This document shows positions 1 to 64,000 of a stretch of 64,000 nucleotides of DNA, piece by piece. The DNA is from an uncultured bacterium (GTDB lineage: Bacteria; Pseudomonadota; Alphaproteobacteria; MED-G09). The first letter of the stretch is position 1, and each line of letters begins with the position of its first letter. The stretch spans positions 8,205 through 72,204 of the forward strand of contig CAXFAF010000006.1 of the NCBI GenBank assembly GCA_964001285.1. Direction: 5' to 3'. A program made the position numbers and the translations under genes. The notes beneath the pieces were generated by a model. That model was not told where the DNA came from. It searched no databases and saw only the letters and a program-made list of their open reading frames with translations.

Positions 1-1181
1 TTGCTACCGGAGGTTATGGCAGGGCATATTTTTCTGCTACTTCTGCTCATACATGTACTGGTGATGGATCAGCGATGGTATTAAGGGCAGGATTACCTTT
101 ACAAGATATGGAGTTTGTCCAATTCCATCCAACAGGTATTTATGGCGCTGGCTGTTTAATTACAGAAGGCTGCAGGGGCGAAGGTGGTTATTTAGTCAAT
201 TCAGAAGGTGAACGTTTTATGGAACGATATGCCCCCAAAACAAAAGATTTAGCTTCACGTGATGTTGTTTCAAGAGCTATGACAATTGAAATTAGAGAAG
301 GAAGAGGGGTAGGAGATGAAAATGATCATATTTATCTTCATTTAGATCATATTGGTTCAGATATTTTAGCGGAAAGACTTCCGGGGATATCTGAATCAGC
401 TAAAATATTTGCAGGTGTAGATGTAACAAGAGAACCTATTCCCGTTTTACCGACAGTGCATTATAACATGGGAGGGATACCAACTAATTACATGGGTGAA
501 GTTTTAAACCCTACAGAAGAAGATGAAGATAATATTGTTTCGGGACTAATGGCTATAGGTGAAGCAGCCTGTGCATCTGTACATGGAGCAAATAGATTAG
601 GATCGAATTCTTTAATCGATCTTGTTGTTTTTGGAAGAGCTTCTGCTTTGAGATGTTCTGAAACTGTATCTCCTGGTAAAATAGCAGAAACATTACCGAA
701 AGATGCTGGATTAAATTCTATAGAAAGGTTGGATAAATTCAGAAATGCTAAAGGAACAACACCAACCTCAGTTTTGAGACTAAATATGCAAAGAACGATG
801 CAAAATAATTGTGCCGTTTTTAGAACTCAAGAAATTTTGGAAGAAGGGCGAGATCTAATATCTAAAGTTTTTAATGATCTTGATGATATTGGAATAAAAG
901 ACCGATCATTGATTTGGAATACCGATCTAATTGAGGCTTTAGAGTTTGACAACATGATAGGGCAAGCAATGGTTACTATGGCTGGAGCTGAACAAAGAAA
1001 GGAAAGCAGAGGAAGTCATGCTAGAGAAGATTTTCCGGATAGGGATGACAATAATTGGATGAAACATACTTTAGCTTGGTTATCTGAATCAGGTGAAATA
1101 AAAATAGGGTATAGAAGCGTTCATGAAAGAACTTTAACAAATGATGTCGCATATATTCCACCAAAAGAGAGGGTTTATTAA
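1..1181 (+). CDS. sdhA: Succinate dehydrogenase flavoprotein subunit SdhA (5'-partial; continues upstream of window)
   Basis: The frame is open from the window edge (codon phase starting at nt 3 reads [22 protein letters not shown], the FAD-binding region). Downstream motifs HPTG, RLGSNSL and a C-terminal domain typical of SdhA/FrdA. The stop overlaps the sdhB ATG. Confidence 0.93.
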
Positions 1182-1958
1182 ATGGCTGAATTAGTTCTAC
1201 CTAAAGATTCAAGAGTAAAAAAGGGTAAAAATTATCCCTTACAATCTGAATCGAAAAATAAAAAATCATTTAAAATCTATAGATGGGATCCTGAAAAAGA
1301 TGAAAATCCAAGATATGATTCTTATGAAATTGATTTAGACAAATGTGGCCCCATGGTTTTAGATGCCCTTATTAAGATAAAGGATGAAGTGGATTCTAGT
1401 CTTACATTTAGAAGGTCATGTCGAGAAGGCATTTGTGGTTCATGCGCGATGAACATTGATGGCATTAATACTCTTGCTTGTACAATGGCAATTGAAGATA
1501 CTAAATCAACAGCTGGAATTAATCCATTACCACATCAACCTGTCGTTAAAGATTTAGTACCGGATTTAACAAATTTTTATAATCAACACAAAAAAATTGA
1601 ACCTTGGTTACAAACAAAAGAAAAATCTTCAGAAAAAGAATTTTCTCAATCTAAAGAAGATAGAGAAAAAATTGATGGGTTGTATGAGTGTATCATGTGT
1701 GCGTGTTGTTCAACTTCGTGCCCCAGCTATTGGTGGAGTTCTGATAAATATCTTGGACCAGCATCATTACTTCAAGCTTATAGATGGATAAGTGATAGTC
1801 GAGATGAAGAAAAAGAAAAAAGATTAGATCAGCTTGATGATGAGTTTAAAGTGTATAGTTGTAGAACAATTATGAATTGCTCAAAGGCATGTCCAAAGGG
1901 TTTATCGCCTGCAAAAGCAATTGCAGGAATAAAAAAAGAATTGGCCAGTAGAAAATAA
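1182..1958 (+). CDS. sdhB: Succinate dehydrogenase iron-sulfur subunit
   Basis: Three Fe-S cysteine clusters: [11 protein letters not shown] (2Fe-2S), [12 protein letters not shown] (4Fe-4S) and [12 protein letters not shown] (3Fe-4S). Lies directly after sdhA with a TAA/ATG junction. Confidence 0.95.
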
Positions 1959-1985
1959 TTATATTAACTGTCTTTAGAGGAAACT

Positions 1986-3071
1986 ATGAAGACTGTTTTA
2001 TCATTATATAAAGAATATCTCGATAAAGAATTAATTCGTTTTGATGAAAAACAAAATTCTATTTTAATAAAATTAAGTAAGATAATTCCTTTTAACTACG
2101 GAATATTATCAAATTTAAGGAACTTGTTTTTAGGTAAAGAAATTACCCATAAAGGTATTTATTTGTGGGGTAAGGCGGGGTCAGGAAAAACAATGATTAT
2201 GGATTTATGTTTTTTTGCTTCTAATCAAAAGAAAAAAAGAAGAATTCATTTTCAAGAATTTATGATTGATATTCATAATAGGCTTCATGAAAAGCGTAAA
2301 AACAATGATTTAAAAGACCCTTTATCTCTTGTAGCAAAAGAGATTTCTGAGGAAATTGATTTTTTATGTTTTGATGAGTTTCAAGTCAATGATATTGCTG
2401 ATGCAGCAATATTAGCAAAATTATATAATTTATTATTTGAAAATGGGACATTTATTTTTTCTACCTCGAATATCGTTCCAAATGAACTATACAAGGATGG
2501 ATTACAAAGAGAAAGATTCATTCCATTTGTTAAACTGATTGAAGACAAATGTTTAAATTTACATTTATCTACTGAGGAAGATTACAGGAAAAATAAGCTA
2601 CAAAATGTTAATACATATTTTTCTCAACTTAATTTAGCTACAGAAAAAGAAATAAATAAAATTTTTAAAAAATTAACGGGTAATGCAGAATTAAAAACAA
2701 GGAAAATTATAGTCAAAGGAAGAGAAATTTCAGTCGAGAATCATGCAATGGGGTGTGCAAAATTTAATTTTGATGAATTATGTTCAGTACCTCTAGGCCC
2801 AGAAGATTTTTTAACTATTGCTAGAGAATTTGATATTATTTTTATAAATAATATACCTAAGATTTCATCAGATAAAAGAAATGAAGTTAAGAGATTTATT
2901 TCATTAATTGATGCATTATATGATAATCATAAGATGACAATTATTTCAGCTGATGGAGAGCCAGAAGATTTATATTCCGGAAAAGAATTAGACATTGAAT
3001 TTAAAAGGTGTATCTCAAGGTTGCATGAAATGAGGTCTAAAGATTATGTAGATTCTTCAAGAATCGATTGA
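1986..3071 (+). CDS. zapE: AFG1-like ATPase (ZapE family)
   Basis: Walker A motif GKAGSGKT and Walker B motif LCFDEF. An AFG1/ZapE gene between sdhB and mdh is a conserved alphaproteobacterial arrangement. Confidence 0.85.
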   Translation: MKTVLSLYKEYLDKELIRFDEKQNSILIKLSKIIPFNYGILSNLRNLFLGKEITHKGIYLWGKAGSGKTMIMDLCFFASNQKKKRRIHFQEFMIDIHNRLHEKRKNNDLKDPLSLVAKEISEEIDFLCFDEFQVNDIADAAILAKLYNLLFENGTFIFSTSNIVPNELYKDGLQRERFIPFVKLIEDKCLNLHLSTEEDYRKNKLQNVNTYFSQLNLATEKEINKIFKKLTGNAELKTRKIIVKGREISVENHAMGCAKFNFDELCSVPLGPEDFLTIAREFDIIFINNIPKISSDKRNEVKRFISLIDALYDNHKMTIISADGEPEDLYSGKELDIEFKRCISRLHEMRSKDYVDSSRID

Positions 3072-3104
3072 TATTTTTAAAAAAGGATAGTTAATACATT
3101 ATAG

Positions 3105-4112
<1,008 letters not shown>

Positions 4113-4134
4113 ATTACTTCAAATAGGGCAATAA

Positions 4135-5292
4135 ATGAATATTCATGAATATCAAGCTAAAGAGCTATTAAAAAATTTTGGTGTTCCCGTCGCTAAAGGA
4201 GAGGTTCTTTATTCAAAAGAAAATGTCATTGAGGCAGCAAAGAAAGTTTCAGATAGTTTATGGGTGGTTAAAGCACAAATTCATGCAGGAGGAAGAGGTA
4301 AGGGCGGTGGAGTCAAGATAACAAAGTCTCTTGAAGAGGTTGAAGTTTTAGTTAATGAAATAATGGGGATGCAACTTATCACTCATCAAACTGGTCCTGA
4401 AGGAAAAAAAGTCAGAAGGGTATATATTGAGGAAGGTTCAAATATTGCTGAAGAGCTGTATCTATCTATTTTAGTAGATAGAAAAACATCCCAAGTTAGT
4501 TTTATTGTTTCAACAGAAGGAGGAGTAAATATTGAAGAAGTAGCCGAAGAAACTCCCGATAAGATTACTACTGTTGCAATAGATCCTGATGATGGCGTTA
4601 CTGAAGAGGATATAAATACTCTTTGCACCTCTCTTTGTTTATCAGATAATTTGAAAGAGCAAGGCTCTAATCTTTTCAGAAATTTGTATGAAGCATTTAC
4701 CAAAAGCGATATGAGCCTTTTAGAAATAAATCCATTAGTTTTAACAAAAGAAAACCAACTATTATGTTTAGATGCAAAAGTAAATTTTGATGATAATGCT
4801 TTATTTAGACATACTGAATTTCAAAACCTTATAGATCCTTCTGAAGAAGACGAATCTGAATTGAAGGCTACAGAATTTGGTTTAAGTTATATTAAATTAG
4901 ATGGAAATATTGGATGTCTAGTCAATGGAGCTGGTCTAGCTATGGCCACTATGGATATCATAAAATTGTATGGAGCTGAGCCCGCCAATTTTTTAGATGT
5001 AGGTGGTTCTGCAACTAAAGAACTTGTTACAGAGGCTTTTAAAATAATTTTATCCGATGAAAATGTTGAGGGCATTCTTGTAAATATTTTTGGAGGTATA
5101 ATGAGGTGCGATGTTGTTGCTGAAGGAATAATAGGAGCAGCAAAAGAAGTAAACATATCTGTTCCCTTAGTTGTTAGACTTGAAGGAACTAATGTAGACT
5201 TAGGAAAGAAAATTATAGAAGATTCTGATATTTCTATAATAAGCGCGTCTGACCTTGATGATGCAGCTAAGAAAATAACAGAGGCAATATAG
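4135..5292 (+). CDS. sucC: Succinyl-CoA ligase (ADP-forming) beta subunit
   Basis: [12 protein letters not shown] start, ATP-grasp domain and a C-terminal CoA-ligase domain ([18 protein letters not shown]). Confidence 0.95.
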
Positions 5293-5301
5293 GTAAGGAT
5301 T

Positions 5302-6177
5302 ATGTCGGTTCTAATAGATAAAAATACTAAATTAATTTGCCAAGGTATAACTGGTGCCCAAGGTACTTTTCATACCCAGCAAGCAATTGAGTATGGCACT
5401 CTGGTTGTTGGTGGAGTAAAGCCTGGAGCTGGAGGAACAAGTCATCTAGATTTGCCTGTTTTCGATAATGTTAGTGATGCTATTAAAGAAACTGGCGCTA
5501 ATGCATCAGTTATATATGTACCTCCACCTTTTGCAGGTTCAGCAATTTTAGAGGCTGTTGAAGCCGAAATTGATCTAGTTGTATGTATTACTGAAGGTAT
5601 TCCAGTGGTAGATATGGTAAAAGTGAAGAAGGCCTTGTCTAAATCCGAATCTCGATTAATAGGGCCAAATTGTCCGGGTATTATTACTCCTGGTCAATGT
5701 AAAATTGGTATTATGCCGGGCCATATTCATAAGAAAGGTTCTGTAGGTATAGTTTCTCGTTCAGGGACTTTAACCTATGAAGCTGTTGGTCAAACTACAG
5801 CTTGTGGACTTGGTCAATCGACTTGCATTGGAATAGGTGGCGATCCAGTAAACGGAACAAACTTTATTGACTGTTTAGATTTGTTCCTTAAAGACGACAC
5901 CACTGAATCAATTATTATGATTGGTGAGATCGGCGGTACAGCGGAAGAAGAGGCTGCAGAATTTATTAAGAAATGTAAAATAAAAAAACCGATTGTTGGC
6001 TTTATTGCTGGTTTAACTGCTCCTCCAGGTAGAAGAATGGGTCATGCAGGTGCTATTATTTCTGGAGGAAAGGGTGGAGCTAATGATAAGATAGAAGCGT
6101 TGAAAGACGCAGGAGTTGTAATATCAAAATCTCCTGCAGGATTAGGGGAAACTTTATTAGAGGTTTTAGGAAGATAA
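5302..6177 (+). CDS. sucD: Succinyl-CoA ligase alpha subunit
   Basis: CoA-binding N-terminus ([14 protein letters not shown]), catalytic-His region ([10 protein letters not shown]) and an MGHAGAI motif. Confidence 0.95.
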
Positions 6178-7581
6178 ATGTCAGATAATTATGATGTTGC
6201 AGTAATAGGATCAGGCCCTGGCGGGTATGTATGTGCTATTCGTGCAGCACAATTGGGATTAAGTGTTGTTTGTATTGATAAGAGAGGAAGTCATGGTGGA
6301 ACTTGCCTAAATGTTGGATGCATTCCTTCAAAAGCATTACTGCATGCTTCAGAATTATTCATTGAAAAAAATAAGTTTTCATCGATGGGAATAGAAACAG
6401 ATAATGTTTCATTAAATTTAGAGACCATGATGAAATATAAAGATGATGGAGTTCAAGGAAATGTTAAAGGTATAGATTTCCTATTTAAAAAAAACAAAAT
6501 AGAAAATTTTTATGGTGAAGCAAAAATAATATCTCCAAATAAATTAGCTATAAAATCTAATGATGGGGAAGATAAAGAAATTGAATGTAAAAATATTGTT
6601 ATTGCTACAGGATCAGTTTCTTCATCTTTACCAGGTATTGAAATTAGTGGAGAAAAAATTATCTCTTCCACAGAAGCACTTTCCTTAAATGCTGTGCCGA
6701 ATAAACTAGTTGTTGTTGGCGGGGGGTATATTGGACTAGAACTTGGCTCTGTTTGGAGTCGACTAGGATCAGATGTTTCAGTGATAGAATATTTAGATAG
6801 AATAACTCCTGGGATGGATTCAGAAATTTCTGCAAATCTTGAAAAGATCTTAACTAAACAGGGTTTAAAGTTTTCTTTAAATTCTGAAGTAACCACAATT
6901 GATGAGAATAATTCAGGTGCAGTAGTTACTATTAAGAACAGAGAAAATAGTGATGAACAAAATATTGAAGCGGATATAGTCCTAGTTTCTACGGGACGTA
7001 AACCTTATATAGAAAATCTGTTTGGGGATGGTGTTAATTTAGACCTTACAGAGACAGGTTTTATTAAAACCGATACTCATTTAAGAACTAGTTTAGATGG
7101 AGTATGGGCTATAGGAGATGTTGTAGAAGGCCCAATGCTTGCTCATAAAGCTGAAGAAGAAGGAATAGCTGTGGCTGAGTTGATAGCTGGAAAACCAGGG
7201 CATGTAAATTACGACATTATTCCTAGTGTCATTTATACTAGCCCTGAAGTAGCTTCAGTTGGAATGACTGAAGAACAACTAAAAGAGAATTCAATTAAAT
7301 ATTCTGTTGGAAAGTTTCCTTTTCTAGCTAATGGTAGAGCAAAAGTTAATAATACTACTGAAGGATTTGTCAAAATATTATCGTCTTCTGAAACCGATCA
7401 AATACTGGGAGTGCACATTATTGGTGATCAGGCAGGAAATATGATTGGTGAAGCCTCTGTTGCTATGGAATTTGAGGCTACCTCAGAGGATTTAGCAAGA
7501 ATTTGTCATGCTCACCCAACTCTTTCTGAGGCTATAAAAGAAGCCGCTTTATCTGTTGATGGTAGAGCTCTTCATATGTAA
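6178..7581 (+). CDS. lpdA: Dihydrolipoyl dehydrogenase (E3)
   Basis: FAD motif GSGPGGY, redox-active disulfide GGTCLNVGCIPSK, NAD motif VVGGGYIGLELG and a C-terminal dimerisation HAHPTLSEA. Its ATG abuts the sucD stop. Confidence 0.95.
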   Translation: MSDNYDVAVIGSGPGGYVCAIRAAQLGLSVVCIDKRGSHGGTCLNVGCIPSKALLHASELFIEKNKFSSMGIETDNVSLNLETMMKYKDDGVQGNVKGIDFLFKKNKIENFYGEAKIISPNKLAIKSNDGEDKEIECKNIVIATGSVSSSLPGIEISGEKIISSTEALSLNAVPNKLVVVGGGYIGLELGSVWSRLGSDVSVIEYLDRITPGMDSEISANLEKILTKQGLKFSLNSEVTTIDENNSGAVVTIKNRENSDEQNIEADIVLVSTGRKPYIENLFGDGVNLDLTETGFIKTDTHLRTSLDGVWAIGDVVEGPMLAHKAEEEGIAVAELIAGKPGHVNYDIIPSVIYTSPEVASVGMTEEQLKENSIKYSVGKFPFLANGRAKVNNTTEGFVKILSSSETDQILGVHIIGDQAGNMIGEASVAMEFEATSEDLARICHAHPTLSEAIKEAALSVDGRALHM

Positions 7582-7584
7582 TTT

Positions 7585-8889
7585 CTAATTTAGTATTTTA
7601 TCGTATTCTCTTTTCAAGAAATCATCATCTAATTTTGTGTATATTTGCGTAGTATCTATAGAGCTATGGCCAAGTAGTTTCTGAATTTTTCTAATGTTAA
7701 TACCATTCTGAAGAAGGTGGGATGCAAAACTATGTCTTAGGGAGTGAGGTGTAGCCTCTGAAGGAAGAGGGCCAGGATAAATTTCAATAAGTTTTTTCAT
7801 GCTTCTTTGAATGTCTCTTGTAGTTAAACTATCTTTTTTATTTGAAGAGATTTTTAAAAAGAGAGGATCATTATTATTTATATCTATTGTTTCTAAAGAT
7901 TTAAGATTTGATATGTACAAATTTATTTTTTGTTTAACTATTGGAAGAATAGGAATATATCTTTCTTTATTCCCTTTTCCAATTATTTTAATTTGATCTT
8001 CAAAAGGAAGATCTGAGAATGTAAATTGCAAAACTTCTGAAACTCTTAATCCAGTAGAATAGATAAAATATAGAACTGCTATATCTCTGCGATGCTGCCA
8101 AGAAGACCATTCTCTTAAGTTTGTGTTCTTGACATCTGGATCTATATATTTAAGGAAATCAATTAACTCCTCCTCCTTAAAGGTTTTGTTTGAAATTCTT
8201 GATTCATATTTACTTGTTATAATCTTTGTGAATGAATGATTTTTCCACTTATTTTTTTCGCTAAGATATTTGAAATAATTTCTTAACACTGACTGACAAC
8301 GAGCAAGACTTCTATTGCTTTTCTCTTTTTCTTTATATTTATTAACACAACCATTTTTGCTTAAAATTTCAATCTTCTTAGAAATATCTCCAAAATTGTT
8401 ATAAATTTCTTTACCTGAAATAATTTCACCCTTAAAAAAATTATCAAGATTATTAATTAAATCTATATTTTCTCTTTTTTTGAAGAAGTCTTTGTGGCCA
8501 GTAAGTAAGTTTGATGGTTTAGTTGTTTCAAAATAATAATAACCGTTTAACATTTCATCTTTTAGATTTTCGAAATTATTTGTTCTTCCAAGATAAAAAC
8601 TTTGATAAGAAAGGAAATCAATATCCTTAAAATGCTTAAGACTATTTAATGAAGGAGATTTTGCTAAGTAAATTTTACAAAATTTTAGGAAATGTGAAAT
8701 TGTTCTTGCATATTCATTTATAGTAAGCTGACTTCTATCCTTTGAAATTAAACTTCTAATATAATCCTTTGAAATTTTTTCAAGGTCTTTTTTTGCATAT
8801 GTAAAATTTGATGTTTTTGGAAAATGAAGTTTTTTAACCGCTTCTTGCATACTATAAGATTTTTTGGCCACTGTTTTCCCAATCATCAA
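7585..8889 (-). CDS. Tyrosine recombinase, XerC/XerD-like, with an extended N-terminus and an internal insertion
   Basis: The C-terminal catalytic domain carries the full R..K..HxxR..H..Y set ([40 protein letters not shown]). The N-terminal core-binding-like segment reads [15 protein letters not shown]. At 434 aa it is far longer than a typical Xer (~300 aa). An alternative start at 8850 would remove the 38-nt overlap with tal. Confidence 0.8.
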
Positions 8890-9508
8890 GAAAAGCTTTT
8901 AAGCCTTTATCTGTTAATGGGTGAATTGCTAATTCAGATACTACTTGAGGTGGAAGAGTCGCTATATCTGCGCCATATAAAGCTGCTTTTTTAACATGAT
9001 CAATATTACGAATTGATGCGGCAAGTATCTCTGTTTTAAAATTAGGATAATTGTCATAGATAATTTTAATATCTCTAATTAAATCCATTCCATCTTCGCC
9101 AATATCATCTAGTCTTCCAATAAATGGCGAAATAAATGATGCACCTGCCTTTGCAGCAAGAACAGCCTGTTGGGATGAAAAACATAAAGTAACATTAACC
9201 ATAATATTCTTATCTGATAGTGCTTTGCAAGCTTCTAAGCCATCCCATGTTAAGGGTACTTTGATTGCAACATTACGCGCTAATTTACTTAAGACTAGAC
9301 CTTCTTCAATCATGCCATCTGCGTTTGTTGATGTTACTTCTGCGCTTACAGGACCATCCGTTAATGAACAAATTTCTTTTATTACCTCTTTAAAATCCCT
9401 TCCCGATTTTGCTATTATAGACGGATTTGTTGTTACCCCATCAACCATACCTGATTTTGAAAATTCTTTTATTGCATTTATGTCAGCACTATCTATAAAA
9501 AATTTCAT
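8852..9508 (-). CDS. tal: Transaldolase / fructose-6-phosphate aldolase family (short type 3B)
   Basis: 218 aa, with [15 protein letters not shown]...GVTTNPSI and a catalytic-lysine region matching short Tal/FSA enzymes. Confidence 0.88.
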
Positions 9509-9587
9509 TTCCTAACCTATATATTTTCTTTCCATATTTTCTTATTAATACAATATAATCTTATGAAATAATACTAATGATTTTAAA

Positions 9588-11555
9588 ATGAAAAAAGTTT
9601 CAGTACTTCTCCCAACAAACACAAATCAAACATATGATTACTTAGTGCCAAAAGAAAAAGAAATAGATATAGGGTCCTTTGTTTCAGTGTCTTTTAGAAA
9701 TAAACAAATGAACGGCATTGTTTGGTTTGACAGTGGAGACAAGGTTGATAAAGCAAAACTTAAAAATATTTTAGAAGTATATTCTGGCATTAAATTAAAG
9801 AAAAATTATATTAAATTCTTAGATTTTTATCAGAAATATAATCTTATCCCTCTTGGTAAAATATTACGATTAATTCTACCTAAAGATAAAATTTTAGAAT
9901 CAGTAGAAACTTCAAAAAAGGAAAAAGCCAAAAATAATTTATCAAGTAAAACAATTCTTTCTTTAACCAAAGCGCAAAAAGACGCATCAAAAAAATTAAT
10001 TAATTCTGTTTCTGAAGAAAGTTTTGAAAGATTCTTAATAGATGGTGTGACGGGTTCTGGGAAAACTGAGATTTATTTTGAGGCTATCAATCAAGTCCTT
10101 ATACAAGGCAATCAAAGTCTTATATTACTTCCCGAAATAGCTCTTGTGGATTCTTTAGAAGAAAGAATTTTAGAAAGATTTGGATTTGAACCTGCGGTTT
10201 GGCACTCAGAAACAAAGATTTCTAAAAAAAGGAAGATTTGGAGTGATGTGTATACTGGAAAAACGAAATTAGTTATTGGCGCCAGATCGTCCCTCTTTTT
10301 ACCTTTTAAAAATCTAAATTTAATAGTTATTGATGAAGAACATGATTCTACTTTTAAACAGCAAGAACAAGTTATTTATAATGCTAGGGATATGGCGATA
10401 GCGAGAGCTTCTCATGAAAAATCAACTATTGTTATGGTTTCAGCAACGCCTTCATTAGAATCTTTATTTAATGTACGAGAAAAGAAATATAATCATTTAA
10501 AATTACCTGACAGAATTGGTTCTGCAGGTTTACCAATTATAAATGTTGTTGATATGCGAAAGGAAAATATAGAAAAGGACTCATGGATTTCTGCAACATT
10601 AAAATCAGCAATTACTGAAACATTAAATAATAATGAGCAAGTCCTTTTGTTTTTAAATAGAAGAGGGTATGCACCATTAACAATTTGTAAGAGTTGTGGG
10701 CATAAAATTGAATGTAAAAAATGTGATGCCTATTTAGTCCATCATAAATCACGAAATAAAATTATATGTCATCAATGTGGATTTACCGATAAATTTATGA
10801 AGTCTTGCCCTTCATGTAATATTGAAGATTCTTTTTTACAATATGGTCCAGGGATAGAAAGGATAACGGAAGAGGTTGTAAAATTATTTCCCAAAAAAAG
10901 TGTTTCATCCATTTCTTCTGATAATGCTAAAAATGTTATTGATATTCTAGATTCATTAGAAAAAGGCAGTACAGATATTGTTATTGGAACCCAAATAATA
11001 TCAAAGGGGTATCATTTACCAAATTTAACTCTTGTTGGTGTTATTGATGCAGATTTAGGACTTGCTAGTAGTGACTTGAGGGCTTCTGAACATACTTTTC
11101 AATTATTGCAACAAGTTTCCGGGAGATCTGGAAGAGAAGAAAAACAAGGAAGAGCTTTGATACAAACTTATTATCCAGATCATCCGGTTATTAAATCATT
11201 AACAAATTCAAATAGAGAAGAATTCGTTAATGCTGAACTTTCTTCCAGAAAAAGATTAGAATTACCCCCATATGGAAGATTAGCAAATATTACACTTTCC
11301 GATACAAAAGAAGAAAGGCTCATTAATTTTTGTAAGAAACTTTCAACACTTATTCCTAAATCAAAAAGATTAATTGTTTTTGGTCCTGCGCCTGCGCCGA
11401 TAACAAAAATTAGAAACAGATATCGTTACAAATTTCTTTTAAAGACCGATAAAAATGTGAACATACAAGAATTTATTAAACAATGGTTATCAAAAGCAAA
11501 AAAACCAAACACCACTCGTATTTTGATAGATGTTGATCCATATAATTTTTTATAA
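9588..11555 (+). CDS. priA: Primosomal protein N' (replication restart helicase PriA)
   Basis: Walker A GVTGSGKTEIY, a DEEHD box, a Cys-rich zinc-binding module (CKSCGH...CKKCD...CHQCG...CPSC) and C-terminal helicase motifs. Confidence 0.93.
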   Translation: MKKVSVLLPTNTNQTYDYLVPKEKEIDIGSFVSVSFRNKQMNGIVWFDSGDKVDKAKLKNILEVYSGIKLKKNYIKFLDFYQKYNLIPLGKILRLILPKDKILESVETSKKEKAKNNLSSKTILSLTKAQKDASKKLINSVSEESFERFLIDGVTGSGKTEIYFEAINQVLIQGNQSLILLPEIALVDSLEERILERFGFEPAVWHSETKISKKRKIWSDVYTGKTKLVIGARSSLFLPFKNLNLIVIDEEHDSTFKQQEQVIYNARDMAIARASHEKSTIVMVSATPSLESLFNVREKKYNHLKLPDRIGSAGLPIINVVDMRKENIEKDSWISATLKSAITETLNNNEQVLLFLNRRGYAPLTICKSCGHKIECKKCDAYLVHHKSRNKIICHQCGFTDKFMKSCPSCNIEDSFLQYGPGIERITEEVVKLFPKKSVSSISSDNAKNVIDILDSLEKGSTDIVIGTQIISKGYHLPNLTLVGVIDADLGLASSDLRASEHTFQLLQQVSGRSGREEKQGRALIQTYYPDHPVIKSLTNSNREEFVNAELSSRKRLELPPYGRLANITLSDTKEERLINFCKKLSTLIPKSKRLIVFGPAPAPITKIRNRYRYKFLLKTDKNVNIQEFIKQWLSKAKKPNTTRILIDVDPYNFL

Positions 11556-11691
11556 AGAATCTGCTTTCAGATATTGCATGCAAGGTACGCTTATGTTACG
11601 AGAAATATATAATTTTTTTTAAAATTGTCTTGGAGTTTTGTAATAATAATCTCTTTTTAAATCAATTACTTAGATATTTGGAATTTCATTC

Positions 11692-12261
11692 ATGAGTCAA
11701 TCAAATCAAGATCATACAACAGGAATATCAGGAAGGTATGCTTTTGCATTATTTGAATTAATTCAGGAAGAAAACGGCTCTAAAGAATTAGACAAAATAA
11801 ACAATGAACTTTCTGTTATTGGAGATGCAATTTCTCAAAGTGAAGATATGTTAAAAATTATAAGAAGCCCTATATATAATGCTGAAGAGCAATTCTCAGC
11901 AATGAAAGCGGTCTTAGAAATTTTAAATATTTCAGATGTATTATCAAATTTTATTGGAGTGCTTTGTTACAATAGAAGATTATTCGTACTACCGGATGTC
12001 ATTATTTCCTTTAAGGAATATTTAAACCAATTAAAGGGTAAAATGACTGCAAAAGTTGTTTCAAGTTCAGAGTTGACTAAAGATCAAATAAAGAAAATTG
12101 AAAATACATTATCAGACAGTTTTTCAAAAAAAATTGATATAGATATAGAAATAGATGAGAAGATTTTAGGCGGACTTGTTGTTAAAATAGGAAGTAAAAT
12201 GATAGACACATCTTTACTTACTCGTCTAAAATTAATGCAATCAAATATGAATGAGGTTTAG
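11692..12261 (+). CDS. atpH: F1 ATP synthase delta (OSCP) subunit
   Basis: 189 aa with an N-terminal [10 protein letters not shown] signature. It is the first gene of the atpHAGDC cluster and follows a 136-bp spacer. Confidence 0.9.
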
Positions 12262-12263
12262 CT

Positions 12264-13796
12264 ATGGAAATTCAACCAGCAGAAATATCCACGATATTGA
12301 AAAAAAAGATAAAGGACTTTGGAAAAGATGCTGAAGTCTCTGAGATTGGGCAGGTTCTATCTGTTGGTGATGGAATTGCGAGGGTTTATGGATTAGATAA
12401 TATTGAAGCTGGTGAAATGGTTGATTTTCCTGGTGAGATAAAGGGTATGGCTTTGAATCTAGAAGAAGATAATGTTGGTGTTGTTATTTTTGGGGATGAT
12501 ACCGACATAAAAGAAGGTGATATTGTCAAAAGAACAGGAGCAATTGTAGAAGTTCCTACAGGAAAAGAGTTGCTTGGAAGAGTAGTCGATGCGTTAGGAA
12601 ACCCTATTGATGGAAAAGGACCAATTAAATCCTCTGAAAGTAAGAGAGTGGATGTTAAGGCACCAGGGATTATTCCTAGACAATCAGTTAACGAACCTAT
12701 GCAAACAGGTTTAAAGGCAATAGATTCACTAATTCCTATTGGTAGAGGGCAAAGGGAACTTATTATTGGTGACAGACAAACTGGTAAAACTGCAATTGCA
12801 ATTGATACTATTCTTAATCAAAAAGAAGTAAATAAATCCGATAATGAAAAGGAAAAATTATACTGTATTTATGTTGCAGTTGGACAAAAAAGATCATCAG
12901 TTGCGCAATTAGTAAAAACTTTAGAAGAAAATGGAGCAATGGAATATTCTATAGTAGTTGCAGCTACCGCATCCGAGCCGGCTCCACTCCAATACTTAGC
13001 CCCTTTCACAGGCTGTACTATGGGAGAATATTTTAGAGATAACTCTATGCATGCTCTAGTTGTTTATGATGATCTATCTAAACAAGCAGTTGCCTACAGG
13101 CAAATGTCTCTTTTATTGAGAAGACCTCCAGGTCGCGAAGCTTATCCTGGAGATGTTTTTTATTTGCATTCAAGACTCTTAGAAAGAGCTGCAAAACTTA
13201 ACGAGGAAAATGGTGGCGGTTCATTAACAGCACTTCCTATTATAGAAACACAAGCTAATGATTTATCTGCCTATATCCCAACAAATGTTATTTCAATTAC
13301 AGATGGGCAGATTTTCCTAGAAACAGATTTATTTTTTCAAGGGGTTCGACCAGCTGTAAATGTTGGTCTTTCGGTTTCAAGGGTTGGCTCTTCAGCTCAG
13401 ATAAAAGCTATGAAACAAGTGGCTGGTTCAATTAAAGGTGAACTTGCACAATATCGCGAAATGGCAGCATTTGCTCAATTTGGTTCAGATCTTGACGCTT
13501 CTACTCAAAAACTTTTAGCCAGAGGTGAAAGGTTAACTGAACTTTTAAAACAAAAACAGTTTTCACCAATTTCAACAAACGAACAAGTTGTTCTTTTGTA
13601 TGCAGGAGTTAATGGATATATGGATAATATCGAAGTTAATGAAATTGGAAAATATGAAGAAGATCTTTTAGATTTTGTAAGAGAAAATTATTCTCAAATA
13701 CTTGAAAATATAACATCTACAAAAACCCTTGATGAGGATACTGAAGGAGTTCTAAAAGGGGCGGTAGAAGAGTTTACAACAAATTTTAATGGATAA
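12264..13796 (+). CDS. atpA: F1 ATP synthase alpha subunit
   Basis: P-loop [15 protein letters not shown] and full-length alpha-subunit homology. Confidence 0.97.
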
Positions 13797-13811
13797 AACT
13801 GAGAGAATATT

Positions 13812-14693
13812 TTGGCAAGCTTAAAAGAATTAAGAAATAGAATATCAAGCGTTACTTCTACTCAGAAGATAACAAGAGCTATGCAAATGGTTGCAGCATC
13901 AAAATTAAGAAAAGCTCAAGAAAATGCAGAAGTAGCAAGACCGTATTCAGATAAATTATCTGACATTCTTAAAAACTTATCAAAATCCTTTTCAGGACAG
14001 GATAATGCCCCGGAACTTTTAGTTGGAAATGGAAACGATCAGAAATATTTATTTATTATTGCAACTTCCGAAAGAGGATTATGTGGAGGTTTTAATGCAT
14101 CAATAGTTAAAAAGGCCAAGGAGAATATTTTACAATTAAAATCCGAAGGAAAAGAAGTAAAATTGATAATTATAGGGAAAAAGGGCAGGGAGTTGCTTTA
14201 TAGAGAATTTAAGGATGATATTCTTGAAATTTATGATTTTTCAGAAGTTAAAGATATTGGATTCTATGAGGCTGAAAAGATTTCAATTAAGGTATTAGAG
14301 CTTTTTTCCGAAAAAGCATTTGATATATGTAAATTATATTTTGCACGATTTGAATCTGTTTTAAGTCAGGTTCCAATTTCTCAGAAGTTAATACCTTTTG
14401 ATATTGAGGATGACGAATCTGATGATGAAGAAGTAAATATTTGTTATGAGTACGAACCTGATGAGGAAGATATTTTAAAAGAATTACTTCCAAAGAACTT
14501 ATCGGTACAAATATTAAGGGCATTACTCGAAAATGTTGCAAGTGAATTTGGAGCAAGACTTACTGCTATGGATAATGCCACTAGAAATGCTTCAGAGATG
14601 ATAGATGATTTGACTATTACTTATAATAGATCTCGTCAGGCATCTATAACATCAGAATTGATAGAAATTATTTCAGGTGCTGAAGCGCTTTAG
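13812..14693 (+). CDS. atpG: F1 ATP synthase gamma subunit
   Basis: The N-terminus MASLKELRNRISSVTSTQKITRAMQMVAASKLRKAQ is canonical gamma. Confidence 0.95.
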   Translation: MASLKELRNRISSVTSTQKITRAMQMVAASKLRKAQENAEVARPYSDKLSDILKNLSKSFSGQDNAPELLVGNGNDQKYLFIIATSERGLCGGFNASIVKKAKENILQLKSEGKEVKLIIIGKKGRELLYREFKDDILEIYDFSEVKDIGFYEAEKISIKVLELFSEKAFDICKLYFARFESVLSQVPISQKLIPFDIEDDESDDEEVNICYEYEPDEEDILKELLPKNLSVQILRALLENVASEFGARLTAMDNATRNASEMIDDLTITYNRSRQASITSELIEIISGAEAL

Positions 14694-14710
14694 TTTTTTT
14701 AAGAGGATAA

Positions 14711-16135
<1,425 letters not shown>

Positions 16136-16137
16136 GG

Positions 16138-16527
16138 ATGACTTCTAAATTAAATTTTGAATTTGTATCACCAATGTCCTCAGTATTTTCTGGAGAGGTC
16201 GATAGTATTTTATTGCCAGCTAAAGAAGGTGATGCAGAAATTTTACCGGAACATGCCCCATTTATGACTGCTCTAAGAGTTGGTATTGTTGAAATAAAAA
16301 TCGATAATTCAGAAAATATGAGTTTTTTAATTGATGGAGGTTTTGCGGATGTTGCCTTTAATCAAGTTACATTGTTAGCCGAAAGATCCTTTAATTTAAA
16401 AGATTCATCTAAAGAAGAATTTGAAGAGGCAATTAATGATGTTAATAAACAACTGGAAGATACCGAAAATAATTCTGAGAAAGAATCTTTATTATTAAAA
16501 AAACAAATCCTCGAATCTAATAGTTAG
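16138..16527 (+). CDS. atpC: F1 ATP synthase epsilon subunit
   Basis: 129 aa, last gene of the F1 operon, with an epsilon N-terminal beta-sandwich signature. Confidence 0.88.
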   Translation: MTSKLNFEFVSPMSSVFSGEVDSILLPAKEGDAEILPEHAPFMTALRVGIVEIKIDNSENMSFLIDGGFADVAFNQVTLLAERSFNLKDSSKEEFEEAINDVNKQLEDTENNSEKESLLLKKQILESNS

Positions 16528-17020
16528 TTAACTTTTCTTTAATTGGTGAGAATTCTTTAACCAATTGTAAATATAAATTCTTCTTAAAGTCTACAACTAG
16601 ATTTGGCATTTCTTCTATGTCTCTCCAAGCCCACTCATCAAATTCTGCAACATATTTATTTAAATTGAAGTCACTATCTTTTCCTTTAAAAAGCATAAGA
16701 AACCATTTTTGTTTTTGTCCTTTATATTTTCCACCTAAGGCTTTTCCAATTAATTCATCAGGCAAATCATATTGAAGCCAATCATCAAGGCACATTATTA
16801 TTTTAGCGTTCTTACTTCCAGTTTCTTCCTCTAATTCTCTAAATGCTGCTTCTTCAGCAGTTTCACCTTGATCAATTCCTCCCTGAGGCATTTGCCAGAG
16901 ATTTTTTTCGTTTGGCCTTACTCCAATACCAATCTTTCTTTTTCCAGTCCAAATTTTTCCATCTTCTTTAGCAAGAATAATTCCAACAGCCTGTCTTAAA
17001 TCCAAGATTTTATCTTTCAT
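16517..17020 (-). CDS. rppH: NUDIX hydrolase, RNA pyrophosphohydrolase-like
   Basis: Nudix box GGIDQGETAEEAAFRELEEETG. About 165 aa, as in alphaproteobacterial RppH. Converges on atpC with an 11-nt overlap. Confidence 0.82.
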   Translation of the reverse strand: MKDKILDLRQAVGIILAKEDGKIWTGKRKIGIGVRPNEKNLWQMPQGGIDQGETAEEAAFRELEEETGSKNAKIIMCLDDWLQYDLPDELIGKALGGKYKGQKQKWFLMLFKGKDSDFNLNKYVAEFDEWAWRDIEEMPNLVVDFKKNLYLQLVKEFSPIKEKLTNY

Positions 17021-17034
17021 TTTGTACTCATTAA

Positions 17035-18354
17035 TTATGATATTTGTATTTGGAGCAATAAGTTTTCAAGTATTTTAATGGCTAAATTTAATTGAGTATC
17101 CTTTTCTTCATTTTCAGGAATATATGCCGATGAGCCTGATTCAGAATCTTCTTTCCCACTATTTTTTATAAATTTATTAAGTTGAGTCTCACCAACTTTA
17201 TATTTTTCAGGATCATTATTTTCATCTGATTTTTGTTCAATTATAAAATCTGGAATTATACCCTCTGCCTGAATTGAACGGCCAGAAGGAGTATAATATT
17301 CTGCTGTTGTTAATTTAATTGCACCAAGGTTCTTAGAATTTGGAAAAAAAATATTATTTTTATTTAAGGGATATAAAGTCTGCACTGATCCTTTGCCAAA
17401 AGTTCTTGTACCTATAATAATGGCTCTATTATTATCTTGTAATGCGCCGGCAACAATTTCAGAGGCTGACGCGGAACCTCCATTTACTATAATTATCAAA
17501 GGTTTGCCATTTGTTATATCGCCTGGTTTAGCATTAAAGGATCTTATCTTTTCTTTAAACCTAGGTCTCTTTGTTGAGACAATTTCACCTTCTTCTAAGA
17601 ACATATTAGTAACTTCAATAGCTTGTTTTAGAAGGCCTCCAGGGTTCCTTCTCAAGTCAAGTATGTAGCCTTTTATATTTTTTTCATTACTATTTTCAAT
17701 AACATATAATTCTTTAAAAAGTTTTTCAGAGGTTTTTTCATTAAAGGTAGAGATTCTTATATAACCGATAGATTTATTGTGGCCCTCAATTTGCATTCTT
17801 ACCCCTGGAATTTGAATAATGTCCCTTATAATTTTAAGATCAAATGCACTATCATTTTTTTCTCTTACTACCGTTATAGTAATTTCTGTCTTAGGTTCTC
17901 CTCGCATTAGATCTACAGCATCACTTAAGCTTTTACCAAGTATTGGTTCGCTGTTGATATGCGTAATGTAATCTCCTTCAACCATACCGGCTTTTAGAGC
18001 GGGACTATCATCTATGGGACTTATGACTTTTATTATCCCATTTTCCATTGTTACCTCTATTCCTAAACCACCGAATTGTCCGCTAGTATTGTTTTGTAAA
18101 TTTTCAAATTCTTTAGGAGGTAGATAAACTGAATGTGGGTCTAAGGATTGAAGTATACCATTAATGGCAGATTCCATAAGTTCATTTTGATTAGTTAAAT
18201 CTATATATTCTTTATCAACTAAAGTTATAACTTTTTCTAATAAATCAAGATTTTCATCTTCAAGAGTTTTGCTTAATGCAAAATTTTCAAAGTTAAATAG
18301 TAATAATAAAAATAAACTACTACTGAGACCTATATTTTTTTTCCGGATTATCAT
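17035..18354 (-). CDS. ctpA: Carboxyl-terminal processing protease (S41 family, PDZ domain)
   Basis: Signal/TM N-terminus, PDZ (GGLGIEV) and a catalytic Ser region IIIVNGGSASASEIVAGALQD. Confidence 0.9.
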   Translation of the reverse strand: MIIRKKNIGLSSSLFLLLLFNFENFALSKTLEDENLDLLEKVITLVDKEYIDLTNQNELMESAINGILQSLDPHSVYLPPKEFENLQNNTSGQFGGLGIEVTMENGIIKVISPIDDSPALKAGMVEGDYITHINSEPILGKSLSDAVDLMRGEPKTEITITVVREKNDSAFDLKIIRDIIQIPGVRMQIEGHNKSIGYIRISTFNEKTSEKLFKELYVIENSNEKNIKGYILDLRRNPGGLLKQAIEVTNMFLEEGEIVSTKRPRFKEKIRSFNAKPGDITNGKPLIIIVNGGSASASEIVAGALQDNNRAIIIGTRTFGKGSVQTLYPLNKNNIFFPNSKNLGAIKLTTAEYYTPSGRSIQAEGIIPDFIIEQKSDENNDPEKYKVGETQLNKFIKNSGKEDSESGSSAYIPENEEKDTQLNLAIKILENLLLQIQIS

Positions 18355-18824
18355 TTGTGGTATGGGTGCTTATTAATAATAGTTATAGACCTATATATTT
18401 GTTCTAATAACATTATCTTAAACATCTTATGTGGCCATGTTAAGTCTCCAAATGATATAATTTTATCAAAATCTTTATGATACTCTTCCTTTAAACCATT
18501 CGAGCCTCCAATGAAGAAATTTATGTTTTTATTAATAAGGCTTTGCTCGTAAAATAAATTTGAAAATTTAATGGAATCTATTTTTTTTCCTTTTCTATCT
18601 AGTAGAATGTTTAGAGATTCATTTGTTCTTTGATTGAGTAATTTTATAGATTCTTCTTCTTTGATTTCTCTAATATTTTTTTTATTAGAATTCTTTATTT
18701 CTTTAAAAATTATATCTTTAAGCCCAATGGTTTTTTTGATATTTTTTATTCTCGAGGTATAATCTTGATAAATGCCGTTTAAATTATTCTTGGTATTACC
18801 TATATAAATAATTTTGATTACCAT
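18351..18824 (-). CDS. rlmH: 23S rRNA (pseudouridine1915-N3)-methyltransferase RlmH (SPOUT)
   Basis: 157 aa; size and motifs (GGSNGL...) fit RlmH. Conserved rsfS-rlmH neighbourhood. Confidence 0.85.
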   Translation of the reverse strand: MVIKIIYIGNTKNNLNGIYQDYTSRIKNIKKTIGLKDIIFKEIKNSNKKNIREIKEEESIKLLNQRTNESLNILLDRKGKKIDSIKFSNLFYEQSLINKNINFFIGGSNGLKEEYHKDFDKIISFGDLTWPHKMFKIMLLEQIYRSITIINKHPYHK

Positions 18825-18829
18825 TGAGC

Positions 18830-19162
18830 TTAGCCACTAATATTTATTGATGGTTGCCAGAGTTTTTCAAGGTTATAAAACTCTCTAACTTCTTTCCTAA
18901 AGATATGAATAATTACATCGCCACTATCTATTAATACCCAATCACTTTTATTAATTCCTTCTGCTTTTATTTCTTGAATTCCTTCCTTTTTCAGTTCGCT
19001 TATTAGGTGTTCAGACATCGATCCAACATGTCTATTGGATGTTCCAGTAGCAATTACCAAAAAGTCTGCAATATCCGATTTACCCTTCAGATCGATGGAT
19101 ACAATATCAAGAGCCTTATTGTCTTCGAGTTTTGATAAAATGTATTTTAGATTTTTATCCAT
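18830..19162 (-). CDS. rsfS: Ribosomal silencing factor RsfS (iojap)
   Basis: 110 aa, with DIADFLVIATGTSNRHV, the iojap/RsfS signature. Confidence 0.88.
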   Translation of the reverse strand: MDKNLKYILSKLEDNKALDIVSIDLKGKSDIADFLVIATGTSNRHVGSMSEHLISELKKEGIQEIKAEGINKSDWVLIDSGDVIIHIFRKEVREFYNLEKLWQPSINISG

Positions 19163-19751
19163 CTTTCAATTCTCTAATTTGGGTAGATGATATATCGCTC
19201 ATGGGACCGGGAATGAATGTAATAGCAGGAGGTATTGCGTTTATAAAAGTCAATTGATCACCTTCTTCAATTTTCTTAGCTTTTTCTTTAATAATATCTA
19301 ATTTCTTAGAACCAATTTTAAAGGAAGGTCTTGGATAAATTGCTACAGGAATCAGATTAAGAAATGTTTCCCATTCCTTCCATTGTGAAATTTCTGCGGC
19401 ACAATCAGAGCCCATAATCCATACAAATTTTGTTTCAGGGTATATATTTTTAACCTTGGAAACGGTTTCAACAGAATATTTAATATTATTTTTCTTTTCA
19501 AAATCACTGACAAAGAAATACTCTGATTTAGCTTGTTTTTGTGCGCTTGCAAATCTTTCTTCAAATTTCATCAAGTCTTTTGAATCTTTTAAAGGGTTTT
19601 GTGATGACACCAACCATATAATTTTATCAAGATTTAATTCTTTTAAAGCATTATTTGAGACTTGAAAATGCCACTCATGCGCTGGGTTAAAAGAGCCACC
19701 AAATAAACCAATCTTAGAGCCAGGAGTTATGGGTAAAGTATTATTTTTCAC
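19155..19751 (-). CDS. nadD: Nicotinate-nucleotide adenylyltransferase
   Basis: GLFGGSFNPAHEWH, the (H/T)xGH nucleotidyltransferase motif. Confidence 0.9.
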   Translation of the reverse strand: MKNNTLPITPGSKIGLFGGSFNPAHEWHFQVSNNALKELNLDKIIWLVSSQNPLKDSKDLMKFEERFASAQKQAKSEYFFVSDFEKKNNIKYSVETVSKVKNIYPETKFVWIMGSDCAAEISQWKEWETFLNLIPVAIYPRPSFKIGSKKLDIIKEKAKKIEEGDQLTFINAIPPAITFIPGPMSDISSTQIRELKDG

Positions 19752-19765
19752 TGAAATATCTTCAT

Positions 19766-21030
19766 TTAGGGTCTTGTTTGTCCATTGCCACGAACAACAT
19801 ACTTGAAACTAGTTAATTGCTCTACTCCTACTGGACCTCTTGCATGAAACCTTCCTGTTGCTATTCCTATTTCTGCACCCATACCAAATTCTCCTCCATC
19901 AGCAAACTGTGTTGAAGCATTATGCATTACAATTGCACTATCAATTTCACGCATAAATTTTTCAGCAGTTTCTTTATCTTCAGTAATGATTGAATCAGTA
20001 TGATTAGTGGAATATTTATTGATATGAGATATAGCTCCTTCAACGCCATCTACAATTTTTACGCTAATAATTGAGTCAAGATATTCAGTCGACCAATCAT
20101 CTTCTTTGGTAGGAATTAAATTATTAACTAGACTAAGAGATTCTTTGCATCCTCTGACTTCACAGCCTGTTTTCCGTAATGCTTCAGTTAGTTGGATAAC
20201 TATGTTTTTGTCAGCTTTTTTATCTATTAAAAGTGTTTCTGCCGCTCCACATATTCCCGGTCTTCTCATCTTAGCATTGACCACAATTTCCTCTGCTTTT
20301 TTAAAGTCTGCTTGTTCATCAACATATAAATGACATATACCTTCAAGATGACCAAAAACAGGAATTTTTGCTTCATTCTGAACCCTTTCTACAAGACTTT
20401 TTCCGCCCCTTGGCACTATTACATCAATGTTGCCATCCAACCCTTCCAAAAGATATCCAACAGCATCTCGATCAATTGTAGGAATAATCTGTATTGCAGT
20501 TTTAGGGAGTTTTGACATTTCTAATCCTTTTGATAAACAATCATGAATTGCTAGTGAAGAATAGAAACTTTCTGAACCGCCCCTTAAAATTACTGCATTA
20601 CCAGCCTTAAGGCATAAAGCTCCAGCATCTGCAGTTACATTGGGTCTGCTTTCATAAATTACACCAATAACACCAAGAGGCGTCCTCACTCTGGATATAT
20701 CAAGTCCATTAGGCCTTTGCCATCTGGCCATTTCCTCTCCCACTGGATCAGCTAATTCTACAATTGATTTAAGTCCATCACTTATTGCAGAAATTCTTTT
20801 TTGATCTAATAAAAGTCTATCCAAAAAGGCATCGGATATGCCTTTATTTTTTGCATTTTCCATGTCTTTGGAATTAGCTTCTAAGATCTTGTCAGAATCT
20901 TTTTCAATCAAATTTGCCATATTCAAAAGTGATTCATTTTTAATCTCTTTCGAGGCCATTGAAAGAATTTGTGATGCGCTTTTTGCGTTTTTGCCAATTT
21001 TTATTATTTCTGTTTTAATATCTTTACTCA

Positions 21031-21031
<1 letters not shown>
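19766..21031 (-). CDS. proA: Gamma-glutamyl phosphate reductase
   Basis: 421 aa aldehyde-dehydrogenase-fold protein with ProA-specific regions ([19 protein letters not shown] and a catalytic Cys region). Confidence 0.93.
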
Positions 21032-23490
<2,459 letters not shown>

Positions 23491-23493
23491 TTT

Positions 23494-24015
23494 TTACTCC
23501 TTTGAACCCTTAGCAGTGCTTTTAGCTTTTGATTTGCTCTTTGTAGCAGTTTTTTTTGTTTTGTCTTCTACTTTTTTTGATTTAGCAGCAGTTTTTTTTG
23601 TTTCGGTTTTTTTCTTTGCAGTTTTAGTTTTACCTTTTGTTGTTGAAGACTTTTTAGTTTCTTCATCCTCTTTACTTTTCTTTGTTGAAGATGCTTTTTT
23701 CTCAGCAGAATTTATTTTAAGTATTTTTAGGTTTGTTATTAACTGTTTATGACCTTTTTTGCGTCTATAATTATGCCTTCTTTTTTTCTTAAAAACAGTA
23801 ATCTTAGAAGATCTTGTTTGCTCAATTATTTCTGCATCTACACTGGCACCCTTAATTAAAGGATTACCGACTAAAGGTTTACCTTTATCTGAAATAATTA
23901 AAACTTCATTCAGTTTAATTTTTTTTCCGGCATCTTCAGATAACTTTTCAACAGAAATGATATCATCTTTTGAGACCTTATATTGTTTTCCACCAGTTTT
24001 TATAACAGCGTACAT
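23494..24015 (-). CDS. rplU: 50S ribosomal protein L21 with a ~70-aa Lys/Thr/Ser-rich C-terminal tail
   Basis: MYAVIKTGGKQYKV is the L21 N-terminus. After about 103 aa the protein continues as low-complexity KK/T/S-rich sequence to 173 aa. Confidence 0.92.
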   Translation of the reverse strand: MYAVIKTGGKQYKVSKDDIISVEKLSEDAGKKIKLNEVLIISDKGKPLVGNPLIKGASVDAEIIEQTRSSKITVFKKKRRHNYRRKKGHKQLITNLKILKINSAEKKASSTKKSKEDEETKKSSTTKGKTKTAKKKTETKKTAAKSKKVEDKTKKTATKSKSKAKSTAKGSKE

Positions 24016-24107
24016 TTTAAACCCACTTTATTTCAATATTTTCTGTGTGGCGCGACTATAACCCTGATGAAATATGTGTCAAGTTTTATGATTCCAAAAA
24101 CATTACT

Positions 24108-25361
24108 TTATGTAGTATTTTTTGGGTTTTTTAAAAAAACTAAGGGTAAGAGACAAATTACTGATGTAATTAAATATATATTATTGACTGTAATATTTAA
24201 AACTCCATCAAAAATTCCAACCATTGTTTCTCCTCCAATTCTTGATATATGTCTAGCACTCATAAAAATAGCAAATAGAGAAGCTGCTGAGGCCGAAATT
24301 GATAATCTCATACATAATGAGAGCACTGCAGTCATTCCAAAAGAACTCAAGAATGAAAAAGCAAGTAATATACTTATTCCAAGAAATTCACTTTTTAGAA
24401 TGTTGGTATAAATTCCTATTATTAAGCACAATATCGCTAAACCAATTTGTGAAAATCTAATTATTGCTTGTGGATTAATTTTATCTGATAAATAGCCGCC
24501 AATCAAAGCAGCAATAACACCACCATATAAAGCTGCTGATCTAAGTTTGGTTAGATCATAAGATTCCCATTCAGCATAATTTATGTATAAAAAAGAAATG
24601 GAAGAAAAATGAATTCCTGAGGCAAGATTAGAAGTTAAGCAAAATAAAAGTAACAGGAAAATAAATTTATTTGAGATACTACTAACAATAGTGGATAAAA
24701 TTCCTGAAAATTTTAAATTTATAGTTTCATTTCCATCATAATGATAAGAGCCTAATGAAAAAAATTTATCAGATTGTTTTTCTTTGATAAAAAATAAAAG
24801 AATTCCTATTAAAGCAATTGCTATACCTAGATAAAACATTGCTTCGCCCAATCCATAGTTATTTATAATAATGGATGAAAATATTGCTGATATACTAACC
24901 CCTAAGGTTCTGAAGGCCCACATCAATCCATTAACAAAACCTCTCTCGTTTTCATTTAAAATGTCAATAGCCATTCCATCGGTTGCAACATCAAGTATTG
25001 AGGTTGCTAGGATTGTAGAAAATAGTGTTATACCAAGAATTAAAGGATCGATATTTTGACTGGTTAAGAATGCTGCAAAAATTAAAGTCTCACTCATCAT
25101 TAGAGTAGAAATGATTATCCATGGCCTTCTTTTGCCCATCAAGGAATTAGAAAAATAATCAACAAATGGACCTATTAAAAATTTTAAAGACCAAGGAATT
25201 GAGGCTATTGCAGTTATTATAGCAATATCTTTTATAGTAAACCCATTTCCAGCTAACCAATCCAATAAAGCAAAATATATAAGGCCTTGTGGAACGCCCT
25301 GAAGAAAGTATAGTAAACACAAAGAGGTTCGTTTGTATTTTTGACTATTTATAAAAAACAA
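24108..25361 (-). CDS. MFS transporter (AmpG / BT1 folate-biopterin-like architecture)
   Basis: 12-14 predicted TM segments. Conserved N-terminal pattern LYFLQGVPQGL...IPWSLKFLIGPFVDY...GKRRPW resembles AmpG/BT1-type MFS permeases. Family assignment is tentative. Confidence 0.7.
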   Translation of the reverse strand: MFFINSQKYKRTSLCLLYFLQGVPQGLIYFALLDWLAGNGFTIKDIAIITAIASIPWSLKFLIGPFVDYFSNSLMGKRRPWIIISTLMMSETLIFAAFLTSQNIDPLILGITLFSTILATSILDVATDGMAIDILNENERGFVNGLMWAFRTLGVSISAIFSSIIINNYGLGEAMFYLGIAIALIGILLFFIKEKQSDKFFSLGSYHYDGNETINLKFSGILSTIVSSISNKFIFLLLLFCLTSNLASGIHFSSISFLYINYAEWESYDLTKLRSAALYGGVIAALIGGYLSDKINPQAIIRFSQIGLAILCLIIGIYTNILKSEFLGISILLAFSFLSSFGMTAVLSLCMRLSISASAASLFAIFMSARHISRIGGETMVGIFDGVLNITVNNIYLITSVICLLPLVFLKNPKNTT

Positions 25362-25378
25362 GATTTACACCTATAATT

Positions 25379-26101
25379 TTAATTTTCTTGTTCTTCTTGA
25401 TTTTTTACTTTCTGAGTTATTTCTCTTTCAATTCCTAAAGCAAAATCTGAAACATAAGGATTAGTTAACCTTTCTTGACCAAAGGTTGATAAAGGTCCAT
25501 GCCCAGGAATAAATGTCATTTCATCTCCTAATGGCCATAATTCATTAACTATCGAATTTACTAATTGTTCATGATTACCTCTGGGCAAATCTGATCTTCC
25601 TATGGAACCTTGAAAGATAACATCTCCAACTACTGCTAATTGGGCTTTTTCATGAAAGAAGATAATGTGGCCAGGTGTATGCCCAGGACAATGTCTAACA
25701 CCTAATGTTTGATTGCCTATTGTTACTTCATCACCATTTTTTAGATATCTTGTTGTTTCAAAAGATTGGGCCCCCTTTAAACCAAATCTTTCTCCCTGCT
25801 CAGACAGGCTTTCCATTAGAAAAAGGTCTTCTTCATGAGGACCTTCTATAGGAACATTTAACATTTTAGAAAGTTCATTTGCCCCACCTGCATGGTCAAG
25901 ATGAGCATGAGTGATCAAAATTTTTTCAACTGTTATATTATTGTCTTGAACCATCTTAAGAATGTTATCTAAATCTCCACCAGGATCAAAAATAGCTCCT
26001 AATGATGTTTCAACGCACCATACAATTGAACAGTTTTGTTGAAAAGGAGTAACAGGAACAACAACTGCTCTAATTGGTTTTGATTGATTGTTTTCTTCCA
26101 T
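25379..26101 (-). CDS. MBL-fold hydrolase, glyoxalase II / YcbL(GloC)-like
   Basis: THAHLDHAGG (HxHxDH), CPGHTPGH, and downstream GDVIFQGSIGRSDLPRG ... IPGHGP match small hydroxyacylglutathione-hydrolase-like MBL proteins. Confidence 0.8.
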   Translation of the reverse strand: MEENNQSKPIRAVVVPVTPFQQNCSIVWCVETSLGAIFDPGGDLDNILKMVQDNNITVEKILITHAHLDHAGGANELSKMLNVPIEGPHEEDLFLMESLSEQGERFGLKGAQSFETTRYLKNGDEVTIGNQTLGVRHCPGHTPGHIIFFHEKAQLAVVGDVIFQGSIGRSDLPRGNHEQLVNSIVNELWPLGDEMTFIPGHGPLSTFGQERLTNPYVSDFALGIEREITQKVKNQEEQEN

Positions 26102-26104
26102 AAA

Positions 26105-26812
26105 TTAAGAGAAAATTTCCCTAAAAAAATTATCCATTGCCTCAAAAGATCTATCATTAGCGTCTTTGTTAAATGCCATACCGTCTTCAGGTGAGTCAGC
26201 TAATGGATTAGTAAATGCATGGCTTGTACCCCCATAAGCATGAATTTGCCAATCTGCTTTTGCTTTTGTGAGTTCATTAGCTAGCCCATTTACTGCATCG
26301 TGCGGAACCATAGGGTCATCATTGCCATGTAAAACTAAAACTTTAGATGTAATAGTGTTTCCATCCGTATTTCCAGGAGGCGTAAATAAACCATGGAAAG
26401 AAACAACTCCTCCAATATTAGAGCCTGTTCTTGCTAGGTCAAGAACGCATAAACCTCCAAAACAAAATCCTATAGCCCCAGACTTGGACTCATCTATTCC
26501 AACTTTTTCAATAGCTGTTTTATGTGCTAGATTTATTCTTCTTTGAAGAAGCTCTCTATCATCTAGGACTACTTGCATGAGTCCCATATTTTCTTCAGGA
26601 CTTGATCCAACTTTACCTTCTCCATACATATCTACAGCGAAACCAGAATATCCTAATTCATTCATCATCTGAGCTTTTTCTAGAGTAAAATCATCTCTTC
26701 CGGCATATGAGGGTACTACTAGAACCAGCGGGCTGCTATCAGGATTATCTGTTGGGAAAAGAACTCCCTCTAGTCGAACATCATTGTCAAAGTAATCTAC
26801 TTTTTCACTCAT
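26105..26812 (-). CDS. Dienelactone hydrolase family protein
   Basis: Alpha/beta hydrolase with a Cys nucleophile elbow GFCFGG, a His near the C-terminus and a conserved Asp. 235 aa. Confidence 0.8.
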   Translation of the reverse strand: MSEKVDYFDNDVRLEGVLFPTDNPDSSPLVLVVPSYAGRDDFTLEKAQMMNELGYSGFAVDMYGEGKVGSSPEENMGLMQVVLDDRELLQRRINLAHKTAIEKVGIDESKSGAIGFCFGGLCVLDLARTGSNIGGVVSFHGLFTPPGNTDGNTITSKVLVLHGNDDPMVPHDAVNGLANELTKAKADWQIHAYGGTSHAFTNPLADSPEDGMAFNKDANDRSFEAMDNFFREIFS

Positions 26813-26833
26813 AATTTATCTCCTAATTTGTTA

Positions 26834-27607
26834 CTATTCTGGCATAGCGCCTGAGGTGACAGACATTGCATTATCAACTCTTAATTGTGCGCCATTCATA
26901 AATTTTGATTCATCTGAGGCAAGATATAATGCCGCATAAGCGATATCCATTGGTTCACCAGTTTTACTTGCAGGTGCATCCTGATTAGGTGGATTGTCCC
27001 CAAATTTTGCATCCATTTTTTCAGGAACACTTGCAACCATTGGTGTGGCGATTCCTGAAGGATGAATTGAGTTACATCTCACACCATTCTTTTTTAAACC
27101 GCAATGAACTGCAACAGCTCTAGTGTAAGCCTCAATTGCGCCTTTAGCCGCACAATAGGCGGCAACATAAGATTCACCTTGAACAGAAGCTATTGAACAC
27201 ATATTGACAATTGATCCACCACCTGTTTCTGCCATAACTGGGATTGAATATTTGCATCCAAAGAAAGTGCTATCCATATGAACAGCCATAGTAAACCTAT
27301 ATTCTTCTGTTGTCTGATTTTCTGGATCGCCGACTTCAACTATTCCAGCATTATTAACAAGAACATCCAGTCTACCATGAAGTTTAACGGTTTCGGAAAT
27401 TACCTCTTTCCATCTTTCTTCATCGGTCACATCTTGTTGCATAAAAGTAGCACCAATTTCTTCAGCTAATTTTTTTCCTTCATCTTCGGCAACATCAGTT
27501 AAAACAACTTTAGCACCTTCACTAGCAAATAATTTAGCATCTGCTGCACCCAAACCCATAGCTGCACCAGTGATAATTGCTACTTTGTTTTCAAGTCTTC
27601 CTGCCAT
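26834..27607 (-). CDS. Short-chain dehydrogenase/reductase (candidate cis-dihydrodiol dehydrogenase)
   Basis: Coenzyme site TGAAMGLGAADA, catalytic YCAAKGA (YxxxK) and NNAG. Lies immediately downstream of a Rieske oxygenase. Confidence 0.85.
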   Translation of the reverse strand: MAGRLENKVAIITGAAMGLGAADAKLFASEGAKVVLTDVAEDEGKKLAEEIGATFMQQDVTDEERWKEVISETVKLHGRLDVLVNNAGIVEVGDPENQTTEEYRFTMAVHMDSTFFGCKYSIPVMAETGGGSIVNMCSIASVQGESYVAAYCAAKGAIEAYTRAVAVHCGLKKNGVRCNSIHPSGIATPMVASVPEKMDAKFGDNPPNQDAPASKTGEPMDIAYAALYLASDESKFMNGAQLRVDNAMSVTSGAMPE

Positions 27608-27625
27608 ACTAATCCTCCTATTTTA

Positions 27626-29014
27626 TTAAGTATTATTTTCGTTTAAATATTTATCTACCATTAGATGTAAATGTCTTGTTCTCGATTCTTGATAATTGCC
27701 TAAAGTTTGAGCACCCTTTGGACTAGCTTTAAAGCCCTTTGTTTGTGATAAAAGATTGTTTGTGTCTTGATCATATACAGCCCCTAAAAAACCAGTTCCT
27801 TCACATAAAGTATAACTATCATTTATATCCAAGTATTGAGGTTCCGGTGGTAGGGGATGATCTTCACCAGGAATTTTTGGTCGTAAAAATAAGAGATCAA
27901 ATATTGCATGATCTACTCCATCTGGTCTAAATCTATATACCATCGGTAATTGAAGCCCTGGAAAAAAGAAAGCATTAGGAAAAACAAAATATTCTATTGA
28001 ATCAATAGTTTCTGTAACGCTTAAGTGAGAAAAGTCAGATTTATATTTTTCACTCATTTCTTCTTGAACAATTCTTGCATAAACTTCTCTTGCAGTGCTT
28101 CCTTCGGGAACTTTTATTTCACCCGAATCATCATCGAGTCTTCTACCAAGAAGAATATCTAATATTCCTTGTTGGTCAGGTCGGTTATCAGTCACATGAG
28201 GGCTTGTATAGCCTATAGTATGAACAAAACGGGTGATATGATCACCAAAAATGTCATAATCTGCATTAGCATCACCTGCAGTCATAACGCCTTCAGAATG
28301 GGTTTCTAAAACATGATAAGCTTCTAGAAATGCTTCTGCAGAAGCCTTCCAGTTAGCTGGAAGCCTTTTAACTACATGTGTTTCTATATATCTATCTTCA
28401 AGATTCCAATTCTTAAAATGTTCAGGTAACACACCAAGATAATCATTTAAAGGTTTTGCATTTTGGTCAAAATTTACGAAAACAAAACCACCCCAAATAT
28501 CACATTTTAGCTCTGGCAAACTATATTCCTCTTTATTAACATGAGGAAAATCCCAATCGCACGGAAGAAATTCTAGTTTTCCAGAGAGTGACCATGTCCA
28601 GCCATGAAATGGGCATCTAAGTTCTTTGCATATTCCTGAAGTTCCTGAAGGTTTTAATTGCGTTCCCCTATGTAAACATGAATTATAATATGCCTTTATC
28701 TCATCTTTCTCAGATCTAACAATTATTGCTGAAAGATCACCTACATCATAAACATAATAGTCTCCAATTTCTGGAATATGATCAACATGGCAAGCCCACT
28801 GCCATACTCTTGACCACATATGGTCATTTTCTTTTTTTGCGAATTCTTCAGAGATATATCTTTCAAATGGTATGTCTGCATCGCTTATAAATTCATAAGA
28901 CTCTTCCAAAATAGGTGCTGGAGCCCCTGTGCAATCTCTACTTACCAATTCTTTGGTAGATGGATGATCAGGACATCTTGCTTCACCTGGTTTTAGATTT
29001 TTAAGTTCGCTCAT
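27626..29014 (-). CDS. Rieske [2Fe-2S] non-heme-iron oxygenase, alpha subunit (paralog 1)
   Basis: Rieske CLHRGTQL...CPFHGW and mononuclear-iron motif EAYHVLETH (Hx4H). 462 aa. First gene of a minus-strand operon. Confidence 0.88.
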   Translation of the reverse strand: MSELKNLKPGEARCPDHPSTKELVSRDCTGAPAPILEESYEFISDADIPFERYISEEFAKKENDHMWSRVWQWACHVDHIPEIGDYYVYDVGDLSAIIVRSEKDEIKAYYNSCLHRGTQLKPSGTSGICKELRCPFHGWTWSLSGKLEFLPCDWDFPHVNKEEYSLPELKCDIWGGFVFVNFDQNAKPLNDYLGVLPEHFKNWNLEDRYIETHVVKRLPANWKASAEAFLEAYHVLETHSEGVMTAGDANADYDIFGDHITRFVHTIGYTSPHVTDNRPDQQGILDILLGRRLDDDSGEIKVPEGSTAREVYARIVQEEMSEKYKSDFSHLSVTETIDSIEYFVFPNAFFFPGLQLPMVYRFRPDGVDHAIFDLLFLRPKIPGEDHPLPPEPQYLDINDSYTLCEGTGFLGAVYDQDTNNLLSQTKGFKASPKGAQTLGNYQESRTRHLHLMVDKYLNENNT

Positions 29015-29193
29015 GGCTTAAAACCCCCAAATTTATAATGACGATATAACAATAATCTCATATACGAAATACTAAATTTATAAAAATATCAATTTCTTAA
29101 TAAATTATTGACTTTTAGGGGTATTTTTAAAAAATATAATAATATTCTTCAAATTTTGATGTTTATATGTAGACTAGGTCCTATGTTTAGTGG

Positions 29194-29198
29194 GGAGG
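29194..29198 (+). promoter_or_regulatory. Shine-Dalgarno (GGAGG) for the TonB-dependent receptor
   Basis: GGAGG lies 5-6 nt upstream of the ATG at 29204, and a signal peptide begins at that ATG. Confidence 0.6.
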
Positions 29199-29203
29199 TT
29201 TTT

Positions 29204-31402
29204 ATGAAAAAACTAACTATATTTTTTGTTGCTTGTATTTTAGCTATTACAGGCAGTGTTATGGCTGATGAGGGTGAGAACCTACAAAGTTCAGCTAGCA
29301 ATTCTTCAAGTTCTGCAACTAGTCAATCCAATGCTGGTTTGGAAGAGATAGTAGTTACTGCTCGTAAGAGGGAAGAAAGTCTTTTAGATATTCCTGAATC
29401 AGTAGTAGCAATATCAGGATTAAGTATTGATCGTCAAAATATTAAAGGTCTTGATAAAATTGGGTTAGCCATTCCAAACCTTAATCTCGCTATGCGTACA
29501 GATGGATATCCAAATGCTTCCATTAGGGGTATTGGTGCTTTTGGTTTAACACAAGGTGTAGGTTTTTATATTGATGATGTTCAATTATTTAGTGATGCTT
29601 CATCAAGATTTGGAGACTTAGAAAGAATAGAGGTTATAAAGGGTCCACAAGGAACCTTATATGGAGGTAGTAATATTGGTGGAGCCATTAAGTATGTTAG
29701 TAAACGTCCAGATTCAAACGAAACCTCTGGAAGATTAAAACTTCTTGGTGGTGAGCAAGGCGTAATAGATGTTGAAGCTTCTGTTAATATGCCCATTGGT
29801 GATAATGGTTGGGCAATTAGAGTATTTGGGTTTACTAGAGAAGATGATGGATTTATGTATAATCCTAATTCTGATAATGTTGACAATCAAGACCCTGATG
29901 TAGGCGCTTATGACGAAAGTGGAGGGCGTTTATCAATTGCTGGTCAACTTTCGGATAATCTATCACTCTACGCTTCACTTCGCTACAATGAGTATAACGG
30001 CCCAGTAAATAATTGGGCGAGGGAATTAGGTAGTGCACCTAATTTCACTTATCCAAAGACTTTAGATGCGGGTTTAAACCCAACTCATGAAAGAGAAACT
30101 TTTGGAGCACATTTAGAGTTAGTTTTTGAAAGAGAAGGTTATGATGTTACTTCTGTAACCTCCTATACAGATACTGAAAGCACTCGGATTACAGATGTTG
30201 ATTTAACTCAATTCTGGTTTATGAACACATATAGACCCGAAGAATTTGAAATTATAACTCAGGAGATACGATTTACATCAACAACAGAAAGTAATTTTCA
30301 ATGGATAGCAGGTGTTTATGCTTCAAAATATACAAATAATATGGATTCATATTTACACTTCGGTCCGGGGATTATTCTACCTGATAGTGATTTTATTCTA
30401 CCATTTGAATTACGTGACGAAGAAAATACCCATTTAGCAGCTTTTGCTAATATTTCGTATGAAGAAGGTGATTGGAAGTTAGATTTAGGTTTAAGAATAG
30501 ATAGTTGGGAAGAGGATGAAGATAACCTCGATATAGAAACAAATGGAGCACTTCATGCTGGTGTAATTAATGATACTGAAGTTTTACCTCGTATTTCTGT
30601 GACAAGAAATCTGGAGAATGACTCCATGGCTTATTTAACAATATCCAAGGGCTTTGAGCCAGGAGGATTAAATGGATCTACTCCAATTTTAGGTCCTGAT
30701 GGTTCACCAACTCTTTTAGAATTTCAACCTGAAGAAGCCCTTCAATATGAAATTGGCTGGAAAGGGAGTTTTGCAGAAGGTAGAGGTACAGCATCTGTAG
30801 CCGCCTTCTTTATTGATTATAAGAAAAGAGCTTATCAAGTCTTAACCCCTAATCCAAATGGACCAGGTTTGATAGAGGGCATAACGAATGTAGGTAACTC
30901 TGAACAACATGGTGTTGAGTTTGAATTAGCTTATCAATTTAACGAAAGCCATTCGATAAGTCTTGCTGGAGGTATGATTGATGCTGAGTGGGATAATAAT
31001 ACAGTAGCCAATGATACTGATTTAAGCGGTCTGACGCCAGCGAATGTAATCGAGAATAGTTTTTCAATTAACTATAGTTACGATAAACTTCTTGCTAATG
31101 ATATGAATCTCATTGCAGATATTCAATTAAGTCATCAAGGAGAAGGTAAGAGTATGCCGCCTTGGGATTCTATAAATAATCCAGATTACACCGTAATAAA
31201 CATTCAGGCAGGAATAATAAGGGGTCCTTGGGAGTTTATGTTGAATTTGGATAATGCTACTGATGAAGAGTATTATACAGATTTAGAAAATTTCCCTAAT
31301 TTTGGATTTGGCAGCCCTGATATCGAAACGCATCCTACAATTGTTATTGGTACTTATGGTCATCCAAGAATATTATCTGCTAGTTTGACATATAATTTTT
31401 AA
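29204..31402 (+). CDS. TonB-dependent outer-membrane receptor
   Basis: Signal peptide MKKLTIFFVACILAITGSVMA, plug region EEIVVTARKRE..., a long beta-barrel and a C-terminal aromatic residue (...LTYNF). Start chosen at the ATG at 29204 with GGAGG 6 nt upstream; the ORF-track start at 29108 is rejected. Confidence 0.88.
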   Translation: MKKLTIFFVACILAITGSVMADEGENLQSSASNSSSSATSQSNAGLEEIVVTARKREESLLDIPESVVAISGLSIDRQNIKGLDKIGLAIPNLNLAMRTDGYPNASIRGIGAFGLTQGVGFYIDDVQLFSDASSRFGDLERIEVIKGPQGTLYGGSNIGGAIKYVSKRPDSNETSGRLKLLGGEQGVIDVEASVNMPIGDNGWAIRVFGFTREDDGFMYNPNSDNVDNQDPDVGAYDESGGRLSIAGQLSDNLSLYASLRYNEYNGPVNNWARELGSAPNFTYPKTLDAGLNPTHERETFGAHLELVFEREGYDVTSVTSYTDTESTRITDVDLTQFWFMNTYRPEEFEIITQEIRFTSTTESNFQWIAGVYASKYTNNMDSYLHFGPGIILPDSDFILPFELRDEENTHLAAFANISYEEGDWKLDLGLRIDSWEEDEDNLDIETNGALHAGVINDTEVLPRISVTRNLENDSMAYLTISKGFEPGGLNGSTPILGPDGSPTLLEFQPEEALQYEIGWKGSFAEGRGTASVAAFFIDYKKRAYQVLTPNPNGPGLIEGITNVGNSEQHGVEFELAYQFNESHSISLAGGMIDAEWDNNTVANDTDLSGLTPANVIENSFSINYSYDKLLANDMNLIADIQLSHQGEGKSMPPWDSINNPDYTVINIQAGIIRGPWEFMLNLDNATDEEYYTDLENFPNFGFGSPDIETHPTIVIGTYGHPRILSASLTYNF

Positions 31403-31423
31403 TAGCAAAAAATATTAAATAAA

Positions 31424-31450
31424 AAAGGCTCTTTAAAAGAGCCTTTTTTT
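31424..31450. terminator. Bidirectional rho-independent terminator
   Basis: AAAAAA-GGCTCTT-TAAA-AAGAGCC-TTTTTTT: a perfect 7-bp GC-containing stem flanked by an A-run and a T-run, placed between the convergent TBDR (+) and MBL (-) genes. Confidence 0.75.
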
Positions 31451-32327
31451 ATGAGCTATCCGGGTGTTTGACTTCATAAATAAAGTGATCGTCTTTTCTT
31501 TTTACATATCCTGCAGATGGTGTAGCGAAATGTGTGCCAAAAACCAAAATATTTTCATCTGCATATTCTTCAAGTTTTTTTCTTCTCGTTTTTTTAGCAA
31601 GTTCTTTATCCCAATCAGCACTTGATTCCCAATCCAATCTCTCCATTTGACAGGGATGATGTAAAAAATCACCAGTTATTGCTGCCTTTATACCTTGTGC
31701 CTCAATACAAACGCTTACATGACCAGGGGTATGGCCAATTGTAGGTTCAAGGTGAATTCCTTCGCAAATTTTTTCATCCATATCTACGAACTTGACTAAC
31801 CCGGAGTCAATGATTGGTATTATTGAGTCATTTATAAATTCTGCATACCTATGATCGTTTAATTGTTTTTCTGTATGTTCCCATTCTTTCTTGCCGAAGA
31901 GATAATCAGCTTTTTTAAAAGTTGGTTCCCATTTATCATCTACAAGTACTGTATTCCACCCAACATGATCGGTGTGCATATGCGTACATAAAACAGTATC
32001 TATCTTATCAACAGAGTACCCTGATGTTTCTAAGTCTTCTAAAAATCTTGTTTGTAACATATTCCATTGGGGAATATGTCTTTCCTTATCATTTCCAAGA
32101 CATGTATCAACAATTATGCATTTTTCATTTGTTTCAATTATCAGGGCATGAATGCTTACAATTGTATTTCCTTCACTATCAGAAAAGTAAGGTTGTAGCC
32201 ATGGCATTTTCAGGATTTCTTCAGGTACCGCATCAGGAACAACAAACATTGGCCCAGCTCTTTCACCTTCAATAATTCTTGTTATTTTTATATCGCCAAT
32301 ATTCCAACTACTGATTTTATTATTCAT
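31449..32327 (-). CDS. MBL-fold metallo-hydrolase (lactonase-like)
   Basis: CTHMHTDHVGW (HxHxDH), GHTPGH, TGD and GTHF supply the full metallo-beta-lactamase ligand set. 292 aa. Confidence 0.8.
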   Translation of the reverse strand: MNNKISSWNIGDIKITRIIEGERAGPMFVVPDAVPEEILKMPWLQPYFSDSEGNTIVSIHALIIETNEKCIIVDTCLGNDKERHIPQWNMLQTRFLEDLETSGYSVDKIDTVLCTHMHTDHVGWNTVLVDDKWEPTFKKADYLFGKKEWEHTEKQLNDHRYAEFINDSIIPIIDSGLVKFVDMDEKICEGIHLEPTIGHTPGHVSVCIEAQGIKAAITGDFLHHPCQMERLDWESSADWDKELAKKTRRKKLEEYADENILVFGTHFATPSAGYVKRKDDHFIYEVKHPDSS

Positions 32328-32329
32328 TA

Positions 32330-32629
32330 TTATCCTGGATAATCAATTTGGTTGGCTTCATAAAATTTTGCATCAGTTTCTGGTGGATCACTTGCAAGTG
32401 CTCCAATGAAAGTTGCCACATGATCTGTTTTTAAATGATCCTTAAGTGATTGCAAATCTTCCCATAATTCAGTTATCCTTATATTAGCTTTGTTATGAAG
32501 CTCAACACTAAAGGCATAATCCACGCAGCCATTCTCTTCTCTGGTTTTGATCTCTAATTGTTGTACAGCTTCCTTTACTGTTTCAAAATTATTATCGTTT
32601 GTTTTCATTATTGCATTTACTACAATCAT
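32330..32629 (-). CDS. ABM (antibiotic biosynthesis monooxygenase / Dabb) domain protein
   Basis: 99 aa ferredoxin-like ABM fold, pattern ...VKEAVQQLEIKTREENGCVDYAF...ELWEDLQSLKDH. Confidence 0.7.
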   Translation of the reverse strand: MIVVNAIMKTNDNNFETVKEAVQQLEIKTREENGCVDYAFSVELHNKANIRITELWEDLQSLKDHLKTDHVATFIGALASDPPETDAKFYEANQIDYPG

Positions 32630-32773
32630 TTAGACCTCCTAATTTTTTAATTTTATTATCCCAAAATCATTATTTATTAATACATTTAAAACTTACAACA
32701 CATTTGTTTATTTTTTTTATTTTGTACTATTACTTTTTTTAGATAATATCTAATCATTAATTGGGGGAAATTA

Positions 32774-34144
32774 GTGCCACAACGCTTTGATCATATAGAT
32801 TTTTCTGACCAAATAACGGCGGATCCTAAGCATAATGCTAAGTTATCTAGTGATAGATATACTTGTCCTGATTTTATGCAATTAGAATGGGAAAAGATTT
32901 GGACTCAGTGTTGGTTATTTGCAGGTTTGGAATCTGATATTCAAGATGTGGGTGAATTTTTTGTTTATGATATAGGAAGAGAGTCAATAATAGTTACTCG
33001 AAATGAGAACAACAAAATTTCTGCATTTTATAATAGTTGCCAACATAGAGGTAACAAGATTTTAACTCAAGAATCTGGTTGGGTTAAACAAGTATCTTGT
33101 CCCTACCATGGTTGGACCTATGGTTTAGATGGAGAGCTTAAGAAAGTTCCCGATGCAGAATTATTCGAAGATAATGTTTTATGCGAAGAAAATTCCTTGA
33201 AATCTGTTTGTGTAGAGACTTGGGCGGGTATGATTTTTATAAATATGAGTGAGAATCCAGCCTCTCTTAGAATTTTCTTAGGAAAAATCATGGATCAACT
33301 TGGTCCATATCATTTTGAGAATATGCAACTAGTAAAACATCAGAGTGTAACATTGGATACGAATTGGAAAACAGTAAGGGATAATTTTTTAGAACAATAT
33401 CATGTTGATTTCATTCACCCCCAGCATGCTAGTTTCGTTGATTGTTGTGATGCACAAAATTATCTATGGCCTTTCGGTCATACTCACACATGTGTTGAAA
33501 GTCCCGTAATGAATCCTCGATATCCCATGCCAGAAGAGCCACCTGAATACATGATTCAATATCTCAAAGGTTTGGAGCTTAATCCAGATGATTATCATGG
33601 TAAGGTTCCAGAAATTAGAAAGGTTATTCAAAAACAAAAAAGAGTAATTGGCAAAAAACTTGGTTTTGATTATTCGGAACTTTCCGATGAGCAGGTTTCC
33701 GATGTTTTTCAATATGATATTTTTCCAAATTTATTTATGACAATTCATGCTGAGAGGGTTTGGCTTTATGGCCCTAGACCCCACCTTTCGGATCCAAATA
33801 AATGCACTTTTACAAAATTTAGCTTAATGCTGCCGGAAGATAAAATTCGAGATGAAAAAAAGGGTTTAGAGCTCCTTCCTGGTTCTTATGATTATGAGTA
33901 TTCTGAAACAAGAGTAGAGCATGAAGTTTTTACAAGACAAGATGTAATAGAAGGACGAAATTCTATGACTGTTACTATAGACCAAGACATTCATTATCTT
34001 AATGATATGCAGGCAGGTATGCATTCCCGTGGTTTTGACAAAGCTATTTTAAGTGATGATGAAGAAAGATTACAGCATTTCCATAACTGGGTTGATAATT
34101 GGTTAAGTGACAATTCATCTTGGTCTAAAATAAGTCAATCATAA
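32774..34144 (+). CDS. Rieske non-heme-iron oxygenase alpha subunit (paralog 2)
   Basis: GTG start with GGGGGAAA upstream. Rieske CQHRGNKI...CPYHGW and Fe site EQYHVDFIHPQH. 456 aa. Confidence 0.85.
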   Translation: MPQRFDHIDFSDQITADPKHNAKLSSDRYTCPDFMQLEWEKIWTQCWLFAGLESDIQDVGEFFVYDIGRESIIVTRNENNKISAFYNSCQHRGNKILTQESGWVKQVSCPYHGWTYGLDGELKKVPDAELFEDNVLCEENSLKSVCVETWAGMIFINMSENPASLRIFLGKIMDQLGPYHFENMQLVKHQSVTLDTNWKTVRDNFLEQYHVDFIHPQHASFVDCCDAQNYLWPFGHTHTCVESPVMNPRYPMPEEPPEYMIQYLKGLELNPDDYHGKVPEIRKVIQKQKRVIGKKLGFDYSELSDEQVSDVFQYDIFPNLFMTIHAERVWLYGPRPHLSDPNKCTFTKFSLMLPEDKIRDEKKGLELLPGSYDYEYSETRVEHEVFTRQDVIEGRNSMTVTIDQDIHYLNDMQAGMHSRGFDKAILSDDEERLQHFHNWVDNWLSDNSSWSKISQS

Positions 34145-34161
34145 TAAGAGCCTAGCAAATT

Positions 34162-35559
34162 ATGAGTGATACGAAATTACCAAAAAAAACTTTGTTCTTC
34201 TATGGTCTTTCAGAGATGCCATTATCGATTGCTTCTCTTCCTTTGTTGGCTTTTATACCAAATTATTATGTATCAGATTTAGGGCTTGATTTTGCTGTTG
34301 TCGCATTAGTTATGCTTTTGGCTAGATCATTTGATGCCGTTACTGATCCCTTGATTGGGTATTTAAGTGATAGGACTGATACGCGATGGGGAAGAAGACG
34401 GATATGGATGTTTTTATCAATCCCTATTTTAATGATAGCGGCTTATAAAATATTTTTTCCTCAAAATCTTTGGGAATTTGTTCCTTTTAGTCTCGATTTT
34501 CTTTCTTTGAATTTAGGAGCAGGGGGTCACTATCTTTTGTTTTGGTTTTTAGTGCTTTGGTTTGGATGGAGTATGCTTTTTATTCCTTATTATTCTTGGG
34601 CTGCAGAATTATCTTCAGATTATAATGAAAGATCGACTATTGTTGGCTGGCGCATGTTTATTGGGACATTTGGTAATGCCATATCCAAATTTTTACCGGC
34701 TATTGCTTTGTTATTTTTTGCTTATGGGGGAGCCGAGGAGACTATTATAATTATTGGAGCTGTTTTTCTTTTGGTTATTCCAATTTGTATAAGTTTATCA
34801 ATTTTCAATGTCCCTGAGAGAATGGATTATCAGACCAAGCAGGGGTCTATTAAAGAAGGTCTAAAGGCTATGTGGAAGAACAAAGCCTTTAGGCAGTTAA
34901 TTTTTGCATACTTTTTTAATTATATAGGGGTAACTCTTTCAACTTTAACAGTTATGTTTTTTATTAGGGGTGTTACAGGAGAAGAAGAGCAAGGTATTCT
35001 TTATTTCATTTTTTACTATGTTGCTAATCTTATTGGAATTCCCTTTTGGCTTTGGCTTTCAAAAAAAATAGGAAAACATAATGCCTGGAAGATAGGCTTA
35101 GGTGTCTTCACAGTAATGCAGCCATGTTATTTTTTCCTGGGTCAGGGAGATTATTATTGGATGTTTCCAATTACTACAATTGCTGGTTTAGCAGGATCAA
35201 CATTTCATCTTATACCGCATGCCATGAAGGCAGATGTTATAGATTATGATACTTATCTTACTGGTGAAGATAGAGCAGCACAGTTTTTTGCCGCATGGTC
35301 ATTTATAACGAAAATGGCTATTGCTATTGCCCCATTTTTTGCCTTCACATATTTAGATTTAATAGGCTTTAACTCTACGCCCGGAGCAATAAATAGTCCG
35401 GAGCAAATACTGGGGTTAAAAATATTATTTTGTTTTGCCCTTCCGCTATTTCTAATAATCGCTATTTTGTGTGTTCGTGATTATCCTATTACACAAGCAA
35501 AACAAGAAGAGATTCGAAAAGAGATAGAAACTCAAAAAAAACAATTACAAGGAGTATAA
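34162..35559 (+). CDS. GPH-family (glycoside-pentoside-hexuronide:cation symporter, MelB-like) MFS transporter
   Basis: The N-terminal signature FYGLSEMPLSIASLP...DAVTDPLIGYLSDRTDTRWGRRR is diagnostic of GPH/MelB-type symporters. 12 TM. Confidence 0.85.
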   Translation: MSDTKLPKKTLFFYGLSEMPLSIASLPLLAFIPNYYVSDLGLDFAVVALVMLLARSFDAVTDPLIGYLSDRTDTRWGRRRIWMFLSIPILMIAAYKIFFPQNLWEFVPFSLDFLSLNLGAGGHYLLFWFLVLWFGWSMLFIPYYSWAAELSSDYNERSTIVGWRMFIGTFGNAISKFLPAIALLFFAYGGAEETIIIIGAVFLLVIPICISLSIFNVPERMDYQTKQGSIKEGLKAMWKNKAFRQLIFAYFFNYIGVTLSTLTVMFFIRGVTGEEEQGILYFIFYYVANLIGIPFWLWLSKKIGKHNAWKIGLGVFTVMQPCYFFLGQGDYYWMFPITTIAGLAGSTFHLIPHAMKADVIDYDTYLTGEDRAAQFFAAWSFITKMAIAIAPFFAFTYLDLIGFNSTPGAINSPEQILGLKILFCFALPLFLIIAILCVRDYPITQAKQEEIRKEIETQKKQLQGV

Positions 35560-35560
35560 A

Positions 35561-36082
35561 ATGAGCGACGCTTTAGAAAGAGTTATTGCAAAATCTGAAA
35601 TTTATGATCTTTCATGCAAATATATGAGAGGTCTAGATAGATTAGATATAGAATTGTTGAAATCTGTTTTTCATGATGGTGCTTGGTGCGATTATGGTTT
35701 TACAAAAAGTGATGCTCCAACATTTGCTCAATTCTGTATGGATGCACTCAAAGAACATCATGCTAATCATCATATGATTGGTAATGTTTTGATAGAATTC
35801 AGCGACAATAAAGATGAAGCTTTTGGTGAAGTCTATTTTCAGGCTTATCACAAAGTTGATGAAGACGGTCAAATGAATGATGTTTTTATTTCTGGACGAT
35901 ATCTTGATCGTTATGAAAAAAGAGATGGTATTTGGAAGATGGTATACAGATCTGAAATTGTAGATTGGTCACGAACTGAACCAACCCATGAACCATATTT
36001 TGATTCAGCTCCAGATTGTTTTCGAGGTGGTCGTCAAGATGATAGAGTTTATGATACTAAAGATAGATATAATCCAAATTAA
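35561..36082 (+). CDS. SnoaL_4 / NTF2-like domain protein (paralog A)
   Basis: 173 aa, with IYDLSCKYMRGLDRLDIELLKSVFHDGA (NTF2-like SnoaL_4 pattern). Paralogous to 44901..45434; C-terminal regions align (SGRYLDRYEKRDGIWK vs SGRYIDRFERRNGEWK). Confidence 0.75.
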   Translation: MSDALERVIAKSEIYDLSCKYMRGLDRLDIELLKSVFHDGAWCDYGFTKSDAPTFAQFCMDALKEHHANHHMIGNVLIEFSDNKDEAFGEVYFQAYHKVDEDGQMNDVFISGRYLDRYEKRDGIWKMVYRSEIVDWSRTEPTHEPYFDSAPDCFRGGRQDDRVYDTKDRYNPN

Positions 36083-37423
36083 TTAATTTTTAACTACCCT
36101 TACATTTTTTCTTCTCGATTTTGAAGAAGGTTGTAGTGCGAGACTCAACTGATCATCGTTAATTTCATATGGGATGTCATTTACTAAAAGATCTTTATAA
36201 AATTTACCATCTTTCATAACTGATACAATGCGATCGTGATCTTGGAGTACTGTTATATCTTCTAATGGGTTACCATCTATAACAACTAAATCAGCAAGTT
36301 TTCCTTCTTCCAGGGTTCCTAAGGAACCATCTGGGTGCATAGCTAACCCACCTAATCTTGTAGCTGAATGAATAGCTTCTGCATTAGTAAATCCAAAATG
36401 AGTTACATAATATTCTAGATCCTTTGCATATGTTCCATGAGGTGTGATGTTGAGACCATAATCACCTCCAACAAGAATACGAATACCAGCAGCCTGCATT
36501 TTTTTATAAGAAATAATCGTTTCTTCAAGTTCTTTCTTATAAGCTATCACTTCCCTGCTGTTTTCATCAAAACCCATATCTTTATAATTTTCTAGGAAGG
36601 TAATTTCCCAAGCTATTGCAGGACCAACAAATACTTTATCTTTATTCTTAACAAGAAGATCAAGTGCCTCATCATCGATATAATTTGCGTGACCAATGAA
36701 GTCTATACCAGCTTTGACAGCCTGTTTAACAGCTTCGGACGATCTTGCGTGACAAGCAACTCTCATTTTTTTTCTATGTGCCTCATCAACAATTACTTCT
36801 ACCTCTTCATCTGTGAAGCCTAAATCACCGGGCCTTCCTTGAAGTGATATAATTTCTCCATCTATCATAACCTTCACTATTTCTGCCCCATTTTTCCATA
36901 ACTGTCTTACCGCTGCTCTTAATTCCCATGGTCCATTCCTTATCATGCCCAAACCTTCTGGAACGATTTGTACATTGTCTGGATAAAAATCAGAATTTCC
37001 TCCTGTAGCAGAAATATCTTTACTTCCAGCTAGAAGACGAGGTCCTGGAATTTCTCCTCTTTCAATAGCTTCTTTTAAAAAGACATCAATTTTATGAACA
37101 GAACCAAAACTAATTGCTGACGTGAAACCAGATCCCAACATCAATCTCGCGTTGGAAATAGTTTTAATCATGGACTCTTCAACAGGAGCTTTGTCTAATT
37201 CCAATGGTCCACTGTTCGAATAAGAAATATGAGCATGTGCTTCAACCATACCAGGCATCACAAATAAACCATTACCATCGATGGTTTGAATATTGTCAGG
37301 AATATCTTCTAAGTTCTTTGAAGGTCCAGCATAGCGAATTAAGTTATTTTCAATCCAAATTGAAGAATCTTCTATAAGTTTATCGCCAGTCCCATCAAAC
37401 AATCTTATGTTTGTTATTAACAT
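36083..37423 (-). CDS. Metal-dependent amidohydrolase family protein
   Basis: 446 aa, with an N-terminal HxH metal site (PGMVEAHAHISY) and the TIM-barrel amidohydrolase layout. Confidence 0.8.
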   Translation of the reverse strand: MLITNIRLFDGTGDKLIEDSSIWIENNLIRYAGPSKNLEDIPDNIQTIDGNGLFVMPGMVEAHAHISYSNSGPLELDKAPVEESMIKTISNARLMLGSGFTSAISFGSVHKIDVFLKEAIERGEIPGPRLLAGSKDISATGGNSDFYPDNVQIVPEGLGMIRNGPWELRAAVRQLWKNGAEIVKVMIDGEIISLQGRPGDLGFTDEEVEVIVDEAHRKKMRVACHARSSEAVKQAVKAGIDFIGHANYIDDEALDLLVKNKDKVFVGPAIAWEITFLENYKDMGFDENSREVIAYKKELEETIISYKKMQAAGIRILVGGDYGLNITPHGTYAKDLEYYVTHFGFTNAEAIHSATRLGGLAMHPDGSLGTLEEGKLADLVVIDGNPLEDITVLQDHDRIVSVMKDGKFYKDLLVNDIPYEINDDQLSLALQPSSKSRRKNVRVVKN

Positions 37424-37434
37424 CTTAATTCCTT

Positions 37435-38415
37435 TTAGTTTTCCAATCTAAGAAGTTTTTTTGCATTATTTGTTAAATCTGGAGCAAAATCTTCTAATTT
37501 TTTTGGCGTATCCCAACCCCCAAAATTGGTACCATAAACTAATCTATCTTCTCCAATTAAGTCAAATAACATTTTTTGAGACTTTTCTCCATGTACATGT
37601 GCGTCGAACCACAAACGCTTGAGTTCATTGACAAATCCATTCTTTTTAACACCCTCAGGAGCCCAATCACGGAATTCAGACATTTCAGAAAAACGCTCTA
37701 TCAAATATGGCATTGCACCTCCACCATGTGATATACAAATATCCAAATCAGGATGACGATCCATAACACCTCCAATAATAAGTGTAGCTACAGCAAGTGT
37801 TTCTTCATATGCATAACCTAACATAATACTCATATCGTATCGTCCCATTCGCCAATCATCAGGACCTTCTGCACCACCAGTAGAGGCAGGGTGTAAGAAT
37901 AAAGGGATATTAAGATCAATTACAGTTTTGTAGAAATCATCTAATCTTGGATCATCAAGTCCAAAAGGATAATCTGTACCTGTTGATACGGCCACAAGCC
38001 CAAGATCCTTAACTGCTCGTTCAAGTTCTTTACATGCTAAATCAACATCTTGCATTGGTAAAGTAGCGGATCCTAATAACCTATCAGGATATTCATTAAT
38101 TGATTCTACCATTGCATCATTATGAATTTTACAAAACTCATTAGCAACATCTCCTTCAATCCTGTGGAACATAGTTAATGGATTGGGAGATAGTAACTGT
38201 AAATCAATTCCTAATTTATCCATGGCTTCGATACGAAGGTTATTTTCCATAAAAATAGTTCCTTCATATTGCATTGGCTTCATTTTATATTCACCAATAC
38301 GAAAATAAGGGATCCCATTTTCATCTAGACCTGTTTCAGGGCCATATTTTCCAGCTTTACCAAAAGCTTTACCCAGAACAATATGGGCGTGAGTATCAAT
38401 TACATTTATTGTCAT
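37435..38415 (-). CDS. Amidohydrolase_2 family protein (ACMSD / LigI / LigW-like decarboxylase-hydrolase)
   Basis: N-terminal IDTHAH, internal FLHP, ISHGGG and Asp positions typical of the ACMSD superfamily. 326 aa. Confidence 0.8.
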   Translation of the reverse strand: MTINVIDTHAHIVLGKAFGKAGKYGPETGLDENGIPYFRIGEYKMKPMQYEGTIFMENNLRIEAMDKLGIDLQLLSPNPLTMFHRIEGDVANEFCKIHNDAMVESINEYPDRLLGSATLPMQDVDLACKELERAVKDLGLVAVSTGTDYPFGLDDPRLDDFYKTVIDLNIPLFLHPASTGGAEGPDDWRMGRYDMSIMLGYAYEETLAVATLIIGGVMDRHPDLDICISHGGGAMPYLIERFSEMSEFRDWAPEGVKKNGFVNELKRLWFDAHVHGEKSQKMLFDLIGEDRLVYGTNFGGWDTPKKLEDFAPDLTNNAKKLLRLEN

Positions 38416-38420
38416 TTTTT

Positions 38421-38771
38421 TTAATCATCCGCAAATAATACTGTTCTCGGATTGCCTTCTTCATCATATACGGATTTATGCTTATCAATTAAATACATTT
38501 GATTTTCAGTTTCTCGTATACCAACAGAATTTAAAGCTTCCACCATTTCTAAATAGGTGTGGTGACTGAAATGGGCTATGAGAGAATCTTCATCTTTCCA
38601 AAGTTCATAAACTTGAATCCTATTTGGAACGCAAGGATCTGCTGCAAAACAATAACTAATGCAACCTTCTTCCTCCGTTCGTGTTGCCAGTTGAATATCG
38701 GCAGTTAATTCAATAGCCTTATCTCTGCCAGCTTCATTTTCAAAATCTAGGGTTGCTGAAATAATAATCAT
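38421..38771 (-). CDS. ABM / Dabb-like monooxygenase domain protein
   Basis: 116 aa ferredoxin-like fold, with ...RTEEEGCISYCFAAD...YELWKDEDSLIAHF. Confidence 0.7.
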   Translation of the reverse strand: MIIISATLDFENEAGRDKAIELTADIQLATRTEEEGCISYCFAADPCVPNRIQVYELWKDEDSLIAHFSHHTYLEMVEALNSVGIRETENQMYLIDKHKSVYDEEGNPRTVLFADD

Positions 38772-38780
38772 GTTTTTCTC

Positions 38781-40118
38781 CTATTCAAAGTAGCTTTCAA
38801 TCATTTCGTGAAATCTTCTTATTCGTTTTTCTTGTCCTGCAAAATATGCCCTGTCAAATCCTCTAGACCTGAGACCATGTTGTTGAAGAATAAATACTGC
38901 TGAATCTTGATCTATAGTTTGGCCAAGACTTTTTTCTCCGAGATCAAAGACTTCATGTTCAGCATATTCTCCTCTTTCTGAAATTCCTACAGTTGTTCTA
39001 ATTGGAGAAGTTTCATGTTCAGGGTTACTTGCATACCACCAATTGTCGAAGACACATTTCTCTGGGTCCGTTGGATGAGGTTTTGCTCTTAAAAAATGGA
39101 ATCCATCTGCCCACAATGAAACTGCAAAATTGGGAAAGAGGGTATAGTGAAAGGCGTCTGTTAATTGTTCATCTCTCAAATTTTTATAATGGGTATATCC
39201 TTTTTTTGGACCTATTTCTCTTTTAGCGATTTGTATGGCTACCCTTGTCTCTTGCCCTTTACCAGAGAAATCATCAGGATTAATTTCCCATTCCTTCATA
39301 ACTGAATTTAGAGGATCTTCTATTTGTCCATCTTCTTGCATAGATCCATACCCGGCTCGCATGATCATTCTGTTATGACCCTCTTCTGATAGGTCAAATT
39401 GTGTATTTTTATAGCTAGTATCAACGCCACTTGGCATTCTTCTTTTTGTTACAGCTCGCTCAGGGGCATGTACTGTTGGGAGATGATAAGATTCATTAAA
39501 ATTATCAAGAATTATTTTCCAATTACAAGGTACATTTACGGTTTGCGCAACATATCTTTTCCATTTATGAATTTCATAAGCTTCCCAATCTTTCCATACT
39601 GGACCTAACCATTCTTTTAATGAAGGCGCTTTTTCATGCATGTTAATCCAAATAAAACCTGCAAATGTTTCTGTTTTAACTTCTTTTAATTTAAGTTTTC
39701 CGCATGGATTTCCTTCAGGAAAATCTTCAGAGTCTTGTGCTTCAATAAGTTCGCCGTCTATTCTCCACTGCCAACCATGATAAGGACATTTGAAAGTTTC
39801 TGTTGATCCAAGATCGTTAAATGTCAATCTTGCTCCTCTGTGTTGGCAAACATTATAAAAAGTTTTTATTTTATTATTATCTTGGCGTATCATTAGGAAG
39901 CTTTCTCTTCCAAATTCTTCCATTTGGTAATCACCAGGTTCAGGAATTTGATCCTCTCTTCCTAAAAGTAACCAAACCTTTGGCCACATATGGGCCCATT
40001 CTTTTTCCATAAATTCTTTAGAATAATAGCGTGTTCCATCGACATCCAATCCTTTAAGATCAGGATTATCCCAAGAAGGACTTTCTTTTTTATACCAATC
40101 TAAATCAATTACATTCAT
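38781..40118 (-). CDS. Rieske non-heme-iron oxygenase alpha subunit (paralog 3)
   Basis: Rieske CQHRGARL...CPYHGW and Fe site DNFNESYHLPTVH. 445 aa. Confidence 0.88.
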   Translation of the reverse strand: MNVIDLDWYKKESPSWDNPDLKGLDVDGTRYYSKEFMEKEWAHMWPKVWLLLGREDQIPEPGDYQMEEFGRESFLMIRQDNNKIKTFYNVCQHRGARLTFNDLGSTETFKCPYHGWQWRIDGELIEAQDSEDFPEGNPCGKLKLKEVKTETFAGFIWINMHEKAPSLKEWLGPVWKDWEAYEIHKWKRYVAQTVNVPCNWKIILDNFNESYHLPTVHAPERAVTKRRMPSGVDTSYKNTQFDLSEEGHNRMIMRAGYGSMQEDGQIEDPLNSVMKEWEINPDDFSGKGQETRVAIQIAKREIGPKKGYTHYKNLRDEQLTDAFHYTLFPNFAVSLWADGFHFLRAKPHPTDPEKCVFDNWWYASNPEHETSPIRTTVGISERGEYAEHEVFDLGEKSLGQTIDQDSAVFILQQHGLRSRGFDRAYFAGQEKRIRRFHEMIESYFE

Positions 40119-40159
40119 CTACACACCTAAATTTTTTATAATCTTTCTTTCTATTAAAT

Positions 40160-40960
40160 TTAAAAAGTAGTATTTCCAATTCCGCCATCTATAACAAGAC
40201 TTTGTCCTATAACATAAGAAGCTTGTTGACTACAAAACATTGCAACAAAAGAACCTAAATCATCAGAAGATCCAAATTTTTTTGCTGGAATCTTCCAATT
40301 TTCAACAAAATTAGCAATTTCTTCATCATAAGATGTTCCATTTTCTTCTGCTAATTTATTATATCTTTCCTTAATGCTCGCAGTATGATGCATTCCGGGC
40401 AATATATTGTTTATCACAACATTATGTTTTGCAACTTTTTTTGAGACTGCTACTGAATAATTTACTAATGCCGCCCTTGGAGGGCCTGATAAAATTCTTA
40501 CTTCAGTTGGTGTTTTAGCTGCACCAGTACCGATATTAACTATACGTCCCCATTTTCTTTCTACCATACCAGGAATTATTGCTTTCATAAATTCTACAGG
40601 ACTAAGAAGTGCAACATCTAAAGTCTGCTTCCATTCATCAGTACTAACCTTTTCGTAGCTGTAAGTAAAAGGTGGAGGGGTGCATGTTCCAACTAAAATA
40701 TCAGGATTAGGACAAGCAGATATAATTTTTTCTCTTCCTTCATCTGTACTGTGATCAGCAACTATAGGCTCTACTTTTACATTAGTAGCTTTTTTAATTT
40801 CTTCACAGGTTTGTAATAATCTATCTTCTCCACGAGCAGAAATAAATAGATCAACACCTTCTTTAGCGAGAGCAAAAGCACTGCCTTTTCCCATTCCTGC
40901 GCTACCGCCATTGATAATTGCTTTTCTACCTTTAATACCTAAATCCATAATTTCCCCCAT
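40160..40960 (-). CDS. Short-chain dehydrogenase/reductase family protein
   Basis: Gly-rich coenzyme loop NGGSAGMGKGSA and Rossmann topology. First gene of the minus-strand operon 40960 to 36083. The catalytic tetrad spacing is atypical. Confidence 0.75.
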   Translation of the reverse strand: MGEIMDLGIKGRKAIINGGSAGMGKGSAFALAKEGVDLFISARGEDRLLQTCEEIKKATNVKVEPIVADHSTDEGREKIISACPNPDILVGTCTPPPFTYSYEKVSTDEWKQTLDVALLSPVEFMKAIIPGMVERKWGRIVNIGTGAAKTPTEVRILSGPPRAALVNYSVAVSKKVAKHNVVINNILPGMHHTASIKERYNKLAEENGTSYDEEIANFVENWKIPAKKFGSSDDLGSFVAMFCSQQASYVIGQSLVIDGGIGNTTF

Positions 40961-40969
40961 ATATTAGTA

Positions 40970-40998
40970 TTGAAACACTATAGTTTGAAAAATTTCAA
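40970..40998. promoter_or_regulatory. Candidate operator: TTGAAA half-sites (direct repeat plus 14-bp palindrome TTGAAA-aa-TTTCAA)
   Basis: TTGAAAcactatagtTTGAAAaaTTTCAA sits in the 117-bp divergent spacer between the SDR-Rieske operon (-) and the KstD-like/NmrA/P450 operon (+). Confidence 0.3.
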
Positions 40999-41077
40999 TA
41001 TTTTTAAAGTTACAACTACCTTTTTTGTCTAGATAAATTAAAAATCTTTTATTAGAGTCCAACTACATTGAGGTAAA

Positions 41078-42712
41078 ATGCAAAAACAATACGATGTTAT
41101 AATACTTGGCGCAGGTGCAAGCGGTATGGCTGCCGCTTTGGCAGTTCATGAAAATGGTTCATCGGTAGGGCTTTTTGAGAAACAGAATCTTGTTGGAGGT
41201 ACAACAGGAGTTTCTGGAGGAATTATTTGGGCCCCTATGAATAGTTATATGAAAGAAAAGGGTATAGCCGATGATAGACAAAAGGCTATAGACTACTTCA
41301 TGTCTTTATCTAACAATGATATAGACCCAAATCTACTTGAATCTTTTATAGATAACTGTTCAACAGCAATAGATTTTATAGAAGAAAAAACCGACGCAAG
41401 TTTTTATATATTAGATGGTTATCCTGATTATTATCTTGATAGACCTGGTGCTTTAGAAGGCGGAGGAAGAGCCTTAGATAATAATCTATTTGATTTTAGT
41501 AAACTTGGAAATTGGGCTGAGAAAGTTAGAGGTAACGGAAAACCAATTCCTATGACTCTTGGGGAAACACCTCTAGGTGGAGGAACAGGTATAGTAGAGG
41601 ATTCTATCATGGGAGAAAGAATTTCAAATGACTCACGAGGAATGGGTCAAGCATTAGTTGGGGCTCTTCTCAAAGGTTGTCTCGACAGAGGCATTGAACC
41701 CCAGCTTGGGATAAATACAAAAAAATTAATTAAAGAAGGAAATAGAATCATTGGTATTGAGATTGATAATAATGGTGAGGCTTTTGAAATCTACGCAAAT
41801 AGAGGTGTCATTATTGCTACTGGAGGCTTCGAATGGAACGAGAATTTAGTAAATAATTTCTTAAGAGGTCCCCTAAATGCTCCTGCGTCACCTCCAGGTA
41901 ATGATGGTGATGGATTAAAATTAACTCAAGAAGTAGGCGCTTCTTTAGGCAATATGACAAGCGCCTGGTGGTCGCCTGTTCTATCAATACCAGGTGATCA
42001 ATGGCCAGAAGGGGGACAAAGGTCAGCTCCAATTTTAATTGAAAGAACTTTACCTCATACAATTATGGTGAATCGATCAGGTAATAGATTTTGTAATGAA
42101 GCAACTAATTATTCTGCAATGGCCGGTGCTTTTCATTTTTTTGACCCCAATGAATATGGGTATCCAAATTTACCAGCATGGTTGATTTTTGATTCAAATT
42201 ATAGAGAAAAATATCCTTTTTCTAATATTATGCCAGGATCTAATGATCCCGAATGGTTTATTAGTTCTGAAAATATAAAGGAATTATCTGAGAAACTTGA
42301 AATAGATTCCAAATCTTTGAAAAATACAATCAAAGTTTTTAACAGTTATGTTGATAACGGTGAAGATCTTGAGTTTGGAAGAGGTAAAAGTGATTACGAT
42401 TCTTTTTATGGAGATAGAACCCAATCAGGTGTCTACACGACCTTAGGAAAAATAGATAAACCGCCCTTTTATGCGGTTAAATTAGATATTGGGGCTTTGG
42501 GAACTAATGGTGGAGCAAGAACTGATAAATTTGGTCGAGTAATTTCTGCCTCAGGAGAAATTATTGACGGTTTGTACACTGTGGGGAATGCTATGGCAGG
42601 TAGTACGGGTTCGGTTTATGCGGGAGCAGGTGGCACCTTGGGTCCAGCATTGACTTATGGTTATCTTGCTGGTTGTCATGCTGCAGGAAATAATTTTGCT
42701 GAAAAGGAGTAA
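41078..42712 (+). CDS. FAD-dependent oxidoreductase, 3-ketosteroid-delta1-dehydrogenase (KstD)-like / fumarate-reductase flavoprotein family
   Basis: N-terminal FAD motif DVIILGAGASGMAAAL, and C-terminal ...GLYTVGNAMAGSTGSVYAGAGGTLGPALTYGYLAG typical of KstD-like enzymes. 544 aa. Confidence 0.82.
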   Translation: MQKQYDVIILGAGASGMAAALAVHENGSSVGLFEKQNLVGGTTGVSGGIIWAPMNSYMKEKGIADDRQKAIDYFMSLSNNDIDPNLLESFIDNCSTAIDFIEEKTDASFYILDGYPDYYLDRPGALEGGGRALDNNLFDFSKLGNWAEKVRGNGKPIPMTLGETPLGGGTGIVEDSIMGERISNDSRGMGQALVGALLKGCLDRGIEPQLGINTKKLIKEGNRIIGIEIDNNGEAFEIYANRGVIIATGGFEWNENLVNNFLRGPLNAPASPPGNDGDGLKLTQEVGASLGNMTSAWWSPVLSIPGDQWPEGGQRSAPILIERTLPHTIMVNRSGNRFCNEATNYSAMAGAFHFFDPNEYGYPNLPAWLIFDSNYREKYPFSNIMPGSNDPEWFISSENIKELSEKLEIDSKSLKNTIKVFNSYVDNGEDLEFGRGKSDYDSFYGDRTQSGVYTTLGKIDKPPFYAVKLDIGALGTNGGARTDKFGRVISASGEIIDGLYTVGNAMAGSTGSVYAGAGGTLGPALTYGYLAGCHAAGNNFAEKE

Positions 42713-42714
42713 TT

Positions 42715-43623
42715 ATGGAAAAAGTTTTGGTTTATGGTGCAAGTGGCGATCAAGGAGTTCCTCTTGTTAATGCGTTAATTAAAAAGGGCTATAAAATTAG
42801 AGCTGCATCAAGATATCCAGAAAAATACAAAAGTGAAATTCAGGGAGATGTAGAGAGTGTAAAGGCTGATCTATTTGATGTTAATACACTTAAAGAAGCT
42901 TGTAGAGATGTTGATTGTATAGCTATGAATTTACCTTTTGTTTTTGATAGAGCGATTGCGAAACAATGGGGAGAAAATATAAATAATGCTGGAAAAGAAA
43001 TGGGTGTTAAGAAAATAGTTTTTAATACAAGTTGTTATGTTGCCCCTAATGATAATGGATTAGAAGCCCATGATGGAAGAAGAGAAATAGAGAAATCTAT
43101 GGAAGAAAGTGGTATGGATTTTGCTGTAATTAGATCGGTGGTTTTTATGGATAATCTATCAAGATTTTGGGCGAAACCTTCGATAGTTAATAGTAATATT
43201 TTTGCTTATCCTTGCAGCGAAACCCTTAAAATTTCTTGGATTTGTCTTGAAGATGTCGCAGCCTTTATGGTCGCAGCCTTATCAAAGAAAGATGTTAAAG
43301 CTGATAAAATTACTGTTGGCGGACCTGAAATATTATTGGGTTCTGAAGTTGCTGAGAAATTTACGAAAGCACTTGGTAGAGAAATAAATTTTCAGAGTTT
43401 AGAACCAAATAGTTTTGCAAGACAAATGAGCAAGTTAGTCACTGGGTCTGAAGAATATGAAAAACCATCCATCTATGGTGGGATGGCAGCTTTTTATAGA
43501 TGGTATAATGAACAAGACCCTTCACCCTTAGCAATTGAAATGGATGAGTTGTATGATAAATTTTCTATAACTCCAACTTATTTTGAGGACTGGATTAAAA
43601 AGCATGATTGGGATAATATCTAA
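42715..43623 (+). CDS. NmrA-like NAD(P)-binding protein (atypical SDR)
   Basis: N-terminal Rossmann VLVYGASGDQGVPLVNALIKKGYKIRAASR. 302 aa, with a 3-nt gap to the upstream gene. Confidence 0.78.
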   Translation: MEKVLVYGASGDQGVPLVNALIKKGYKIRAASRYPEKYKSEIQGDVESVKADLFDVNTLKEACRDVDCIAMNLPFVFDRAIAKQWGENINNAGKEMGVKKIVFNTSCYVAPNDNGLEAHDGRREIEKSMEESGMDFAVIRSVVFMDNLSRFWAKPSIVNSNIFAYPCSETLKISWICLEDVAAFMVAALSKKDVKADKITVGGPEILLGSEVAEKFTKALGREINFQSLEPNSFARQMSKLVTGSEEYEKPSIYGGMAAFYRWYNEQDPSPLAIEMDELYDKFSITPTYFEDWIKKHDWDNI

Positions 43624-43646
43624 TAAGAGGTTTTTAAAATTATGTA

Positions 43647-44891
43647 ATGTCTGACAGTAATATTGAAAAATACAGTTTTTTAGATCCGCTTATTAATAGC
43701 GACCCTTTTGAGTTTTACGAAATGCTTCATAAAGAGCAACCTGTATATAAAATTCCTGAGGTCGGAATTTATATGCTTACAAAATATGATGATATTAGGA
43801 TGGCTCTTAAAGATTTTGAAACATTTTCAAACGATGTCAGTGTAGCGACCCGAGGTGAATTTTCATCGTTACATCAAAATATTCTTACTGATGGTGGAGG
43901 CTGGGAGCATGTTCAGACTCTTCAAAGAACTGATCCTCCTGTTCATAGAAGGTATAGAAAACTTGTCGATAGGGTATTTACTAAGAAAAGAGTAGATGAA
44001 TTATTACCTCATCTCGACGAAGTTGTTAACGAGCTAATTGATAATTTTATTGAAAGTGGAACTTGTGACTTCAATGATGAGTTTGCTATGCGTATGCCTG
44101 GTATCATAATAGCCGAGCAACTTGGTTTATCGAGAGACAATGTTGCTACTTTTAAAAAATGGGCTGACTCAATGTTAGGTGCAAGTAGGGCGCCCATCGC
44201 GACTGAAGAGGAAGTAACTGCAAATGCAAAGATTGAGCTTGAAGCCCAACTTTTTTTGGCTGATGTATTTGAAGATAGAAGAAAAAATCCAAAAGAAGAT
44301 TTGATGTCGGCAATGGTTCACGCTCACGGTGATGATGAAGAGCCTTTATCTATGCATGAACTTCAAAATTTAATGCATCAATTAATTACTGGTGGATATG
44401 AAACAACTCAAAGCGCTATTAATCACGGAATGTGGGCTCTTATAAGATTTCCAGATATTGTAGAAAAACTCTATGAGGATGACTCACTTCTAAAACCTTT
44501 TATTGAGGAGGTTTTAAGATGGGAAAGTCCAGTTCAATTCCTTTTAAGAAGGACGCAAAAAGATGTAGAAGTATCAGGGACAACAATACCTAAGGACTCA
44601 ATGGTCATGATGGGATATGGACCGGCTAATAGAGACGAAAGCAAATTTTCATGCCCTCATCAGTTTCAATTAGATAGAGAAGGTGTTGGTGCGCATGTAG
44701 CTTTTGGTTCAGGCGCGCATCATTGTCCAGGTGCTCTATTAGGCAGACAAGAAATGATTCGTTCTTTCAAATTTCTTATAAAAAGAATGAAAAATATAAA
44801 ACTAGCTAAACCCCTTCAAGAGCCTGTTCACAATTTCAGTTTGTTTTTTATGCCTATGAAGGAATTTTTTATAACTTTTGATAAGCGTTAA
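43647..44891 (+). CDS. Cytochrome P450
   Basis: Heme-thiolate loop FGSGAHHCPGALLG, I-helix ITGGYETT, an ExxR motif and PERF-like regions. 414 aa. Confidence 0.92.
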   Translation: MSDSNIEKYSFLDPLINSDPFEFYEMLHKEQPVYKIPEVGIYMLTKYDDIRMALKDFETFSNDVSVATRGEFSSLHQNILTDGGGWEHVQTLQRTDPPVHRRYRKLVDRVFTKKRVDELLPHLDEVVNELIDNFIESGTCDFNDEFAMRMPGIIIAEQLGLSRDNVATFKKWADSMLGASRAPIATEEEVTANAKIELEAQLFLADVFEDRRKNPKEDLMSAMVHAHGDDEEPLSMHELQNLMHQLITGGYETTQSAINHGMWALIRFPDIVEKLYEDDSLLKPFIEEVLRWESPVQFLLRRTQKDVEVSGTTIPKDSMVMMGYGPANRDESKFSCPHQFQLDREGVGAHVAFGSGAHHCPGALLGRQEMIRSFKFLIKRMKNIKLAKPLQEPVHNFSLFFMPMKEFFITFDKR

Positions 44892-44900
44892 CTAATTTTC

Positions 44901-45434
44901 CTATCTTTGGTATGCGGGATCTTGACGACTTCTACTTGCAGAAGGTCCCGGTGCTTCTAGTTGGCCTTTTTCATTAGCAGGTTCAAATCTGATCCAATCA
45001 TGAACACCCTGTCGTTTAGCTATTTTCCATTCACCATTTCTTCTTTCGAAGCGATCAATATATCTTCCACTAACGAAAACATCCTCATCAATGCTTGTGT
45101 CATGCTCAGCTAAAAAACCCATATCAGATTCTTTACCTTTGGCGATTCTATGATATGCGGTCCAATAAGCTTCAGACCATGCAATATCACCATCTACTTC
45201 AATAAGAAGATTTCCAACAAGATGTTGGGTAAATTCCATTTCAGCTAATATGTCGAAGGCAAAGTTACAGAAATCTGATGATGGACCCTCATATTCTCCA
45301 TGATGATGAATTGAGTCTTCATGGAATACGGATTCTAAAAGTTCCCGATCCATTCTGTCTATTGCTCTGCAGTATCTATATACCACATCTGCTATTTCAA
45401 TCTTATCTGCAGCTATTTCCAATTTTTTATTCAT
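44901..45434 (-). CDS. SnoaL_4 / NTF2-like domain protein (paralog B); positioned like an oxygenase beta subunit
   Basis: 177 aa, with IADVVYRYCRAIDRMDRELLESVFHEDS. Begins 16 nt downstream of Rieske alpha paralog 4 on the same strand. Confidence 0.75.
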   Translation of the reverse strand: MNKKLEIAADKIEIADVVYRYCRAIDRMDRELLESVFHEDSIHHHGEYEGPSSDFCNFAFDILAEMEFTQHLVGNLLIEVDGDIAWSEAYWTAYHRIAKGKESDMGFLAEHDTSIDEDVFVSGRYIDRFERRNGEWKIAKRQGVHDWIRFEPANEKGQLEAPGPSASRSRQDPAYQR

Positions 45435-45450
45435 TATATACCTTCAAAAC

Positions 45451-46797
45451 TTATTCATTTTCTTCGTTAAAAAGGTATCGATCAATATTTTCATGAAAAA
45501 ATCTTATTCTATTTTCTTGAGCCGGCATATAATCGCCTATGTAACCTCTTGAGCTCAAACCTTTTTGTTGACTGGTCCATATTGCAACATCTTCAGAAAT
45601 TCCATCTCCTACATCTACTTCAGAGTGATGCCCCTTTAGATGAGGAATTTTTGTATTTATAGCTGTTTTCTTTTTCAGCATATGTGAATAATATTCATCA
45701 ACTCCTTTTGGAAATAAAGTTAGATACCAATAGTCAAAATAACATTTTGTTGGATCAGTAGGGTGGGGTGTTCCTCTAAGCCATTGCATTCCATCTGGTT
45801 TTACACTGAATGACATATTTGGAAAAATTGTATAATGGTGATGATCTGTTAATTGGGTATCTGTAAACTTACTAAAGTCATAACCTTTTTCTTTATCAAG
45901 TTTCCTTTTTTGCTTTTGCAAATCGTTTCTTATTTCAAGAAGCCTACCTTTATAATCATTTGCATCCATATCCCAATACTCAATTGCCGGAGAAATAGCC
46001 TCTAAAACTTTTTTTTCATCATCATAAACACTTTTACTAGGAATAAATCCAGGCATAAGCATTCTTGCATGCATACTTTCATACATATCGAATTGACAAG
46101 AGTAATATTTTTCATCTGAGAAATATTTTAAGGCAGGATGAACATAAGGAGTATGATATGATTCATTGAAATTATCCTGTACACATTTCCAGTTCCAATC
46201 ACCTTCAACAGTAACCCAATGTGTTCTTATCATTTCCGATATGGGATAGTTTTCTAGTTGATCCATTACTGGATGTAAATATTCTTTTAAAGTTTTTGCG
46301 TTAGGGTCTAGATTAAAAAAAATAAATCCTTCCCAAATCTCTGATTTAATTTCAATTAAATTTCTTTTACCGCAAGGAGAGCCTTGAGGAAAATCCTCTT
46401 CATCAGGAACCCATTCAAGGTTTCCGTCCAGGCCAAATTTCCAGGCGTGATAAGCGCATGAAAAACTATCTAAGTTGCCTTCATCAACCTGAACTAATTT
46501 ATTTCCTCTATGTTGGCATACATTATAGAAGCATCTAATTTTAGAATCTTCACCTTTTGCACATAAAATTGACTCACGACCAAAATCATATGTAAAGAAG
46601 TCACCAGGATTTTCGAGTTGCTGTTCTAAACCAGCAACTTGCCAAACTTTTGTAAAAAGTTTTTCCCACTCTAAATCCATAAATTCTTTCGATGTATACC
46701 TTTCTCCGAGAATAGGTTTATTGCCTAACTTTGGTTCAGGTGCTTTGACTGTATCACCACCAAAGAAAGAATCAGATTTTGATAAAATTTTATCCAT
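45451..46797 (-). CDS. Rieske non-heme-iron oxygenase alpha subunit (paralog 4)
   Basis: Rieske CQHRGNKL...CAYHAW (variant second box) and Fe site DNFNESYHTPYVH. 448 aa. Confidence 0.86.
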   Translation of the reverse strand: MDKILSKSDSFFGGDTVKAPEPKLGNKPILGERYTSKEFMDLEWEKLFTKVWQVAGLEQQLENPGDFFTYDFGRESILCAKGEDSKIRCFYNVCQHRGNKLVQVDEGNLDSFSCAYHAWKFGLDGNLEWVPDEEDFPQGSPCGKRNLIEIKSEIWEGFIFFNLDPNAKTLKEYLHPVMDQLENYPISEMIRTHWVTVEGDWNWKCVQDNFNESYHTPYVHPALKYFSDEKYYSCQFDMYESMHARMLMPGFIPSKSVYDDEKKVLEAISPAIEYWDMDANDYKGRLLEIRNDLQKQKRKLDKEKGYDFSKFTDTQLTDHHHYTIFPNMSFSVKPDGMQWLRGTPHPTDPTKCYFDYWYLTLFPKGVDEYYSHMLKKKTAINTKIPHLKGHHSEVDVGDGISEDVAIWTSQQKGLSSRGYIGDYMPAQENRIRFFHENIDRYLFNEENE

Positions 46798-46834
46798 AAC
46801 TGCTTATCCCCGTATACACATCTATTAGACTACT

Positions 46835-46857
46835 AAATTAATTAAATTAAATTAAAT
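46835..46857. repeat. Short imperfect (AAATT)n microsatellite in a promoter spacer
   Basis: taaattaattaaattaaattaaat lies upstream of the Rieske paralog-4 operon start. Confidence 0.4.
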
Positions 46858-46867
46858 ATAATTTCAA

Positions 46868-47764
46868 TTATTTTGTGTTGGTTAGAGCAATAGGGTTTTC
46901 AGACATTGAATTTAAATATGCTATAAGATTGGCTCTATCCTTATCTTTTCTAAGTCCAACAAATGCCATAGAGTTACCCGGCGCAAATTTCTTTGGACTT
47001 TTTAACCATAAATTCATTTCGTCTATTGACCAATTACCCCCTAAAGTTTTAAGGGCCTCTGAATATTTAAATCCTGAAATTTCAGCCTTACTTTTTCCCA
47101 AAATACTCCATAGATTAGGCCCTATTCTATTGCTTCCGCCTGCATTGAAACCATGGCAAGCCGAACATTTTGAGGAAACTTTTTTTCCTGCATCAATTGA
47201 TGCAATTGCAAGTAATTCTTCAAATGATAATTTGGGCTTTTCTTTTACGGGTTGTTTTACTTCCGTTTCAATATTAGCTTCAGCTATTTCAGTAATTCCT
47301 TGAGCGCCATATGAAGATCTTATCGTCTTTAAAAGATTAAGTTTCTTTTCGATGATTATCACTTTTTTATCAATATTATCTCTATTCAATATCCTATGAG
47401 ATTTCCCAGTTAGTAAAAAATTTAAATCATTTTCTACTGCAATAATCTTATTATCTAATTCATTGACACTAACAACGCTTTTAAAATGTTTTACAAATCT
47501 TTCCTGTTTTTTTATTTTTTTCTTAAGCTCTTCTCTTCTAAGAACAGTGTGATTAAGGTTTTTTTGATTATTTGGTTGAGATTCTATTGAAAAATAACTT
47601 TCATCAATAAAATCTACATTCGCCAGTAATTCTTCTGAAGATGGAGGGTCAATTGATTCAACAAAGAACAATTTATTTCCCGTTCTTATAATTCCAGAAA
47701 CGATTAATAATGTGAAAAGTACAGCAAAGAATCCTTTTATTATTGTATTTGCATTTAAATTCAT
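46868..47764 (-). CDS. cycM: Membrane-anchored class I cytochrome c (CycM-like)
   Basis: N-terminal TM helix, about 150 aa of charged linker, then a mitochondrial-type cytochrome c domain with heme site CSACH and GPNLWSILG...YS.AL...W..DEM..WL..PKKF.PG.SMAF.GL...DR.NLIAYL (Met ligand). Confidence 0.88.
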   Translation of the reverse strand: MNLNANTIIKGFFAVLFTLLIVSGIIRTGNKLFFVESIDPPSSEELLANVDFIDESYFSIESQPNNQKNLNHTVLRREELKKKIKKQERFVKHFKSVVSVNELDNKIIAVENDLNFLLTGKSHRILNRDNIDKKVIIIEKKLNLLKTIRSSYGAQGITEIAEANIETEVKQPVKEKPKLSFEELLAIASIDAGKKVSSKCSACHGFNAGGSNRIGPNLWSILGKSKAEISGFKYSEALKTLGGNWSIDEMNLWLKSPKKFAPGNSMAFVGLRKDKDRANLIAYLNSMSENPIALTNTK

Positions 47765-47862
47765 TTCTTGTGTTCTATATCAATATTCGTTTTATTTGTA
47801 GATAAATAAATTAGACAAATTTAATAAAGTACTTAATAAGTTTAAATCAAAAGAATAGCAAT

Positions 47863-48585
47863 ATGAAAAATTTAATAATTATACCCTCACGATTAGAATC
47901 AACAAGGTTACCTGCAAAACCTTTGGCTGATATTAATGGTGACCCTATGATTGTTCATGTTTATAAAAGGGCGGTGGAAGCAAATATTGCTGATGTTATT
48001 GTTGCTACAGGCAATATAGAAATAAAAAAGGTAATTGAAAATGCTGGTGGTGAAGCAATTTTAACGAAACAAAACCACCCCTCTGGTTCTGATAGAGTAT
48101 TTGAAGCTATGAATATTTATGATCCCAATAATAGTTATCACAATATTGTTAATTTACAGGGCGATCTTCCAAATATTGATAAAAAGGCACTCTCTAAAAT
48201 TATTAATCTTTTGACAAATAATGAGGCCGACATATCAACTTTAGGGGCTAAAATAATTTCTGAGGTAGATTTTGGTAACCCTAATATTGTTAAGGCATAT
48301 GTTAAAGATATAAGTACAAGCAACCAAGTTGAAGATTTTAATAGAAAATTTGATGAAGATAAAAATAAATATTTATATCATCACATAGGAATATATGGTT
48401 ATAAAAGAGAATCTCTTAAAAGATTTGTTGAATTGAAACAAACAAAAGAAGAATTAAAAAGAAAACTAGAACAAATGCGTGCACTTGAAAATGGAATGAC
48501 TATTGTAATGGATCTAATTAGTAAATTACCAATCAGTGTTGATACTGAAGAGGATCTTAAATTAGCTAGAGAGGTTATTAAGTAA
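47863..48585 (+). CDS. kdsB: 3-deoxy-manno-octulosonate cytidylyltransferase (CMP-KDO synthetase)
   Basis: MKNLIIIPSRLESTRLPAKPLADINGDPMIVHV is the canonical KdsB N-terminus. Confidence 0.92.
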   Translation: MKNLIIIPSRLESTRLPAKPLADINGDPMIVHVYKRAVEANIADVIVATGNIEIKKVIENAGGEAILTKQNHPSGSDRVFEAMNIYDPNNSYHNIVNLQGDLPNIDKKALSKIINLLTNNEADISTLGAKIISEVDFGNPNIVKAYVKDISTSNQVEDFNRKFDEDKNKYLYHHIGIYGYKRESLKRFVELKQTKEELKRKLEQMRALENGMTIVMDLISKLPISVDTEEDLKLAREVIK

Positions 48586-48587
48586 TA

Positions 48588-49415
48588 ATGGAAATCAAAA
48601 TTGCATATCAAGGCGAACCCGGGGCAAATTCTCACATTGCATGTAAAATGTATGATGAAAATTCTCAACCAGTGGCACTCAAGACCTTTGATCAAGTTTT
48701 CTATTCATTAAAAAATGATGAGGTTGATTTAGCTATGATCCCAATAGAGAATTCTATTGCTGGTAGAGTTTCTGATATTCATAGGTTAATGCCTACTTCT
48801 GATGTCCATATAATCGGAGAGAGTTTCTTAAAAGTTCAGCATTGTCTTATGTCATTAAAAGATTCTTCGATTAAAGATATTAAGAGTGTCAAAAGTCATG
48901 AGATGGCATTAAGTCAATGTAGGAAATCAATAATCGAATTAGGTTTAGAGCCAATTGTCAGTGCTGATACAGCTGGTTCTGCAAGAGAAATATCTGAATT
49001 GAAAGATAATTCCATTGCCGCAATTGCTTCACCTTTAGCCGCAGAAATATATGATCTAAAAATTTTAAAAAAAGATATGGAAGATGAAGGACATAATACC
49101 ACGAGATTCTTAATATTAAGCAAAGATAAATCTATACCTGATGATACTATTGGTAACTATATTACCACTCTAGTTTTTAAAGTTAAAAATGTTCCATCAG
49201 CTTTATATAAGGCTTTAGGTGGTTTTGCGACTAACGGAGTTAATATGCTTAAACTTGAAAGTTATCAAATAGATGGTAGTTTTCAATCAACTCAATTTTA
49301 TACCGACTTAGAGGGGCATGCGAACTCAGATTCTATTAAAAATGCCCTAGATGAATTGAAGTACTATTCTGAAGAAATTAAAATATTAGGCGTTTATCCC
49401 TCATCGAGAAACTAA
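48588..49415 (+). CDS. pheA: Prephenate dehydratase
   Basis: PDT domain (IAYQGEPGANSHIA, TRF motif in GHNTTRFLIL) followed by a C-terminal ACT domain. Confidence 0.9.
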   Translation: MEIKIAYQGEPGANSHIACKMYDENSQPVALKTFDQVFYSLKNDEVDLAMIPIENSIAGRVSDIHRLMPTSDVHIIGESFLKVQHCLMSLKDSSIKDIKSVKSHEMALSQCRKSIIELGLEPIVSADTAGSAREISELKDNSIAAIASPLAAEIYDLKILKKDMEDEGHNTTRFLILSKDKSIPDDTIGNYITTLVFKVKNVPSALYKALGGFATNGVNMLKLESYQIDGSFQSTQFYTDLEGHANSDSIKNALDELKYYSEEIKILGVYPSSRN

Positions 49416-49560
49416 TAAAACCCGAACCATAAAATCATATATGTGTAATATGTGTGAACTGAGATTAATAATAAATATACATTATTTGTTTTAATTGTGA
49501 TTAAATATTTTTGAAATTTTGACTCAAAAAATTTAATTTTTAGTATTGGAGGGAATAATT

Positions 49561-50766
49561 ATGGATAGTGGAAATACTGCCTGGATTTTGACATCAACTG
49601 CATTGGTATTGTTTATGACATTACCGGGTCTTGCTTTATTTTATGGTGGTTTAGTGCGTTCAAAAAATGTTTTATCTGTTTTAATGCAATGTATTTCGAT
49701 AGCTTGCTTAGCATCAGTTTTATGGCTTGCGGTTGGTTACAGTTTAGCATTTGGAGATGGTAATCAGTGGATAGGTGATACTTCTAAGGTATTTCTTTCA
49801 GGTGTAGGAAGGGATGTTTTATCTGGCGATATTCCAGAAACAGTATTCTTTGCTTTTCAAATGACATTTGCAGTAATAACGCCTGCACTTATTGTTGGCG
49901 CTTATGTAGAAAGAATTAAGTTTTCCGCAGTTCTACTCTTCAGCGCCCTTTGGTTACTTATTGTTTATGCGCCAGTCACACATTGGATATGGTCTGGAAA
50001 TGGTTGGTTATTCCAAGCAGGGCTTTTAGATTTTGCAGGAGGACTTGTTGTTCACTTAACTGCAGGATCTTCTGCTTTAGTATTAGCAGCGATGTTAGGT
50101 CCTCGTTCTAATTTTCCATTACAAGTAGATCCGCCGCATAATCCTGCAATGGTTATGATTGGGGCATCTATGTTATGGGTTGGATGGTTTGGATTTAATG
50201 CAGGCAGCGCATTAGCTGCTGATGGAAATGCCGGCATGGCAATGGTGGTTACACATATTTCTGCTGCAACTGCGTCTTTAGTTTGGATGCTAATGGATTG
50301 GTCAAAATTTGGAAAACCAACATTGATAGGGCTTGTAACAGGAACAATTGCTGGACTAGCTTCTATAACACCAGCTTCAGGATCAGTAGGGCCAATTGGA
50401 GCCTTAATTATTGGAGCGTCAGCAGGCTTTATATGCTATCTCTTTGTTAATATTGTAAAAAATACTCTAAAAATTGATGATTCCCTTGATGTTTTTGCAG
50501 TTCATGGTGTAGGTGGTGTGTTAGGTATAATCTTGGTGGCGTTTTTAGTTGATTCTAATATTGGTGGCGCCGGATATGCCGAAGGTATGAATGCTGCGTC
50601 TCAATTAGCTATTCAAGTCAAAGGAGCGTTAGCTGTTCTTGCACTTTCCGTAGTAGCTACAGTTATTATAACTTATATTGTTAAATTTACTGTTGGTCTT
50701 AGAGTTGATGAAACTTCTGAAATTGAAGGACTTGATATTTCATCTCACGGAGAAACAAACGGATAG
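49561..50766 (+). CDS. amtB: Ammonium transporter (Amt family)
   Basis: Amt signature regions (DFAGGLVVHL..., twin-His region) and 11 TM segments. Start moved to the ATG at 49561 (GGAGGG 7 nt upstream) in place of the TTG at 49546. No adjacent glnK. Confidence 0.9.
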   Translation: MDSGNTAWILTSTALVLFMTLPGLALFYGGLVRSKNVLSVLMQCISIACLASVLWLAVGYSLAFGDGNQWIGDTSKVFLSGVGRDVLSGDIPETVFFAFQMTFAVITPALIVGAYVERIKFSAVLLFSALWLLIVYAPVTHWIWSGNGWLFQAGLLDFAGGLVVHLTAGSSALVLAAMLGPRSNFPLQVDPPHNPAMVMIGASMLWVGWFGFNAGSALAADGNAGMAMVVTHISAATASLVWMLMDWSKFGKPTLIGLVTGTIAGLASITPASGSVGPIGALIIGASAGFICYLFVNIVKNTLKIDDSLDVFAVHGVGGVLGIILVAFLVDSNIGGAGYAEGMNAASQLAIQVKGALAVLALSVVATVIITYIVKFTVGLRVDETSEIEGLDISSHGETNG

Positions 50767-50774
50767 AGAAGCTT

Positions 50775-51800
50775 TTATTCTAATTGATTAATCCAGTCTC
50801 TTATAATTGGAATTGCCTCATCGTGTCTAAGGCTTCTACTTAGCTCGGGCATCATAACTCCGGGGTCAGTTGATAACATCCTATATAAAAGTATTGATTC
50901 ATCAGCATTACCTGGATCAATAATATATTTGAGTCCCCCGCTACCTCTTCCAGCTGCAACAGGTGTTTTGAATATGCCAAGTGTCACTGAATCTTTTTCT
51001 AACAAATCAAGATAAAAACCTGAGTTACTTGCTGAACCACCTCTTCTATGACAATGGGCGCAGTTTGCATCTAAATAAGATCTAGCCCTATTACCAATAA
51101 TGTGATCGTTGTTATCCCATATTGCTGGGTTAGGTTTAATTTTTTTAGGTACATCAGAAAGGTATCCTTGATTTTTCCAGTAATTAATTTGGTTTTCTTC
51201 TCCAGAAGAATAGATGAAATTTATATTCATATTACGACCCTTGGGTCCAATTGGCATTATATTTTTATTGATTTCATGACAGGTTTTACATTGATTAACA
51301 TTTGGCGCTCTGTATCTTACTTTCCTTTCCTCTCCTTTTTTGTTAATCCAGCTCAAATTAAATGTTTGTCCTGTATATTTTAAATATGCATCAGTTTGAT
51401 CTTTATTCCATATATAACTTAGTGGAATCCATCCATTTTCATTTTTAATCAAAAGTCTGGTTTCTAATAAATAAAAACCATCTTCTAAACTTCTTTCATC
51501 AACAGGGTATGCAAATGTTTTGATTATTGTTGCCCCAGCGGGGAAATAAAATATATCTTGATAAGAATATTTTGCTGGTTGTTCATCAGGAAAGTGAACA
51601 AAACGAAACTTATAGGAATAATCGGAAAATAATGGGTTAGATATTTTATATGGGATTGTATTATTTGAAGGTATTTGATTCTTTATATCAGTAAAAAAAT
51701 TATATTCTGAGAGGTATTTATAAGGTTCGGCTGATAAATAAGAAAAACCGCATAAAGTAATAATAAGAAATAAGAAAAGGTTTTTTAGTTTTCTGGCCAT
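50775..51800 (-). CDS. Secreted di-heme c-type cytochrome, conserved protein of unknown function
   Basis: Signal peptide MARKLKNLFLFLIITLCGFSYLSA. Two CxxCH sites (CKTCH near aa 171, CAHCH near aa 247). Its start overlaps the upstream beta-helix gene by 16 nt. Confidence 0.75.
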   Translation of the reverse strand: MARKLKNLFLFLIITLCGFSYLSAEPYKYLSEYNFFTDIKNQIPSNNTIPYKISNPLFSDYSYKFRFVHFPDEQPAKYSYQDIFYFPAGATIIKTFAYPVDERSLEDGFYLLETRLLIKNENGWIPLSYIWNKDQTDAYLKYTGQTFNLSWINKKGEERKVRYRAPNVNQCKTCHEINKNIMPIGPKGRNMNINFIYSSGEENQINYWKNQGYLSDVPKKIKPNPAIWDNNDHIIGNRARSYLDANCAHCHRRGGSASNSGFYLDLLEKDSVTLGIFKTPVAAGRGSGGLKYIIDPGNADESILLYRMLSTDPGVMMPELSRSLRHDEAIPIIRDWINQLE

Positions 51801-53026
51801 GAAGTTATGAATTTGACTTTAGTTAAAGAAATTTCTTCACCAATATAATCATTATAGTTTTTCTTGGTTTTATGAAGCCAGGGCAATATTGCATAGGTCA
51901 TTAAATTTAGGTTAATCATATCTGTTGAACCATCTTTTGTTTTGTTTGGCCCTAATACAAGTCTTTTTTGCTTCTTTAAGCCTAGCCACTCAAAGATATT
52001 TGTTACCCCGTCCCAGATAATTTCAGGAGCTTTACCTTCAGTTAATAATGCTATTGGTTCAGCTCTCTCATTGTCGACATCGAATCCATTATTATTTAAA
52101 GAGTTATCTTTTATGAAAATTTTATTTGGAAGTGGATTGTAGTTATCATCTTCATATTCCTCTAGGTAACTGACAACTAATATGCCTGCTGTTGCGTTTC
52201 CTGAAATGATATTTTCTTCAATTTTAACATTTTCATTTGCCATAATCATTATTCCTGTTCCATTGGGTGTTTTACCAACAATGTTGCCTTCTGGAGCAAA
52301 ATTTGGAGTATCATTATTTATAACTTTATTGTTCTTTACTAAAATATCATGCCCTCCTTGCTGAGGTAGATTTGGCAAATCAAAGACGAGTATACCACCA
52401 GTATTATGATGTGCAGTATTGCCAATTACTTCAGCAAAGTAACTATTTTCGATTTCAATTCCTGCAACATTAAATTTTGCTTCGCTGTTAATTACTTTTA
52501 TTCTTTCAGATTGGCCAACATAAATACCTGCATCAGATGCGCCAATAGCAATACAACTATCTATTAGGACATCTTTACTTTCTACAGGGTATAAACCATA
52601 TGCCCCATTGGTTGATTTGGGGCCTCCTGTCCATTCTGCTCTTACTCTTAAAAACCTTATGCCTTCGGCCTTTTTAACTACAATGGCATCCCCAATTGTA
52701 TCCTCAACAGCAAAATCTCTAAGTGTAACACCACTGCTAGTAACCAATAATCCCTCAGCGCCTGATTTTTGATTTTTAAAAGATAAAATGGTTTTATTAA
52801 TTCCATCGCCCGACAAAGTTACATTATCAACATCAAGTGAAAGTCCATCTTCAAGATCATAAACTCCTTCATTAAGATGTATTTCATCAAATGGTTTAGC
52901 CAAGATTAAAGCTTCTTGTATCTGATCATAAGCAGAAGGTCCTGGGCTAATAAATATTTTTGCTTTTACTGTTTCACCGTAAAAAAACACTAGAAATGTA
53001 AAGGCTATAATTTTTCTTAATTTCAT
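51785..53026 (-). CDS. Secreted right-handed parallel beta-helix repeat protein (NosD/CASH-like fold), unknown function
   Basis: Signal peptide MKLRKIIAFTFLVFFYGETVKA and repeated G/N-rich turns (NNGFDVDN, GNTAHHNTGGILV, NNKVINN) typical of PbH1 repeats. 4-nt overlap with nudC upstream. Confidence 0.7.
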   Translation of the reverse strand: MKLRKIIAFTFLVFFYGETVKAKIFISPGPSAYDQIQEALILAKPFDEIHLNEGVYDLEDGLSLDVDNVTLSGDGINKTILSFKNQKSGAEGLLVTSSGVTLRDFAVEDTIGDAIVVKKAEGIRFLRVRAEWTGGPKSTNGAYGLYPVESKDVLIDSCIAIGASDAGIYVGQSERIKVINSEAKFNVAGIEIENSYFAEVIGNTAHHNTGGILVFDLPNLPQQGGHDILVKNNKVINNDTPNFAPEGNIVGKTPNGTGIMIMANENVKIEENIISGNATAGILVVSYLEEYEDDNYNPLPNKIFIKDNSLNNNGFDVDNERAEPIALLTEGKAPEIIWDGVTNIFEWLGLKKQKRLVLGPNKTKDGSTDMINLNLMTYAILPWLHKTKKNYNDYIGEEISLTKVKFITSWPEN

Positions 53027-53979
53027 TTTTTGTTCTCTACAAAAGCTTTAATTAAATGATGAGCAATAGCCATTGGTGGCGGAACAAAGAAACCGTTTTT
53101 ATTATTACCGTTAATTGTCTCTTTAAGTTCATCTTTTGTAAACCAACGACCTTCATCAATCTCAACTTCATCTAATTTAAAATTTTCCGATGTTGATTCA
53201 GCAATATAGCCTATCATAAGTGAATTTGGAAATGCCCAAGGCTGACTTGAGTGATATTCCGCTTTTACTATTTCTATTCCGGCCTCTTCCTTTAATTCTC
53301 TTGCAACTGCTTCTTCAATAGATTCGCCAGGTTCTATAAATCCTGCTAAAGCCGAATACATGCCAGGTGGAAATCTTTTTTGCCTACCTAGGAAAGCAGT
53401 ATCCTTATATGTTGCTAGCATAATAACGACAGGATCTGTTCTTGGGAAATGTTCTGAATTACATTTATGGCAAATTCTTTTATAACCGGCTTCAACCATA
53501 ACACTTTCTTCTCCACATCTTGAACAAAATTGATGACTGTTATTCCATTCAAAAATGGCTTTCGCCTGGCCAATCATAGCTAGTTCGCCAGGATCAATAG
53601 ATTGAGGTGCGAGTACCATCAAATCTTCAAAATTTCCAAGTTCATTTAATCCCAAAACATCTTCTGGATTAGATAGTCTAGATAAATCTACAGCGAAGAA
53701 CGACATATCTCCTATCAGGCCTAAAAAAATTAAATTGTCTTGATCAGTTAATTGATTTTTAAAGAAATCTAAAGGAAACCAAGCAGGACTTAATTGATCG
53801 GCATCCGCATGTCCTGAAATGAGATTTCTTACTGTTGATACAAAAGCTTTCCCCCGCCAAAAAAGAGCTATCATCGTTTTGTCACTTTTTAACGTTTTTT
53901 TAACCCATTCTGGATCTGATCGTAAATCAGAAACTCTATCAACTGGATTGTTGGAGAATATATTAGGATAAACTTTCAT
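53023..53979 (-). CDS. nudC: NADH pyrophosphatase NudC (NUDIX with zinc ribbon)
   Basis: Zinc ribbon CSRCGEES...CHKCN and Nudix box GFIEPGESIEEAVARELKEEAGI. 318 aa. Confidence 0.85.
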   Translation of the reverse strand: MKVYPNIFSNNPVDRVSDLRSDPEWVKKTLKSDKTMIALFWRGKAFVSTVRNLISGHADADQLSPAWFPLDFFKNQLTDQDNLIFLGLIGDMSFFAVDLSRLSNPEDVLGLNELGNFEDLMVLAPQSIDPGELAMIGQAKAIFEWNNSHQFCSRCGEESVMVEAGYKRICHKCNSEHFPRTDPVVIMLATYKDTAFLGRQKRFPPGMYSALAGFIEPGESIEEAVARELKEEAGIEIVKAEYHSSQPWAFPNSLMIGYIAESTSENFKLDEVEIDEGRWFTKDELKETINGNNKNGFFVPPPMAIAHHLIKAFVENKK

Positions 53980-54105
53980 AACTTAATAAATTATATAATA
54001 TGGTACTAATAAATATTAGTCTAATAAACAGTTTCAGTGAATTTACTTTAGCTGTTGATTAAAGACTCATTATATATTTAATATTTGATTTCTTAAGAGG
54101 AAATT

Positions 54106-55824
54106 TTGGAGCATCCACAAGAAAATAATTTAGAAGGTGAAGAATCTTCACAAACCATTGATGATGAAAATCAAGATAGTTTTTTAGAAAGAAGTGACAA
54201 TAAGAGCGCTCTGAAAAATTATAGAGTATTAGCAAGAAAATATCGGCCTCAAAGCTTCTCTGATTTATTGGGTCAAGAAACCATGGTGCAAATATTAAGG
54301 AATGCATTTACCTCTGGTAGATTAGCGCATGCTTATATGCTTACTGGTGTTCGTGGAATTGGGAAAACCACTACTGCAAGACTCCTTGCTCGTGCTTTAA
54401 ATTACAGTTCTGAAGATATTGATGAACCAACTCTAGATATTTCTACTTATGGACACCATTGTGAAGATATAATGGAGTCACGGCATATTGATGTTTTAGA
54501 AATGGATGCAGCATCTAGAACCGGTATTGCTGATATTAGAGAAATAATTGACTCAGTTAGTTATTCTACCTCATCGGCCAGGTTTAAGATTTATATTATT
54601 GATGAGGTTCATATGCTTTCAAAGTCTGCCTTTAATGGATTATTGAAGACTCTTGAAGAGCCTCCACCGCATGTAAAATTTATTTTTGCGACCACAGAGG
54701 TCCATAAGGTACCTCTTACTATATTATCTCGATGTCAAAAATTTGATCTAAGACAGCTAGATGAAGTAAACATGCTAAAATTATTAAAAAGTGTTTGTCA
54801 AAAAGAAAAAGCTGATATTTCTGATAATATTTTATCAGTTATAGGAAGGGCGGCTGCAGGTTCTGCAAGGGATGGTCTGTCAATATTAGATCAAGCTATT
54901 ACACTTGCTCAAAGCGAAAAGAATTTGGATGAAAATTCTATAAGGGATATGCTAGGGCTTTCAGATCATGCTCGAATAATTGAATTATTTAAATCAATTT
55001 CAATGGGCAACATCGAAAGTGCCTTAAAAGAAATTAAAGATCAGATAGAACTCGGAGCTGAACCTATAAACATTATCTCTAGTTTAGGGGATATTGTTCA
55101 TGAATTAACTTTACTAAAGGTATCAAAGGCGAAAAATGATAACCTATTTCTTGGACCTGAGAATTTTTCAAAGTTAACAGAATTATTAGAAGATCTGGAT
55201 GTAAGAAAATTATCAAGATTTTGGCAAATGATCTTAAAAGCAGATACAGAAATTAAAAATTCATTTAATGCTTTTTCAGCTCTTGAGATGGTTGTAATTA
55301 GAATGGCTTATGTTTCAGAATTGCCAACACCTGCTGAGATTATTGATTCAATAGAAGAAACAGAGGAAAATAAAAAAAAAAAATTAAAAAGTAAAATTAC
55401 ATCTAATCCAAAGAATATTGATAAAAATACAAAGAATAATAGCTTTGATAATATTGGGTCCTTTGAGGATATTATAGAGTTAGCGGGGAAGCATAAATTC
55501 TTGATTTTAAAAAAATTCTTACAGGAAGATGTTCGGCTAGTAAGTTTTGAAAATGGCCATATAGATATTAATGTTCCTGAAGGCAGTGAAGAAATTATAA
55601 AAGAATTAATAGTTAAACTCTATGATTGGACAGATCAAAGGTGGATAATTAATGTTTCTTCAAAAAAAGGCGAAGACACAATTTTAGAGAAACAAAATAA
55701 TATTCAAAATAATATTGTTGATGAAGTTAGTAATAAGGAAGAAATAAAAAAAGTTATGGAAGCTTTTCCAGATTCTAAAATTACATCAATTAGTAAGGTC
55801 GATAATAGAAATGAGTCAAAGTGA
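54106..55824 (+). CDS. dnaX: DNA polymerase III subunits gamma/tau
   Basis: YRPQSFSDLLGQE, Walker A GVRGIGKTTTARLLA, a clamp-loader zinc region, then C-terminal tau domains. Start assigned to the TTG at 54106 with AAGAGG upstream; the start is uncertain. Confidence 0.9.
   Translation: MEHPQENNLEGEESSQTIDDENQDSFLERSDNKSALKNYRVLARKYRPQSFSDLLGQETMVQILRNAFTSGRLAHAYMLTGVRGIGKTTTARLLARALNYSSEDIDEPTLDISTYGHHCEDIMESRHIDVLEMDAASRTGIADIREIIDSVSYSTSSARFKIYIIDEVHMLSKSAFNGLLKTLEEPPPHVKFIFATTEVHKVPLTILSRCQKFDLRQLDEVNMLKLLKSVCQKEKADISDNILSVIGRAAAGSARDGLSILDQAITLAQSEKNLDENSIRDMLGLSDHARIIELFKSISMGNIESALKEIKDQIELGAEPINIISSLGDIVHELTLLKVSKAKNDNLFLGPENFSKLTELLEDLDVRKLSRFWQMILKADTEIKNSFNAFSALEMVVIRMAYVSELPTPAEIIDSIEETEENKKKKLKSKITSNPKNIDKNTKNNSFDNIGSFEDIIELAGKHKFLILKKFLQEDVRLVSFENGHIDINVPEGSEEIIKELIVKLYDWTDQRWIINVSSKKGEDTILEKQNNIQNNIVDEVSNKEEIKKVMEAFPDSKITSISKVDNRNESK
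55367..55394 (+). other. Homopolymeric A12 slippery tract inside dnaX with stops in both alternative frames (candidate gamma-producing slippage site)
   Basis: aaaa-t-AAAAAAAAAAAA-ttaaaaagtaa. The 0 frame reads NKKKKLKSK. The -1 frame gives IKK then TAA at 55392, and the +1 frame gives N then TAA at 55385. It sits about aa 422 of 572, after clamp-loader domain III. Confidence 0.5.
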
Positions 55825-56404
55825 AATAGATAATTTAATTGAATTATTGGCTAGGATGCCAGGTATTGGGCCTCGTTCTGCAAGAAGACTAGCTTTGAGT
55901 ATGTTAAAAAAGCCAGACTCTTTAATGCGACCTTTAGCTAAATCTCTCATTGATACGGCCAATTCAATTATTCAATGCTCAATATGCGGCAACCTTGATA
56001 CAGTGACTCCTTGTAATATTTGTGAAGATAAAAAAAGAGATACTTCTATTATAGTGGTTATCGAAGAAGTTGCGGATTTATGGGCTTTGGAAAGAGCATC
56101 TGTTCATAAAGGCCTTTATCATGTATTGGGAGGCACTTTATCAGCAATTGATGGGATAAGTCCTGAAAATATAGGTATTGCTAGTTTGGTAGAAAGAGCG
56201 AAAAAGTCAGATACTAAGGAGGTAATTCTTGCAATGAATGCCACTATAGATGGACAAACAACTGCGTATTATATTACCGACCAATTATCCGATATAGAAA
56301 TAAAGGTATCACGCCTTGCTAGAGGTGTTCCTGTTGGGGGCGAACTCGATTATATGGATGATGGCACTCTTTTGGAGGCTATAGAATCTAGACAACCATT
56401 CTAG
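55811..56404 (+). CDS. recR: Recombination protein RecR
   Basis: Helix-hairpin-helix N-terminus, C4 zinc finger CSICGNLDTVTPCNIC and a Toprim domain. Overlaps the dnaX 3' end by 14 nt. Confidence 0.93.
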   Translation: MSQSEIDNLIELLARMPGIGPRSARRLALSMLKKPDSLMRPLAKSLIDTANSIIQCSICGNLDTVTPCNICEDKKRDTSIIVVIEEVADLWALERASVHKGLYHVLGGTLSAIDGISPENIGIASLVERAKKSDTKEVILAMNATIDGQTTAYYITDQLSDIEIKVSRLARGVPVGGELDYMDDGTLLEAIESRQPF

Positions 56405-56450
56405 TAAATATTCTTATTGCGATCTTTTTTAAGGCAGTTTATCAAATACT

Positions 56451-57011
56451 ATGGCTATAAAAGAAATAATAAAAGTTCCTAATCCGATTTTAAAAAAGGT
56501 TTCTCAACCTGTAGAAGAGGTAAATGATGAAATCAGGTCAATTTTGGATGACATGTTGGAAACTATGTATGATGCACCGGGAATTGGTCTGGCAGCGATT
56601 CAGATTGGAATTCCACTCAGAATGCTTGTAATAGATATTTCAACCATGGATAAAGAAATTGAAAGTGAAAAAGATCCACAATTTTTTATTAATCCAGAAA
56701 TTTTGAAGCCTTCTGAAAAATTAGGTTCTTTTGAAGAAGGATGTTTGTCTGTTCCAGGTATATGGGAAGAGATAGAAAGGCCAGATCAATGTATTGTTAA
56801 ATTCCTTAATAGAGATGGTAAAAAAGAAGAAAAAAAGTGTAAGGGATTATTGGCTACAGTTATTCAACATGAGATGGACCACCTTGAAGGAATAGTTTTT
56901 GTGGACCACCTTTCCAGATTAAAAAGAGATTTATCAATAAAGAAATCAATAAAATTTCAAAAAAATCCTACTAAAGAAGATCGCTTATCTCGTTACAATG
57001 AACAAAAATGA
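56451..57011 (+). CDS. def: Peptide deformylase
   Basis: Motifs GIGLAAIQIG, EGCLSVPG and QHEMDHLEG. Confidence 0.95.
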   Translation: MAIKEIIKVPNPILKKVSQPVEEVNDEIRSILDDMLETMYDAPGIGLAAIQIGIPLRMLVIDISTMDKEIESEKDPQFFINPEILKPSEKLGSFEEGCLSVPGIWEEIERPDQCIVKFLNRDGKKEEKKCKGLLATVIQHEMDHLEGIVFVDHLSRLKRDLSIKKSIKFQKNPTKEDRLSRYNEQK

Positions 57012-57939
57012 TTCAGTAAATTCAATAAAAATTGCCTTTATGGGAACACCTGATTTTTCTGTACCTATATTGAAAAGTCTTATAAACGATAATTTTAATA
57101 TTTCTTGTGTTTTTACCCAATCTGGAAAGCCTGCGGGTAGAGGCATGAAAAGAAAAAATTCTCCAATTTATAATTTTTCTCTAGAAAATAATTTAACAAT
57201 AAGAACTCCTTTAAAGTTGGATGAAGAAGAAGTTAAGTATCTTTCTGCATTGGAGTTAGATGTTATGATTGTTGTAGCATATGGATTAATTTTACCTGAA
57301 TCTGTTTTGGAATTGCCCAAATTTGGATGTATTAATATACATGCCTCATTGTTACCCCAATGGCGAGGCGCAGCCCCAATTCAAAGAGCAATAATGGCAG
57401 GTGACAAAAGAACAGGCGTATCATATATGCTTATGGAAAAGGGGTTAGATACTGGTCCAGTGTTAGCTTCCCTAGAAACAGACATAGGAGAAAATGATAG
57501 TTACCTGGATCTACATAATAATTTATCAAAAATAGCGGCAAAATCTATCAAGGATATAATCTTAAATCATGTAAATGGAGGACTCATTGCTCAGAAGCAA
57601 GACAATTCTTTGGCAAGTTATGCAGAAAAGATTACTAAGAATGATTCAAGAATTAATTGGGAGTTAAATGCTTTTGATATCAAAAACTTAGTTAATGCAA
57701 TGAGACCATCACCTGGGGCATGGACAAAAACAATTGAAGGTAAGAGATTGAAAATTATAAGCGCTAGTGTTGAAAATTTAAATGGAGAAGCCGGAGTTTT
57801 ATTGGATAATTTAATTATTGGTTGTGGTGAGAAATCTTTAAAGGTTAATGAAGTTCAGCCTGAAGGAAAAAAAGTTATGTCTTCAAAAGATTATTTACTT
57901 GGTAAGAATTTTTTAATTGGCGAAAGAATTTTTGAATAA
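56998..57939 (+). CDS. fmt: Methionyl-tRNA formyltransferase
   Basis: Formyltransferase N-domain (IAFMGTPDFSVPIL, HASLLPQWRGAAPI) and a C-terminal Fmt domain. Overlaps def. Confidence 0.93.
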   Translation: MNKNDSVNSIKIAFMGTPDFSVPILKSLINDNFNISCVFTQSGKPAGRGMKRKNSPIYNFSLENNLTIRTPLKLDEEEVKYLSALELDVMIVVAYGLILPESVLELPKFGCINIHASLLPQWRGAAPIQRAIMAGDKRTGVSYMLMEKGLDTGPVLASLETDIGENDSYLDLHNNLSKIAAKSIKDIILNHVNGGLIAQKQDNSLASYAEKITKNDSRINWELNAFDIKNLVNAMRPSPGAWTKTIEGKRLKIISASVENLNGEAGVLLDNLIIGCGEKSLKVNEVQPEGKKVMSSKDYLLGKNFLIGERIFE

Positions 57940-58676
57940 TGCAAAGGTGGAAATTAACTATTGAATATAAGGGCTGCATTTTTAATGGATGGCAAAGTCA
58001 AAAAGACTTAACTGGAGTTCAAGATTATATTCAAAAAGCAATTTATGATTTTTCAAAAGAAAAAATAAAGATTTATGGTGCTGGAAGAACTGATTCTGGT
58101 GTGCATGCTTTAGGACAAGTTGCTCATTTTGATCTAAAGAAGAAAACTAATTCAAATGAGATAAGAGAAGCTTTAAATAATTATTTAAGGTCAAACCCTA
58201 TTGCCATTATAAAGGTTGAAAAAGAAAGTAAGGATTTCCATGCTCGTTTTTCTGCAAAATTAAGACATTATGAGTATAGAATTATAAATCGAAGACAGCC
58301 ATTAACTCTAGATAAGGACCTATTTTGGAGAATTGGAAGACCTTTAGATGTTAGTCGAATGAAACAAGCTACTAAGTATCTTGTTGGCACTCATGATTTT
58401 ACAACATTTAGATCAGTTAATTGCCAATCTAAATCACCTGTAAAATCTTTAGATAAAATAAAAATTTCAAATAAGGATGACAGAATTTATTTTTCATTTG
58501 AGGCTAAGTCCTTTCTTCACAACCAGGTTCGCTCAATTGTAGGATCTTTTAAATTAGTGGGAGAAGGAAAATGGAAAGCCAAAAAGATAAAGGAAATACT
58601 TGATACAAGGAATAGAAAGGAATGCGGTCCAATTGCTCCACCAGAAGGATTATATTTCAAAGCTGTTGATTATTAA
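57939..58676 (+). CDS. truA: tRNA pseudouridine(38-40) synthase
   Basis: Catalytic Asp region GAGRTDSGVHA. Start shares a base with the fmt stop (TAATG). Confidence 0.92.
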   Translation: MQRWKLTIEYKGCIFNGWQSQKDLTGVQDYIQKAIYDFSKEKIKIYGAGRTDSGVHALGQVAHFDLKKKTNSNEIREALNNYLRSNPIAIIKVEKESKDFHARFSAKLRHYEYRIINRRQPLTLDKDLFWRIGRPLDVSRMKQATKYLVGTHDFTTFRSVNCQSKSPVKSLDKIKISNKDDRIYFSFEAKSFLHNQVRSIVGSFKLVGEGKWKAKKIKEILDTRNRKECGPIAPPEGLYFKAVDY

Positions 58677-59818
58677 GAAAAATAATCATTCAAAACATCA
58701 AGATAAATATCTTTTAATTTTTCTATATCTGCATTATTTGAATATTCATTAATTTTATGCATTGAAGCACCAACCAGACCAAATTCAACCACTCTTCCGT
58801 AATTTTTTATAAATCTAGCATCAGAGGTACCGCCTGTTGTTGAGAGAGTGGGAGTTATTTTGCAATGCTTTTCTATAATTTTTGAAAGATTGTTAACAAA
58901 TTCGCCAGGTTCAGTAATAAATGAATCACCAGAGTGTTCGAAATTAATTGAATATTCATAATCATGTTTTTTTAGTCGACTCTCAATTTCGCTTTCAATT
59001 TTTTCCTTAGTAAAATTATCATTATATCGGATATTTAATTTCGCTGTGATTTCCGGAGGAATAACATTTGAAGCAGAATTACCGGCATCTATCGATGTGA
59101 TTTCTAGATTTGAAGCATCAAAATATTCATTACCTTCATCCAAAGGTTCTTTGATTAGTTCATTTAAGATTAAAATTAATTTTGGAATAGGGTTATCAGC
59201 TAATTGTGGGTAAGCGACATGTCCTTCATTTCCTTTAAGTGTAAGTGTAATATTTGTACTACCCCTCCGACCAATTTTAATCATTTCTCCAAGTTTATTT
59301 GGATTTGTTGGCTCACCAACGATACAATCATCAAAGGTATGGTTATTTTTTTCCATCCATTCTAATAACTTTTGAGTGCCATTAACTGCTTTTCCTTCCT
59401 CATCACCAGTAATTATTAAAGATATTGACCCATTAAATTGTTTTCCATTTTTATCTAAAAAAATACTGATAGCTGAAATAAAGGATCCTATTGATCCTTT
59501 CATGTCTACAGCACCCCTACCGACTATTTTATTTCCATCATTTATTCCATCAAAAGGTGGGCTTTCCCATAAGGTTTCATCACCTTCAGGAACAACATCC
59601 GTATGACCAGCAAAAGATAATGTCGGGGATTTGTCACCTATTTTTGCCCATAGGTTTTTGATCGAATCGGAATCATTTTCAGAAAATTCTACAATCTCAC
59701 AATTAAATCCGATTTTCTGAAGTTTTTCTGACAGTAATTCAATCGCCCCATCATTTTGAGGAGTTACAGAACGACATTTAATAAGCTCTGTTGTTAATTC
59801 TAAAGGATCATAGATCAT
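58673..59818 (-). CDS. dapE: Succinyl-diaminopimelate desuccinylase (M20)
   Basis: GHTDVVP metal site and M20 dimerisation domain. 381 aa, adjacent to dapD. Confidence 0.88.
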   Translation of the reverse strand: MIYDPLELTTELIKCRSVTPQNDGAIELLSEKLQKIGFNCEIVEFSENDSDSIKNLWAKIGDKSPTLSFAGHTDVVPEGDETLWESPPFDGINDGNKIVGRGAVDMKGSIGSFISAISIFLDKNGKQFNGSISLIITGDEEGKAVNGTQKLLEWMEKNNHTFDDCIVGEPTNPNKLGEMIKIGRRGSTNITLTLKGNEGHVAYPQLADNPIPKLILILNELIKEPLDEGNEYFDASNLEITSIDAGNSASNVIPPEITAKLNIRYNDNFTKEKIESEIESRLKKHDYEYSINFEHSGDSFITEPGEFVNNLSKIIEKHCKITPTLSTTGGTSDARFIKNYGRVVEFGLVGASMHKINEYSNNADIEKLKDIYLDVLNDYFS

Positions 59819-59819
59819 A

Positions 59820-60647
59820 CTAATCCCTTAATAATTCATTTATTGATGTTTTTGATCGCGTTTTTTCATCAACTGTTTTTACTATTACCGCGCAAGATAA
59901 ATTTGCATCTGAAGAAACATTTTTCGATGGCATGCTACCTGGAACCACTACAGAATATTCAGGGACTTCGCCATAAAGAGTTTTTCCAGTTTCTCTATTA
60001 TAAATTGGCGTTGATGCAGTTAGAAAAATTCCCATAGATATAACAGAGCCCTGACGAACAATTACCCCTTCTGCTACTTCAGATCTTGCGCCAATGAAAC
60101 AATTATCTTCAATTATAACTGGGCTTGCTTGTAATGGTTCAAGAACTCCACCTATTCCTGCACCACCAGAAATATGACAATTTTTACCTATTTGTGCGCA
60201 AGAACCAATAGTAGCCCAGGTGTCTACCATTGTTGATTGATCTACATAAGCACCGATATTAATAAAACTGGGCATTAAAACACAACCTTTACCTACAAAA
60301 GAACCATATCTAACAATTGAGCCTGGTACAGCTCTAAATCCAGCATTTTTGAAATTATCTTCACCCCATGAGTTGAATTTTGAGTCTATTTTATCCCACC
60401 ACTTGGAATTATTTGGACCACCGTCAATTAATTTCATGTCATTAATACGAAAATATAAAAGAATAGCCTTTTTTGCGAACTCATTTACGGCCCAATTACC
60501 TTTTTCTGAATTAGCTATTCTTAATGAACCATTATCAAGATTTTCTATAATATTGTTTATTGCATTTATAATATCTAAATTAGAATCTGGATTAATATTC
60601 TCAATATTAGCAAAAGCATCTTCAATTATTTTAATTTCATTACCCAT
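59820..60647 (-). CDS. dapD: 2,3,4,5-tetrahydropyridine-2,6-dicarboxylate N-succinyltransferase
   Basis: Left-handed beta-helix hexapeptide repeats in the C-terminal half. 275 aa, typical DapD size, in a dapD-dapE pair. Confidence 0.88.
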
Positions 60648-60665
60648 TTAGCTTCCTTATATCTA

Positions 60666-61361
60666 TTAAGGAGTTTCTTTATAATATTTATTGAAGAACA
60701 TTACTAGGTCATCAGTTACATAATCTGCATAATCATTATTTTTCCATAATAATTCAAATTCTTTGATATCAAATTTATCATTTCTTAAAGGCAGGTCCCT
60801 TTGGATTAAGACTGATATTATTCCAAGTTCTTTTGCGGGCTGAAGATTCCTGGCTATATCCTCAAACATTATAGATTTATTAACATCAATTCCCATTTTA
60901 TTAATAAAAGTTGTATAGGCTTCCATATTCGGTTTAGGTATAAAATTGCTATCTTTAATGTCATAAATATCGTCAAAGATTGCATTCATTTCTAGTTTCC
61001 TTAAAACATTCTGGGCATGTTTTTTTGAACCATTTGTGAAGATAAATTTTTTTCCAGGTAGATTGGAAATAATTTTATTTAATTTTTTATCAGGTTTTAA
61101 AATATCTAAATCTATATCATGCACAAATTCTAAAAATTCATCACTATCTATATTATTTTTTTTCATAAGGCCCGATAGGGTGGTTCCATATTCTAAAAAA
61201 TATTTTTTTTGAATATTAAAAGCTTCTTCATTGTTGATTTTAAATTTATCAGTAATAAATTTTGTCATTCTTTCATCAATTTGACTGAAGATTTCTTCTT
61301 CTGGGGAATAAAGAGTATTATCGAGATCGAATATCCAATTCTTTATATTTGATAATTCCAT
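60666..61361 (-). CDS. HAD-superfamily hydrolase (pyrimidine 5'-nucleotidase-like)
   Basis: Motif I IFDLDNTLY (DxDxT) and downstream HAD motifs. 231 aa. Confidence 0.8.
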   Translation of the reverse strand: MELSNIKNWIFDLDNTLYSPEEEIFSQIDERMTKFITDKFKINNEEAFNIQKKYFLEYGTTLSGLMKKNNIDSDEFLEFVHDIDLDILKPDKKLNKIISNLPGKKFIFTNGSKKHAQNVLRKLEMNAIFDDIYDIKDSNFIPKPNMEAYTTFINKMGIDVNKSIMFEDIARNLQPAKELGIISVLIQRDLPLRNDKFDIKEFELLWKNNDYADYVTDDLVMFFNKYYKETP

Positions 61362-61374
61362 TGTAAAGAAATAA

Positions 61375-62271
61375 CTATCTAATTAATGTTCCAGCCCCAT
61401 GTTGAGTAAATAATTCTAACAAAATTGCATGCTTTACTCTTCCATCGACAATAACAGATGCACTCACACCTTTTTCTAAAGCATTTATACAAGTGTTTAC
61501 TTTTGGGATCATTCCGCCTGAAATTATACCTTTTTCTATCATGGCTAACGCCTCTTCCTTACTAATTTCCTCTATGATGTCATCATCATCATCTAGGACC
61601 CCTTGAACATCGGTAAGAATAAGTAATCTTTTAGCATTTAATGAAAAAGCTATAGCTCCTGCAACAGTATCGGCATTAATATTGAAGGTTTTTCCATCTT
61701 CACTTATTCCTAATGGCGCAATGACAGGAATAAAATCATTATTGATTGATATTTCTATAATTTCTGTATTAATTTTTTTTGGTATACCAACAAAACCTAG
61801 ATCTACAATTTTTTCAATATTTGATTCATCTTTAATCTTACCATCATGTTTTTTTGCTATTATCATCGAAGCATCTTTTCCAGATATTCCTATGGCTTTA
61901 CACCCTGATTGATTTATTTCTGATGCGATTTCTTTATTTATTCCTCCACAAAGCACCATCTCAACAACATCAAGAGTTTTTTCATCAGTTATTCGCATTC
62001 CAGATTCAAATTTTGTTTCTATACCCAATTGTTCTAGCATATTACCTATTTGAGGACCTCCGCCGTGAACAATAACTGGCTTTAAACCACTTTGCTTAAG
62101 CAGGGCAACATCTTCACAAAATGACTTTATAGATTTTGAATCTTTCATTGCGTTGCCGCCATACTTTATTACAACTATCGAGTCAGCGTATTTTTGCATA
62201 TAGGGTAAAGCCTGGGTAAGCATATCCGCATTATTTAACCAATTTTTTGCTTCTGATTCACTTTTTGTCAT
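61375..62271 (-). CDS. argB: Acetylglutamate kinase
   Basis: VIKYGGNAM and GGGPQIG amino-acid kinase motifs. 298 aa. Confidence 0.93.
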   Translation of the reverse strand: MTKSESEAKNWLNNADMLTQALPYMQKYADSIVVIKYGGNAMKDSKSIKSFCEDVALLKQSGLKPVIVHGGGPQIGNMLEQLGIETKFESGMRITDEKTLDVVEMVLCGGINKEIASEINQSGCKAIGISGKDASMIIAKKHDGKIKDESNIEKIVDLGFVGIPKKINTEIIEISINNDFIPVIAPLGISEDGKTFNINADTVAGAIAFSLNAKRLLILTDVQGVLDDDDDIIEEISKEEALAMIEKGIISGGMIPKVNTCINALEKGVSASVIVDGRVKHAILLELFTQHGAGTLIR

Positions 62272-62283
62272 TATTCAATCTTC

Positions 62284-62928
62284 TTAATTTAATAAATTTG
62301 CAATTTCTTCTCTGATCTCATCAACTCCAGATTTATTCTTCGATGATGTGATCAATATTTTAGGAAAGATTGCTTTTCTTTTTTCTACTTCTTTTAATAC
62401 TAATTTTGCATGATTTTCAACTTCTAAGATTTTATCAGCTTTTGTTAAAACTATTTGGTATGAGACAGCAAAATTATCTAATACATCCATTACTTCGTTA
62501 TCAATAGGCATAATTTTACGCCTGGAATCTATTAATAAAAAAACTCTTCTTAAATTATTTCTGCTTTTAAGGTAAAGATCAGAAAGATTTGTCCATTTAT
62601 CTATTTCTTTTTTTGAAGCTTTTGCGTATCCGTAGCCAGGCATGTCAACAATATTAATAAGTGATTTAGAATTATTAGATATTGAAAAAAAATTTAACTC
62701 TCTGGTTCTACCTGGATTCTTTGATGTATAAGCTAATTTATTTTTATTGGTAATAGAATTGAGTAAACTTGATTTACCCACATTTGATCTACCAAAAAAG
62801 GCAACTTCTGGTAATGATTCCTCCGGAAGGTTTTCTAATTGAGTTACCCCGAGGGTAAAAATAATATTTTGATTAAATAGCCATTTACCAGGAGATTTAA
62901 TATTTCCAGTTTTTTTTTCCATAACCAT
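62284..62928 (-). CDS. engB: Ribosome biogenesis GTP-binding protein EngB/YsxC (YihA)
   Basis: G1 motif GRSNVGKSSLLN and a DMPGYG switch. Conserved yidC-engB-argB neighbourhood. Confidence 0.92.
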   Translation of the reverse strand: MVMEKKTGNIKSPGKWLFNQNIIFTLGVTQLENLPEESLPEVAFFGRSNVGKSSLLNSITNKNKLAYTSKNPGRTRELNFFSISNNSKSLINIVDMPGYGYAKASKKEIDKWTNLSDLYLKSRNNLRRVFLLIDSRRKIMPIDNEVMDVLDNFAVSYQIVLTKADKILEVENHAKLVLKEVEKRKAIFPKILITSSKNKSGVDEIREEIANLLN

Positions 62929-62936
62929 ATTACTAA

Positions 62937-64000
62937 TTATTCTTTATTTTCTTCAGATCTTGCAAAAAGAGCAATTTCTGTTCCTTGTTTCTTCATTATA
63001 TATATTTGCTGAAGAATTGATAGAATACCGTTCCAGGCCCAATAAATTACAAGGCCAACTGGAAAATTAGCCGCTATAAATACCATTAATATAGGCATCC
63101 ATGTGAATAATGTTTTTTGTATTGGATCAGGAGGGGCAGGATTTAATTTTGTTTGTAGAAAGAATGTTAAACCAAATAAAATATGAAAAACGCCTATCAT
63201 TAGTATTTGGGGCAATTCCCAATTTATAAGCCCAAAACCGTTAAATATAGATATAGGATCTGGGGCAGATAAGTCTTTTATCCATCCAAAAAAAGGAGCA
63301 TGTCTCATTTCTAAAGCAACTAGCAATACATTATACAATGCAAAAAATACCGGTATTTGAATTAAAACAGGCAAACATCCTGATAATGGTTTCAGCTCCT
63401 CTTTTTTATAAAGAGCTTGCATTTCTAGCGCCATTTTTTGTCTGTCTTCACCGTATGTTTCTCTCAATTTAGTGATTTCGGGTTGAACTTTTCTCATTTT
63501 TGCCATTTGAACATAAGATCTATTTACTATTGGGAAAAAGACAATTTTTATTAAGATTGTAAGCAGTAATATTGCTACACCAAAATTTCCTGAAAAAGAA
63601 AAGAGAAGATCTAAAATATAAAAAAGTGGTTTAGCAAGAAAATAAAACCACCCCCAATCTATTATTAAATCTAATCTTGTTAATATGTCTTGGTCAGAAT
63701 AATTTTGAATAATGTTTACTTCTTTAGCTCCAATAAATGCTAAATTTTTTGAAATCACACTTTCCCCAGGTGCGGCAGCTGTAAGATCACCAATAAAACC
63801 AATCCTGTAATAGAGGTCGTTGTTTTCTTGTGATGTTTTGAAAATTGCTCTTTTGTCATCACCATCAAGAGATGTAATAGCGGTTGCCCAATATTTATCT
63901 CTAATACCAACCCATCCATTATTAAACTCTGACCTAAAATCTTTTTCTTCTATATCATCATAATCAACTTCCTCTAATTTTTCATCAAACCAGCCTGTGG
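62937..64000 (-). CDS. yidC: Membrane protein insertase YidC (5'-partial; continues beyond window end)
   Basis: Conserved C-terminal TM core and a basic tail (...MKKQGTEIALFARSE). The reading frame stays open on the minus strand from 63759 to the window edge with no stop; the annotated GTG at 63756 is internal. Confidence 0.88.
   Translation of the reverse strand, partial: TGWFDEKLEEVDYDDIEEKDFRSEFNNGWVGIRDKYWATAITSLDGDDKRAIFKTSQENNDLYYRIGFIGDLTAAAPGESVISKNLAFIGAKEVNIIQNYSDQDILTRLDLIIDWGWFYFLAKPLFYILDLLFSFSGNFGVAILLLTILIKIVFFPIVNRSYVQMAKMRKVQPEITKLRETYGEDRQKMALEMQALYKKEELKPLSGCLPVLIQIPVFFALYNVLLVALEMRHAPFFGWIKDLSAPDPISIFNGFGLINWELPQILMIGVFHILFGLTFFLQTKLNPAPPDPIQKTLFTWMPILMVFIAANFPVGLVIYWAWNGILSILQQIYIMKKQGTEIALFARSEENKE

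Follow-up and report, generated by a model that had tools for sequence, protein, structure and literature searches.

How did a 22.7-kb block of oxygenase, dehydrogenase, hydrolase and uptake genes come to lie between two sets of housekeeping genes in an AT-rich, small-genome marine alphaproteobacterium, and what could it be used for? In the window, i.e. the whole stretch of 64,000 nucleotides analysed, this block spans positions 24108-46797 and comprises 22 closely packed genes, bordered by rplU-rpmA-obg on the left and by membrane cytochrome c-kdsB-pheA on the right. An earlier note had considered it an accessory island of about twenty genes in five transcription units. The explanation favoured here, with a probability of roughly 60%, is that of a catabolic supercluster inherited vertically throughout the clade and serving several related substrates.

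Layout of the block

The supercluster is made up of six small modules and a TonB-dependent receptor. Pfam scores, far over the gathering cut-offs, bore out all the enzyme and transporter families previously named and added two genes that had gone unnamed, encoding a lactonase-like and an NmrA-like protein. The 22 genes form seven co-directional runs rather than five units, with intergenic gaps of 0-144 bp. On the left, rplU (L21 with a C-terminal extension), rpmA (L27) and obg (22146..24015, minus strand; Pfam) are adjoined by the gene for an AmpG/BT1/Acatn-like MFS permease (417 aa; 24108-25361, minus strand; Pfam MFS_1 and BT1), which lies next to rplU; a promoter-like site is found 5' of rplU at 24082-24055 (11/12 positions matching). 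Module A (25379..29014, minus strand; Pfam) runs, with internal gaps of 3-21 bp, from a Rieske protein with a Ring_hydroxyl_A domain (462 aa; 27626-29014) through an SDR (26834-27607) and a dienelactone-hydrolase-family (DLH) esterase (26105-26812) to a GloB-like MBL hydrolase (25379-26101). The TonB-dependent outer-membrane receptor (29108-31402, plus strand; Pfam Plug and beta-barrel) is followed by module B (31449..32629, minus strand), where an ABM-domain protein (99 aa; 32330-32629; Pfam ABM) precedes the lactonase-like MBL-fold hydrolase (292 aa; 31449-32327; Pfam Lactamase_B). A bidirectional terminator-like hairpin is present at 31421-31449.

The remaining modules were likewise assigned by Pfam. 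Module C (32774..36082, plus strand) encodes a Rieske protein with Ring_hydroxyl_A (456 aa; 32774-34144), a GPH/MFS_2 cation symporter (465 aa; 34162-35559) and a SnoaL_4 NTF2-like protein (173 aa; 35561-36082). Module D (36083..40960, minus strand), the longest, comprises an SDR (266 aa; 40160-40960), a Rieske protein with Ring_hydroxyl_A (445 aa; 38781-40118), an ABM protein (116 aa; 38421-38771), an ACMSD/LigW-type Amidohydro_2 (326 aa; 37435-38415) and a carboxypeptidase/ochratoxinase-like Amidohydro_1 (446 aa; 36083-37423). Module E (41078..44891, plus strand) associates a KstD-family FAD desaturase (KstD-like FAD_binding_2, 544 aa; 41078-42712), the NmrA-like NAD(P)-binding protein (302 aa; 42715-43623) and a class-I type cytochrome P450 (414 aa; 43647-44891), and module F (44901..46797, minus strand) a Rieske protein with Ring_hydroxyl_A (448 aa; 45451-46797) and a second SnoaL_4 NTF2-like protein (177 aa; 44901-45434). 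Module F adjoins the right frame (46868..49415; Pfam), namely the gene for a 298-aa membrane cytochrome c on the minus strand, then kdsB and pheA (prephenate dehydratase) on the plus strand; an AmtB gene also occurs in the right flank (Pfam).

As previously noticed, domain scans of the 22 block products show no regulator, ferredoxin, reductase or ring-cleavage dioxygenase domain; scans of 30 flanking ORFs in the window gave none either. Genes of downstream central pathways are similarly absent from the block and did not turn up in the other window ORFs that were scanned. Since electron-transfer partner, ring-cleavage and downstream genes are missing from both sets, the pathway cannot be closed.

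Composition, conservation and selection

The block could be a flexible or horizontally acquired island lodged between core operons and present in some strains only, as there is a precedent in the fixed-position islands known in streamlined marine alphaproteobacteria (PMC10734472), and distant genomes of the AAA536-G10 type hold the right frame without the block genes. Against this, the composition of the block is native, with a GC3 of 0.212 (flanks 0.200); first codon positions account for the difference in overall GC. No tRNA or other Rfam feature was detected anywhere in the window, nor any integrase in the block or repeat at its borders.

Conservation argues in the same direction. All ten same-species contigs, from different ocean metagenomes, are 99.8% identical to the window with the same gene order over 13221-33490, a comparison that takes in the left half of the block and only long contigs, so that assembly bias could hide strain variants devoid of it. 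Among same-species contigs, nucleotide diversity (pi) amounts to 0.0014 for the flank and 0.0028 for the left half of the block. Beyond the species, the block occurs at the same site in every related lineage sampled, at least six further ones in all: XB_MAG275, the ZHAN22 scaffold, L024/L025, L027 and L032, as well as L026, where it is rearranged, and L028, where it is divergent. The right half was observed in fewer relatives than the left. The left frame is syntenic in all relatives and the right frame in L001, L007, L031 and L032; in L028, the orientation of the latter relative to the block is inverted.

The block is under strong purifying selection, the dN of its genes being about half that of the flanking housekeeping genes (medians of 0.066 vs. 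0.136, p=0.0007, and 0.092 vs. 0.183, p=0.0008). As dS is near-saturated and similar in block and flanks, most block genes are as old as the flanks. The least conserved of them encodes the MFS permease (64-79% amino-acid identity). The same flanks in relatives and a matching composition, which the earlier note had named as evidence against an island, were both found, and a recently acquired island is not supported, given the native GC3, the lack of border features, same-site conservation and a dN below that of the housekeeping flanks.

Modular turnover between lineages

The accessory character formerly proposed does survive in one respect, that is modular variation between lineages: in more divergent relatives, the locus becomes a mosaic in which the TonB receptor, the GPH symporter, the lactonase and one Rieske-SDR pair are all variable. 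Identity of the receptor falls from 88% in L021 to 53% in L024; the receptor gene is missing, along with that of the lactonase-like MBL of module B, from L026 and L032. The GPH gene is present in two copies in L026 and in none in L032, which also lacks both the Rieske and SDR genes of module D; in L031 and L028, an enoyl-CoA hydratase gene sits between the two. Other parts are stable. Module A is shared by all relatives for which the left side was sampled, L026 having it as a single inverted unit, and the KstD-NmrA-P450 triad is kept in all lineages sampled on the right side, including the most divergent (L028); the KstD-NmrA pair is also present in Parasphingorhabdus L030. Regarding the left boundary, where the two outermost genes had been suspected of belonging to the core, the MFS gene keeps its place beside rplU in all relatives, including the one in which the neighbouring module is inverted; the gene for the GloB-like MBL instead travels with the DLH-SDR-Rieske module in L026.

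Synonymous divergence is suggestive of recombinational exchange in modules C and F. Compared with the ZHAN22 lineage, module C has a dS of 0.59-0.77 against about 1.4 elsewhere. Compared with XB_MAG275, module F has a dS of 1.5-2.5 and 82% nucleotide identity, against a background of 0.2-0.5 and 92%, a pattern that would fit allelic replacement. The low dS of module C, the divergent allele of module F, the swapping or loss of the receptor and the differing content at the same site in the distant lineages L026, L028 and L032 are the further arguments for an acquired island, which is improbable overall given the block's presence in all sampled relatives. Because its content is modular and variable between lineages, the site is plastic over longer evolutionary times. 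The block is not strain-specific; it is best seen as a long-kept locus with independent turnover of its modules.

The four Rieske proteins

The CxH..CxxH motif and the E-x-Y-H-x4-H..D iron site are intact in all four Rieske proteins, and the iron-site motif aligns gaplessly to Y203/E205/H208/H213 of CntA (PMC7948474), including the bridging Glu. Classical ring dioxygenases differ in that the motif alignment needs a gap and in having Asp (G-D) in place of this Glu. The F-x-E-x-Y-H stretch is invariant among 34 family members, its Phe falling at the pi-cation position Y203 of CntA, which is also Phe in OxyBAC. For the one paralog modelled (module F, 448 aa; AF2, pLDDT 89.5), the closest folds belong to CntA and Stc2: CntA takes the first 13 places among PDB folds (TM 0.80, rmsd 5-6 Å), whereas naphthalene and biphenyl dioxygenases reach a TM of 0.60-0.66 with an rmsd mostly of 6-10 Å, although Foldseek E-values are close (1e-25 for CntA and 1e-23 for classical dioxygenases). 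Motif and model together indicate that the four proteins are alpha-only, CntA/Stc2-like and group V-like enzymes rather than classical ring dioxygenases.

These features could suggest that the block serves to break down quaternary-ammonium or N-methylated osmolytes (betaines, carnitine or choline analogues). The four paralogs would then cleave C-N bonds or N-demethylate as monooxygenases, and the products of the remaining genes would process the carbon skeletons. GbcA is the best NCBIfam match of all four Rieske proteins, and Amidohydro_1 is akin to amino-acid-releasing carboxypeptidases. The GbcA match, however, is confined to the N-terminal half at 107-153 bits vs. a cut-off of 670, and sequence similarity to every solved structure ends past the iron-binding histidines. 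The four proteins exceed CntA in length by 55-90 aa, have C-terminal halves unrelated by sequence, and lack the Cys pair of some group V enzymes as well as an adjacent CntB/GbcB-type reductase. The block is devoid of genes for handling formaldehyde, THF or methylamine, and the KstD, P450, SnoaL and lactonase proteins have no role in known betaine pathways, which makes this explanation rather doubtful.

A methoxylated or lignin-like aromatic pathway would require the Rieske proteins to be ring dioxygenases or O-demethylases, an SDR a cis-diol dehydrogenase, the ACMSD/LigW-type enzyme a hydroxybenzoate decarboxylase and the DLH a dienelactone hydrolase. The Ring_hydroxyl_A domain, the occurrence of HcaE, BenA and AntA among the matches, the kinship of Amidohydro_2 to gamma-resorcylate, 2,3-DHBA and 5-carboxyvanillate decarboxylases and the DLH-family protein would all agree with it, as would the NmrA-like protein, since benzylic ether reductases belong to the NmrA family. 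Yet the block contains neither an intradiol or extradiol ring-cleavage dioxygenase, nor a cycloisomerase, nor a beta subunit, the SDRs best match proteins other than cis-diol dehydrogenases, and the bridging Glu, gapless motif and modelled fold all point to CntA. Such a pathway is unlikely, in keeping with the former statement that this is not a textbook aromatic route.

Desaturase, P450, NTF2-like proteins and hydrolases

All enzyme specificities are extrapolated, as no block enzyme passes the curated equivalog cut-offs of NCBIfam; in module A, no model at all exceeds its cut-off. The KstD-like protein matches AcmB (7p18, 7e-94) in the PDB and, among NCBIfam models, ChcC1 (420 bits, cut-off 1000) ahead of KstD (403-412 bits, the best with a cut-off of 789). 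In the PDB, the top matches of the P450 are CYP125 ancestors and CYP124; CYP150 and EryF are also among its matches. The two NTF2 paralog groups have about 20 invariant polar residues in common, including Asp26 and His71, and align to LinA nearly without gaps and weakly to BaiE, a bile-acid 7-alpha-dehydratase; they look like LinA/BaiE-type dehydratases rather than beta subunits, and a Rieske homolog (59% identical) stands alone without a neighbouring NTF2 gene. Among PDB entries, Amidohydro_2 best matches ACMSD and gamma-resorcylate/5-carboxyvanillate decarboxylases, and Amidohydro_1 best matches Xaa-Pro dipeptidase, the Cc2672 Arg carboxypeptidase and ochratoxinase. The lactonase-like MBL best matches the YtnP, AidB and AiiA lactonases in NCBIfam, all well under cut-off.

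A partial transformation of steroids, sterols or cyclic terpenoids would give most of these proteins a role, with an SDR oxidising a 3-hydroxyl, the KstD-like protein desaturating ring A, CYP125-like and KshA-like enzymes hydroxylating, and NTF2 proteins serving as isomerases or dehydratases. Besides the AcmB, KstD, CYP125, CYP124 and BaiE matches, the proposal of steroid-like catabolism in streamlined SAR86 (PMC11582366) and a SAR86 homolog adjoined by a TonB receptor and a sulfatase would be in its favour. Nevertheless, all scores are under curated cut-offs and ChcC1, an enzyme of monocyclic substrates, ranks slightly above KstD; the Rieske proteins are CntA-like and lack the KshA-type C-terminal domain; HsaA-D, KshB, FadD3 and the side-chain beta-oxidation set are absent from the block; and a sister-lineage genome of about 1.4 Mb would hardly accommodate the 9,10-seco pathway with its roughly 80 genes. 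This explanation, too, is rather doubtful.

ABM, SnoaL, NmrA, P450, SDR and Rieske proteins are also typical families of polyketide tailoring, the Pfam names (antibiotic biosynthesis monooxygenase, SnoaL polyketide cyclase-like) being explicit in this respect. The NmrA-like protein is closest to 5f5l/5f5n, a chain with the NmrA fold whose deposited name is 'Monooxygenase' and which we take to be the polyketide tailoring enzyme KstA11, and to the polyketide ketoreductase SimC7, and P450 matches include cyclodipeptide-associated and macrolide P450s. A secondary-metabolite tailoring set is highly improbable all the same, considering that the block has no scaffold-forming enzyme (PKS, NRPS, terpene synthase, cyclodipeptide synthase or other) and the 30 flanking ORFs scanned revealed none, that the transport systems are for uptake (TonB receptor, GPH symporter) and not export, and that degradation-type hydrolases and a decarboxylase are present. 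The initial view of oxidative catabolism with uptake, instead of biosynthesis, is supported accordingly by the gene content.

A candidate function

For the inherited supercluster, reaction order, substrate class and shared electron donors are what we infer from the gene families. Scarce dissolved organic compounds would be taken up via the TonB-dependent receptor and the two secondary transporters (GPH and MFS). The four alpha-only Rieske monooxygenases and the P450, probably fed with electrons by ferredoxin/reductase partners encoded elsewhere, would hydroxylate or dealkylate the substrates; SDRs would convert the new hydroxyl groups into ketones, next to which the KstD-family flavoprotein could desaturate, and the LinA/BaiE-like NTF2 proteins could eliminate water from hydroxylated rings. 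The ester, lactone and amide hydrolases (DLH, the two MBLs and Amidohydro_1) and the ACMSD-type decarboxylase may then open and trim the products.

Polar alicyclic compounds (cyclohexane-ring, terpenoid or sterol-derived) appear to be the most probable substrate class, possibly N-alkylated or cationic. The KstD-NmrA-P450 triad resembles alicyclic-ring desaturation chemistry, and the KstD, SDR and P450 of the block recall the way in which P450, dehydrogenase and desaturase steps aromatise cyclohexanecarboxylate (PMC9795900), with the difference that the Chc pathway has two KstD-type desaturases and the block only one. Because modules are gained, lost or replaced independently between lineages, several related substrates are most likely processed rather than a single one along a linear pathway.

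Gene content of the block

The block (24108-46797) lies between rplU-rpmA-obg-proB-proA on the left and the gene of a 298-aa cytochrome c, kdsB, pheA and amtB on the right, and is composed of 22 ORFs separated by gaps of 0-144 bp. All 22 could be given a Pfam family, with scores far over the gathering cut-offs, and every enzyme and transporter family that an earlier note had listed from the sequence alone, from the four Rieske oxygenases, the P450 and the KstD-like flavoprotein to the TonB receptor and the GPH symporter, was recovered in this way. The clustering of the genes described there also holds, though about twenty genes in five units become 22 genes in seven co-directional runs. Two genes come in addition to that list, namely a second MBL-fold protein (31449-32327), whose closest NCBIfam neighbours are lactonases, and an NmrA-like NAD(P)-binding protein identified by Pfam (42715-43623). 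All 22 products stay under the curated NCBIfam cut-offs. For comparison between lineages, the genes are considered here as modules: A (462-aa Rieske protein, 257-aa SDR, DLH and GloB-like MBL), C (456-aa Rieske protein, GPH symporter and SnoaL_4 protein), D (266-aa SDR, 445-aa Rieske protein, ABM, Amidohydro_2 and Amidohydro_1 proteins), E (KstD, NmrA and P450) and F (448-aa Rieske protein and SnoaL_4 protein).

The domain scan also bears out what had been said to be missing, as no regulator, ferredoxin, reductase or ring-cleavage dioxygenase domain was found by Pfam in the 22 block products. Such domains are equally absent among the 30 other window ORFs scanned, which are housekeeping or non-redox and include sdhAB, mdh, sucCD, lpd, a Xer-like recombinase gene, tal, priA, the ATP synthase operon (named via the gene tables of colinear loci), dnaX, recR, def, fmt, truA, dapE and dapD, as well as a variable segment at 49546-53026. 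The absent regulator would fit constitutive expression in a streamlined cell. Regarding transcription signals, a promoter scan gave sites no more numerous than in shuffled sequence, and a terminator-like bidirectional hairpin with a 13-bp stem (31421-31449) is located between the convergent receptor and lactonase genes.

A fixed locus between housekeeping genes

The block had been proposed to be an accessory, acquired island, a reading that is not borne out: relatives keep the block and its composition matches that of its surroundings. The third codon position has a GC content of 0.212 in the block and 0.200 in the flanks; overall GC differs more (0.355 vs. 0.325) but the difference stems from GC1, i.e. 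from amino-acid composition, so that neither GC3 nor codon-position GC reveals the atypical composition that had been looked for. No tRNA, tmRNA or Rfam element was detected in the window, no integrase within the block, and the only repeats at its borders are short, imperfect and chance-like.

Within the species, the exact L27 protein is present in 165 blocks of the assembly collection, from which the ten longest non-redundant contigs were taken (long contigs only), each from a different sample and several from Tara Oceans. All ten (L011-L020) have the same gene order as the window over 13221-33490 and 99.77-99.89% identity over 20 kb. Nucleotide diversity among them is about 0.002 (flank 0.0014, left half of the block 0.0028), and no structural variant or presence-absence polymorphism was seen in that left half among these ten contigs. 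Together with the window, they represent a population that is unusually clonal and widely distributed for a small-genome marine bacterium.

Beyond the species, the block occupies the same site in the species representative XB_MAG275 (about 90% nucleotide identity; loci L001 and L023), in a Tara contig (L007), in the ZHAN22 scaffold (L022, and L021 with L031, which share one 99-kb contig), and in the related loci L024/L025, L027 and L032, and is present there in rearranged form in L026. Contiguous flanks lacking the block, the arrangement expected of an island in some relatives, were not found: in none of the loci sampled does rplU adjoin the cytochrome c gene. Block genes are lacking only in very distant genomes of AAA536-G10 type (L003, L005, L008 and L009; about 45% amino-acid identity), where the right frame is kept with unrelated genes beyond, which makes them uninformative on the absence of the block. 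As for the left boundary, where the first two genes had been suspected of belonging to the core, the MFS gene adjoins rplU in all relatives, whereas the GloB-like MBL gene travels with the DLH-SDR-Rieske genes in L026.

Selection, age and recombination

Orthologous pairs were compared by the Nei-Gojobori dN/dS method, block against flank genes, with a Mann-Whitney test on dN. With ZHAN22, median dS is 1.28 in the block vs. 1.48 in the flank, which is near saturation, and dN is 0.066 vs. 0.136 (p=0.0007); with L024 and L032 pooled, the respective values are 1.50 vs. 1.60 and 0.092 vs. 0.183 (p=0.0008); with the closer XB_MAG275, they are 0.33 vs. 0.42 and 0.020 vs. 0.036 (p=0.046). Since dS is similar in block and flank, the block is of the same age as its surroundings. 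Purifying selection on it is stronger than on obg, proB, proA, kdsB and the cytochrome c gene, and the lower dN is evidence for function, against a decaying or recently imported block.

Two modules depart from this background. Module C (32774-36082), when compared to ZHAN22 (L031 899-4213), has a dS of 0.59-0.77, all other genes being at 1.0-1.8, which suggests that the module was exchanged more recently. Module F (44901-46797), when compared to XB_MAG275 (L001 10968-12864), shows a dS of 1.5-2.5 and 82% nucleotide identity against a surrounding background of about 92% and dS of 0.2-0.5; besides, its proteins are nearer to those of the more distant ZHAN22 (96%) than to those of XB_MAG275 (91%). 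Module F thus looks like an allelic replacement through recombination. Recent import of most of the block genes was also considered and is rejected, their dS being saturated as in the flanks; it is retained only for modules C and F.

Variation between lineages

While the site is fixed, its content is variable, the receptor, symporter, lactonase, ECH and one Rieske-SDR pair being gained or lost from one lineage to another. In ZHAN22, an extra enoyl-CoA hydratase gene is inserted between the SDR and Rieske genes of module D. In L032 the block takes a compact form of about 16 kb, with a duplicated SDR in module A and without TonB receptor, lactonase, GPH symporter, 445-aa Rieske protein and 266-aa SDR, and L026 combines an inverted module A with two GPH genes and an absent receptor. 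No part of the locus changes more than the receptor: that of the window (29108-31402) is only 53% identical to its counterpart in L024 (2654-4828), where the neighbouring genes reach 88-90%. Further away, the divergent and abundant lineage represented by L028 (a "Hyphomicrobiales/Rhodobiaceae bacterium", longest contig 1.41 Mb) keeps in the same neighbourhood the KstD-NmrA-P450 triad, a Rieske-SnoaL pair, an SDR-ECH pair and a GPH gene. Its own additions are genes for two different receptors, a GFA protein and a beta-helix protein, and the kdsB-pheA-amtB segment is found there in inverted orientation. Parasphingorhabdus has a KstD-NmrA pair with receptor and SnoaL genes, and SAR86 a KstD-SDR pair with a receptor. 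As the modules come and go independently, they would act on several substrates, or in several branches, and not form a single obligatory linear pathway.

A second variable segment is located to the right of the block at 49546-53026 and comprises amtB, the gene of a 341-aa protein without Pfam match and that of a 413-aa NosD-like beta-helix protein. It is found in the window, XB_MAG275 and ZHAN22 but is missing from L032, between pheA and a NUDIX gene, as well as from the AAA536-G10-type genomes; in L028, amtB remains beside pheA, and the 341-aa and beta-helix proteins have orthologs (64-68% identical) encoded inside the block after the P450 gene. In one of the ZHAN22 loci (L021 8233-9910), the GloB-like MBL gene is uncalled and the MFS protein shortened to 343 aa, though tblastn still detects MBL-like sequence at 91% identity and the sister contig L022 is intact; a pseudogene, a frameshift or an assembly error is possible there.

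The Rieske proteins

The four Rieske paralogs are quite divergent, with 26-28% identity to the 462-aa paralog and 28-39% to the 448-aa one (two alignments). Yet all four retain, without any change, C113, H115, C134, H137, H234, H239 and D417 (positions as in the 462-aa protein) as well as the E-x-Y-H-x4-H...D iron site, and the same ligand columns are invariant in 34 family members except for the first Rieske His, which is nearly so. These proteins had been described as alpha-only Rieske oxygenases, which is supported; that they would be aromatic ring dioxygenases is not, considering their CntA-type motif and fold. The stretch N-W-K-x5-F-x-E-x-Y-H-x4-H aligns gapless by HMMER to Y203, E205, H208 and H213 of CntA, E231 of the 462-aa protein falling on E205, the role of which has been described (PMC7948474), and the F-x-E-x-Y-H motif is invariant in the 34 homologs. 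Alignment to phthalate or naphthalene dioxygenases requires a one-residue gap, as the motif N-F-x-G-D-x-Y-H of the classical alpha3beta3 enzymes is one residue longer and has a bridging Asp in place of the Glu. Classical alpha3beta3 systems further differ by a beta subunit gene adjoining the alpha gene, which is absent here, two of the four Rieske genes having not even an NTF2 neighbour, and by a ring-cleavage dioxygenase companion, of which the block has none. An aromatic substrate is on its own unlikely.

The structural comparison goes in the same direction. The 13 best PDB matches of the AlphaFold model of the 448-aa paralog (pLDDT 89.5) are all CntA (TM 0.80, rmsd 5-6 A), followed by TM1040_3219 and Stc2, whereas naphthalene and biphenyl dioxygenases give a TM of 0.60-0.66 and an rmsd of mostly 6-10 A; the E-values of the CntA and classical dioxygenase matches differ by only two orders of magnitude. 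What separates the group V quaternary-ammonium oxygenases from ring dioxygenases is a bridging Glu together with an aromatic residue at position 203 (PMC7948474). Likeness to group V (CntA, Stc2, GbcA/BmoA and OxyBAC) thus comprises the Rieske CxH/CxxH motif with a 2-His-1-carboxylate iron site, the gapless N-W-K-x5-[Y/F]-x-E-x-x-H-x4-H motif with its bridging Glu, the aromatic residue at the position of CntA Y203, the dispensability of a beta subunit gene, and CntA and Stc2 as closest solved folds.

Membership in group V proper is nonetheless not established, because the window proteins are 55-90 residues longer, with sequence similarity stopping after the iron histidines, have no adjacent reductase, and lack the Cys-x-x-Cys pair that some members have by the iron site, the equivalents of C206 and C209 being A/Q/S/S and V/V/L/T in the four paralogs; GbcA, the best NCBIfam model for all of them, gives only 107-153 bits against a cut-off of 670. 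In addition, the known betaine and carnitine pathways involve none of the KstD, P450, SnoaL and lactonase types found next to these Rieske genes. The position of CntA Y203, which is Tyr or Phe in clade Va and Asn in clade Vb, is taken by Phe without exception (F229 of the 462-aa and F210 of the 448-aa protein) but, Phe being a common hydrophobic residue, this would be weak evidence for a cationic substrate. A cationic or N-alkylated substrate taken by itself is improbable, much as an aromatic one. The family is large and spread over marine Actinomycetota (Acidimicrobiia), Gammaproteobacteria and Alphaproteobacteria, with 545 clusters at 50% identity (E<=1e-30). One homolog, 59% identical, occurs in a 5.3-Mb genome as an orphan gene by a LuxR gene and a TonB receptor gene, with no NTF2 neighbour.

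NTF2 proteins, KstD-NmrA-P450 module and hydrolases

The two NTF2 genes match the SnoaL_4 family of Pfam and not the beta-subunit family. The two paralog groups are 38% identical, and some 20 polar residues, among them D26, H38, H71, Y90, H95 and D118, are the same in every member of both. Their alignment to the dehydrochlorinase LinA is nearly gapless, and that to BaiE, a bile-acid 7-alpha-dehydratase, is weaker. LinA works with an Asp25/His73 dyad, and the match of D26 and H71 to its positions is suggestive; judging from these alignments, the SnoaL_4 proteins would be eliminases or dehydratases acting on six-membered alicyclic rings. That they could be divergent dioxygenase beta subunits, an idea arising from the SnoaL_4 gene directly following a Rieske gene, is rejected in view of the conserved polar set with its Asp and His, the LinA/BaiE similarity, the orphan Rieske homolog and the CntA-like alpha fold.

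The flavoprotein of module E matches over its full length ChcC1, a 4-oxocyclohexanecarboxylate 2-dehydrogenase, as best NCBIfam model (420 bits, cut-off 1000), closely followed by KstD models (403-412 bits, cut-offs 788-789), and matches the AcmB structure 7p18 at 7e-94. The nearest relatives of the P450 are CYP125 ancestors, CYP150, EryF and CYP124, and ChcB1 is among the better NCBIfam matches of the 257-aa SDR, under its cut-off of 400. Regarding the hydrolases, the Amidohydro_2 protein is nearest to ACMSD and hydroxybenzoate decarboxylases, and the Amidohydro_1 protein to Xaa-Pro dipeptidase, Arg carboxypeptidase and ochratoxinase.

Aerobic cyclohexanecarboxylate aromatisation proceeds by P450 hydroxylation, then dehydrogenation and KstD-type desaturation (PMC9795900), and steroid ring-A chemistry follows the same logic. 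With the chc cluster of Sinomonas cyclohexanicum (P450 ChcA, SDR ChcB, desaturases ChcC1 and ChcC2), the block shares a P450, an SDR and a KstD-family desaturase; it differs by having one desaturase instead of two and no ferredoxin or reductase, by P450, SDR and desaturase scores under the equivalog cut-offs, and by the absence of a 4-hydroxybenzoate/protocatechuate pathway nearby. A steroid-like substrate would find support in the KstD-family flavoprotein, a P450 closest to CYP125 ancestors and CYP124, the SDRs and the NTF2-fold proteins, all of them likenesses to the 9,10-seco steroid genes at superfamily level; on the other side, the block is devoid of a KshA-type Rieske protein, KshB, HsaABCD and a side-chain beta-oxidation set, and neither KshA/KshB nor HsaA-D were found among the other window ORFs scanned. 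Considered separately, a steroid-like substrate is hardly more probable than an aromatic or a cationic one.

Proposed working and substrate

Substrates would enter via the TonB receptor, the GPH symporter and the MFS permease, and be hydroxylated or dealkylated by the four CntA-like alpha3 Rieske monooxygenases and the P450, which would share ferredoxin and reductase partners encoded elsewhere. The SDRs would then make ketones, the KstD-like enzyme and the NTF2 dehydratases would introduce double bonds, and the products would be opened or trimmed by esterases or lactonases, an amide hydrolase and a decarboxylase. This general picture, whose steps we infer from the families and motifs observed, is given a probability of roughly 0.6, and polar alicyclic compounds are the substrate class most consistent with it. 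A biosynthetic role of the block is very unlikely, since a scaffold-forming enzyme is absent and uptake systems are present.

If the catabolic picture is right, an oligotroph with a small genome invests about 22.7 kb in oxygenase chemistry that is unregulated, and a constraint above that of neighbouring housekeeping genes hints at a class of dissolved organic substrates that matters quantitatively. Of the related lineages, the nearest one with a long assembly is represented by one contig of about 1.4 Mb. A more specific and rather doubtful proposal is that the Rieske clade, related to group V and uncharacterised, could cleave C-N or C-S bonds or dealkylate cationic algal metabolites with alicyclic or hydrophobic parts, alongside the LinA/BaiE-like dehydratases and the KstD-P450 unit. 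If true, dissolved organic nitrogen and carbon would be turned over here by a route not recognised before, in an alphaproteobacterium that has a small genome, is nearly clonal and occurs globally. The locus also offers a defined enzyme set, made up of four CntA-like Rieske proteins, a P450 and a KstD-like desaturase.

Relation to known systems

Classical ring-hydroxylating dioxygenase, 9,10-seco steroid, chc and CntA/GbcA systems all differ from the block, which could be assigned to none of them. It operates like known oxygenase-based catabolic clusters and is not a new kind of genetic system. The general idea is not unprecedented either, given the proposal of oxidative catabolism in SAR86 and the islands at fixed positions in HIMB59. 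For SAR86 (Magnimaribacterales), also streamlined small-genome oligotrophs of the surface ocean with TonB receptors and oxidative enzymes, catabolism of steroid-like, polycyclic and heterocyclic compounds with many TonB receptors has been proposed (PMC11582366), and one SAR86 genome has a KstD-like gene, 62% identical, beside a TonB receptor gene; these are Gammaproteobacteria rather than Alphaproteobacteria, with another gene neighbourhood, whereas here a single 22.7-kb block holds the genes. In streamlined marine Alphaproteobacteria, flexible islands have been described at fixed positions, e.g. the HIMB59 phosphate islands (PMC10734472), with which the locus shares a variable content between conserved core genes and signs of module exchange by recombination; here, by contrast, the variation is between species or genera and not among the 10 sampled contigs of one species, in which the locus is fixed, with strong purifying selection acting on it. 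Identity of the bacterium with HIMB59/AEGEAN-169 was considered and finds no support, as the literature consulted on it names no Rieske, TonB or P450 genes and no link by sequence was detected; one to OCS116 is likewise unsupported. Relatives are labelled at NCBI as Pseudomonadota, Hyphomicrobiales or Rhodobiaceae bacterium. Searching the literature for this combination of genes in bacterioplankton, or for OCS116/PS1 genomes, brought nothing of use. What is new is the particular assembly, that is four CntA-like Rieske paralogs, LinA/BaiE-like NTF2 enzymes and a conserved KstD-NmrA-P450 triad, as well as its being fixed and strongly constrained in a globally distributed, nearly clonal population.

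Other observations in the window

In the segment 3126-7581 (mdh, sucC, sucD and lpd), sucD is directly followed by lpd, without the sucA and sucB genes of the 2-oxoglutarate dehydrogenase E1 and E2 components in between. A tyrosine recombinase of the phage-integrase family (434 aa, TTG start, 7585-8889) is encoded between lpd and the transaldolase gene, the ORF of which it overlaps by 38 bp; it exceeds typical XerC/XerD in length and is located about 15 kb off the catabolic block, with no association with it. Ribosomal protein L21 (23494-24015) has a C-terminal extension of about 70 residues past its Pfam domain, its total length varying from 162 to 179 aa across related lineages. The gap of 92 bp upstream of rplU contains a sigma-70-like promoter close to consensus (TTGACA, 16-nt spacer, TATAGT) at 24055-24082, which suggests that rplU would be transcribed independently of the block.

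What the first reader, a model, noticed from the sequence alone, without database searches (positions are those of the whole stretch)
27626..46797. Four paralogous alpha-only Rieske oxygenases with no ferredoxin, reductase or canonical beta subunit nearby
The ORFs at 27626-29014, 32774-34144, 38781-40118 and 45451-46797 each carry a CxH...CxxH Rieske centre plus the D/E-x-x-YH-x4-H mononuclear iron site, and are 445-462 aa. This architecture (about 450 aa with an N-terminal extension and no adjacent electron-transfer partner) resembles the alpha3-type oxygenases: KshA (steroid 9-alpha-hydroxylase), phthalate dioxygenase, and the quaternary-amine demethylases GbcA, CntA and Stc2. These act as hydroxylases or demethylases rather than classical dioxygenases. 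Paralog 4 has a variant second Rieske box (CAYHAW instead of CPYHGW). Four copies within 20 kb suggest substrate-range diversification. Their electron donor must be encoded elsewhere.
Basis: partly seen in the sequence, partly recalled or inferred. Interest (0 to 1): 0.7.

Follow-up and report, generated by a model that had tools for sequence, protein, structure and literature searches.

The report
Four partner-less Rieske oxygenase genes
A marine PS1/OCS116-type alphaproteobacterium carries four intact, anciently diverged Rieske oxygenase catalytic subunits in one 22-kb catabolic island, with no electron-transfer partner or classical small subunit nearby. This is real but fairly ordinary for marine bacteria; the one fresh point is their recurrent pairing with a dehydratase-like NTF2 protein.

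Summary
All four ORFs sit at the stated coordinates, carry Rieske plus Ring_hydroxyl_A domains, and keep every metal ligand. No ferredoxin, reductase or PF00866 beta subunit lies in the 64-kb window or about 9 kb beyond either end.

- They share CntA's bridging glutamate and motif spacing.
- They form their own 100%-supported, uncharacterised clade outside group V. They lack the group-V Cys-x-x-Cys pair and an adjacent reductase.
- They are ancient paralogs (26-40% identity), each with orthologs in other bacterial classes. They are not local duplicates.
- In three distant relatives a Rieske-type ferredoxin sits inside such clusters, which hints at a three-component system.

Such genes flank this clade's alpha genes in 33 of 84 loci. 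They keep a LinA/BaiE-type Tyr-Asp-His set, resemble LinA/BaiE more than beta subunits, and also occur without Rieske genes. They are probably enzymes.

Alpha-only RHD expansions in marine bacteria are already published, so interest is moderate.

The parts
27626..29014 (-). R1, Rieske oxygenase alpha subunit (462 aa)
   Evidence: PF00355 + PF00848; ligands C113/H115/C134/H137, E231, H234/H239, D417; own subclade with orthologs outside the PS1 clade
32774..34144 (+). R2, Rieske oxygenase alpha subunit (456 aa), first gene of the R2-MFS_2-SnoaL_4 operon
   Evidence: PF00355 + PF00848; ligands; subclade with 100% bootstrap support
38781..40118 (-). R3, Rieske oxygenase alpha subunit (445 aa), first gene of the R3-ABM-Amidohydro_2-Amidohydro_1 operon
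45451..46797 (-). R4, Rieske oxygenase alpha subunit (448 aa), CAYHAW box 2, followed by a SnoaL_4 gene
   Evidence: Pfam; ligands C94/H96/C114/H117, E212, H215/H220, D403; CAYHAW conserved in orthologs
44901..45434 (-). Sno_b, SnoaL_4 NTF2-fold protein (177 aa), 17 bp downstream of R4; LinA/BaiE-like putative eliminase or isomerase
35561..36082 (+). Sno_a, SnoaL_4 paralog (173 aa, 37% identical to Sno_b), last gene of the R2-MFS operon; directly downstream of the R3 ortholog in some PS1 relatives
   Evidence: (L022-L024)
34162..35559 (+). MFS_2 / GPH-family transporter
   Evidence: PF13347; TIGR00792; homologs near the alpha genes in 21 of 84 loci
29108..31402 (+). TonB-dependent receptor
   Evidence: Plug + beta-barrel; TBDR near the alpha genes in 27 of 84 loci
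38421..38771 (-). ABM-domain protein (116 aa) downstream of R3
   Evidence: PF03992
32330..32629 (-). ABM-domain protein (99 aa), divergent from R2
   Evidence: PF03992
37435..38415 (-). Amidohydro_2 enzyme of the ACMSD/LigW/gamma-resorcylate decarboxylase family
   Evidence: PF04909; PDB ACMSD 2e-36, LigW and resorcylate decarboxylases about 1e-22
36083..37423 (-). Amidohydro_1 metal-dependent hydrolase
   Evidence: PF01979; NCBIfam hit below cutoff
40160..40960 (-). SDR dehydrogenase (SDR_b), upstream of R3 on the same strand; conserved beside R3 orthologs
   Evidence: gene maps
41078..42712 (+). KstD/AcmB-like FAD-dependent cyclic-ketone desaturase
   Evidence: PF00890; NCBIfam ChcC1 420 bits and KstD 412 bits, both below cutoff; PDB 7p18 3-oxosteroid 1-dehydrogenase 7e-94
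42715..43623 (+). NmrA-like NAD(P)-binding protein
   Evidence: PF05368
43647..44891 (+). Cytochrome P450, also without an adjacent redox partner
   Evidence: PF00067; best PDB hits CYP125 ancestor, CYP150A6, EryF, Vdh
26834..27607 (-). SDR dehydrogenase (SDR_a) downstream of R1
   Evidence: generic SDR, ChcB1 207 bits; no cis-diol dehydrogenase family among the 25 best of 224 matches
31449..32327 (-). MBL-fold lactonase-like hydrolase
   Evidence: PF00753; YtnP/AidB lactonase models below cutoff
26105..26812 (-). Dienelactone-hydrolase-family protein
   Evidence: PF01738

Best explanation
The four genes encode functional catalytic (alpha) subunits of Rieske non-heme-iron oxygenases. They belong to a large, uncharacterised clade within the NDO/CntA-type (PF00848) class.

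They most likely work as beta-less alpha3 homotrimers. An electron enters the Rieske [2Fe-2S] cluster, crosses the subunit interface through a bridging glutamate (E231, E207, E209 and E212 in R1 to R4), and reaches a 2-His-1-Asp iron site that activates O2.

Reducing power must come from a ferredoxin plus reductase encoded outside this 64-kb stretch and shared among the four oxygenases. Whether the island's P450 draws on the same donors is untested. The few relatives that keep a donor gene in the cluster point to a Rieske-type ferredoxin, meaning a three-component system rather than a CntB/GbcB-type single reductase.

The four are ancient paralogs assembled into one roughly 22-kb catabolic island of a PS1/OCS116-clade marine alphaproteobacterium. 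The island also holds a TonB-dependent receptor, a GPH-type transporter, two SDRs, a KstD-like desaturase, a P450, two ABM proteins, decarboxylase/hydrolase-type enzymes and two NTF2-fold SnoaL_4 proteins.

The SnoaL_4 proteins are best read as LinA/BaiE-like elimination or isomerisation enzymes acting before or after the hydroxylation step, not as structural beta subunits. The substrates are probably alicyclic or aromatic natural products, but their class is not resolved.

Shown: domains, ligands, clade placement, gene contexts and fold similarities. Inferred: quaternary structure, donor identity, role of the NTF2 proteins, and substrates.
For: - Domains and ligands are intact in all four.
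- All clade members carry E-x-Y-H-x4-H with the same spacing as YeaW/CntA, where that Glu is the proven bridging residue. HcaE has Asp with one extra residue.
- No HcaF-, BenB- or DxnA2-like beta, and no YeaX-, BenC- or GbcB-like reductase, appears in 84 loci of +-10 kb. The reference alpha3beta3 enzymes and group-V enzymes do have these genes adjacent.
- A Rieske ferredoxin (PF00355, 109-130 aa) sits inside multi-alpha clusters in L039, L056 and L071.
- The four lie in a separate clade with 100% bootstrap support, and R1, R2 and R3 each have a well-supported subclade containing non-PS1 orthologs.
- Multi-alpha clusters with TBDR, MFS_2 and SDR genes recur in Gammaproteobacteria.
- Precedents: several oxygenases sharing one ferredoxin and reductase in S. 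yanoikuyae B1 (abstract of PMC1847435), and alpha-only RHD expansions in SAR202 (PMC6946804).
Against: - The structural margin between alpha3-type and alpha3beta3-type neighbours is small: CntA 33.4 against NagG 31.2 and TphA2 31.1. The Rieske-domain sequence matches HcaE and BphA as well as it matches CntA.
- An NTF2-fold gene is adjacent to a clade alpha gene in 33 of 84 loci, sometimes with 4-bp start/stop overlap as in L032 and L038. A non-canonical small subunit cannot be excluded without a complex model or biochemistry.
- The ferredoxin clue rests on only 3 of 84 loci.
- The donor in this genome was not found, because only about 84 kb could be inspected.
- No member of the clade has a known substrate.
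Confidence: 0.6

Rival explanations
1. The oxygenases are alpha3beta3 enzymes whose small subunit is a divergent NTF2-fold SnoaL_4 protein (Sno_b for R4, Sno_a for R2 or R3) instead of a PF00866 beta subunit. R1 would borrow one of them or work alone.
For: - The fold superfamily is the same as that of beta subunits. There are weak C-terminal hits to the HcaF and AndAd beta models, to 3eby, and to the TphA beta.
- A SnoaL_4 gene lies within 300 bp of a clade alpha gene in 33 of 84 loci, across Alpha-, Gamma- and Deltaproteobacteria and Myxococcota, sometimes with overlapping stop and start codons.
- In alpha3beta3 enzymes the Rieske ferredoxin docks at the alpha/beta boundary (title and abstract of PMC9361823), and Rieske ferredoxins occur in three clade clusters.
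Against: - 51 of 84 loci have no adjacent SnoaL_4 gene, although their alpha subunits are 55-60% identical to those that do.
- Gene order and orientation are inconsistent: upstream, downstream, and often divergent.
- The Tyr-Asp-His set of LinA/BaiE-type enzymes is conserved, whereas two of the three real betas checked (BenB, DxnA2) lack the His and all three have Glu in place of the Tyr; HcaF keeps the Asp and His.
- Homologs live in clusters without any Rieske gene.
- The ferredoxin-containing cluster L039 has no SnoaL_4 gene.
Confidence: 0.13
2. They are group-V-type quaternary-ammonium or N-/O-demethylating monooxygenases (like GbcA, CntA or Stc2), each served by an FNR-type reductase encoded elsewhere.
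For: - GbcA is the best-scoring NCBIfam model for all four, at 107-153 bits.
- They share the bridging Glu, the same motif length, and an aromatic residue (Phe) at the CntA Y203 position.
- JGI labels some relatives 'carnitine monooxygenase subunit'.
Against: - NCBIfam scores are far below the 670-bit cutoff and cover only the N-terminal half.
- The four form a separate clade from YeaW, Stc2 and TM1040 with 100% bootstrap support.
- The Cys-x-x-Cys pair next to the iron site, found in CntA and Stc2, is absent; the four have S/A/Q and L/V/T at those positions.
- No FNR-type reductase appears in any of 84 loci, whereas YeaW-YeaX and the TM1040 alpha-reductase pair are adjacent.
- The neighbours are dehydrogenases, a KstD-like enzyme, a P450 and decarboxylase-type enzymes, not amine or one-carbon metabolism genes.
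Confidence: 0.1
3. They are classical cis-dihydroxylating aromatic-ring dioxygenases for hydrocarbon-type pollutants, whose beta, ferredoxin and reductase genes simply lie elsewhere in the genome.
For: - Database names read 'aromatic ring-hydroxylating dioxygenase subunit alpha' or 'phenylpropionate dioxygenase-like'.
- The Rieske domain matches HcaE and BphA at 1e-27 to 1e-30.
- An SDR gene follows R1.
Against: - They use a bridging Glu rather than Asp.
- They lie outside the BenA/HcaE/DxnA1 clade.
- No beta gene appears in 84 loci.
- For SDR_a the 25 best of 224 NCBIfam matches are generic SDR models and include no cis-dihydrodiol dehydrogenase family.
- No extradiol or intradiol ring-cleavage dioxygenase is in the island.
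- The host is a streamlined, low-GC open-ocean bacterium seen in Tara metagenomes.
Confidence: 0.07

Closest known systems
Carnitine monooxygenase CntA / E. coli YeaW (group Va Rieske oxygenase, alpha3)
   Same: - Same E-x-Y-H-x4-H motif with a bridging Glu, and same spacing after NWK...DN[FY].
- Similar C-terminal QxGxxSRG...FH helix, and no long C-terminal extension.
- No beta subunit.
   Different: - Only 21-30% identical.
- Separate clade with 100% bootstrap support.
- No Cys206/Cys209 pair.
- About 70-90 residues longer in the catalytic domain.
- No adjacent YeaX/CntB-type reductase.
- The gene context is unrelated to quaternary amines.
Stachydrine demethylase Stc2, GbcA and 3n0q (TM1040) (group Vb)
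   Same: - Top Foldseek hits, at E about 1e-24 to 5e-25.
- GbcA is the best NCBIfam model.
- Alpha-only architecture with a bridging Glu.
   Different: - Scores are far below the family cutoff.
- Position 203 is Phe here, against Asn in group Vb.
- No Cys pair.
- The TM1040 gene has its reductase immediately downstream; these do not.
Naphthalene/biphenyl/phenylpropionate-type alpha3beta3 dioxygenases (NDO, BphA, HcaE)
   Same: - Same Pfam domain pair, PF00355 + PF00848.
- Comparable Rieske-domain similarity.
- A Rieske-type ferredoxin, as in HcaC or BphF, occurs in three related clusters.
   Different: - Those enzymes have a bridging Asp and one extra residue in the motif.
- They always have a PF00866 beta gene directly downstream, which is absent here and in 84 related loci.
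- They fall in a different clade.
Expanded alpha-only COG4638 ring-hydroxylating dioxygenase paralogs of marine SAR202 (Saw et al. 2020, PMC6946804)
   Same: Many alpha paralogs with few or no beta genes occur in abundant marine heterotrophs. They are proposed to oxidise aromatic or resistant dissolved organic matter.
   Different: The phylum differs (Chloroflexota against Alphaproteobacteria). Most SAR202 copies are annotated as phthalate-, phenoxybenzoate- or carbazole-type, whereas these are NDO/CntA-type. Here there are four copies in a compact island of a streamlined genome.
LinA dehydrochlorinase, BaiE and Hsh2 7-alpha-hydroxysteroid dehydratases, scytalone dehydratase (NTF2-fold eliminases); comparison for the two SnoaL_4 genes
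   Same: - The Asp-His dyad aligns with LinA D25/H73, with a conserved Tyr five residues before the Asp.
- BaiE and Hsh2 are NTF2-like steroid dehydratases (PMC12175502).
   Different: Only 17-19% identity to these enzymes. The long subtype has a conserved C-terminal tail (RDxxDPxY). The substrates and reaction are unknown.
KshA 3-ketosteroid 9-alpha-hydroxylase and phthalate dioxygenase
   Same: Alpha-only Rieske oxygenases. The island also holds KstD-like, SDR, NTF2 and CYP125-like genes, which recalls steroid-nucleus catabolism.
   Different: - Different catalytic-domain family.
- phmmer against KshA gives E 4.5e-4.

Membership tests
Rieske non-heme iron oxygenase, alpha subunit (PF00355 + PF00848) | Rieske [2Fe-2S] ligands C-x-H ... 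C-x-x-H | tested here: met
   Present in all four and invariant in alignments A1 and A2.
Rieske non-heme iron oxygenase, alpha subunit (PF00355 + PF00848) | 2-His-1-carboxylate mononuclear iron site | tested here: met
   H-x4-H plus an Asp that aligns with YeaW D325, corresponding to CntA D323.
Rieske non-heme iron oxygenase, alpha subunit (PF00355 + PF00848) | Bridging carboxylate three residues before the first His | tested here: met
   Glu in all four and in every clade member scanned.
Rieske non-heme iron oxygenase, alpha subunit (PF00355 + PF00848) | O2-dependent oxygenase activity with an NAD(P)H-linked donor chain | not testable with these tools
   Needs biochemistry.
Group V quaternary-ammonium Rieske oxygenases (CntA, GbcA, Stc2) | Falls inside the group V clade | tested here: not met
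   NJ tree: R1 to R4 and their homologs form their own clade with 100% support, separate from YeaW, Stc2 and TM1040. Only three group-V references were used.
Group V quaternary-ammonium Rieske oxygenases (CntA, GbcA, Stc2) | Bridging glutamate instead of aspartate | tested here: met
Group V quaternary-ammonium Rieske oxygenases (CntA, GbcA, Stc2) | Cys-x-x-Cys pair flanking the first iron His (found in some group V members) | tested here: not met
   S/A/Q and L/V/T occupy those positions. The feature is described in PMC10952381.
Group V quaternary-ammonium Rieske oxygenases (CntA, GbcA, Stc2) | Two-component system with an adjacent FNR-type reductase | tested here: not met
   None in the window or in 84 loci. 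Present beside YeaW and the TM1040 gene.
Group V quaternary-ammonium Rieske oxygenases (CntA, GbcA, Stc2) | NCBIfam GbcA equivalog score of at least 670 bits | tested here: not met
   107-153 bits, covering the N-terminal half only.
Classical alpha3beta3 ring-hydroxylating dioxygenases | PF00866 beta subunit gene adjacent to the alpha gene | tested here: not met
   Absent in the window and in 84 loci, tested with HcaF, BenB and DxnA2 as queries.
Classical alpha3beta3 ring-hydroxylating dioxygenases | Bridging aspartate (NDO D205 type) | tested here: not met
   Glu, with a motif one residue shorter than in HcaE.
Classical alpha3beta3 ring-hydroxylating dioxygenases | Hexameric alpha3beta3 quaternary structure | not testable with these tools
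   No multimer prediction or biochemistry was available.
KshA / phthalate-family (class IA) oxygenases | KshA/VanA-type C-terminal catalytic domain and close fold match | tested here: not met
   [not shown]
LinA/BaiE-type NTF2-fold eliminases (for the two SnoaL_4 genes) | Catalytic Asp-His dyad (LinA D25/H73), with a Tyr as in BaiE | tested here: met
   D26 and H71 are kept in 31 of 31 alpha-adjacent copies and Y21 in 29 of 31. The profile alignment to LinA places D26 on D25 and H71 on H73. The BaiE Tyr30/Asp35/His83 numbering is from memory.
LinA/BaiE-type NTF2-fold eliminases (for the two SnoaL_4 genes) | Closest fold neighbours are these enzymes | tested here: met
   [not shown]
LinA/BaiE-type NTF2-fold eliminases (for the two SnoaL_4 genes) | Elimination (dehydratase or dehydrohalogenase) activity | not testable with these tools
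   Needs an assay.
RHO beta subunit (PF00866) (for the two SnoaL_4 genes) | Pfam or NCBIfam beta-subunit model above threshold | tested here: not met
   [not shown]

The most novel reading that the evidence does not exclude
The uncharacterised Rieske clade and the LinA/BaiE-like SnoaL_4 protein form a conserved two-gene 'hydroxylate then eliminate' module. The net effect would be desaturation, aromatisation or ring activation of alicyclic or steroid/terpenoid-like compounds. The module would run on a distal, shared Rieske-ferredoxin chain. It is widespread in abundant marine heterotrophs (PS1/OCS116, Halieaceae, other Pseudomonadales) and would be a previously unrecognised route for oxidising alicyclic dissolved organic matter.
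Probability: 0.2. Interest if true: 0.6.

Novelty: new member of a known kind. Interest (0 to 1): 0.38.

Why it matters

Identifying the substrates and the electron donor would assign a function to a large block of genes now annotated only as 'aromatic ring-hydroxylating dioxygenase subunit alpha'. It would also bear on which dissolved organic compounds these bacteria remove.

The recurrent NTF2-eliminase pairing gives a concrete, testable handle. The general phenomenon of orphan alpha-only Rieske paralogs in marine bacteria is already documented, so the finding refines existing knowledge rather than changing it.

Tried and rejected
1. CndA lead. The best full-length plasmid relative of R2 to R4 (32-35% identity) is on pDC03 of R. 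wittichii DC-6, inside a composite transposon. I suspected it was the chloroacetanilide N-dealkylase CndA. No source names it so (it is 'hypothetical protein'), no named homolog turned up, and the original paper is not held. The claim is dropped.

2. Plant-type ferredoxin motif scan. Scanning the 84 loci for C-x4-C-x2-C...C produced 18 ORFs. The seven motif-scan ORFs (105-160 aa) submitted to Pfam had no Pfam domain; only the three HcaC-like Rieske ferredoxins were real.

4. Looking for the donor just outside the window. About 9 kb on each side holds housekeeping genes, plus one Fer4_20/Pyr_redox_2 protein of the GltD type and a small LEH/SnoaL protein. No recognised Rieske-oxygenase partner is there.

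5. Recent local duplication. Rejected on 26-40% identity and separate orthologous subclades.

6. Mobile-element origin. The window has no tRNA. The only integrase-family gene (7585-8889) is 16 kb from the island and sits among housekeeping genes. The GC rise in the island is slight, 0.35-0.37 against 0.30-0.33.

7. One look-up of encoding contigs only returned the same population again.

Full report
**Observation**

- R1: 27626-29014, minus strand, 462 aa.
- R2: 32774-34144, plus strand, 456 aa.
- R3: 38781-40118, minus strand, 445 aa.
- R4: 45451-46797, minus strand, 448 aa.

Each matches Pfam Rieske (PF00355) and Ring_hydroxyl_A (PF00848) well above the curated cutoffs. The Rieske Cys/His ligands, the E-x-Y-H-x4-H iron motif and a C-terminal Asp are invariant among the four. 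They are also invariant in 46 homologs of R3. In an alignment with E. coli YeaW (the CntA ortholog) and HcaE, that Asp falls on YeaW D325, which corresponds to CntA D323.

R4's CAYHAW box is real. It is conserved in R4 orthologs, and the non-ligand positions of box 2 vary freely in this clade (CKYHSW, CRYHSW, CPYHSW and others). It is not a sign of decay or of special chemistry.

**Absence of partners**

Pfam scans of every island ORF found no ferredoxin, reductase or PF00866 beta subunit. Neither did inspection or scans of the flanking ORFs. The only iron-sulfur proteins are housekeeping SdhB and two c-type cytochrome-like proteins. Intergenic gaps in the island are at most 145 bp.

Contigs of the same population extend about 9 kb past each end of the window. 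They hold housekeeping genes on the left. On the right they hold YidC, RnpA, a gamma-glutamyltranspeptidase, an AMP-ligase, a small LEH/SnoaL protein and a GltD-like Fer4_20/Pyr_redox_2 protein. None is a recognised Rieske-oxygenase donor.

The one qualification is the two SnoaL_4 genes discussed below.

**Organism and setting**

The flanks are alphaproteobacterial housekeeping operons: sdhAB, mdh-sucCD-lpd, atpHAGDC, and obg-proBA-nadD-rsfS-rlmH. GC is 30-37%.

R3 is 86-95% identical to genes in MAGs and SAGs labelled PS1 clade, OCS116 cluster or Rhodobiaceae. The identical island occurs on many Tara and ENA marine metagenome contigs.

The catabolic island spans roughly 25.4 to 47.8 kb and has no transcription regulator. 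Its genes are:
- a GloB-like MBL hydrolase and a dienelactone hydrolase
- SDR_a, then R1
- a TonB-dependent receptor
- an MBL lactonase-like hydrolase and ABM_a
- R2, a GPH-type MFS_2 transporter, then Sno_a
- Amidohydro_1, an Amidohydro_2 enzyme (ACMSD/LigW family), ABM_b, then R3
- SDR_b
- a KstD/AcmB-like flavoprotein, an NmrA-like protein and a P450 (closest to CYP125, CYP150 and EryF)
- Sno_b, then R4

**Where the four proteins belong**

- Sequence profiles. The best NCBIfam model for all four is GbcA, but at 107-153 bits against a cutoff of 670, and only over the N-terminal half. HcaE and BenA/AntA follow. In PDB sequence searches the Rieske domain matches HcaE, BphA and CntA about equally.
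- Iron motif. The motif has the same length as in YeaW/CntA and carries Glu at the bridging position. In CntA, E205 is the experimentally supported inter-subunit electron bridge (PMC7948474). HcaE has Asp and one more residue.
- Group-V features that are missing. The Cys-x-x-Cys pair of CntA and Stc2 (PMC10952381) is absent.
- Phylogeny. The NJ tree used 427 columns and 200 bootstraps. R1 to R4, their homologs from Gamma- and Deltaproteobacteria and sphingomonads, and one unnamed plasmid protein form a clade with 100% support. That clade is separate from both the alpha3beta3 references (BenA, HcaE, DxnA1) and the group-V references (YeaW, Stc2, TM1040).
- Paralog age. Inside that clade, R1, R2 and R3 each sit in a strongly supported subclade with orthologs from other classes. 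R4 is sister to the R3 group (98% support). With 26-40% pairwise identity, the four are ancient paralogs brought together. They are not products of local duplication.
- Naming. No database source gives any member a specific functional name.

**Comparative context (84 loci)**

I fetched 80 genome loci around R3-family genes and added three metagenome loci and the window. I then searched all ORFs with the window's proteins and with reference partners from E. coli and plasmids: HcaF, HcaC, HcaD, YeaX, BenB, BenC, DxnA2 and the TM1040 reductase. A few loci are redundant. Results:
- 32 of 84 loci carry 2 to 4 alpha genes of this clade.
- No locus has a canonical beta subunit or an FNR-type reductase.
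- Only three loci have a ferredoxin. In each it is a 109-130 aa Rieske-type ferredoxin (Pfam-confirmed) embedded among the alpha genes. The arrangements are L039 R3-R1-Fd-R1, L056 R1-Fd-R2 and L071 ABM-SDR-Fd-R3.
- TBDR, MFS_2, SDR, P450 and ABM genes recur nearby.

By contrast, every reference alpha3beta3 enzyme I fetched has its beta gene directly downstream. Both group-V genes for which annotation was available have their reductase adjacent.

This supports beta-less oxygenases fed by a distal donor. It also suggests, weakly, a Rieske ferredoxin plus separate reductase rather than a CntB/GbcB-type single reductase. Sharing one ferredoxin and reductase among several oxygenases has precedent in S. 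yanoikuyae B1 (abstract of PMC1847435).

**The NTF2-like neighbours**

Sno_b (177 aa) starts 17 bp after R4. Sno_a (173 aa, 37% identical to Sno_b) closes the R2-MFS operon. In PS1 relatives L022 to L024, Sno_a follows the R3 ortholog directly instead.

SnoaL_4-like genes lie within 300 bp of a clade alpha gene in 33 of 84 loci, in varied order and orientation. Since beta subunits share the NTF2 fold, I tested whether these are disguised beta subunits. The evidence is against it:
- Pfam assigns only SnoaL_4. Beta models score about 20 bits.
- In a 52-sequence family alignment, Y21, D26 and H71 are nearly invariant.
- In 31 non-redundant alpha-adjacent copies, D26 and H71 are kept in 31 of 31 and Y21 in 29 of 31. 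All three real betas have Glu in place of the Tyr, and BenB and DxnA2 also lack the His; HcaF keeps the Asp and His.
- A profile search of the PDB aligns D26 and H71 with the LinA dyad D25/H73. The best hits are Rv3472, LinA, a scytalone-dehydratase-like protein and BaiE.
- Of four distant homologs looked up, only one neighbours a Rieske gene. The other three sit with ene-reductase, P450, KstD-like, EthD or ChsH2/Ltp2-type genes.

BaiE and Hsh2 are NTF2-like hydroxysteroid dehydratases (PMC12175502).

I therefore read the SnoaL_4 proteins as enzymes (eliminase, dehydratase or isomerase) functionally coupled to the oxygenases. I give the 'non-canonical beta' reading about 13%.

**Mechanism proposed**

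Steps shown:
- Intact cofactor sites.
- CntA-like bridging Glu.
- No local beta or donor genes.
- Conserved co-location with uptake proteins, dehydrogenases and NTF2 proteins.

Steps inferred:
- Alpha3 homotrimers.
- Electrons flowing from NAD(P)H through a reductase and a (probably Rieske-type) ferredoxin to the Rieske cluster, then through Glu to the Fe(II) site. The donors would be encoded elsewhere and shared by all four oxygenases.
- Products processed by SDRs, the KstD-like desaturase, the NTF2 and ABM proteins, and decarboxylase/hydrolase enzymes.

The enzyme set points to alicyclic or steroid/terpenoid-like substrates, and perhaps hydroxy-aromatic acids. The relevant members are the AcmB/KstD-like flavoprotein, the CYP125-like P450, the SDRs, the BaiE-like NTF2 proteins and the ACMSD/LigW-like decarboxylase. 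All family-specific scores are below the curated cutoffs, so the substrate class stays open.

**Novelty and score**

Alpha-only COG4638 expansions with few beta genes are already described for marine SAR202, where they are interpreted as tools for oxidising resistant or aromatic DOM (PMC6946804). The present case is a new, uncharacterised clade member set in a different abundant lineage. I classify it as a new member of a known kind.

The recurrent Rieske-alpha/LinA-like NTF2 pairing did not turn up in my literature searches. That search was narrow, and the pairing may be noted elsewhere.

Interest is moderate at 0.38. It does not surprise a specialist unless the hydroxylate-then-eliminate module is confirmed.

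Noticed in passing
window 36083-38771 compared with L023 1698-4466 and L022-L024: The ABM-Amidohydro_2-Amidohydro_1 block follows R3 in the window, but follows R4-Sno_b in the PS1 relative L023. In L022 to L024, Sno_a directly follows the R3 ortholog instead of closing the R2-MFS operon. The island is a mosaic whose modules are reshuffled between close relatives.
   Followed up: partly
window 43647-44891: The cytochrome P450 (closest PDB hits CYP125 ancestor, CYP150A6, EryF and the vitamin-D hydroxylase) also has no ferredoxin or reductase nearby. It faces the same donor problem as the four Rieske enzymes.
   Followed up: partly
window 25379-47764: The roughly 22-kb catabolic island has no transcriptional regulator gene. 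No tRNA or integrase lies at its borders. GC is only slightly higher than in the flanks (0.35-0.37 against 0.30-0.33).
   Followed up: partly
window 44901-45434 and 35561-36082 (C-terminal about 25 residues): The long subtype of the SnoaL_4 proteins has a conserved C-terminal tail beyond the NTF2 core (consensus G-x-R-D-R-x-D-P-x-Y; D172 invariant, Y175 in at least 90%). The short (about 136-140 aa) Halieaceae subtype lacks it. The tail could reach a neighbouring subunit or a partner protein.
   Followed up: no
L105 1-12543 (Logan SRR32020623 contig): A 43%-identical Sno_b homolog sits in a cluster with KstD-like FAD_binding_2, SDR, MBL, AKR, EthD, 3beta-HSD-like, GST and P450 genes, plus a ChsH2/Ltp2-type pair. 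This is a steroid-side-chain-degradation-like set with no Rieske gene.
   Followed up: no
window 5302-7581: sucD is followed directly by lpdA. No sucA or sucB lies between them, which differs from the usual alphaproteobacterial mdh-sucCDAB-lpd order as I recall it.
   Followed up: no
window 7585-8889: A 434-aa tyrosine recombinase (Phage_integrase domain) with a long N-terminal region lies between lpdA and a transaldolase, among housekeeping genes and 16 kb from the island. The same arrangement is seen in a metagenome contig (L107).
   Followed up: no
window 50775-53026: An overlapping gene pair encodes a 341-aa protein with two CxxCH haem-binding motifs (weak Cytochrom_C hit) and a 413-aa right-handed beta-helix / NosD-like protein. 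Function is unknown.
   Followed up: no
window 29108-31402: The TonB-dependent receptor ORF begins at a TTG and gives 764 aa. Gene callers on identical metagenome contigs give 747 or 732 aa, so the true start is probably further downstream.
   Followed up: no
L097 1382-10455 (R. wittichii DC-6 plasmid pDC03): The nearest plasmid-borne relative of R2 to R4 (32-35% identity) lies between two 1623-bp transposase genes, next to a 755-aa and a 350-aa hypothetical protein. This looks like a composite transposon carrying a member of this clade in a herbicide-degrading sphingomonad.
   Followed up: partly
L106 1-1742 (about 7-9 kb beyond the right end of the window): A 593-aa Fer4_20/Pyr_redox_2 (GltD-like) iron-sulfur flavoprotein and a 126-aa LEH/SnoaL-family protein sit next to an AMP-dependent ligase. 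This is not a recognised Rieske-oxygenase donor, but it is the only redox flavoprotein near the island.
   Followed up: no

What the first reader, a model, noticed from the sequence alone, without database searches (positions are those of the whole stretch)
29204..31402. TonB-dependent receptor in an otherwise streamlined, ABC/TRAP-style genome context
A full-length TBDR (signal peptide, plug, C-terminal Phe) is unusual for SAR11-like streamlined genomes, which generally lack outer-membrane TonB-dependent transporters. It implies uptake of a substrate too large or too scarce for porin diffusion (for example an oligomeric aromatic, a chelate or a large polar metabolite). That substrate would then be handled by the adjacent oxygenase operons. 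No tonB or exbBD is in the window.
Basis: partly seen in the sequence, partly recalled or inferred. Interest (0 to 1): 0.55.

Follow-up and report, generated by a model that had tools for sequence, protein, structure and literature searches.

The report
Outer-membrane receptor gene with swapped core
The gene is a real TonB-dependent outer-membrane transporter, but the genome belongs to the PS1/OCS116 group of marine alphaproteobacteria, where such receptors are routine, not to SAR11; the only unusual point is that the middle of the gene has been exchanged for a very different version whose closest named relatives are in SAR86 gammaproteobacteria.

Summary
Window 29204-31402 (+) encodes an intact 732-aa TonB-dependent transporter with a signal peptide, TonB box EEIVVTA, plug, 22-strand barrel and C-terminal Phe. 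It has its own promoter-like site, ribosome-binding site and terminator.

The framing does not hold. The window is not SAR11-like. It comes from a PS1/OCS116-group alphaproteobacterium. Related single-cell and metagenome genomes carry a receptor in exactly this slot, plus paralogs elsewhere, and published metatranscriptomes report abundant receptor transcripts from an OCS116 genus.

No siderophore, B12 or SusC-type membership test is met. Relatives in alpha- and gammaproteobacteria repeatedly sit beside Rieske oxygenase, SnoaL, amidohydrolase, SDR and MFS genes. Uptake of an aromatic or alicyclic organic substrate for the adjacent enzymes is therefore the best reading, as in DdvT/DdvK/LigXa of Sphingobium. 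The substrate is unknown.

The new point is that the gene is a mosaic. Codons 1 to about 70 and the last 10 or so are the resident type. The core is only about 52% identical to the receptor in the same slot of sister lineages, whose neighbouring genes are 80-96% identical. It is 72-74% identical to SAR86 receptors. Both core types occur on near-identical flanks in one related lineage.

The host's tonB/exbBD could not be checked. Interest is modest.

The parts
29108..29135 (+). Promoter-like site (TTGACT, 16 nt, AAAAAT) in the 189-nt divergent intergenic region between the Rieske gene and the receptor gene
   Evidence: Consensus scan only, 9 of 12 matches. This is weak evidence. The region has no Fur box above chance and no riboswitch.
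29192..29198 (+). Ribosome-binding site GGGGAGG, 5 nt before the ATG
   Evidence: Read directly from the sequence.
29204..31402 (+). TonB-dependent outer-membrane transporter gene, 732 aa
   Evidence: ORF. Pfam Plug plus barrel. Model and Foldseek matches. The same allele is 99.6-100% identical in 10 independent assemblies.
29204..29408 (+). Resident-type 5' segment: signal peptide (aa 1-21), Ser-rich linker (aa 22-45), TonB box EEIVVTA (aa 47-53) and the conserved stretch up to about aa 70
   Evidence: The N-terminus aligns with the PS1/OCS116 same-slot alleles (L017, L005, L007), not with SAR86. In the L035 versus L005 pair the 5' breakpoint falls at window position about 29409.
29409..31373 (+). 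Exchanged core: most of the plug and nearly the whole barrel, about 1.96 kb
   Evidence: Nucleotide identity to syntenic loci falls from about 80% to 54-75% exactly here. Amino-acid identity is 52% in the barrel and 69% in the plug versus the same-slot allele, against 71% and 92% versus SAR86.
31374..31402 (+). Resident-type 3' end: last codons of the final strand (...SASLTYNF) and the stop codon
   Evidence: Over the last 58 nt or so, identity to PS1/OCS116 alleles is 86-90%, against 77-81% to SAR86. The L035 to L005 comparison returns to 95-98% from here.
31421..31449 (.). Perfect 14-nt inverted repeat flanked by A and T runs. It would act as a bidirectional terminator between the receptor gene and the convergent metallo-beta-lactamase-fold gene
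24108..29014 (-). Divergently transcribed gene row: Rieske oxygenase alpha (27626-29014), SDR (26834-27607), dienelactone hydrolase (26105-26812), metallo-beta-lactamase-fold hydrolase (25379-26101) and an MFS_1 transporter (24108-25361)
   Evidence: Pfam. Syntenic in L005-L008 and L020 at 64-90% amino-acid identity.
31449..40960 (.). Rest of the conserved island next to the receptor: MBL-fold lactonase-like gene, ABM, Rieske alpha, GPH/MFS_2 symporter (34162-35559), SnoaL_4, Amidohydro_1, Amidohydro_2 (ACMSD/LigW-like), ABM, Rieske alpha, SDR
   Evidence: Pfam, NCBIfam and PDB searches. 79-97% amino-acid identity to the syntenic loci.

Best explanation
Window 29204-31402 is a functional, separately transcribed TonB-dependent outer-membrane transporter. 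It sits inside a conserved catabolic island rich in Rieske oxygenases, in a PS1/OCS116-group marine alphaproteobacterium. 

The most likely role (inferred) is import of a scarce or bulky organic substrate, probably aromatic or alicyclic, across the outer membrane, using energy from the host's TonB-ExbB-ExbD complex through its TonB box. One of the two MFS-type transporters in the island would then carry the substrate across the inner membrane. The island's Rieske oxygenases, SDRs, lactonase-like hydrolases and ACMSD/LigW-like amidohydrolase would degrade it. 

The gene is a mosaic (shown). The signal peptide, linker, TonB box and last few codons are those of the lineage's resident receptor. 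The plug-and-barrel core belongs to a different, deeply diverged allele class whose closest named relatives are in SAR86 gammaproteobacteria. The exchange most likely happened by recombination at the two conserved ends of the gene (inferred). Both core classes persist in related lineages.
For: Identity of the gene:
- Pfam Plug plus barrel.
- TonB box, signal peptide and C-terminal Phe read from the sequence.
- A 22-strand model that matches solved transporters.
- An intact, 99.6-99.9% identical core in 10 independent assemblies.

Host lineage:
- Exact protein matches to a MAG labelled Rhodobiaceae.
- About 21 kb of synteny with PS1 and OCS116 single-cell genomes.

Organic rather than iron or vitamin substrate:
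- No NCBIfam siderophore, haem, B12 or copper model reaches its cut-off. The best is TIGR01783 at 133 bits against a cut-off of 223.5.
- No STN signalling domain.
- No Fur box above chance and no riboswitch.
- The neighbouring transporters are MFS and GPH types, not a binding-protein ABC system.
- Family members in SAR86, Halieaceae, Luminiphilus and three unnamed lineages also sit beside Rieske, SnoaL_4, glyoxalase, Cupin_7, amidohydrolase, SDR and MFS genes.

Mosaic structure:
- Neighbouring proteins are 80-96% identical to the syntenic loci, but the receptor only 54-56%.
- Nucleotide identity drops exactly at the gene.
- All PS1/OCS116-labelled receptors form one clade that excludes the window allele (300 of 300 bootstraps). 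The window allele is 72% identical to SAR86.
- The N-terminus is of the resident type.
- L035 carries a window-type core on flanks 96-98% identical to L005, which carries the other core. The breakpoints correspond to window positions of about 29409 and 31374.
Against: - The substrate is unknown. No neighbouring enzyme reaches an NCBIfam equivalog cut-off, so 'aromatic or alicyclic' rests on family-level similarity and gene neighbourhood only.
- Automated source names for homologs say 'iron complex outermembrane receptor protein'. These are generic labels, but they cannot be excluded experimentally.
- No tonB, exbB or exbD was seen in the window, in about 18 kb beyond its two ends, or around the related receptors.
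- The sister relation to SAR86 has only 57% bootstrap support. The C-terminal third of the core is about equally distant from unnamed lineages. The donor is therefore not identified and the direction of transfer is inferred.
- The trees are neighbour-joining, not likelihood-based.
Confidence: 0.7

Rival explanations
1. It is an ordinary iron-siderophore, metal or vitamin receptor that happens to lie next to catabolic genes.
For: The best NCBIfam match is the siderophore-receptor subfamily TIGR01783 (E 1e-38). The closest solved structures are siderophore receptors such as FyuA, FoxA, FhuA and PiuA. JGI names homologs 'iron complex outermembrane receptor protein'. The island encodes four iron-sulfur oxygenases, which need iron.
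Against: The TIGR01783 score of 133 bits is far below its cut-off of 223.5, and every equivalog model is far below its own. Identity to all solved receptors is only 12-19%, and solved structures are heavily biased towards siderophore receptors. There is no STN domain, no FecIR, no Fur box above chance and no cobalamin or TPP riboswitch. There is no periplasmic binding protein or ABC importer nearby. The link to Rieske, amidohydrolase and MFS genes recurs across classes.
Confidence: 0.15
2. The low identity to the same-slot receptor of sister lineages comes from fast in-place divergence, for example phage-driven diversifying selection, and not from replacement by a foreign allele.
For: Synonymous sites are saturated between the window and L005/L007 for all genes, so dS cannot separate the two models for that pair. 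The receptor's dN is 0.37 against 0.02-0.13 for its neighbours. Divergence from the PS1-type allele is greatest in the extracellular loops and outer strand halves, at 43-45% identity, as expected for surface-exposed parts.
Against: The window core is much closer to SAR86 (72%) and to unnamed lineages with 47% GC (66%) than to the same-slot allele (55%). All PS1/OCS116 paralogs form a 100%-supported clade that excludes it. L035 and L005 have flanks 96-98% identical but cores 40-79% identical, with sharp breakpoints. Within the window's own population the core is 99.6-99.9% identical, so it is not hypervariable. The plug differs as well (69% versus 92%).
Confidence: 0.07
3. The mosaic is an assembly or binning artefact: a SAR86-like receptor wrongly joined into an alphaproteobacterial contig.
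For: The window comes from metagenome-type data. The contigs that carry the related P0002 allele are short, at most 2.9 kb.
Against: The same junctions occur in 10 contigs of 20-131 kb from different samples, projects and assemblers. They also occur in a sister species (L001), with core and flanks equally diverged at 90-93%. The core is only 71-72% identical in nucleotides to SAR86, so it is not a co-assembled SAR86 read set. The reading frame is continuous through both junctions.
Confidence: 0.02

Closest known systems
DdvT, with DdvK and LigXa/LigZ/LigY, of Sphingobium sp. SYK-6: outer-membrane uptake of the lignin-derived dimer 5,5'-dehydrodivanillate (PMC6874591)
   Same: A TonB-dependent receptor with a hydrophobic-xxT TonB box lies next to a catabolic cluster. 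That cluster holds a Rieske-type oxygenase, an amidohydrolase-superfamily enzyme and an MFS inner-membrane transporter. There is no siderophore machinery. The window's Amidohydro_2 protein matches LigW/LigW2 (about 80 bits) and LigY (60 bits) in the PDB, although ACMSD is the best match at 129 bits.
   Different: The island here has no MarR-type or other regulator. The enzyme set differs: MBL-fold lactonase-like, dienelactone hydrolase, ABM, SnoaL_4, a KstD/ChcC1-like flavoenzyme and a P450. The host is a small, low-GC pelagic oligotroph, not a soil sphingomonad. The substrate is unknown.
The copious TonB-dependent receptors of SAR86 (Dupont et al. 2012, as cited in PMC7575717)
   Same: These are the closest named sequence relatives of the window's core, at 72-74% identity. 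In SAR86 the gene is also transcribed divergently from a Rieske, SnoaL_4 and Amidohydro_2 gene row.
   Different: The host is an alphaproteobacterium. The signal peptide, linker and TonB-box segment are not of the SAR86 type. The neighbouring genes are only 22-47% identical to the SAR86 neighbours.
Solved siderophore transporters: FyuA (4epa), FhuA, FoxA, PiuA, FptA
   Same: The same fold, with plug plus 22-strand barrel. TM-scores are 0.74 normalised to the query and 0.86 to the target for FyuA.
   Different: Identity is 12-19%. None of the family models is passed. None of the iron-regulation or signalling features is present.
Divergent allele classes of outer-membrane receptor genes within one species, for example the fpvA receptor types of Pseudomonas aeruginosa (recalled from general knowledge, not tested here)
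   Same: Deeply diverged receptor alleles occupy one chromosomal locus in otherwise similar genomes.
   Different: Here only the plug-and-barrel core is exchanged, with no linked siderophore biosynthesis locus. One allele class is shared across proteobacterial classes. The selective cause is unknown.

Membership tests
TonB-dependent transporter (TBDT/TBDR) | N-terminal plug domain (PF07715) | tested here: met
   48.1 bits against a cut-off of 23.9, aa 60-161.
TonB-dependent transporter (TBDT/TBDR) | 22-strand beta-barrel (PF00593) | tested here: met
   114.5 bits against a cut-off of 27. The AF2 model has 22 strands. Foldseek probability is 1.00 to FyuA, FhuA, FoxA and others.
TonB-dependent transporter (TBDT/TBDR) | TonB box near the mature N-terminus | tested here: met
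   EEIVVTA at aa 47-53. V51, T52 and A53 are invariant in 36 homologs.
TonB-dependent transporter (TBDT/TBDR) | Sec signal peptide and C-terminal aromatic residue for outer-membrane insertion | tested here: met
   Read from the sequence: MKKLTIFFVACILAITGSVMA|DEG and ...SASLTYNF. No signal-peptide predictor was available.
TonB-dependent transporter (TBDT/TBDR) | Cognate TonB-ExbB-ExbD complex encoded in the same genome | not testable with these tools
   None was found in the window, in about 18 kb beyond its two ends, or in L001-L025.
TonB-dependent siderophore receptor (TIGR01783 and equivalogs FhuA, FepA, CirA, FoxA and others) | Score at or above the curated cut-off | tested here: not met
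   TIGR01783 scores 133.1 bits against 223.5. All equivalogs score 62 bits or less against cut-offs of about 470-1300.
FecA-type transducer with FecIR | N-terminal STN signalling domain and an adjacent ECF sigma / anti-sigma pair | tested here: not met
   Only Plug and barrel domains were found. Between the signal peptide and the TonB box there is a 24-aa Ser-rich linker instead. No sigma or anti-sigma factor appeared in the Pfam scans of the window.
Fur-regulated iron uptake gene | Fur box in the promoter | tested here: not met
   The best match has 7 mismatches of 19, which is the mode of shuffled sequence. The E. coli consensus was used, which may not suit alphaproteobacteria.
BtuB (vitamin B12 receptor) | Family score and an upstream cobalamin riboswitch | tested here: not met
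   TIGR01779 scores 52 bits against 599.7. No Rfam match at gathering thresholds in the window, and none at E<=1 in 28950-29350.
SusC-like carbohydrate transporter | Adjacent SusD-like lipoprotein, an N-terminal extension domain and a length of about 1000 aa | tested here: not met
   The protein has 732 aa with only Plug and barrel. The neighbours are Rieske and MBL-fold genes. The defining features are taken from general knowledge.
DdvT-like receptor for aromatic catabolites | Placement beside a Rieske oxygenase catabolic cluster with an MFS inner-membrane transporter | tested here: met
   The arrangement recurs in homolog neighbourhoods. This shows analogy of arrangement, not membership.
DdvT-like receptor for aromatic catabolites | Sequence orthology to DdvT and demonstrated uptake of an aromatic substrate | not tested
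   The DdvT sequence is not in the PDB search set and could not be fetched. Uptake needs an experiment.

The most novel reading that the evidence does not exclude
Two ancient versions of the receptor's plug-and-barrel core (about 52% identical in the barrel) are kept side by side at one fixed slot of a conserved catabolic island in abundant PS1/OCS116 ocean bacteria. Each version has diverged along with its host lineage. They are swapped by recombination at the conserved TonB-box and last-strand ends, and one version is shared with SAR86 across class boundaries. This would be a long-lived balanced polymorphism of an outer-membrane nutrient gate in streamlined oligotrophs. It could be maintained by phage or predator pressure, or by different substrate ranges. 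The extracellular half is conserved between the window type and SAR86 (77-79%) but not between the two alphaproteobacterial versions (43-45%), which hints that the versions differ in what they bind.
Probability: 0.4. Interest if true: 0.55.

Novelty: new member of a known kind. Interest (0 to 1): 0.3.

Why it matters
As originally framed, it does not matter much. A TonB-dependent receptor in a PS1/OCS116 genome is expected and does not challenge the picture of SAR11-type streamlining.

It has some value for marine carbon cycling. A receptor family with no characterised member is consistently tied to Rieske-oxygenase gene sets in several of the most abundant oligotrophic lineages: OCS116/PS1, SAR86 and Halieaceae. 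It is therefore a candidate entry gate for aromatic or alicyclic dissolved organic matter.

The cleanly bounded core swap, with both versions on near-identical flanks in one lineage, gives a concrete and testable case of cassette-like exchange of an outer-membrane transporter between bacterial classes in the open ocean.

Tried and rejected
- Ton system. Contig look-ups at both window edges added about 9.5 kb and 8.7 kb and showed no MotA_ExbB, ExbD or TonB_C families.
- Literature on PS1/OCS116 Ton systems. Four searches gave only one directly useful statement, in PMC13096325. Another search found nothing relevant.
- Substrate assignment. NCBIfam and PDB searches of the island enzymes gave no equivalog-level match. 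The Rieske proteins score 107-153 bits against GbcA (cut-off 670), the flavoenzyme 420 bits against ChcC1 (cut-off 1000), and the amidohydrolase is closest to ACMSD. A steroid-type reading (KstD-like enzyme, P450, SnoaL) was considered and not adopted, because the Rieske proteins match the general Ring_hydroxyl_A model and nothing reaches a steroid equivalog cut-off.
- Recent transfer of the whole island. Island proteins are 80-96% identical to sister lineages while housekeeping proteins are 67-76%. This was rejected as evidence of transfer because synonymous sites are saturated in both classes. The difference reflects stronger purifying selection.
- Compositional signal of transfer. GC is 36% in the receptor and 35% in its flanks, and the likely donors are also low in GC, so this is uninformative.
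- Identifying the lineages of the 63-70% homologs (P0004-P0023). Their contigs have 37-50% GC and catabolic neighbours but carry no organism names.
- A first bootstrap run with Biopython's distance calculator timed out. It was redone with a numpy implementation.
Full report
**1. What is at the coordinates**

An ORF runs from 29108 to 31402 on the + strand. The real start is almost certainly the ATG at 29204. It follows GGGGAGG (29192-29198) by 5 nt, and homologs begin at the same MKK/MQK. This gives 732 aa.

- Pfam finds Plug (aa 60-161) and TonB_dep_Rec_b-barrel (aa 231-684), both above their cut-offs.
- The sequence shows a signal peptide ending VMA|DEG, a 24-aa Ser-rich linker, a TonB box EEIVVTA (aa 47-53) and the terminal ...SASLTYNF. 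V51, T52 and A53 are invariant in 36 homologs.
- An AlphaFold2 model built on that alignment (pLDDT 76, pTM 0.78) has 22 barrel strands. It matches solved TonB-dependent transporters, with FyuA best at TM 0.74 (query-normalised) and 0.86 (target-normalised). Identity to every solved structure is only 12-19%. Sequence search of the PDB gives only remote hits.
- The gene appears to be a separate transcription unit. There is a promoter-like site at 29108-29135, which is weak evidence, and a perfect 14-nt hairpin with flanking A and T runs at 31421-31449, between the gene and the convergent downstream gene.

**2. Whose genome this is**

The gene order is alphaproteobacterial, judged from general knowledge: sdhAB-zapE-mdh-sucCD-lpdA, priA followed by atpHAGDC without atpBEF, and a DnaX protein with DUF3646. 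GC is 33%.

Window proteins exactly match proteins of an NCBI MAG labelled 'Rhodobiaceae bacterium' (MBJ66048.1, MBJ65441.1, MBJ66065.1).

About 21 kb is syntenic with single-cell genomes and MAGs labelled PS1 clade, OCS116 cluster or Rhodobiaceae (L005-L008, L020, partly L017). The shared order is nadD-proA-proB-obg-rplU, then MFS-MBL-DLH-SDR-Rieske, the receptor, then MBL-ABM-Rieske-MFS_2-SnoaL-Amidohydro_1-Amidohydro_2-ABM-Rieske-SDR. NCBI places both clades in Alphaproteobacteria incertae sedis.

So this is a PS1/OCS116-group genome, not SAR11.

**3. Are receptors unusual in this lineage?**

No.
- The sister genomes carry a receptor in the same slot.
- The same group has at least two other receptor loci. 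One is next to SDR and NmrA genes, with a P450 in some loci (L010-L014, L021; the related L016 in MED801 has no neighbours listed). The other is near an MFS_2 gene (L009, L023).
- These paralogs are 79-86% identical to one another.
- A 2026 metatranscriptome study lists TonB-dependent receptors (K02014) of the OCS116 genus AG-430-B22, the genus named after my locus L020, among the abundant functions at the deep chlorophyll maximum (PMC13096325).

I could not find or test the host's tonB/exbBD. There is none in the window, none in about 18 kb beyond its two ends, and none around the related receptors. The tools did not let me read the rest of the genome.

**4. What it probably transports**

No curated family is met.
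- The siderophore subfamily TIGR01783 scores 133 bits against a cut-off of 223.5. Every haem, B12, copper, PqqU and named-siderophore equivalog scores far below its cut-off.
- There is no STN domain or FecIR pair, no Fur box above chance and no riboswitch.
- There is no binding-protein ABC importer nearby. The island has an MFS_1 transporter and a GPH/MFS_2 symporter instead.

Family members elsewhere have similar neighbours.
- SAR86: a glyoxalase, SnoaL_4, Rieske and Amidohydro_2 row divergent from the receptor and a Cupin_7 gene, with Amidohydro_1, SDR and an AraC regulator nearby.
- Halieaceae and Luminiphilus: Amidohydro_1, SDR and Amidohydro_2.
- Three unnamed lineages: Rieske, SnoaL_4, glyoxalase, Cupin_7, Amidohydro_1/2, SDR, MFS, RPE65 and an FMO-like gene.

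The window's own island has four Rieske alpha subunits, two of them near SnoaL_4 genes. It also has SDRs, MBL-fold lactonase-like proteins, a dienelactone hydrolase, ABM proteins, an ACMSD/LigW-like amidohydrolase, a KstD/ChcC1-like flavoenzyme and a P450. None reaches an equivalog cut-off.

The best-supported reading is uptake of an aromatic or alicyclic organic compound for these enzymes. This parallels the experimentally shown DdvT (receptor), DdvK (MFS) and LigXa (Rieske) system of Sphingobium SYK-6 (PMC6874591). It is inference from neighbourhood. The substrate is unknown.

**5. The unexpected part: a swapped core**

*Divergence against the syntenic loci.* Neighbouring proteins are 80-96% identical to the window and housekeeping proteins 67-76%, but the receptor in the same slot is only 54-56%. 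Nucleotide identity is about 80% in both flanks and falls to 54-75% exactly over the gene. L007 and L005 stay about 91% identical to each other throughout.

*Phylogeny.* In a neighbour-joining analysis with 300 bootstraps, all PS1/OCS116-labelled receptors form one clade (100%) that excludes the window allele. The window allele groups with L001 (97%) and P0002 (87%) at 100% support. Its closest named relatives are SAR86 receptors: 72% over the trimmed alignment and 74% by tblastn. Sister support to SAR86 is only 57%. Similarity to SAR86 is highest over aa 41-520. The last third is about equally distant from unnamed groups.

*Direction of transfer.* The arrangement of receptor next to Cupin_7 and divergent from Rieske, SnoaL_4 and glyoxalase is shared by SAR86 and two unnamed relatives in that large clade; a third unnamed relative (L032) has Cupin_7 and Rieske but not SnoaL_4 or glyoxalase. 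I therefore infer that the core entered the alphaproteobacterial slot from that clade, rather than the reverse.

*The N-terminus is not foreign.* The signal peptide, Ser-rich linker and TonB-box segment match the same-slot PS1/OCS116 alleles: L017 has MQKLTIFFVACFLI..ADEGD.., and SAR86 has MSNNPRNVVFIVFLSLIAFPF... The last 58 nt or so are also of the resident type.

*The clearest case is a related lineage.* The contigs L035 and L036 (allele P0002) carry a window-type core, 80% identical in nucleotides to the window. Their flanks, intergenic region and 5' gene end are 88-98% identical to L005, which carries the other core. Between L035 and L005, 60-nt windows read 0.86-0.98 outside and 0.40-0.79 inside. 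The switches correspond to window positions of about 29409 and 31374.

*Both core types are old.* Window-type cores and their flanks have diverged to similar degrees: window versus L001, 93% against 90-92%; window versus L035, 80% against 79-89%. Both core classes therefore appear to have diverged along with their hosts.

*Assembly error is excluded.* Ten contigs of 20-131 kb from different samples carry the same junctions, with cores 99.6-99.9% identical.

*In-place fast evolution is disfavoured.* The phylogeny and the L035/L005 pair argue against it. For the window versus L005/L007 alone, dS is saturated and cannot decide.

**6. Where the two versions differ**

The model's strands were used to separate outward-facing from inward-facing parts.

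| Region | Window vs PS1/OCS116 same-slot allele | Window vs SAR86 |
|---|---|---|
| Extracellular loops | 43% | 77% |
| Outer strand halves | 45% | 79% |
| Inner strand halves | 63% | 62% |
| Plug | 69% | 92% |

The surface and binding half is thus shared with SAR86 and differs from the other alphaproteobacterial version. This fits a difference in ligand or surface recognition between the two versions, but it is only a pattern. The strand assignment comes from a model of medium confidence.

**7. Verdict**

The gene is a genuine, ordinary member of the TonB-dependent transporter superfamily, in a lineage where such genes are normal. The 'SAR11-like, therefore unusual' interpretation fails. The suggestion of coupling to the adjacent oxygenases is reasonable and is supported by recurring neighbourhoods.

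It applies to the plug-and-barrel core only, within a slot that already held a receptor. The cassette-like exchange, and the coexistence of two old core classes, is the only notable feature. It is of moderate interest to marine microbial population genomics and is not new in kind.

Noticed in passing
window 7585-8889 (-): A 433/434-aa tyrosine recombinase (Phage_integrase domain) lies between lpdA and the transaldolase gene, with its start overlapping the end of the transaldolase gene. It is present at the same place in three independent contigs of this population. It looks like a fixed chromosomal gene rather than a fresh insertion. It is much longer than XerC/D (about 300 aa, from general knowledge).
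   Followed up: partly
window 4135-7581 (+): sucC and sucD are followed directly by lpdA. The 2-oxoglutarate dehydrogenase E1 and E2 genes (sucA, sucB), which usually lie between them in alphaproteobacteria (general knowledge), are absent from the window. A 2-oxoacid:ferredoxin oxidoreductase (POR) lies about 8 kb beyond the right end of the window (L029-L031).
   Followed up: no
window 19155-40118 versus L005 and L007: Island enzymes are more conserved than the adjacent housekeeping genes: dN is 0.02-0.13 against 0.16-0.24, and amino-acid identity 80-97% against 67-76%. Synonymous sites are saturated in both. The catabolic island is therefore under unusually strong purifying selection, rather than recently transferred.
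   Followed up: yes
window 24108-46797: The roughly 23-kb catabolic island has four Rieske alpha subunits, two SnoaL_4, two ABM, a P450 and a KstD/ChcC1-like flavoenzyme. Pfam scans found no transcriptional regulator, ferredoxin or reductase partner for the Rieske or P450 enzymes. The SAR86 counterpart has an AraC-type regulator.
   Followed up: partly
L035 and L036 (contigs carrying allele P0002): The representative sequence of the window-type allele on L005-like flanks (cluster of 124 member sequences) is on record only on two contigs, both of 2.9 kb or less, and both end just outside the gene. This is what an assembly graph does when two divergent alleles coexist in one sample, so it hints at true coexistence.
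   Followed up: partly
L002 9917-17666 (SAR86 LRMED-377): The SAR86 locus has two receptors of this family about 3 kb apart, 74% and 49% identical to the window protein. A Cupin_7 gene, an FAD-linked oxidase and an AraC regulator lie between them.
   Followed up: partly
window 29204-31402 versus L002 (SAR86): Between the window receptor and the SAR86 receptor, the extracellular loops and outer strand halves (77-79%) are more conserved than the inner strand halves and periplasmic turns (50-62%). This is the reverse of the usual pattern for outer-membrane proteins.
   Followed up: partly
window 50775-53026 (-): A NosD-like right-handed beta-helix protein (413 aa) is followed by a 341-aa protein with a weak cytochrome c match. 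A further 298-aa cytochrome c protein lies at 46868-47764. None was examined.
   Followed up: no
window 29108-29203 (+): Gene callers in public assemblies start this gene at three different places, giving 747, 739 or 732 aa. The longest mechanical ORF begins at the TTG at 29108. Only the 732-aa form has a ribosome-binding site and starts with the signal peptide.
   Followed up: yes

Follow-up and report, generated by a model that had tools for sequence, protein, structure and literature searches.

Five co-directional catabolic genes lie side by side on the minus strand of the stretch of DNA analysed here (64 kb in full length, referred to as the window), and the question they raise is whether they encode a single pathway. 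The original prediction read them as an operon for hydroxylation or demethylation, followed by decarboxylation, of substituted benzoates or heteroaromatics, and this interpretation was partly supported. The exact coordinates of the five ORFs and their intergenic gaps of 41, 9, 5 and 11 nt (in the order SDR, Rieske3, ABM, AH2 and AH1) were confirmed, each ORF has an ATG start, and all five domain calls held in Pfam with every assignment above its gathering score:

40160-40960, minus strand: SDR, 266 aa (Pfam adh_short/adh_short_C2), block B
38781-40118, minus strand: Rieske3, oxygenase alpha subunit, 445 aa (Pfam Rieske and Ring_hydroxyl_A), block B
38421-38771, minus strand: ABM protein, 116 aa (Pfam ABM, 36.8 bits), first gene of the triad, block A
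37435-38415, minus strand: AH2, 326 aa (Pfam Amidohydro_2 PF04909, 109.8 bits), centre of the triad
36083-37423, minus strand: AH1, 446 aa (Pfam Amidohydro_1), third gene of the triad

The spacing of the cluster equals the window background and is no tighter: the window is ~97% coding, the median gap of co-directional pairs is 9 nt, and the gap is ≤41 nt in 42 of the 49 co-directional gene pairs. Because the gaps equal this background, adjacency alone does not prove functional linkage. No terminator-like sites were found on the minus strand inside the cluster, and promoter-like matches in it (16) were fewer than the shuffle mean (23.4). Shine-Dalgarno-like sequences were located before Rieske3 (AGGTG), before ABM (AGGAG, overlapping the Rieske3 stop codon) and before AH1 (AAGGA). 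For the SDR, the second ATG (Met5, coordinate 40948) is the likelier start; the closest PDB SDRs (5vps, 5idx and 5va8) start MDLGI. The cluster has co-directional genes, short gaps and no internal terminator, and its transcription as one unit is probable in this PS1/OCS116-clade genome. The five-gene operon was borne out to this extent; as a conserved pathway unit it was not.

The cluster sits within a catabolic island flanked by housekeeping genes, with L21, obg and proB to its left and kdsB and pheA to its right. Beyond the five genes, the island contains:

40961-41077: divergent intergenic region of 117 bp between the SDR-Rieske3 and FAD-NmrA-P450 genes, a probable bidirectional promoter region (sequence read)
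41078-42712, plus strand: KstD-family flavoprotein desaturase, FAD (Pfam, NCBIfam)
42715-43623, plus strand: NmrA-like protein (Pfam)
43647-44891, plus strand: cytochrome P450 (Pfam)
44901-45434, minus strand: SnoaL_4 protein (Pfam)
45451-46797, minus strand: Rieske4, a Rieske alpha paralogue (Pfam, synteny)
24108-36082: remainder of the island, comprising MFS, MBL, a dienelactone-hydrolase-family protein, a classical SDR, Rieske1, a TonB-dependent receptor, a lactonase-like MBL, ABM, Rieske2, a GPH-family symporter and SnoaL_4 (Pfam, NCBIfam)

Synteny was compared across 80 genomes (15 PS1/OCS116 loci and 65 non-PS1 loci), of which the PS1/OCS116-clade loci L001-L007, at 94-98% identity, place the window in a marine alphaproteobacterium of this clade. 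Only ABM-AH2-AH1 is a unit conserved across classes and phyla; the five-gene set is not. The triad is found in Alphaproteobacteria, Gammaproteobacteria and Acidimicrobiia, with ~50-60% identity for each protein in non-PS1 loci. ABM lies directly upstream of AH2 in 45/60 non-PS1 and 15/15 PS1 loci, AH1 lies downstream of AH2 in 44/60 non-PS1 loci, and the complete triad is present in 32/55 non-PS1 loci. A Rieske alpha gene occurs within 8 kb of AH2 in 3/65 non-PS1 loci, adjacency of SDR-Rieske3 to the triad is confined to the closest PS1 relatives, and the window-type five-gene arrangement is kept in L001-L008 and L011. The hosts of the triad are distant aquatic, mostly marine, bacteria.

The two blocks also change places among PS1 loci. 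The window order is Rieske4-SnoaL, then P450-NmrA-FAD / SDR-Rieske3, then ABM-AH2-AH1; in L009, L010 and L012 the last two units are swapped, and the FAD-NmrA-P450 genes move with SDR-Rieske3. Every locus with block B (L001-L007, L009, L010 and L012) retains the divergent SDR-Rieske3 / FAD-NmrA-P450 layout, and the triad lies directly downstream of Rieske4-SnoaL_4 orthologues in L009, L010 and L012-L015. Elsewhere the triad stands among unrelated genes (L084) or has genes for a PLP decarboxylase and an acyl-CoA ligase added to it (L081, L085 and L087). Its recurrent neighbours are enoyl-CoA hydratase, acyl-CoA ligase, SDRs and esterases, and TonB-dependent receptors are frequent beside it.

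With slightly less than even confidence, we read the cluster as a lineage-specific juxtaposition of two blocks in a flexible catabolic island, in which block A (ABM-AH2-AH1) would be the functional unit. A juxtaposition without any pathway meaning, produced by packing in a 97%-coding streamlined genome and leaving each block its own substrate, is unlikely, although it leads the alternatives: the background gap statistics, the block swap among close relatives and the housekeeping genes that adjoin the triad elsewhere all fit it. It is opposed by the position of the triad directly and co-directionally downstream of a Rieske-containing unit in 15/15 PS1/OCS116 loci, by an unrelated alphaproteobacterium (L082/L083) in which the triad is followed immediately by P450, SnoaL_4, SDR and Rieske genes, and by the overlap of ribosome-binding site and stop codon at the Rieske3/ABM junction, which suggests translational coupling. 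The Rieske-triad arrangement could reflect real functional coupling in PS1.

On sequence similarity and a predicted structure, AH2 groups with ACMSD, LigW, gamma-RSD and IDCase within Amidohydro_2. Its best PDB match is human ACMSD (E 2e-36), and its AlphaFold2 model (pLDDT 89.3) matched ACMSD by Foldseek with a TM-score of 0.83. Scores were 129-162 bits for ACMSD vs 60-115 bits for hydroxybenzoate decarboxylases; LigW, the gamma-resorcylate and 2,3-DHBA decarboxylases and IDCase were matched at E 1e-15 to 1e-32, and the IDCase structures 4lak/4lam were among the PDB/Foldseek matches. No NCBIfam family matched AH2. The predicted likeness to ACMSD and LigW stood, and that to the lactonase LigI was not supported: the 45 PDB sequences hit by AH2 or by its family profile include no LigI-related chain.

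At 25-28% identity, AH2 and ACMSD (PDB 2hbv, 2wm1 and 4ofc) have in common the Amidohydro_2 TIM-barrel, the HxH motif, the strand-5 His, the strand-6 His in HGGG, the interface Arg and the D271 motif. In an alignment of 24 AH2 family members, 89 residues are invariant, including H9, H11, R39, H175, H230, D271, H273, N297, W301 and D302. The motifs named in the prediction were found at residues 6-11 (IDTHAH) and 228-233 (ISHGGG). H9, H11 and H175 correspond to the strand-1 HxH and strand-5 His metal ligands of pfACMSD (His9, His11 and His177, as defined in PMC11650718), and H230 corresponds to the strand-6 catalytic His (pfACMSD His228). R241 aligned with the dimer-interface carboxylate-binding Arg of ACMSD (Arg239*/Arg235), and alignments differ on whether invariant R39 or instead K46 is the counterpart of ACMSD Arg51.

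The expectation that AH2 would carry the catalytic residues of the ACMSD clade held for the His ligands and H230 and failed at two other positions. In this clade the strand-8 Asp serves as general acid as well as metal ligand (pfACMSD Asp294, LigW Asp314, gamma-RSD Asp287 and IDCase Asp323; PMC11650718, PMC8187880), and in LigW, gamma-RSD and IDCase-type decarboxylases it donates the proton to the ipso carbon (PMC8187880). In AH2 that place is taken by an invariant Asn297 (GTNF vs GTDY/GSDY), the residue of the engineered IDCase D323N variant that was crystallised with substrate (4LAM; PMC8187880). The second position, 197 (the carboxylate-binding Trp194 of pfACMSD, human Trp191), is Ile/Leu in 24/24 family members. 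AH2 further differs from ACMSD by family-specific Glu205, His273, His84 and Tyr201 and by an insertion of ~8 residues after the FR motif. Asn297 covaries with Glu205 (25/33 vs 5/75, a count that ignores phylogenetic relatedness). Strand-8 Asn is common to ~30% of the nearest family representatives, and no solved structure was found among the nearest Asn-bearing ones. Asn297 could still be a metal ligand, and Glu205 or Asp302 might restore the normal decarboxylase mechanism. The pathway context of ACMSD is missing, with no kynurenine or nitrobenzoate pathway genes nearby: neither 3-hydroxyanthranilate dioxygenase nor aminomuconate semialdehyde dehydrogenase turned up in the ORFs scanned in the window, in the recurrent neighbour families of the 65 non-PS1 loci that were searched with Pfam, or in loci L081-L088, which were annotated with Pfam.

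AH1 is, by its alignments, a binuclear-metal (probably zinc) amidohydrolase that groups with Cc2672, Xaa-Pro dipeptidase and ochratoxinase (amidohydrolase group cog1228), with a predicted intact metal site. It aligned end to end with members of this group (E 1e-33 to 1e-54; PDB matches 2qs8 at 2.6e-54, 3mtw at 1.8e-51, 4c5y and 8ihq) and has the full ligand set (HxH, Lys, His, His, Asp) in common with the Cc2672 Arg carboxypeptidase, 2qs8 and ochratoxinase/ADH3. The ligands H63, H65, K184, H225, H245 and D321 align with 2qs8 and 3mtw and are ≥95% conserved in 57 orthologues, K184 standing at the position of the Lys that is carboxylated in this group. AH1 differs from the group in a C-terminal extension of ~35 aa and in scoring under the NCBIfam equivalog cutoff (XaaProDiPepCaul, 265 bits, cutoff 500). 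The ABM protein has weak LsrG-like PDB matches and a motif, EEGC..YCFA.DP...IQVYELW...L.AHF.H..Y, whose positions are ≥90% conserved in 63 syntenic orthologues.

With these partners the triad might instead degrade amide-linked ortho-hydroxy aromatic acids (catecholate-siderophore fragments or ochratoxin-like aroyl-amino acids), AH1 freeing the acid, AH2 decarboxylating it with Glu205/Asp302 as proton donor and a YgiN-like ABM protein oxidising the quinol or catechol. We regard this as doubtful. The kinship of AH1 with the aroyl-amino-acid amide cleavers ochratoxinase, ADH3 and LlADH, that of AH2 with 2,3-DHBA, salicylate and gamma-resorcylate decarboxylases, the covarying Glu205 that could supply the missing carboxylate, and the TonB-dependent receptors often adjoining the triad are all consistent with it. 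It is countered by the bit scores, which put AH2 nearer to ACMSD than to hydroxybenzoate decarboxylases, by the finding of no catechol or hydroquinone ring-cleavage genes with the triad in the loci scanned, and by the enoyl-CoA hydratase, acyl-CoA ligase, SDR and esterase neighbours, which suggest aliphatic or alicyclic acyl chemistry.

In block B, the SDR had been assigned the position of a diol dehydrogenase, an assignment that its active site contradicts. Its closest PDB entries (5vps, 5idx and 5va8, at 183-192 bits) have the same T...S-GPP-R pattern, in which the catalytic Ser/Tyr/Lys positions are Thr/Ser/Arg and which aligned to S...Y-CAA-K of the classical SDR of the window and six other SDRs (S...Y-xxx-K in general form). 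The SDR lacks the Ser-Tyr-Lys triad and is therefore no classical cis-diol dehydrogenase. In Rieske3, the Rieske ligands C91-x-H93...C111-x-x-H114 do not vary across the four paralogues, nor do H212, H217 and D351, the last being the putative carboxylate of the 2-His-1-carboxylate iron site. In NCBIfam Rieske3 scored best against GbcA (117 bits, cutoff 670) and HcaE, and its best PDB matches (HcaE, phthalate and biphenyl dioxygenases and CntA) cover the N-terminal half only. No beta subunit or reductase gene adjoins Rieske3, and the ORFs scanned across the 64 kb include no Rieske reductase/ferredoxin or beta subunit; the SnoaL_4 proteins of the window have faint Ring_hydroxyl_B similarity (E 0.02-0.1).

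The divergent neighbours of block B bear on its substrates. The flavoprotein at 41078-42712 resembles KstD and ChcC1 in full-length model matches, both below the NCBIfam equivalog cutoffs (412 bits against 789 for 3-ketosteroid delta-1-dehydrogenase; 420 bits against 1000 for 4-oxocyclohexanecarboxylate 2-dehydrogenase). Together with the P450, NmrA and SnoaL_4 proteins, these sub-threshold matches suggest alicyclic rather than benzoate substrates and point to alicyclic ketone chemistry in place of the substituted benzoates first proposed. The earlier observation that no ring-cleavage enzyme is evident was upheld: none was found among the scanned ORFs, which comprised those of the island and the majority of the ≥110-aa ORFs in the 64 kb.

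A five-step aromatic-acid route, in which the Rieske oxygenase would hydroxylate or demethylate a substituted benzoate or heteroaromatic acid, the SDR re-aromatise the cis-diol and AH2 decarboxylate the product, with ABM and AH1 accessory, is in our view improbable. The general-acid Asp is Asn in 24/24 aligned AH2 family members, the SDR has neither Tyr nor Lys, the Rieske and SDR genes are unlinked to AH2 outside PS1 and separable within it, the ORFs scanned in the window yielded no ring-cleavage enzyme, beta subunit or reductase, the intergenic gaps do not stand out from the genome background, and the flanking enzymes look alicyclic. The route retains in its favour the five co-directional genes without terminator-like sites, the decarboxylase branch to which AH2 is assigned, and an arrangement kept in L001-L008 and L011. 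The closest analogue of such a route is, by gene content, the pic cluster of Alcaligenes faecalis JQ135, which contains a Rieske-containing monooxygenase, amidases and the Amidohydro_2 protein PicC, and also a Mo-dehydrogenase and a ring-cleavage dioxygenase, the last two of which the five-gene cluster lacks. In that cluster hydroxylation is reported to be followed by PicC decarboxylation of 3,6-dihydroxypicolinate (bioRxiv 10.1101/457895, 10.1101/530550). It gives the route a precedent for combining a Rieske-containing hydroxylase, an Amidohydro_2 decarboxylase and amidases.

It is very improbable that AH2 is an O2-activating TIM-barrel hydroxylase like AibH2/PtmU3 receiving electrons via the neighbouring Rieske protein: the Amidohydro_2 fold has a non-hydrolytic precedent in diiron monooxygenases, partnered in the Aib system by a ferredoxin of Rieske type (PMC7782822), and AH2 has weak PDB matches to 6m1w and 6omp, but the match to 6m1w is remote (38-41 bits vs 129-162 for ACMSD), the six-residue ligand set of AibH2 (Asp25, His27, His211, Glu265, Asp337 and His340; PMC7782822) is unmatched by the HxH, His230 and Asn297 of AH2, Rieske3 is a 445-aa alpha subunit and not a small ferredoxin (169 aa), and no Rieske gene lies near AH2 in 62/65 non-PS1 loci.

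On the two-block reading, block B (the atypical SDR and alpha-only Rieske3, divergent with the KstD-like desaturase, NmrA and P450) would be a set of oxidative enzymes whose most plausible substrates are dissolved organic compounds of alicyclic or heterocyclic type, and block A a portable cassette. Most likely, the cassette would hydrolyse an amide and then transform the carboxylated product by non-canonical ACMSD-type chemistry; we infer this order, the reaction types and the substrate class from homology at 25-35% identity. AH1, of N-acyl-amino-acid / carboxypeptidase type, would cleave an amide bond adjoining a carboxylate. AH2, which keeps the His ligands, catalytic His230 and the predicted carboxylate-binding Arg241 in an active site remodelled by Asn297, Glu205 and His273, would convert a substrate that bears a carboxylate, either through water activation or through tautomerisation and possibly decarboxylating it, without the classical Asp-protonation route of LigW, gamma-RSD and IDCase. 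The ABM protein may add a cofactor-free oxidation or isomerisation step.

If this tentative reading, to which we give not quite an even chance, is right, the real functional unit is a portable three-enzyme cassette beside oxygenase genes and not a five-gene pathway. For the family, an ACMSD-like enzyme with Asn in place of the normally essential strand-8 Asp would represent a variant active site in a known decarboxylase branch.

The original prediction had read five minus-strand genes (36083-40960) as an aromatic-acid operon, in which hydroxylation or demethylation by a Rieske oxygenase is followed by decarboxylation by an Amidohydro_2 protein. The gene structure was reproduced in full: five open reading frames were found at the same coordinates, separated by gaps of 41, 9, 5 and 11 nt, all five domain calls scored above the Pfam gathering thresholds, and the motifs IDTHAH and ISHGGG were both present in the Amidohydro_2 protein. 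The genes are as follows:

40160-40960, minus strand: short-chain dehydrogenase/reductase (SDR)
38781-40118, minus strand: Rieske oxygenase (Rieske3; Pfam Rieske and Ring_hydroxyl_A)
38421-38771, minus strand: ABM protein (Pfam ABM)
37435-38415, minus strand: AH2 (Pfam Amidohydro_2; 326 aa)
36083-37423, minus strand: AH1 (Pfam Amidohydro_1; 446 aa)

No terminator-like hairpins were found on the minus strand between 35.4 and 41.4 kb, and promoter-like matches within the cluster were rarer than in shuffled sequence. The Rieske, ABM and AH1 genes each have a Shine-Dalgarno-like sequence ahead of them, which in the case of ABM overlaps the Rieske stop codon. The second ATG is the probable start of the SDR, as the solved proteins closest to it begin with MDLGI. 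Coding sequence makes up ~97% of the window, the median co-directional gap over the 64 kb is 9 nt, and 42 of the 49 co-directional gaps in the window are ≤41 nt; the spacing in the cluster is therefore ordinary, adjacency is weak evidence, and conserved synteny is the test that counts.

The genome is that of a streamlined marine alphaproteobacterium, and the cluster lies inside a ~24-kb catabolic island (24.1-47.8 kb; window GC ~33%) with housekeeping genes on both edges. The island encodes four Rieske alpha paralogues within 20 kb (26-40% mutual identity), two ABM proteins, two SnoaL_4 (NTF2-like) proteins adjoining Rieske genes, one TonB-dependent receptor, two MFS-type transporters, two metallo-beta-lactamase-fold proteins, one dienelactone-hydrolase-family protein, one classical SDR, one cytochrome c-domain protein, a KstD-family flavoprotein, an NmrA-like protein and a P450. 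Those with coordinates used here are:

25379-26101, minus strand: metallo-beta-lactamase-fold protein
27626-29014, minus strand: Rieske alpha paralogue
31449-32327, minus strand: metallo-beta-lactamase-fold protein resembling YtnP/AidB/AiiA-type lactonases, below their cutoffs
32774-34144, plus strand: Rieske alpha paralogue
35561-36082, plus strand: SnoaL_4 protein
38781-40118, minus strand: Rieske alpha paralogue (Rieske3)
41078-42712, plus strand: KstD-family flavoprotein
44901-45434, minus strand: SnoaL_4 protein
45451-46797, minus strand: Rieske alpha paralogue

The flavoprotein is divergent from the SDR across a 117-bp spacer and matches two NCBIfam models over its full length, 4-oxocyclohexanecarboxylate 2-dehydrogenase at 420 bits and 3-ketosteroid delta-1-dehydrogenase at 412 bits, both below cutoff. 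Together with the P450, NmrA and SnoaL proteins, these matches suggest that alicyclic ketones, rather than benzoates, are oxidised. The ORFs scanned across the 64 kb included no ring-cleavage dioxygenase, as had been predicted, no canonical Rieske beta subunit and no Rieske reductase or ferredoxin. Searches of the 64 kb for tRNA, tmRNA and Rfam families detected none, and thus no RNA island marker. A tyrosine recombinase ORF (Phage_integrase family; 7585-8889, minus strand, 434 aa, TTG start) lies between lpd and priA and overlaps a transaldolase-family gene (8852-9508) by 38 nt; its true start is probably further downstream, and the protein may be no mobile-element integrase but XerC/D.

Synteny was assessed by searching GTDB (one genome per species) with the AH2 family alignment, keeping the best 80 loci and mapping the island proteins onto them. 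The nearest loci, from PS1/OCS116, are 94-98% identical over AH2; the set outside PS1/OCS116 comprises 65 loci from Pseudomonadales, other Alphaproteobacteria and Acidimicrobiia. In this latter set the gene directly upstream of AH2 is an ABM orthologue at 45 of 60 loci that could be assessed, the one directly downstream is an AH1 orthologue at 44 of 60, and 32 of 55 carry the complete ABM-AH2-AH1 triad, each orthologue being ~50-60% identical to the window protein; a Rieske alpha gene is found within 8 kb in only 3 of 65. In PS1/OCS116 the triad is kept without exception (12 of 12), but block order varies. The window and seven relatives (loci L001-L007) have Rieske4-SnoaL, then the P450-NmrA-flavoprotein genes divergent from SDR-Rieske3, then ABM-AH2-AH1 (Rieske4 being the Rieske alpha paralogue at 45451-46797), and three others (L009, L010 and L012) have the last two blocks exchanged. 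The exchange implies that SDR-Rieske3 moves with the flavoprotein, NmrA and P450 genes (block B), and that the triad (block A) is a cassette in its own right. We regard this block structure, and the family placements of the proteins, as highly probable. The five-gene operon is itself an ordinary lineage-specific arrangement and no new pathway.

Pfam-annotated contexts confirm that the triad is portable. At L084 its neighbours are PEPCK/Glu-Cys ligase genes on one side and a TonB receptor gene on the other, and at L082/L083 a P450, SnoaL_4, SDR and Rieske set comes after it. At three gammaproteobacterial loci (L081, 9653-15101; L085, 7651-13645; L087, 7651-16083) it is extended co-directionally by genes for a group II PLP-dependent decarboxylase, an acyl-CoA ligase and a GFA-family protein, with a carboxylesterase gene upstream of the triad and SDR and enoyl-CoA hydratase genes further upstream. 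L087 also has a TonB receptor gene inserted in the extended triad and an SBF (bile acid:Na+ symporter family) gene.

AH2 has human and Pseudomonas ACMSD as its best PDB relatives (E-value 2e-36 for the single sequence and 1.7e-46 for the family profile), followed by gamma-resorcylate decarboxylase, LigW, 2,3-DHBA decarboxylase, LigY, IDCase and LigJ. The predicted membership of the ACMSD/LigW/gamma-resorcylate decarboxylase/IDCase family therefore stands, while the likeness to LigI falls away: neither the single sequence nor the family profile showed any PDB similarity to a LigI-type lactonase, and that function was rejected. An AlphaFold2 model (pLDDT 89.3, pTM 0.90) again placed ACMSD closest by Foldseek (TM-score 0.83, identity 25-28%), and no NCBIfam model matched AH2.

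Across 24 aligned family members, which share 56-86% identity with the window protein, 89 positions do not vary, including H9 and H11 (HxH), H175, H230 (HGGG) and D271, and R241 is nearly invariant. To our knowledge, an Asp at strand 8 is close to universal across the amidohydrolase superfamily. H9, H11, H175, H230 and R241 correspond to His9, His11, His177, His228 and Arg239* of pfACMSD, in which the strand-8 Asp is Asp294, a Zn ligand (PMC11650718); in LigW, gamma-RSD, 2,3-DHBD and IDCase this Asp is described as binding the metal and also, as general acid, protonating the substrate carbon (PMC8187880). In contrast to all of these enzymes, AH2 has an invariant Asn297 (motif GTNFGGWD), placed directly after the last barrel strand in the secondary structure of the AlphaFold2 model, as expected. 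The equivalent of ACMSD Trp194 is also changed, to Ile/Leu. Loss of ACMSD-clade catalytic residues, which the original prediction had named as evidence against itself, is therefore partial: HxH, H175 and H230 are kept, but the strand-8 Asp is not. The whole active-site shell is strongly constrained, which speaks for a functional enzyme whose site has been remodelled and against a pseudoenzyme.

A profile search run exhaustively over 1.84 billion representatives yielded 13,093 matches, and residues were read in 118 near-full-length proteins from the best 150. The strand-8 residue is Asn in 33 of these (~30%) and Asp in 75. Glu at position 205 accompanies 25 of the 33 Asn-type proteins vs 5 of the 75 Asp-type proteins (Fisher's p ~6e-13, kinship ignored), and His273, His84 and Tyr201 are confined to the triad family. 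Since a divergent Asn-type member also had wild-type ACMSD as its nearest PDB relative, the PDB holds no Asn-type structure. One Asn-type domain occurs in a 701-aa fusion (P0122), where the His230 position is Ser and the N-terminal part resembles, by eye, a medium-chain dehydrogenase/quinone oxidoreductase. JGI gives many Asn-type members, among them P0006, P0009, P0018 and P0024, the name "aminocarboxymuconate-semialdehyde decarboxylase"; because these proteins have neither the strand-8 Asp nor a kynurenine-pathway context, systematic over-annotation is probable.

Over its full length AH1 aligns with Xaa-Pro dipeptidase 2qs8, Arg carboxypeptidase Cc2672, ochratoxinase and other amide hydrolases related to these, and its binuclear-centre ligands (H63, H65, K184, H225, H245 and D321) are all kept across 57 orthologues; in NCBIfam it falls short of the equivalog cutoff. 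The ABM protein, a small barrel typical of the ABM family, has weak LsrG-like matches, and its family motif is strongly conserved. Rieske3 has intact cluster and iron ligands, and its likeness to characterised enzymes is confined to the N-terminal half, where GbcA, HcaE and CntA score about equally, so that mono- and dioxygenase chemistry are indistinguishable. GbcA is the top NCBIfam model for all four paralogues, far below cutoff. The SnoaL_4 proteins, which have faint, sub-threshold similarity to Ring_hydroxyl_B, might be divergent Rieske beta subunits; Rieske, SnoaL_4 and SDR sets recur at L082/L083 and L086.

The SDR groups with structural-genomics entries 5vps, 5idx and 5va8, titled only "Short-chain dehydrogenase/reductase SDR", and shares with them Thr/Ser/Arg at the catalytic Ser/Tyr/Lys positions (NIGT...LSGPPR); seven classical SDRs, encoded in the window and at related loci, retain S...YxxxK. 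A cis-diol dehydrogenase was rejected because Tyr and Lys are missing, and the argument from its "diol dehydrogenase position" is therefore unsupported. These four proteins look like an uncharacterised SDR subfamily lacking the canonical triad.

We tentatively propose that ABM-AH2-AH1 is an uncharacterised three-enzyme cassette for an abundant amide-containing carboxylated metabolite, possibly algal, with AH2 a new catalytic subclass of the ACMSD family whose reaction is undescribed in the superfamily. The subclass signature would be a strand-8 Asn for which Glu205 compensates and, in the triad family, also His273. Block B and other island oxygenases would oxidise imported alicyclic or heterocyclic compounds, and the triad would then handle an amide-containing, carboxylated intermediate. 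AH1 would hydrolyse an amide adjoining a carboxylate; AH2 may hold the carboxylate through Arg241, plus R39 or K46, with a metal-bound water activated by His230 and Glu205 or His273 as auxiliary acid/base, giving hydration, tautomerisation or decarboxylation. ACMSD also catalyses oxaloacetate tautomerisation (PMC11650718). The ABM protein may perform a cofactor-free oxidation or isomerisation. These reaction assignments are speculative, and the evidence separates none of homarine/trigonelline, mycosporine-like amino acids, siderophore fragments and conjugated bile salts as candidate substrates.

One less likely rival has AH2 as a true decarboxylase acting on aroyl-amino acids. Another takes the five-gene juxtaposition as chance, with the ordinary spacing and the block exchange in its favour and, against it, the overlap of the ABM Shine-Dalgarno-like site with the Rieske stop codon. 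A single aromatic-acid route over all five genes, as first predicted, has the contiguous gene order in its favour and is weakly supported, given an AH2 without the strand-8 Asp, an SDR without its triad and the rarity of Rieske genes near AH2 outside PS1/OCS116. An AibH/PtmU3-type diiron hydroxylase with a Rieske partner was rejected for AH2, as the AibH2/PtmU3 ligand pattern is absent and the similarity remote.

The novelty lies in the conserved ABM-AH2-AH1 cassette and in the broad clade of ACMSD-like proteins of the Asn type, both absent from the solved-structure set, NCBIfam and the searched literature; the searches turned up no work on the triad, an Asn-type ACMSD-like enzyme or catabolic islands of PS1. 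A natural Asn-type clade so large and so strongly constrained among the nearest representatives implies an alternative active-site solution, and the probable over-annotation as ACMSD could mislead metabolic reconstructions of marine bacterioplankton. The triad lineages (PS1/OCS116, OM182, Porticoccaceae, Halieaceae, Azotimanducaceae and planktonic Acidimicrobiia) are abundant aquatic oligotrophs. Several abundant lineages of the ocean and of fresh water have the cassette, beside transporters and oxidative enzymes, so that knowing its substrate could bring to light a route by which dissolved organic matter is turned over and which has gone unrecognised.
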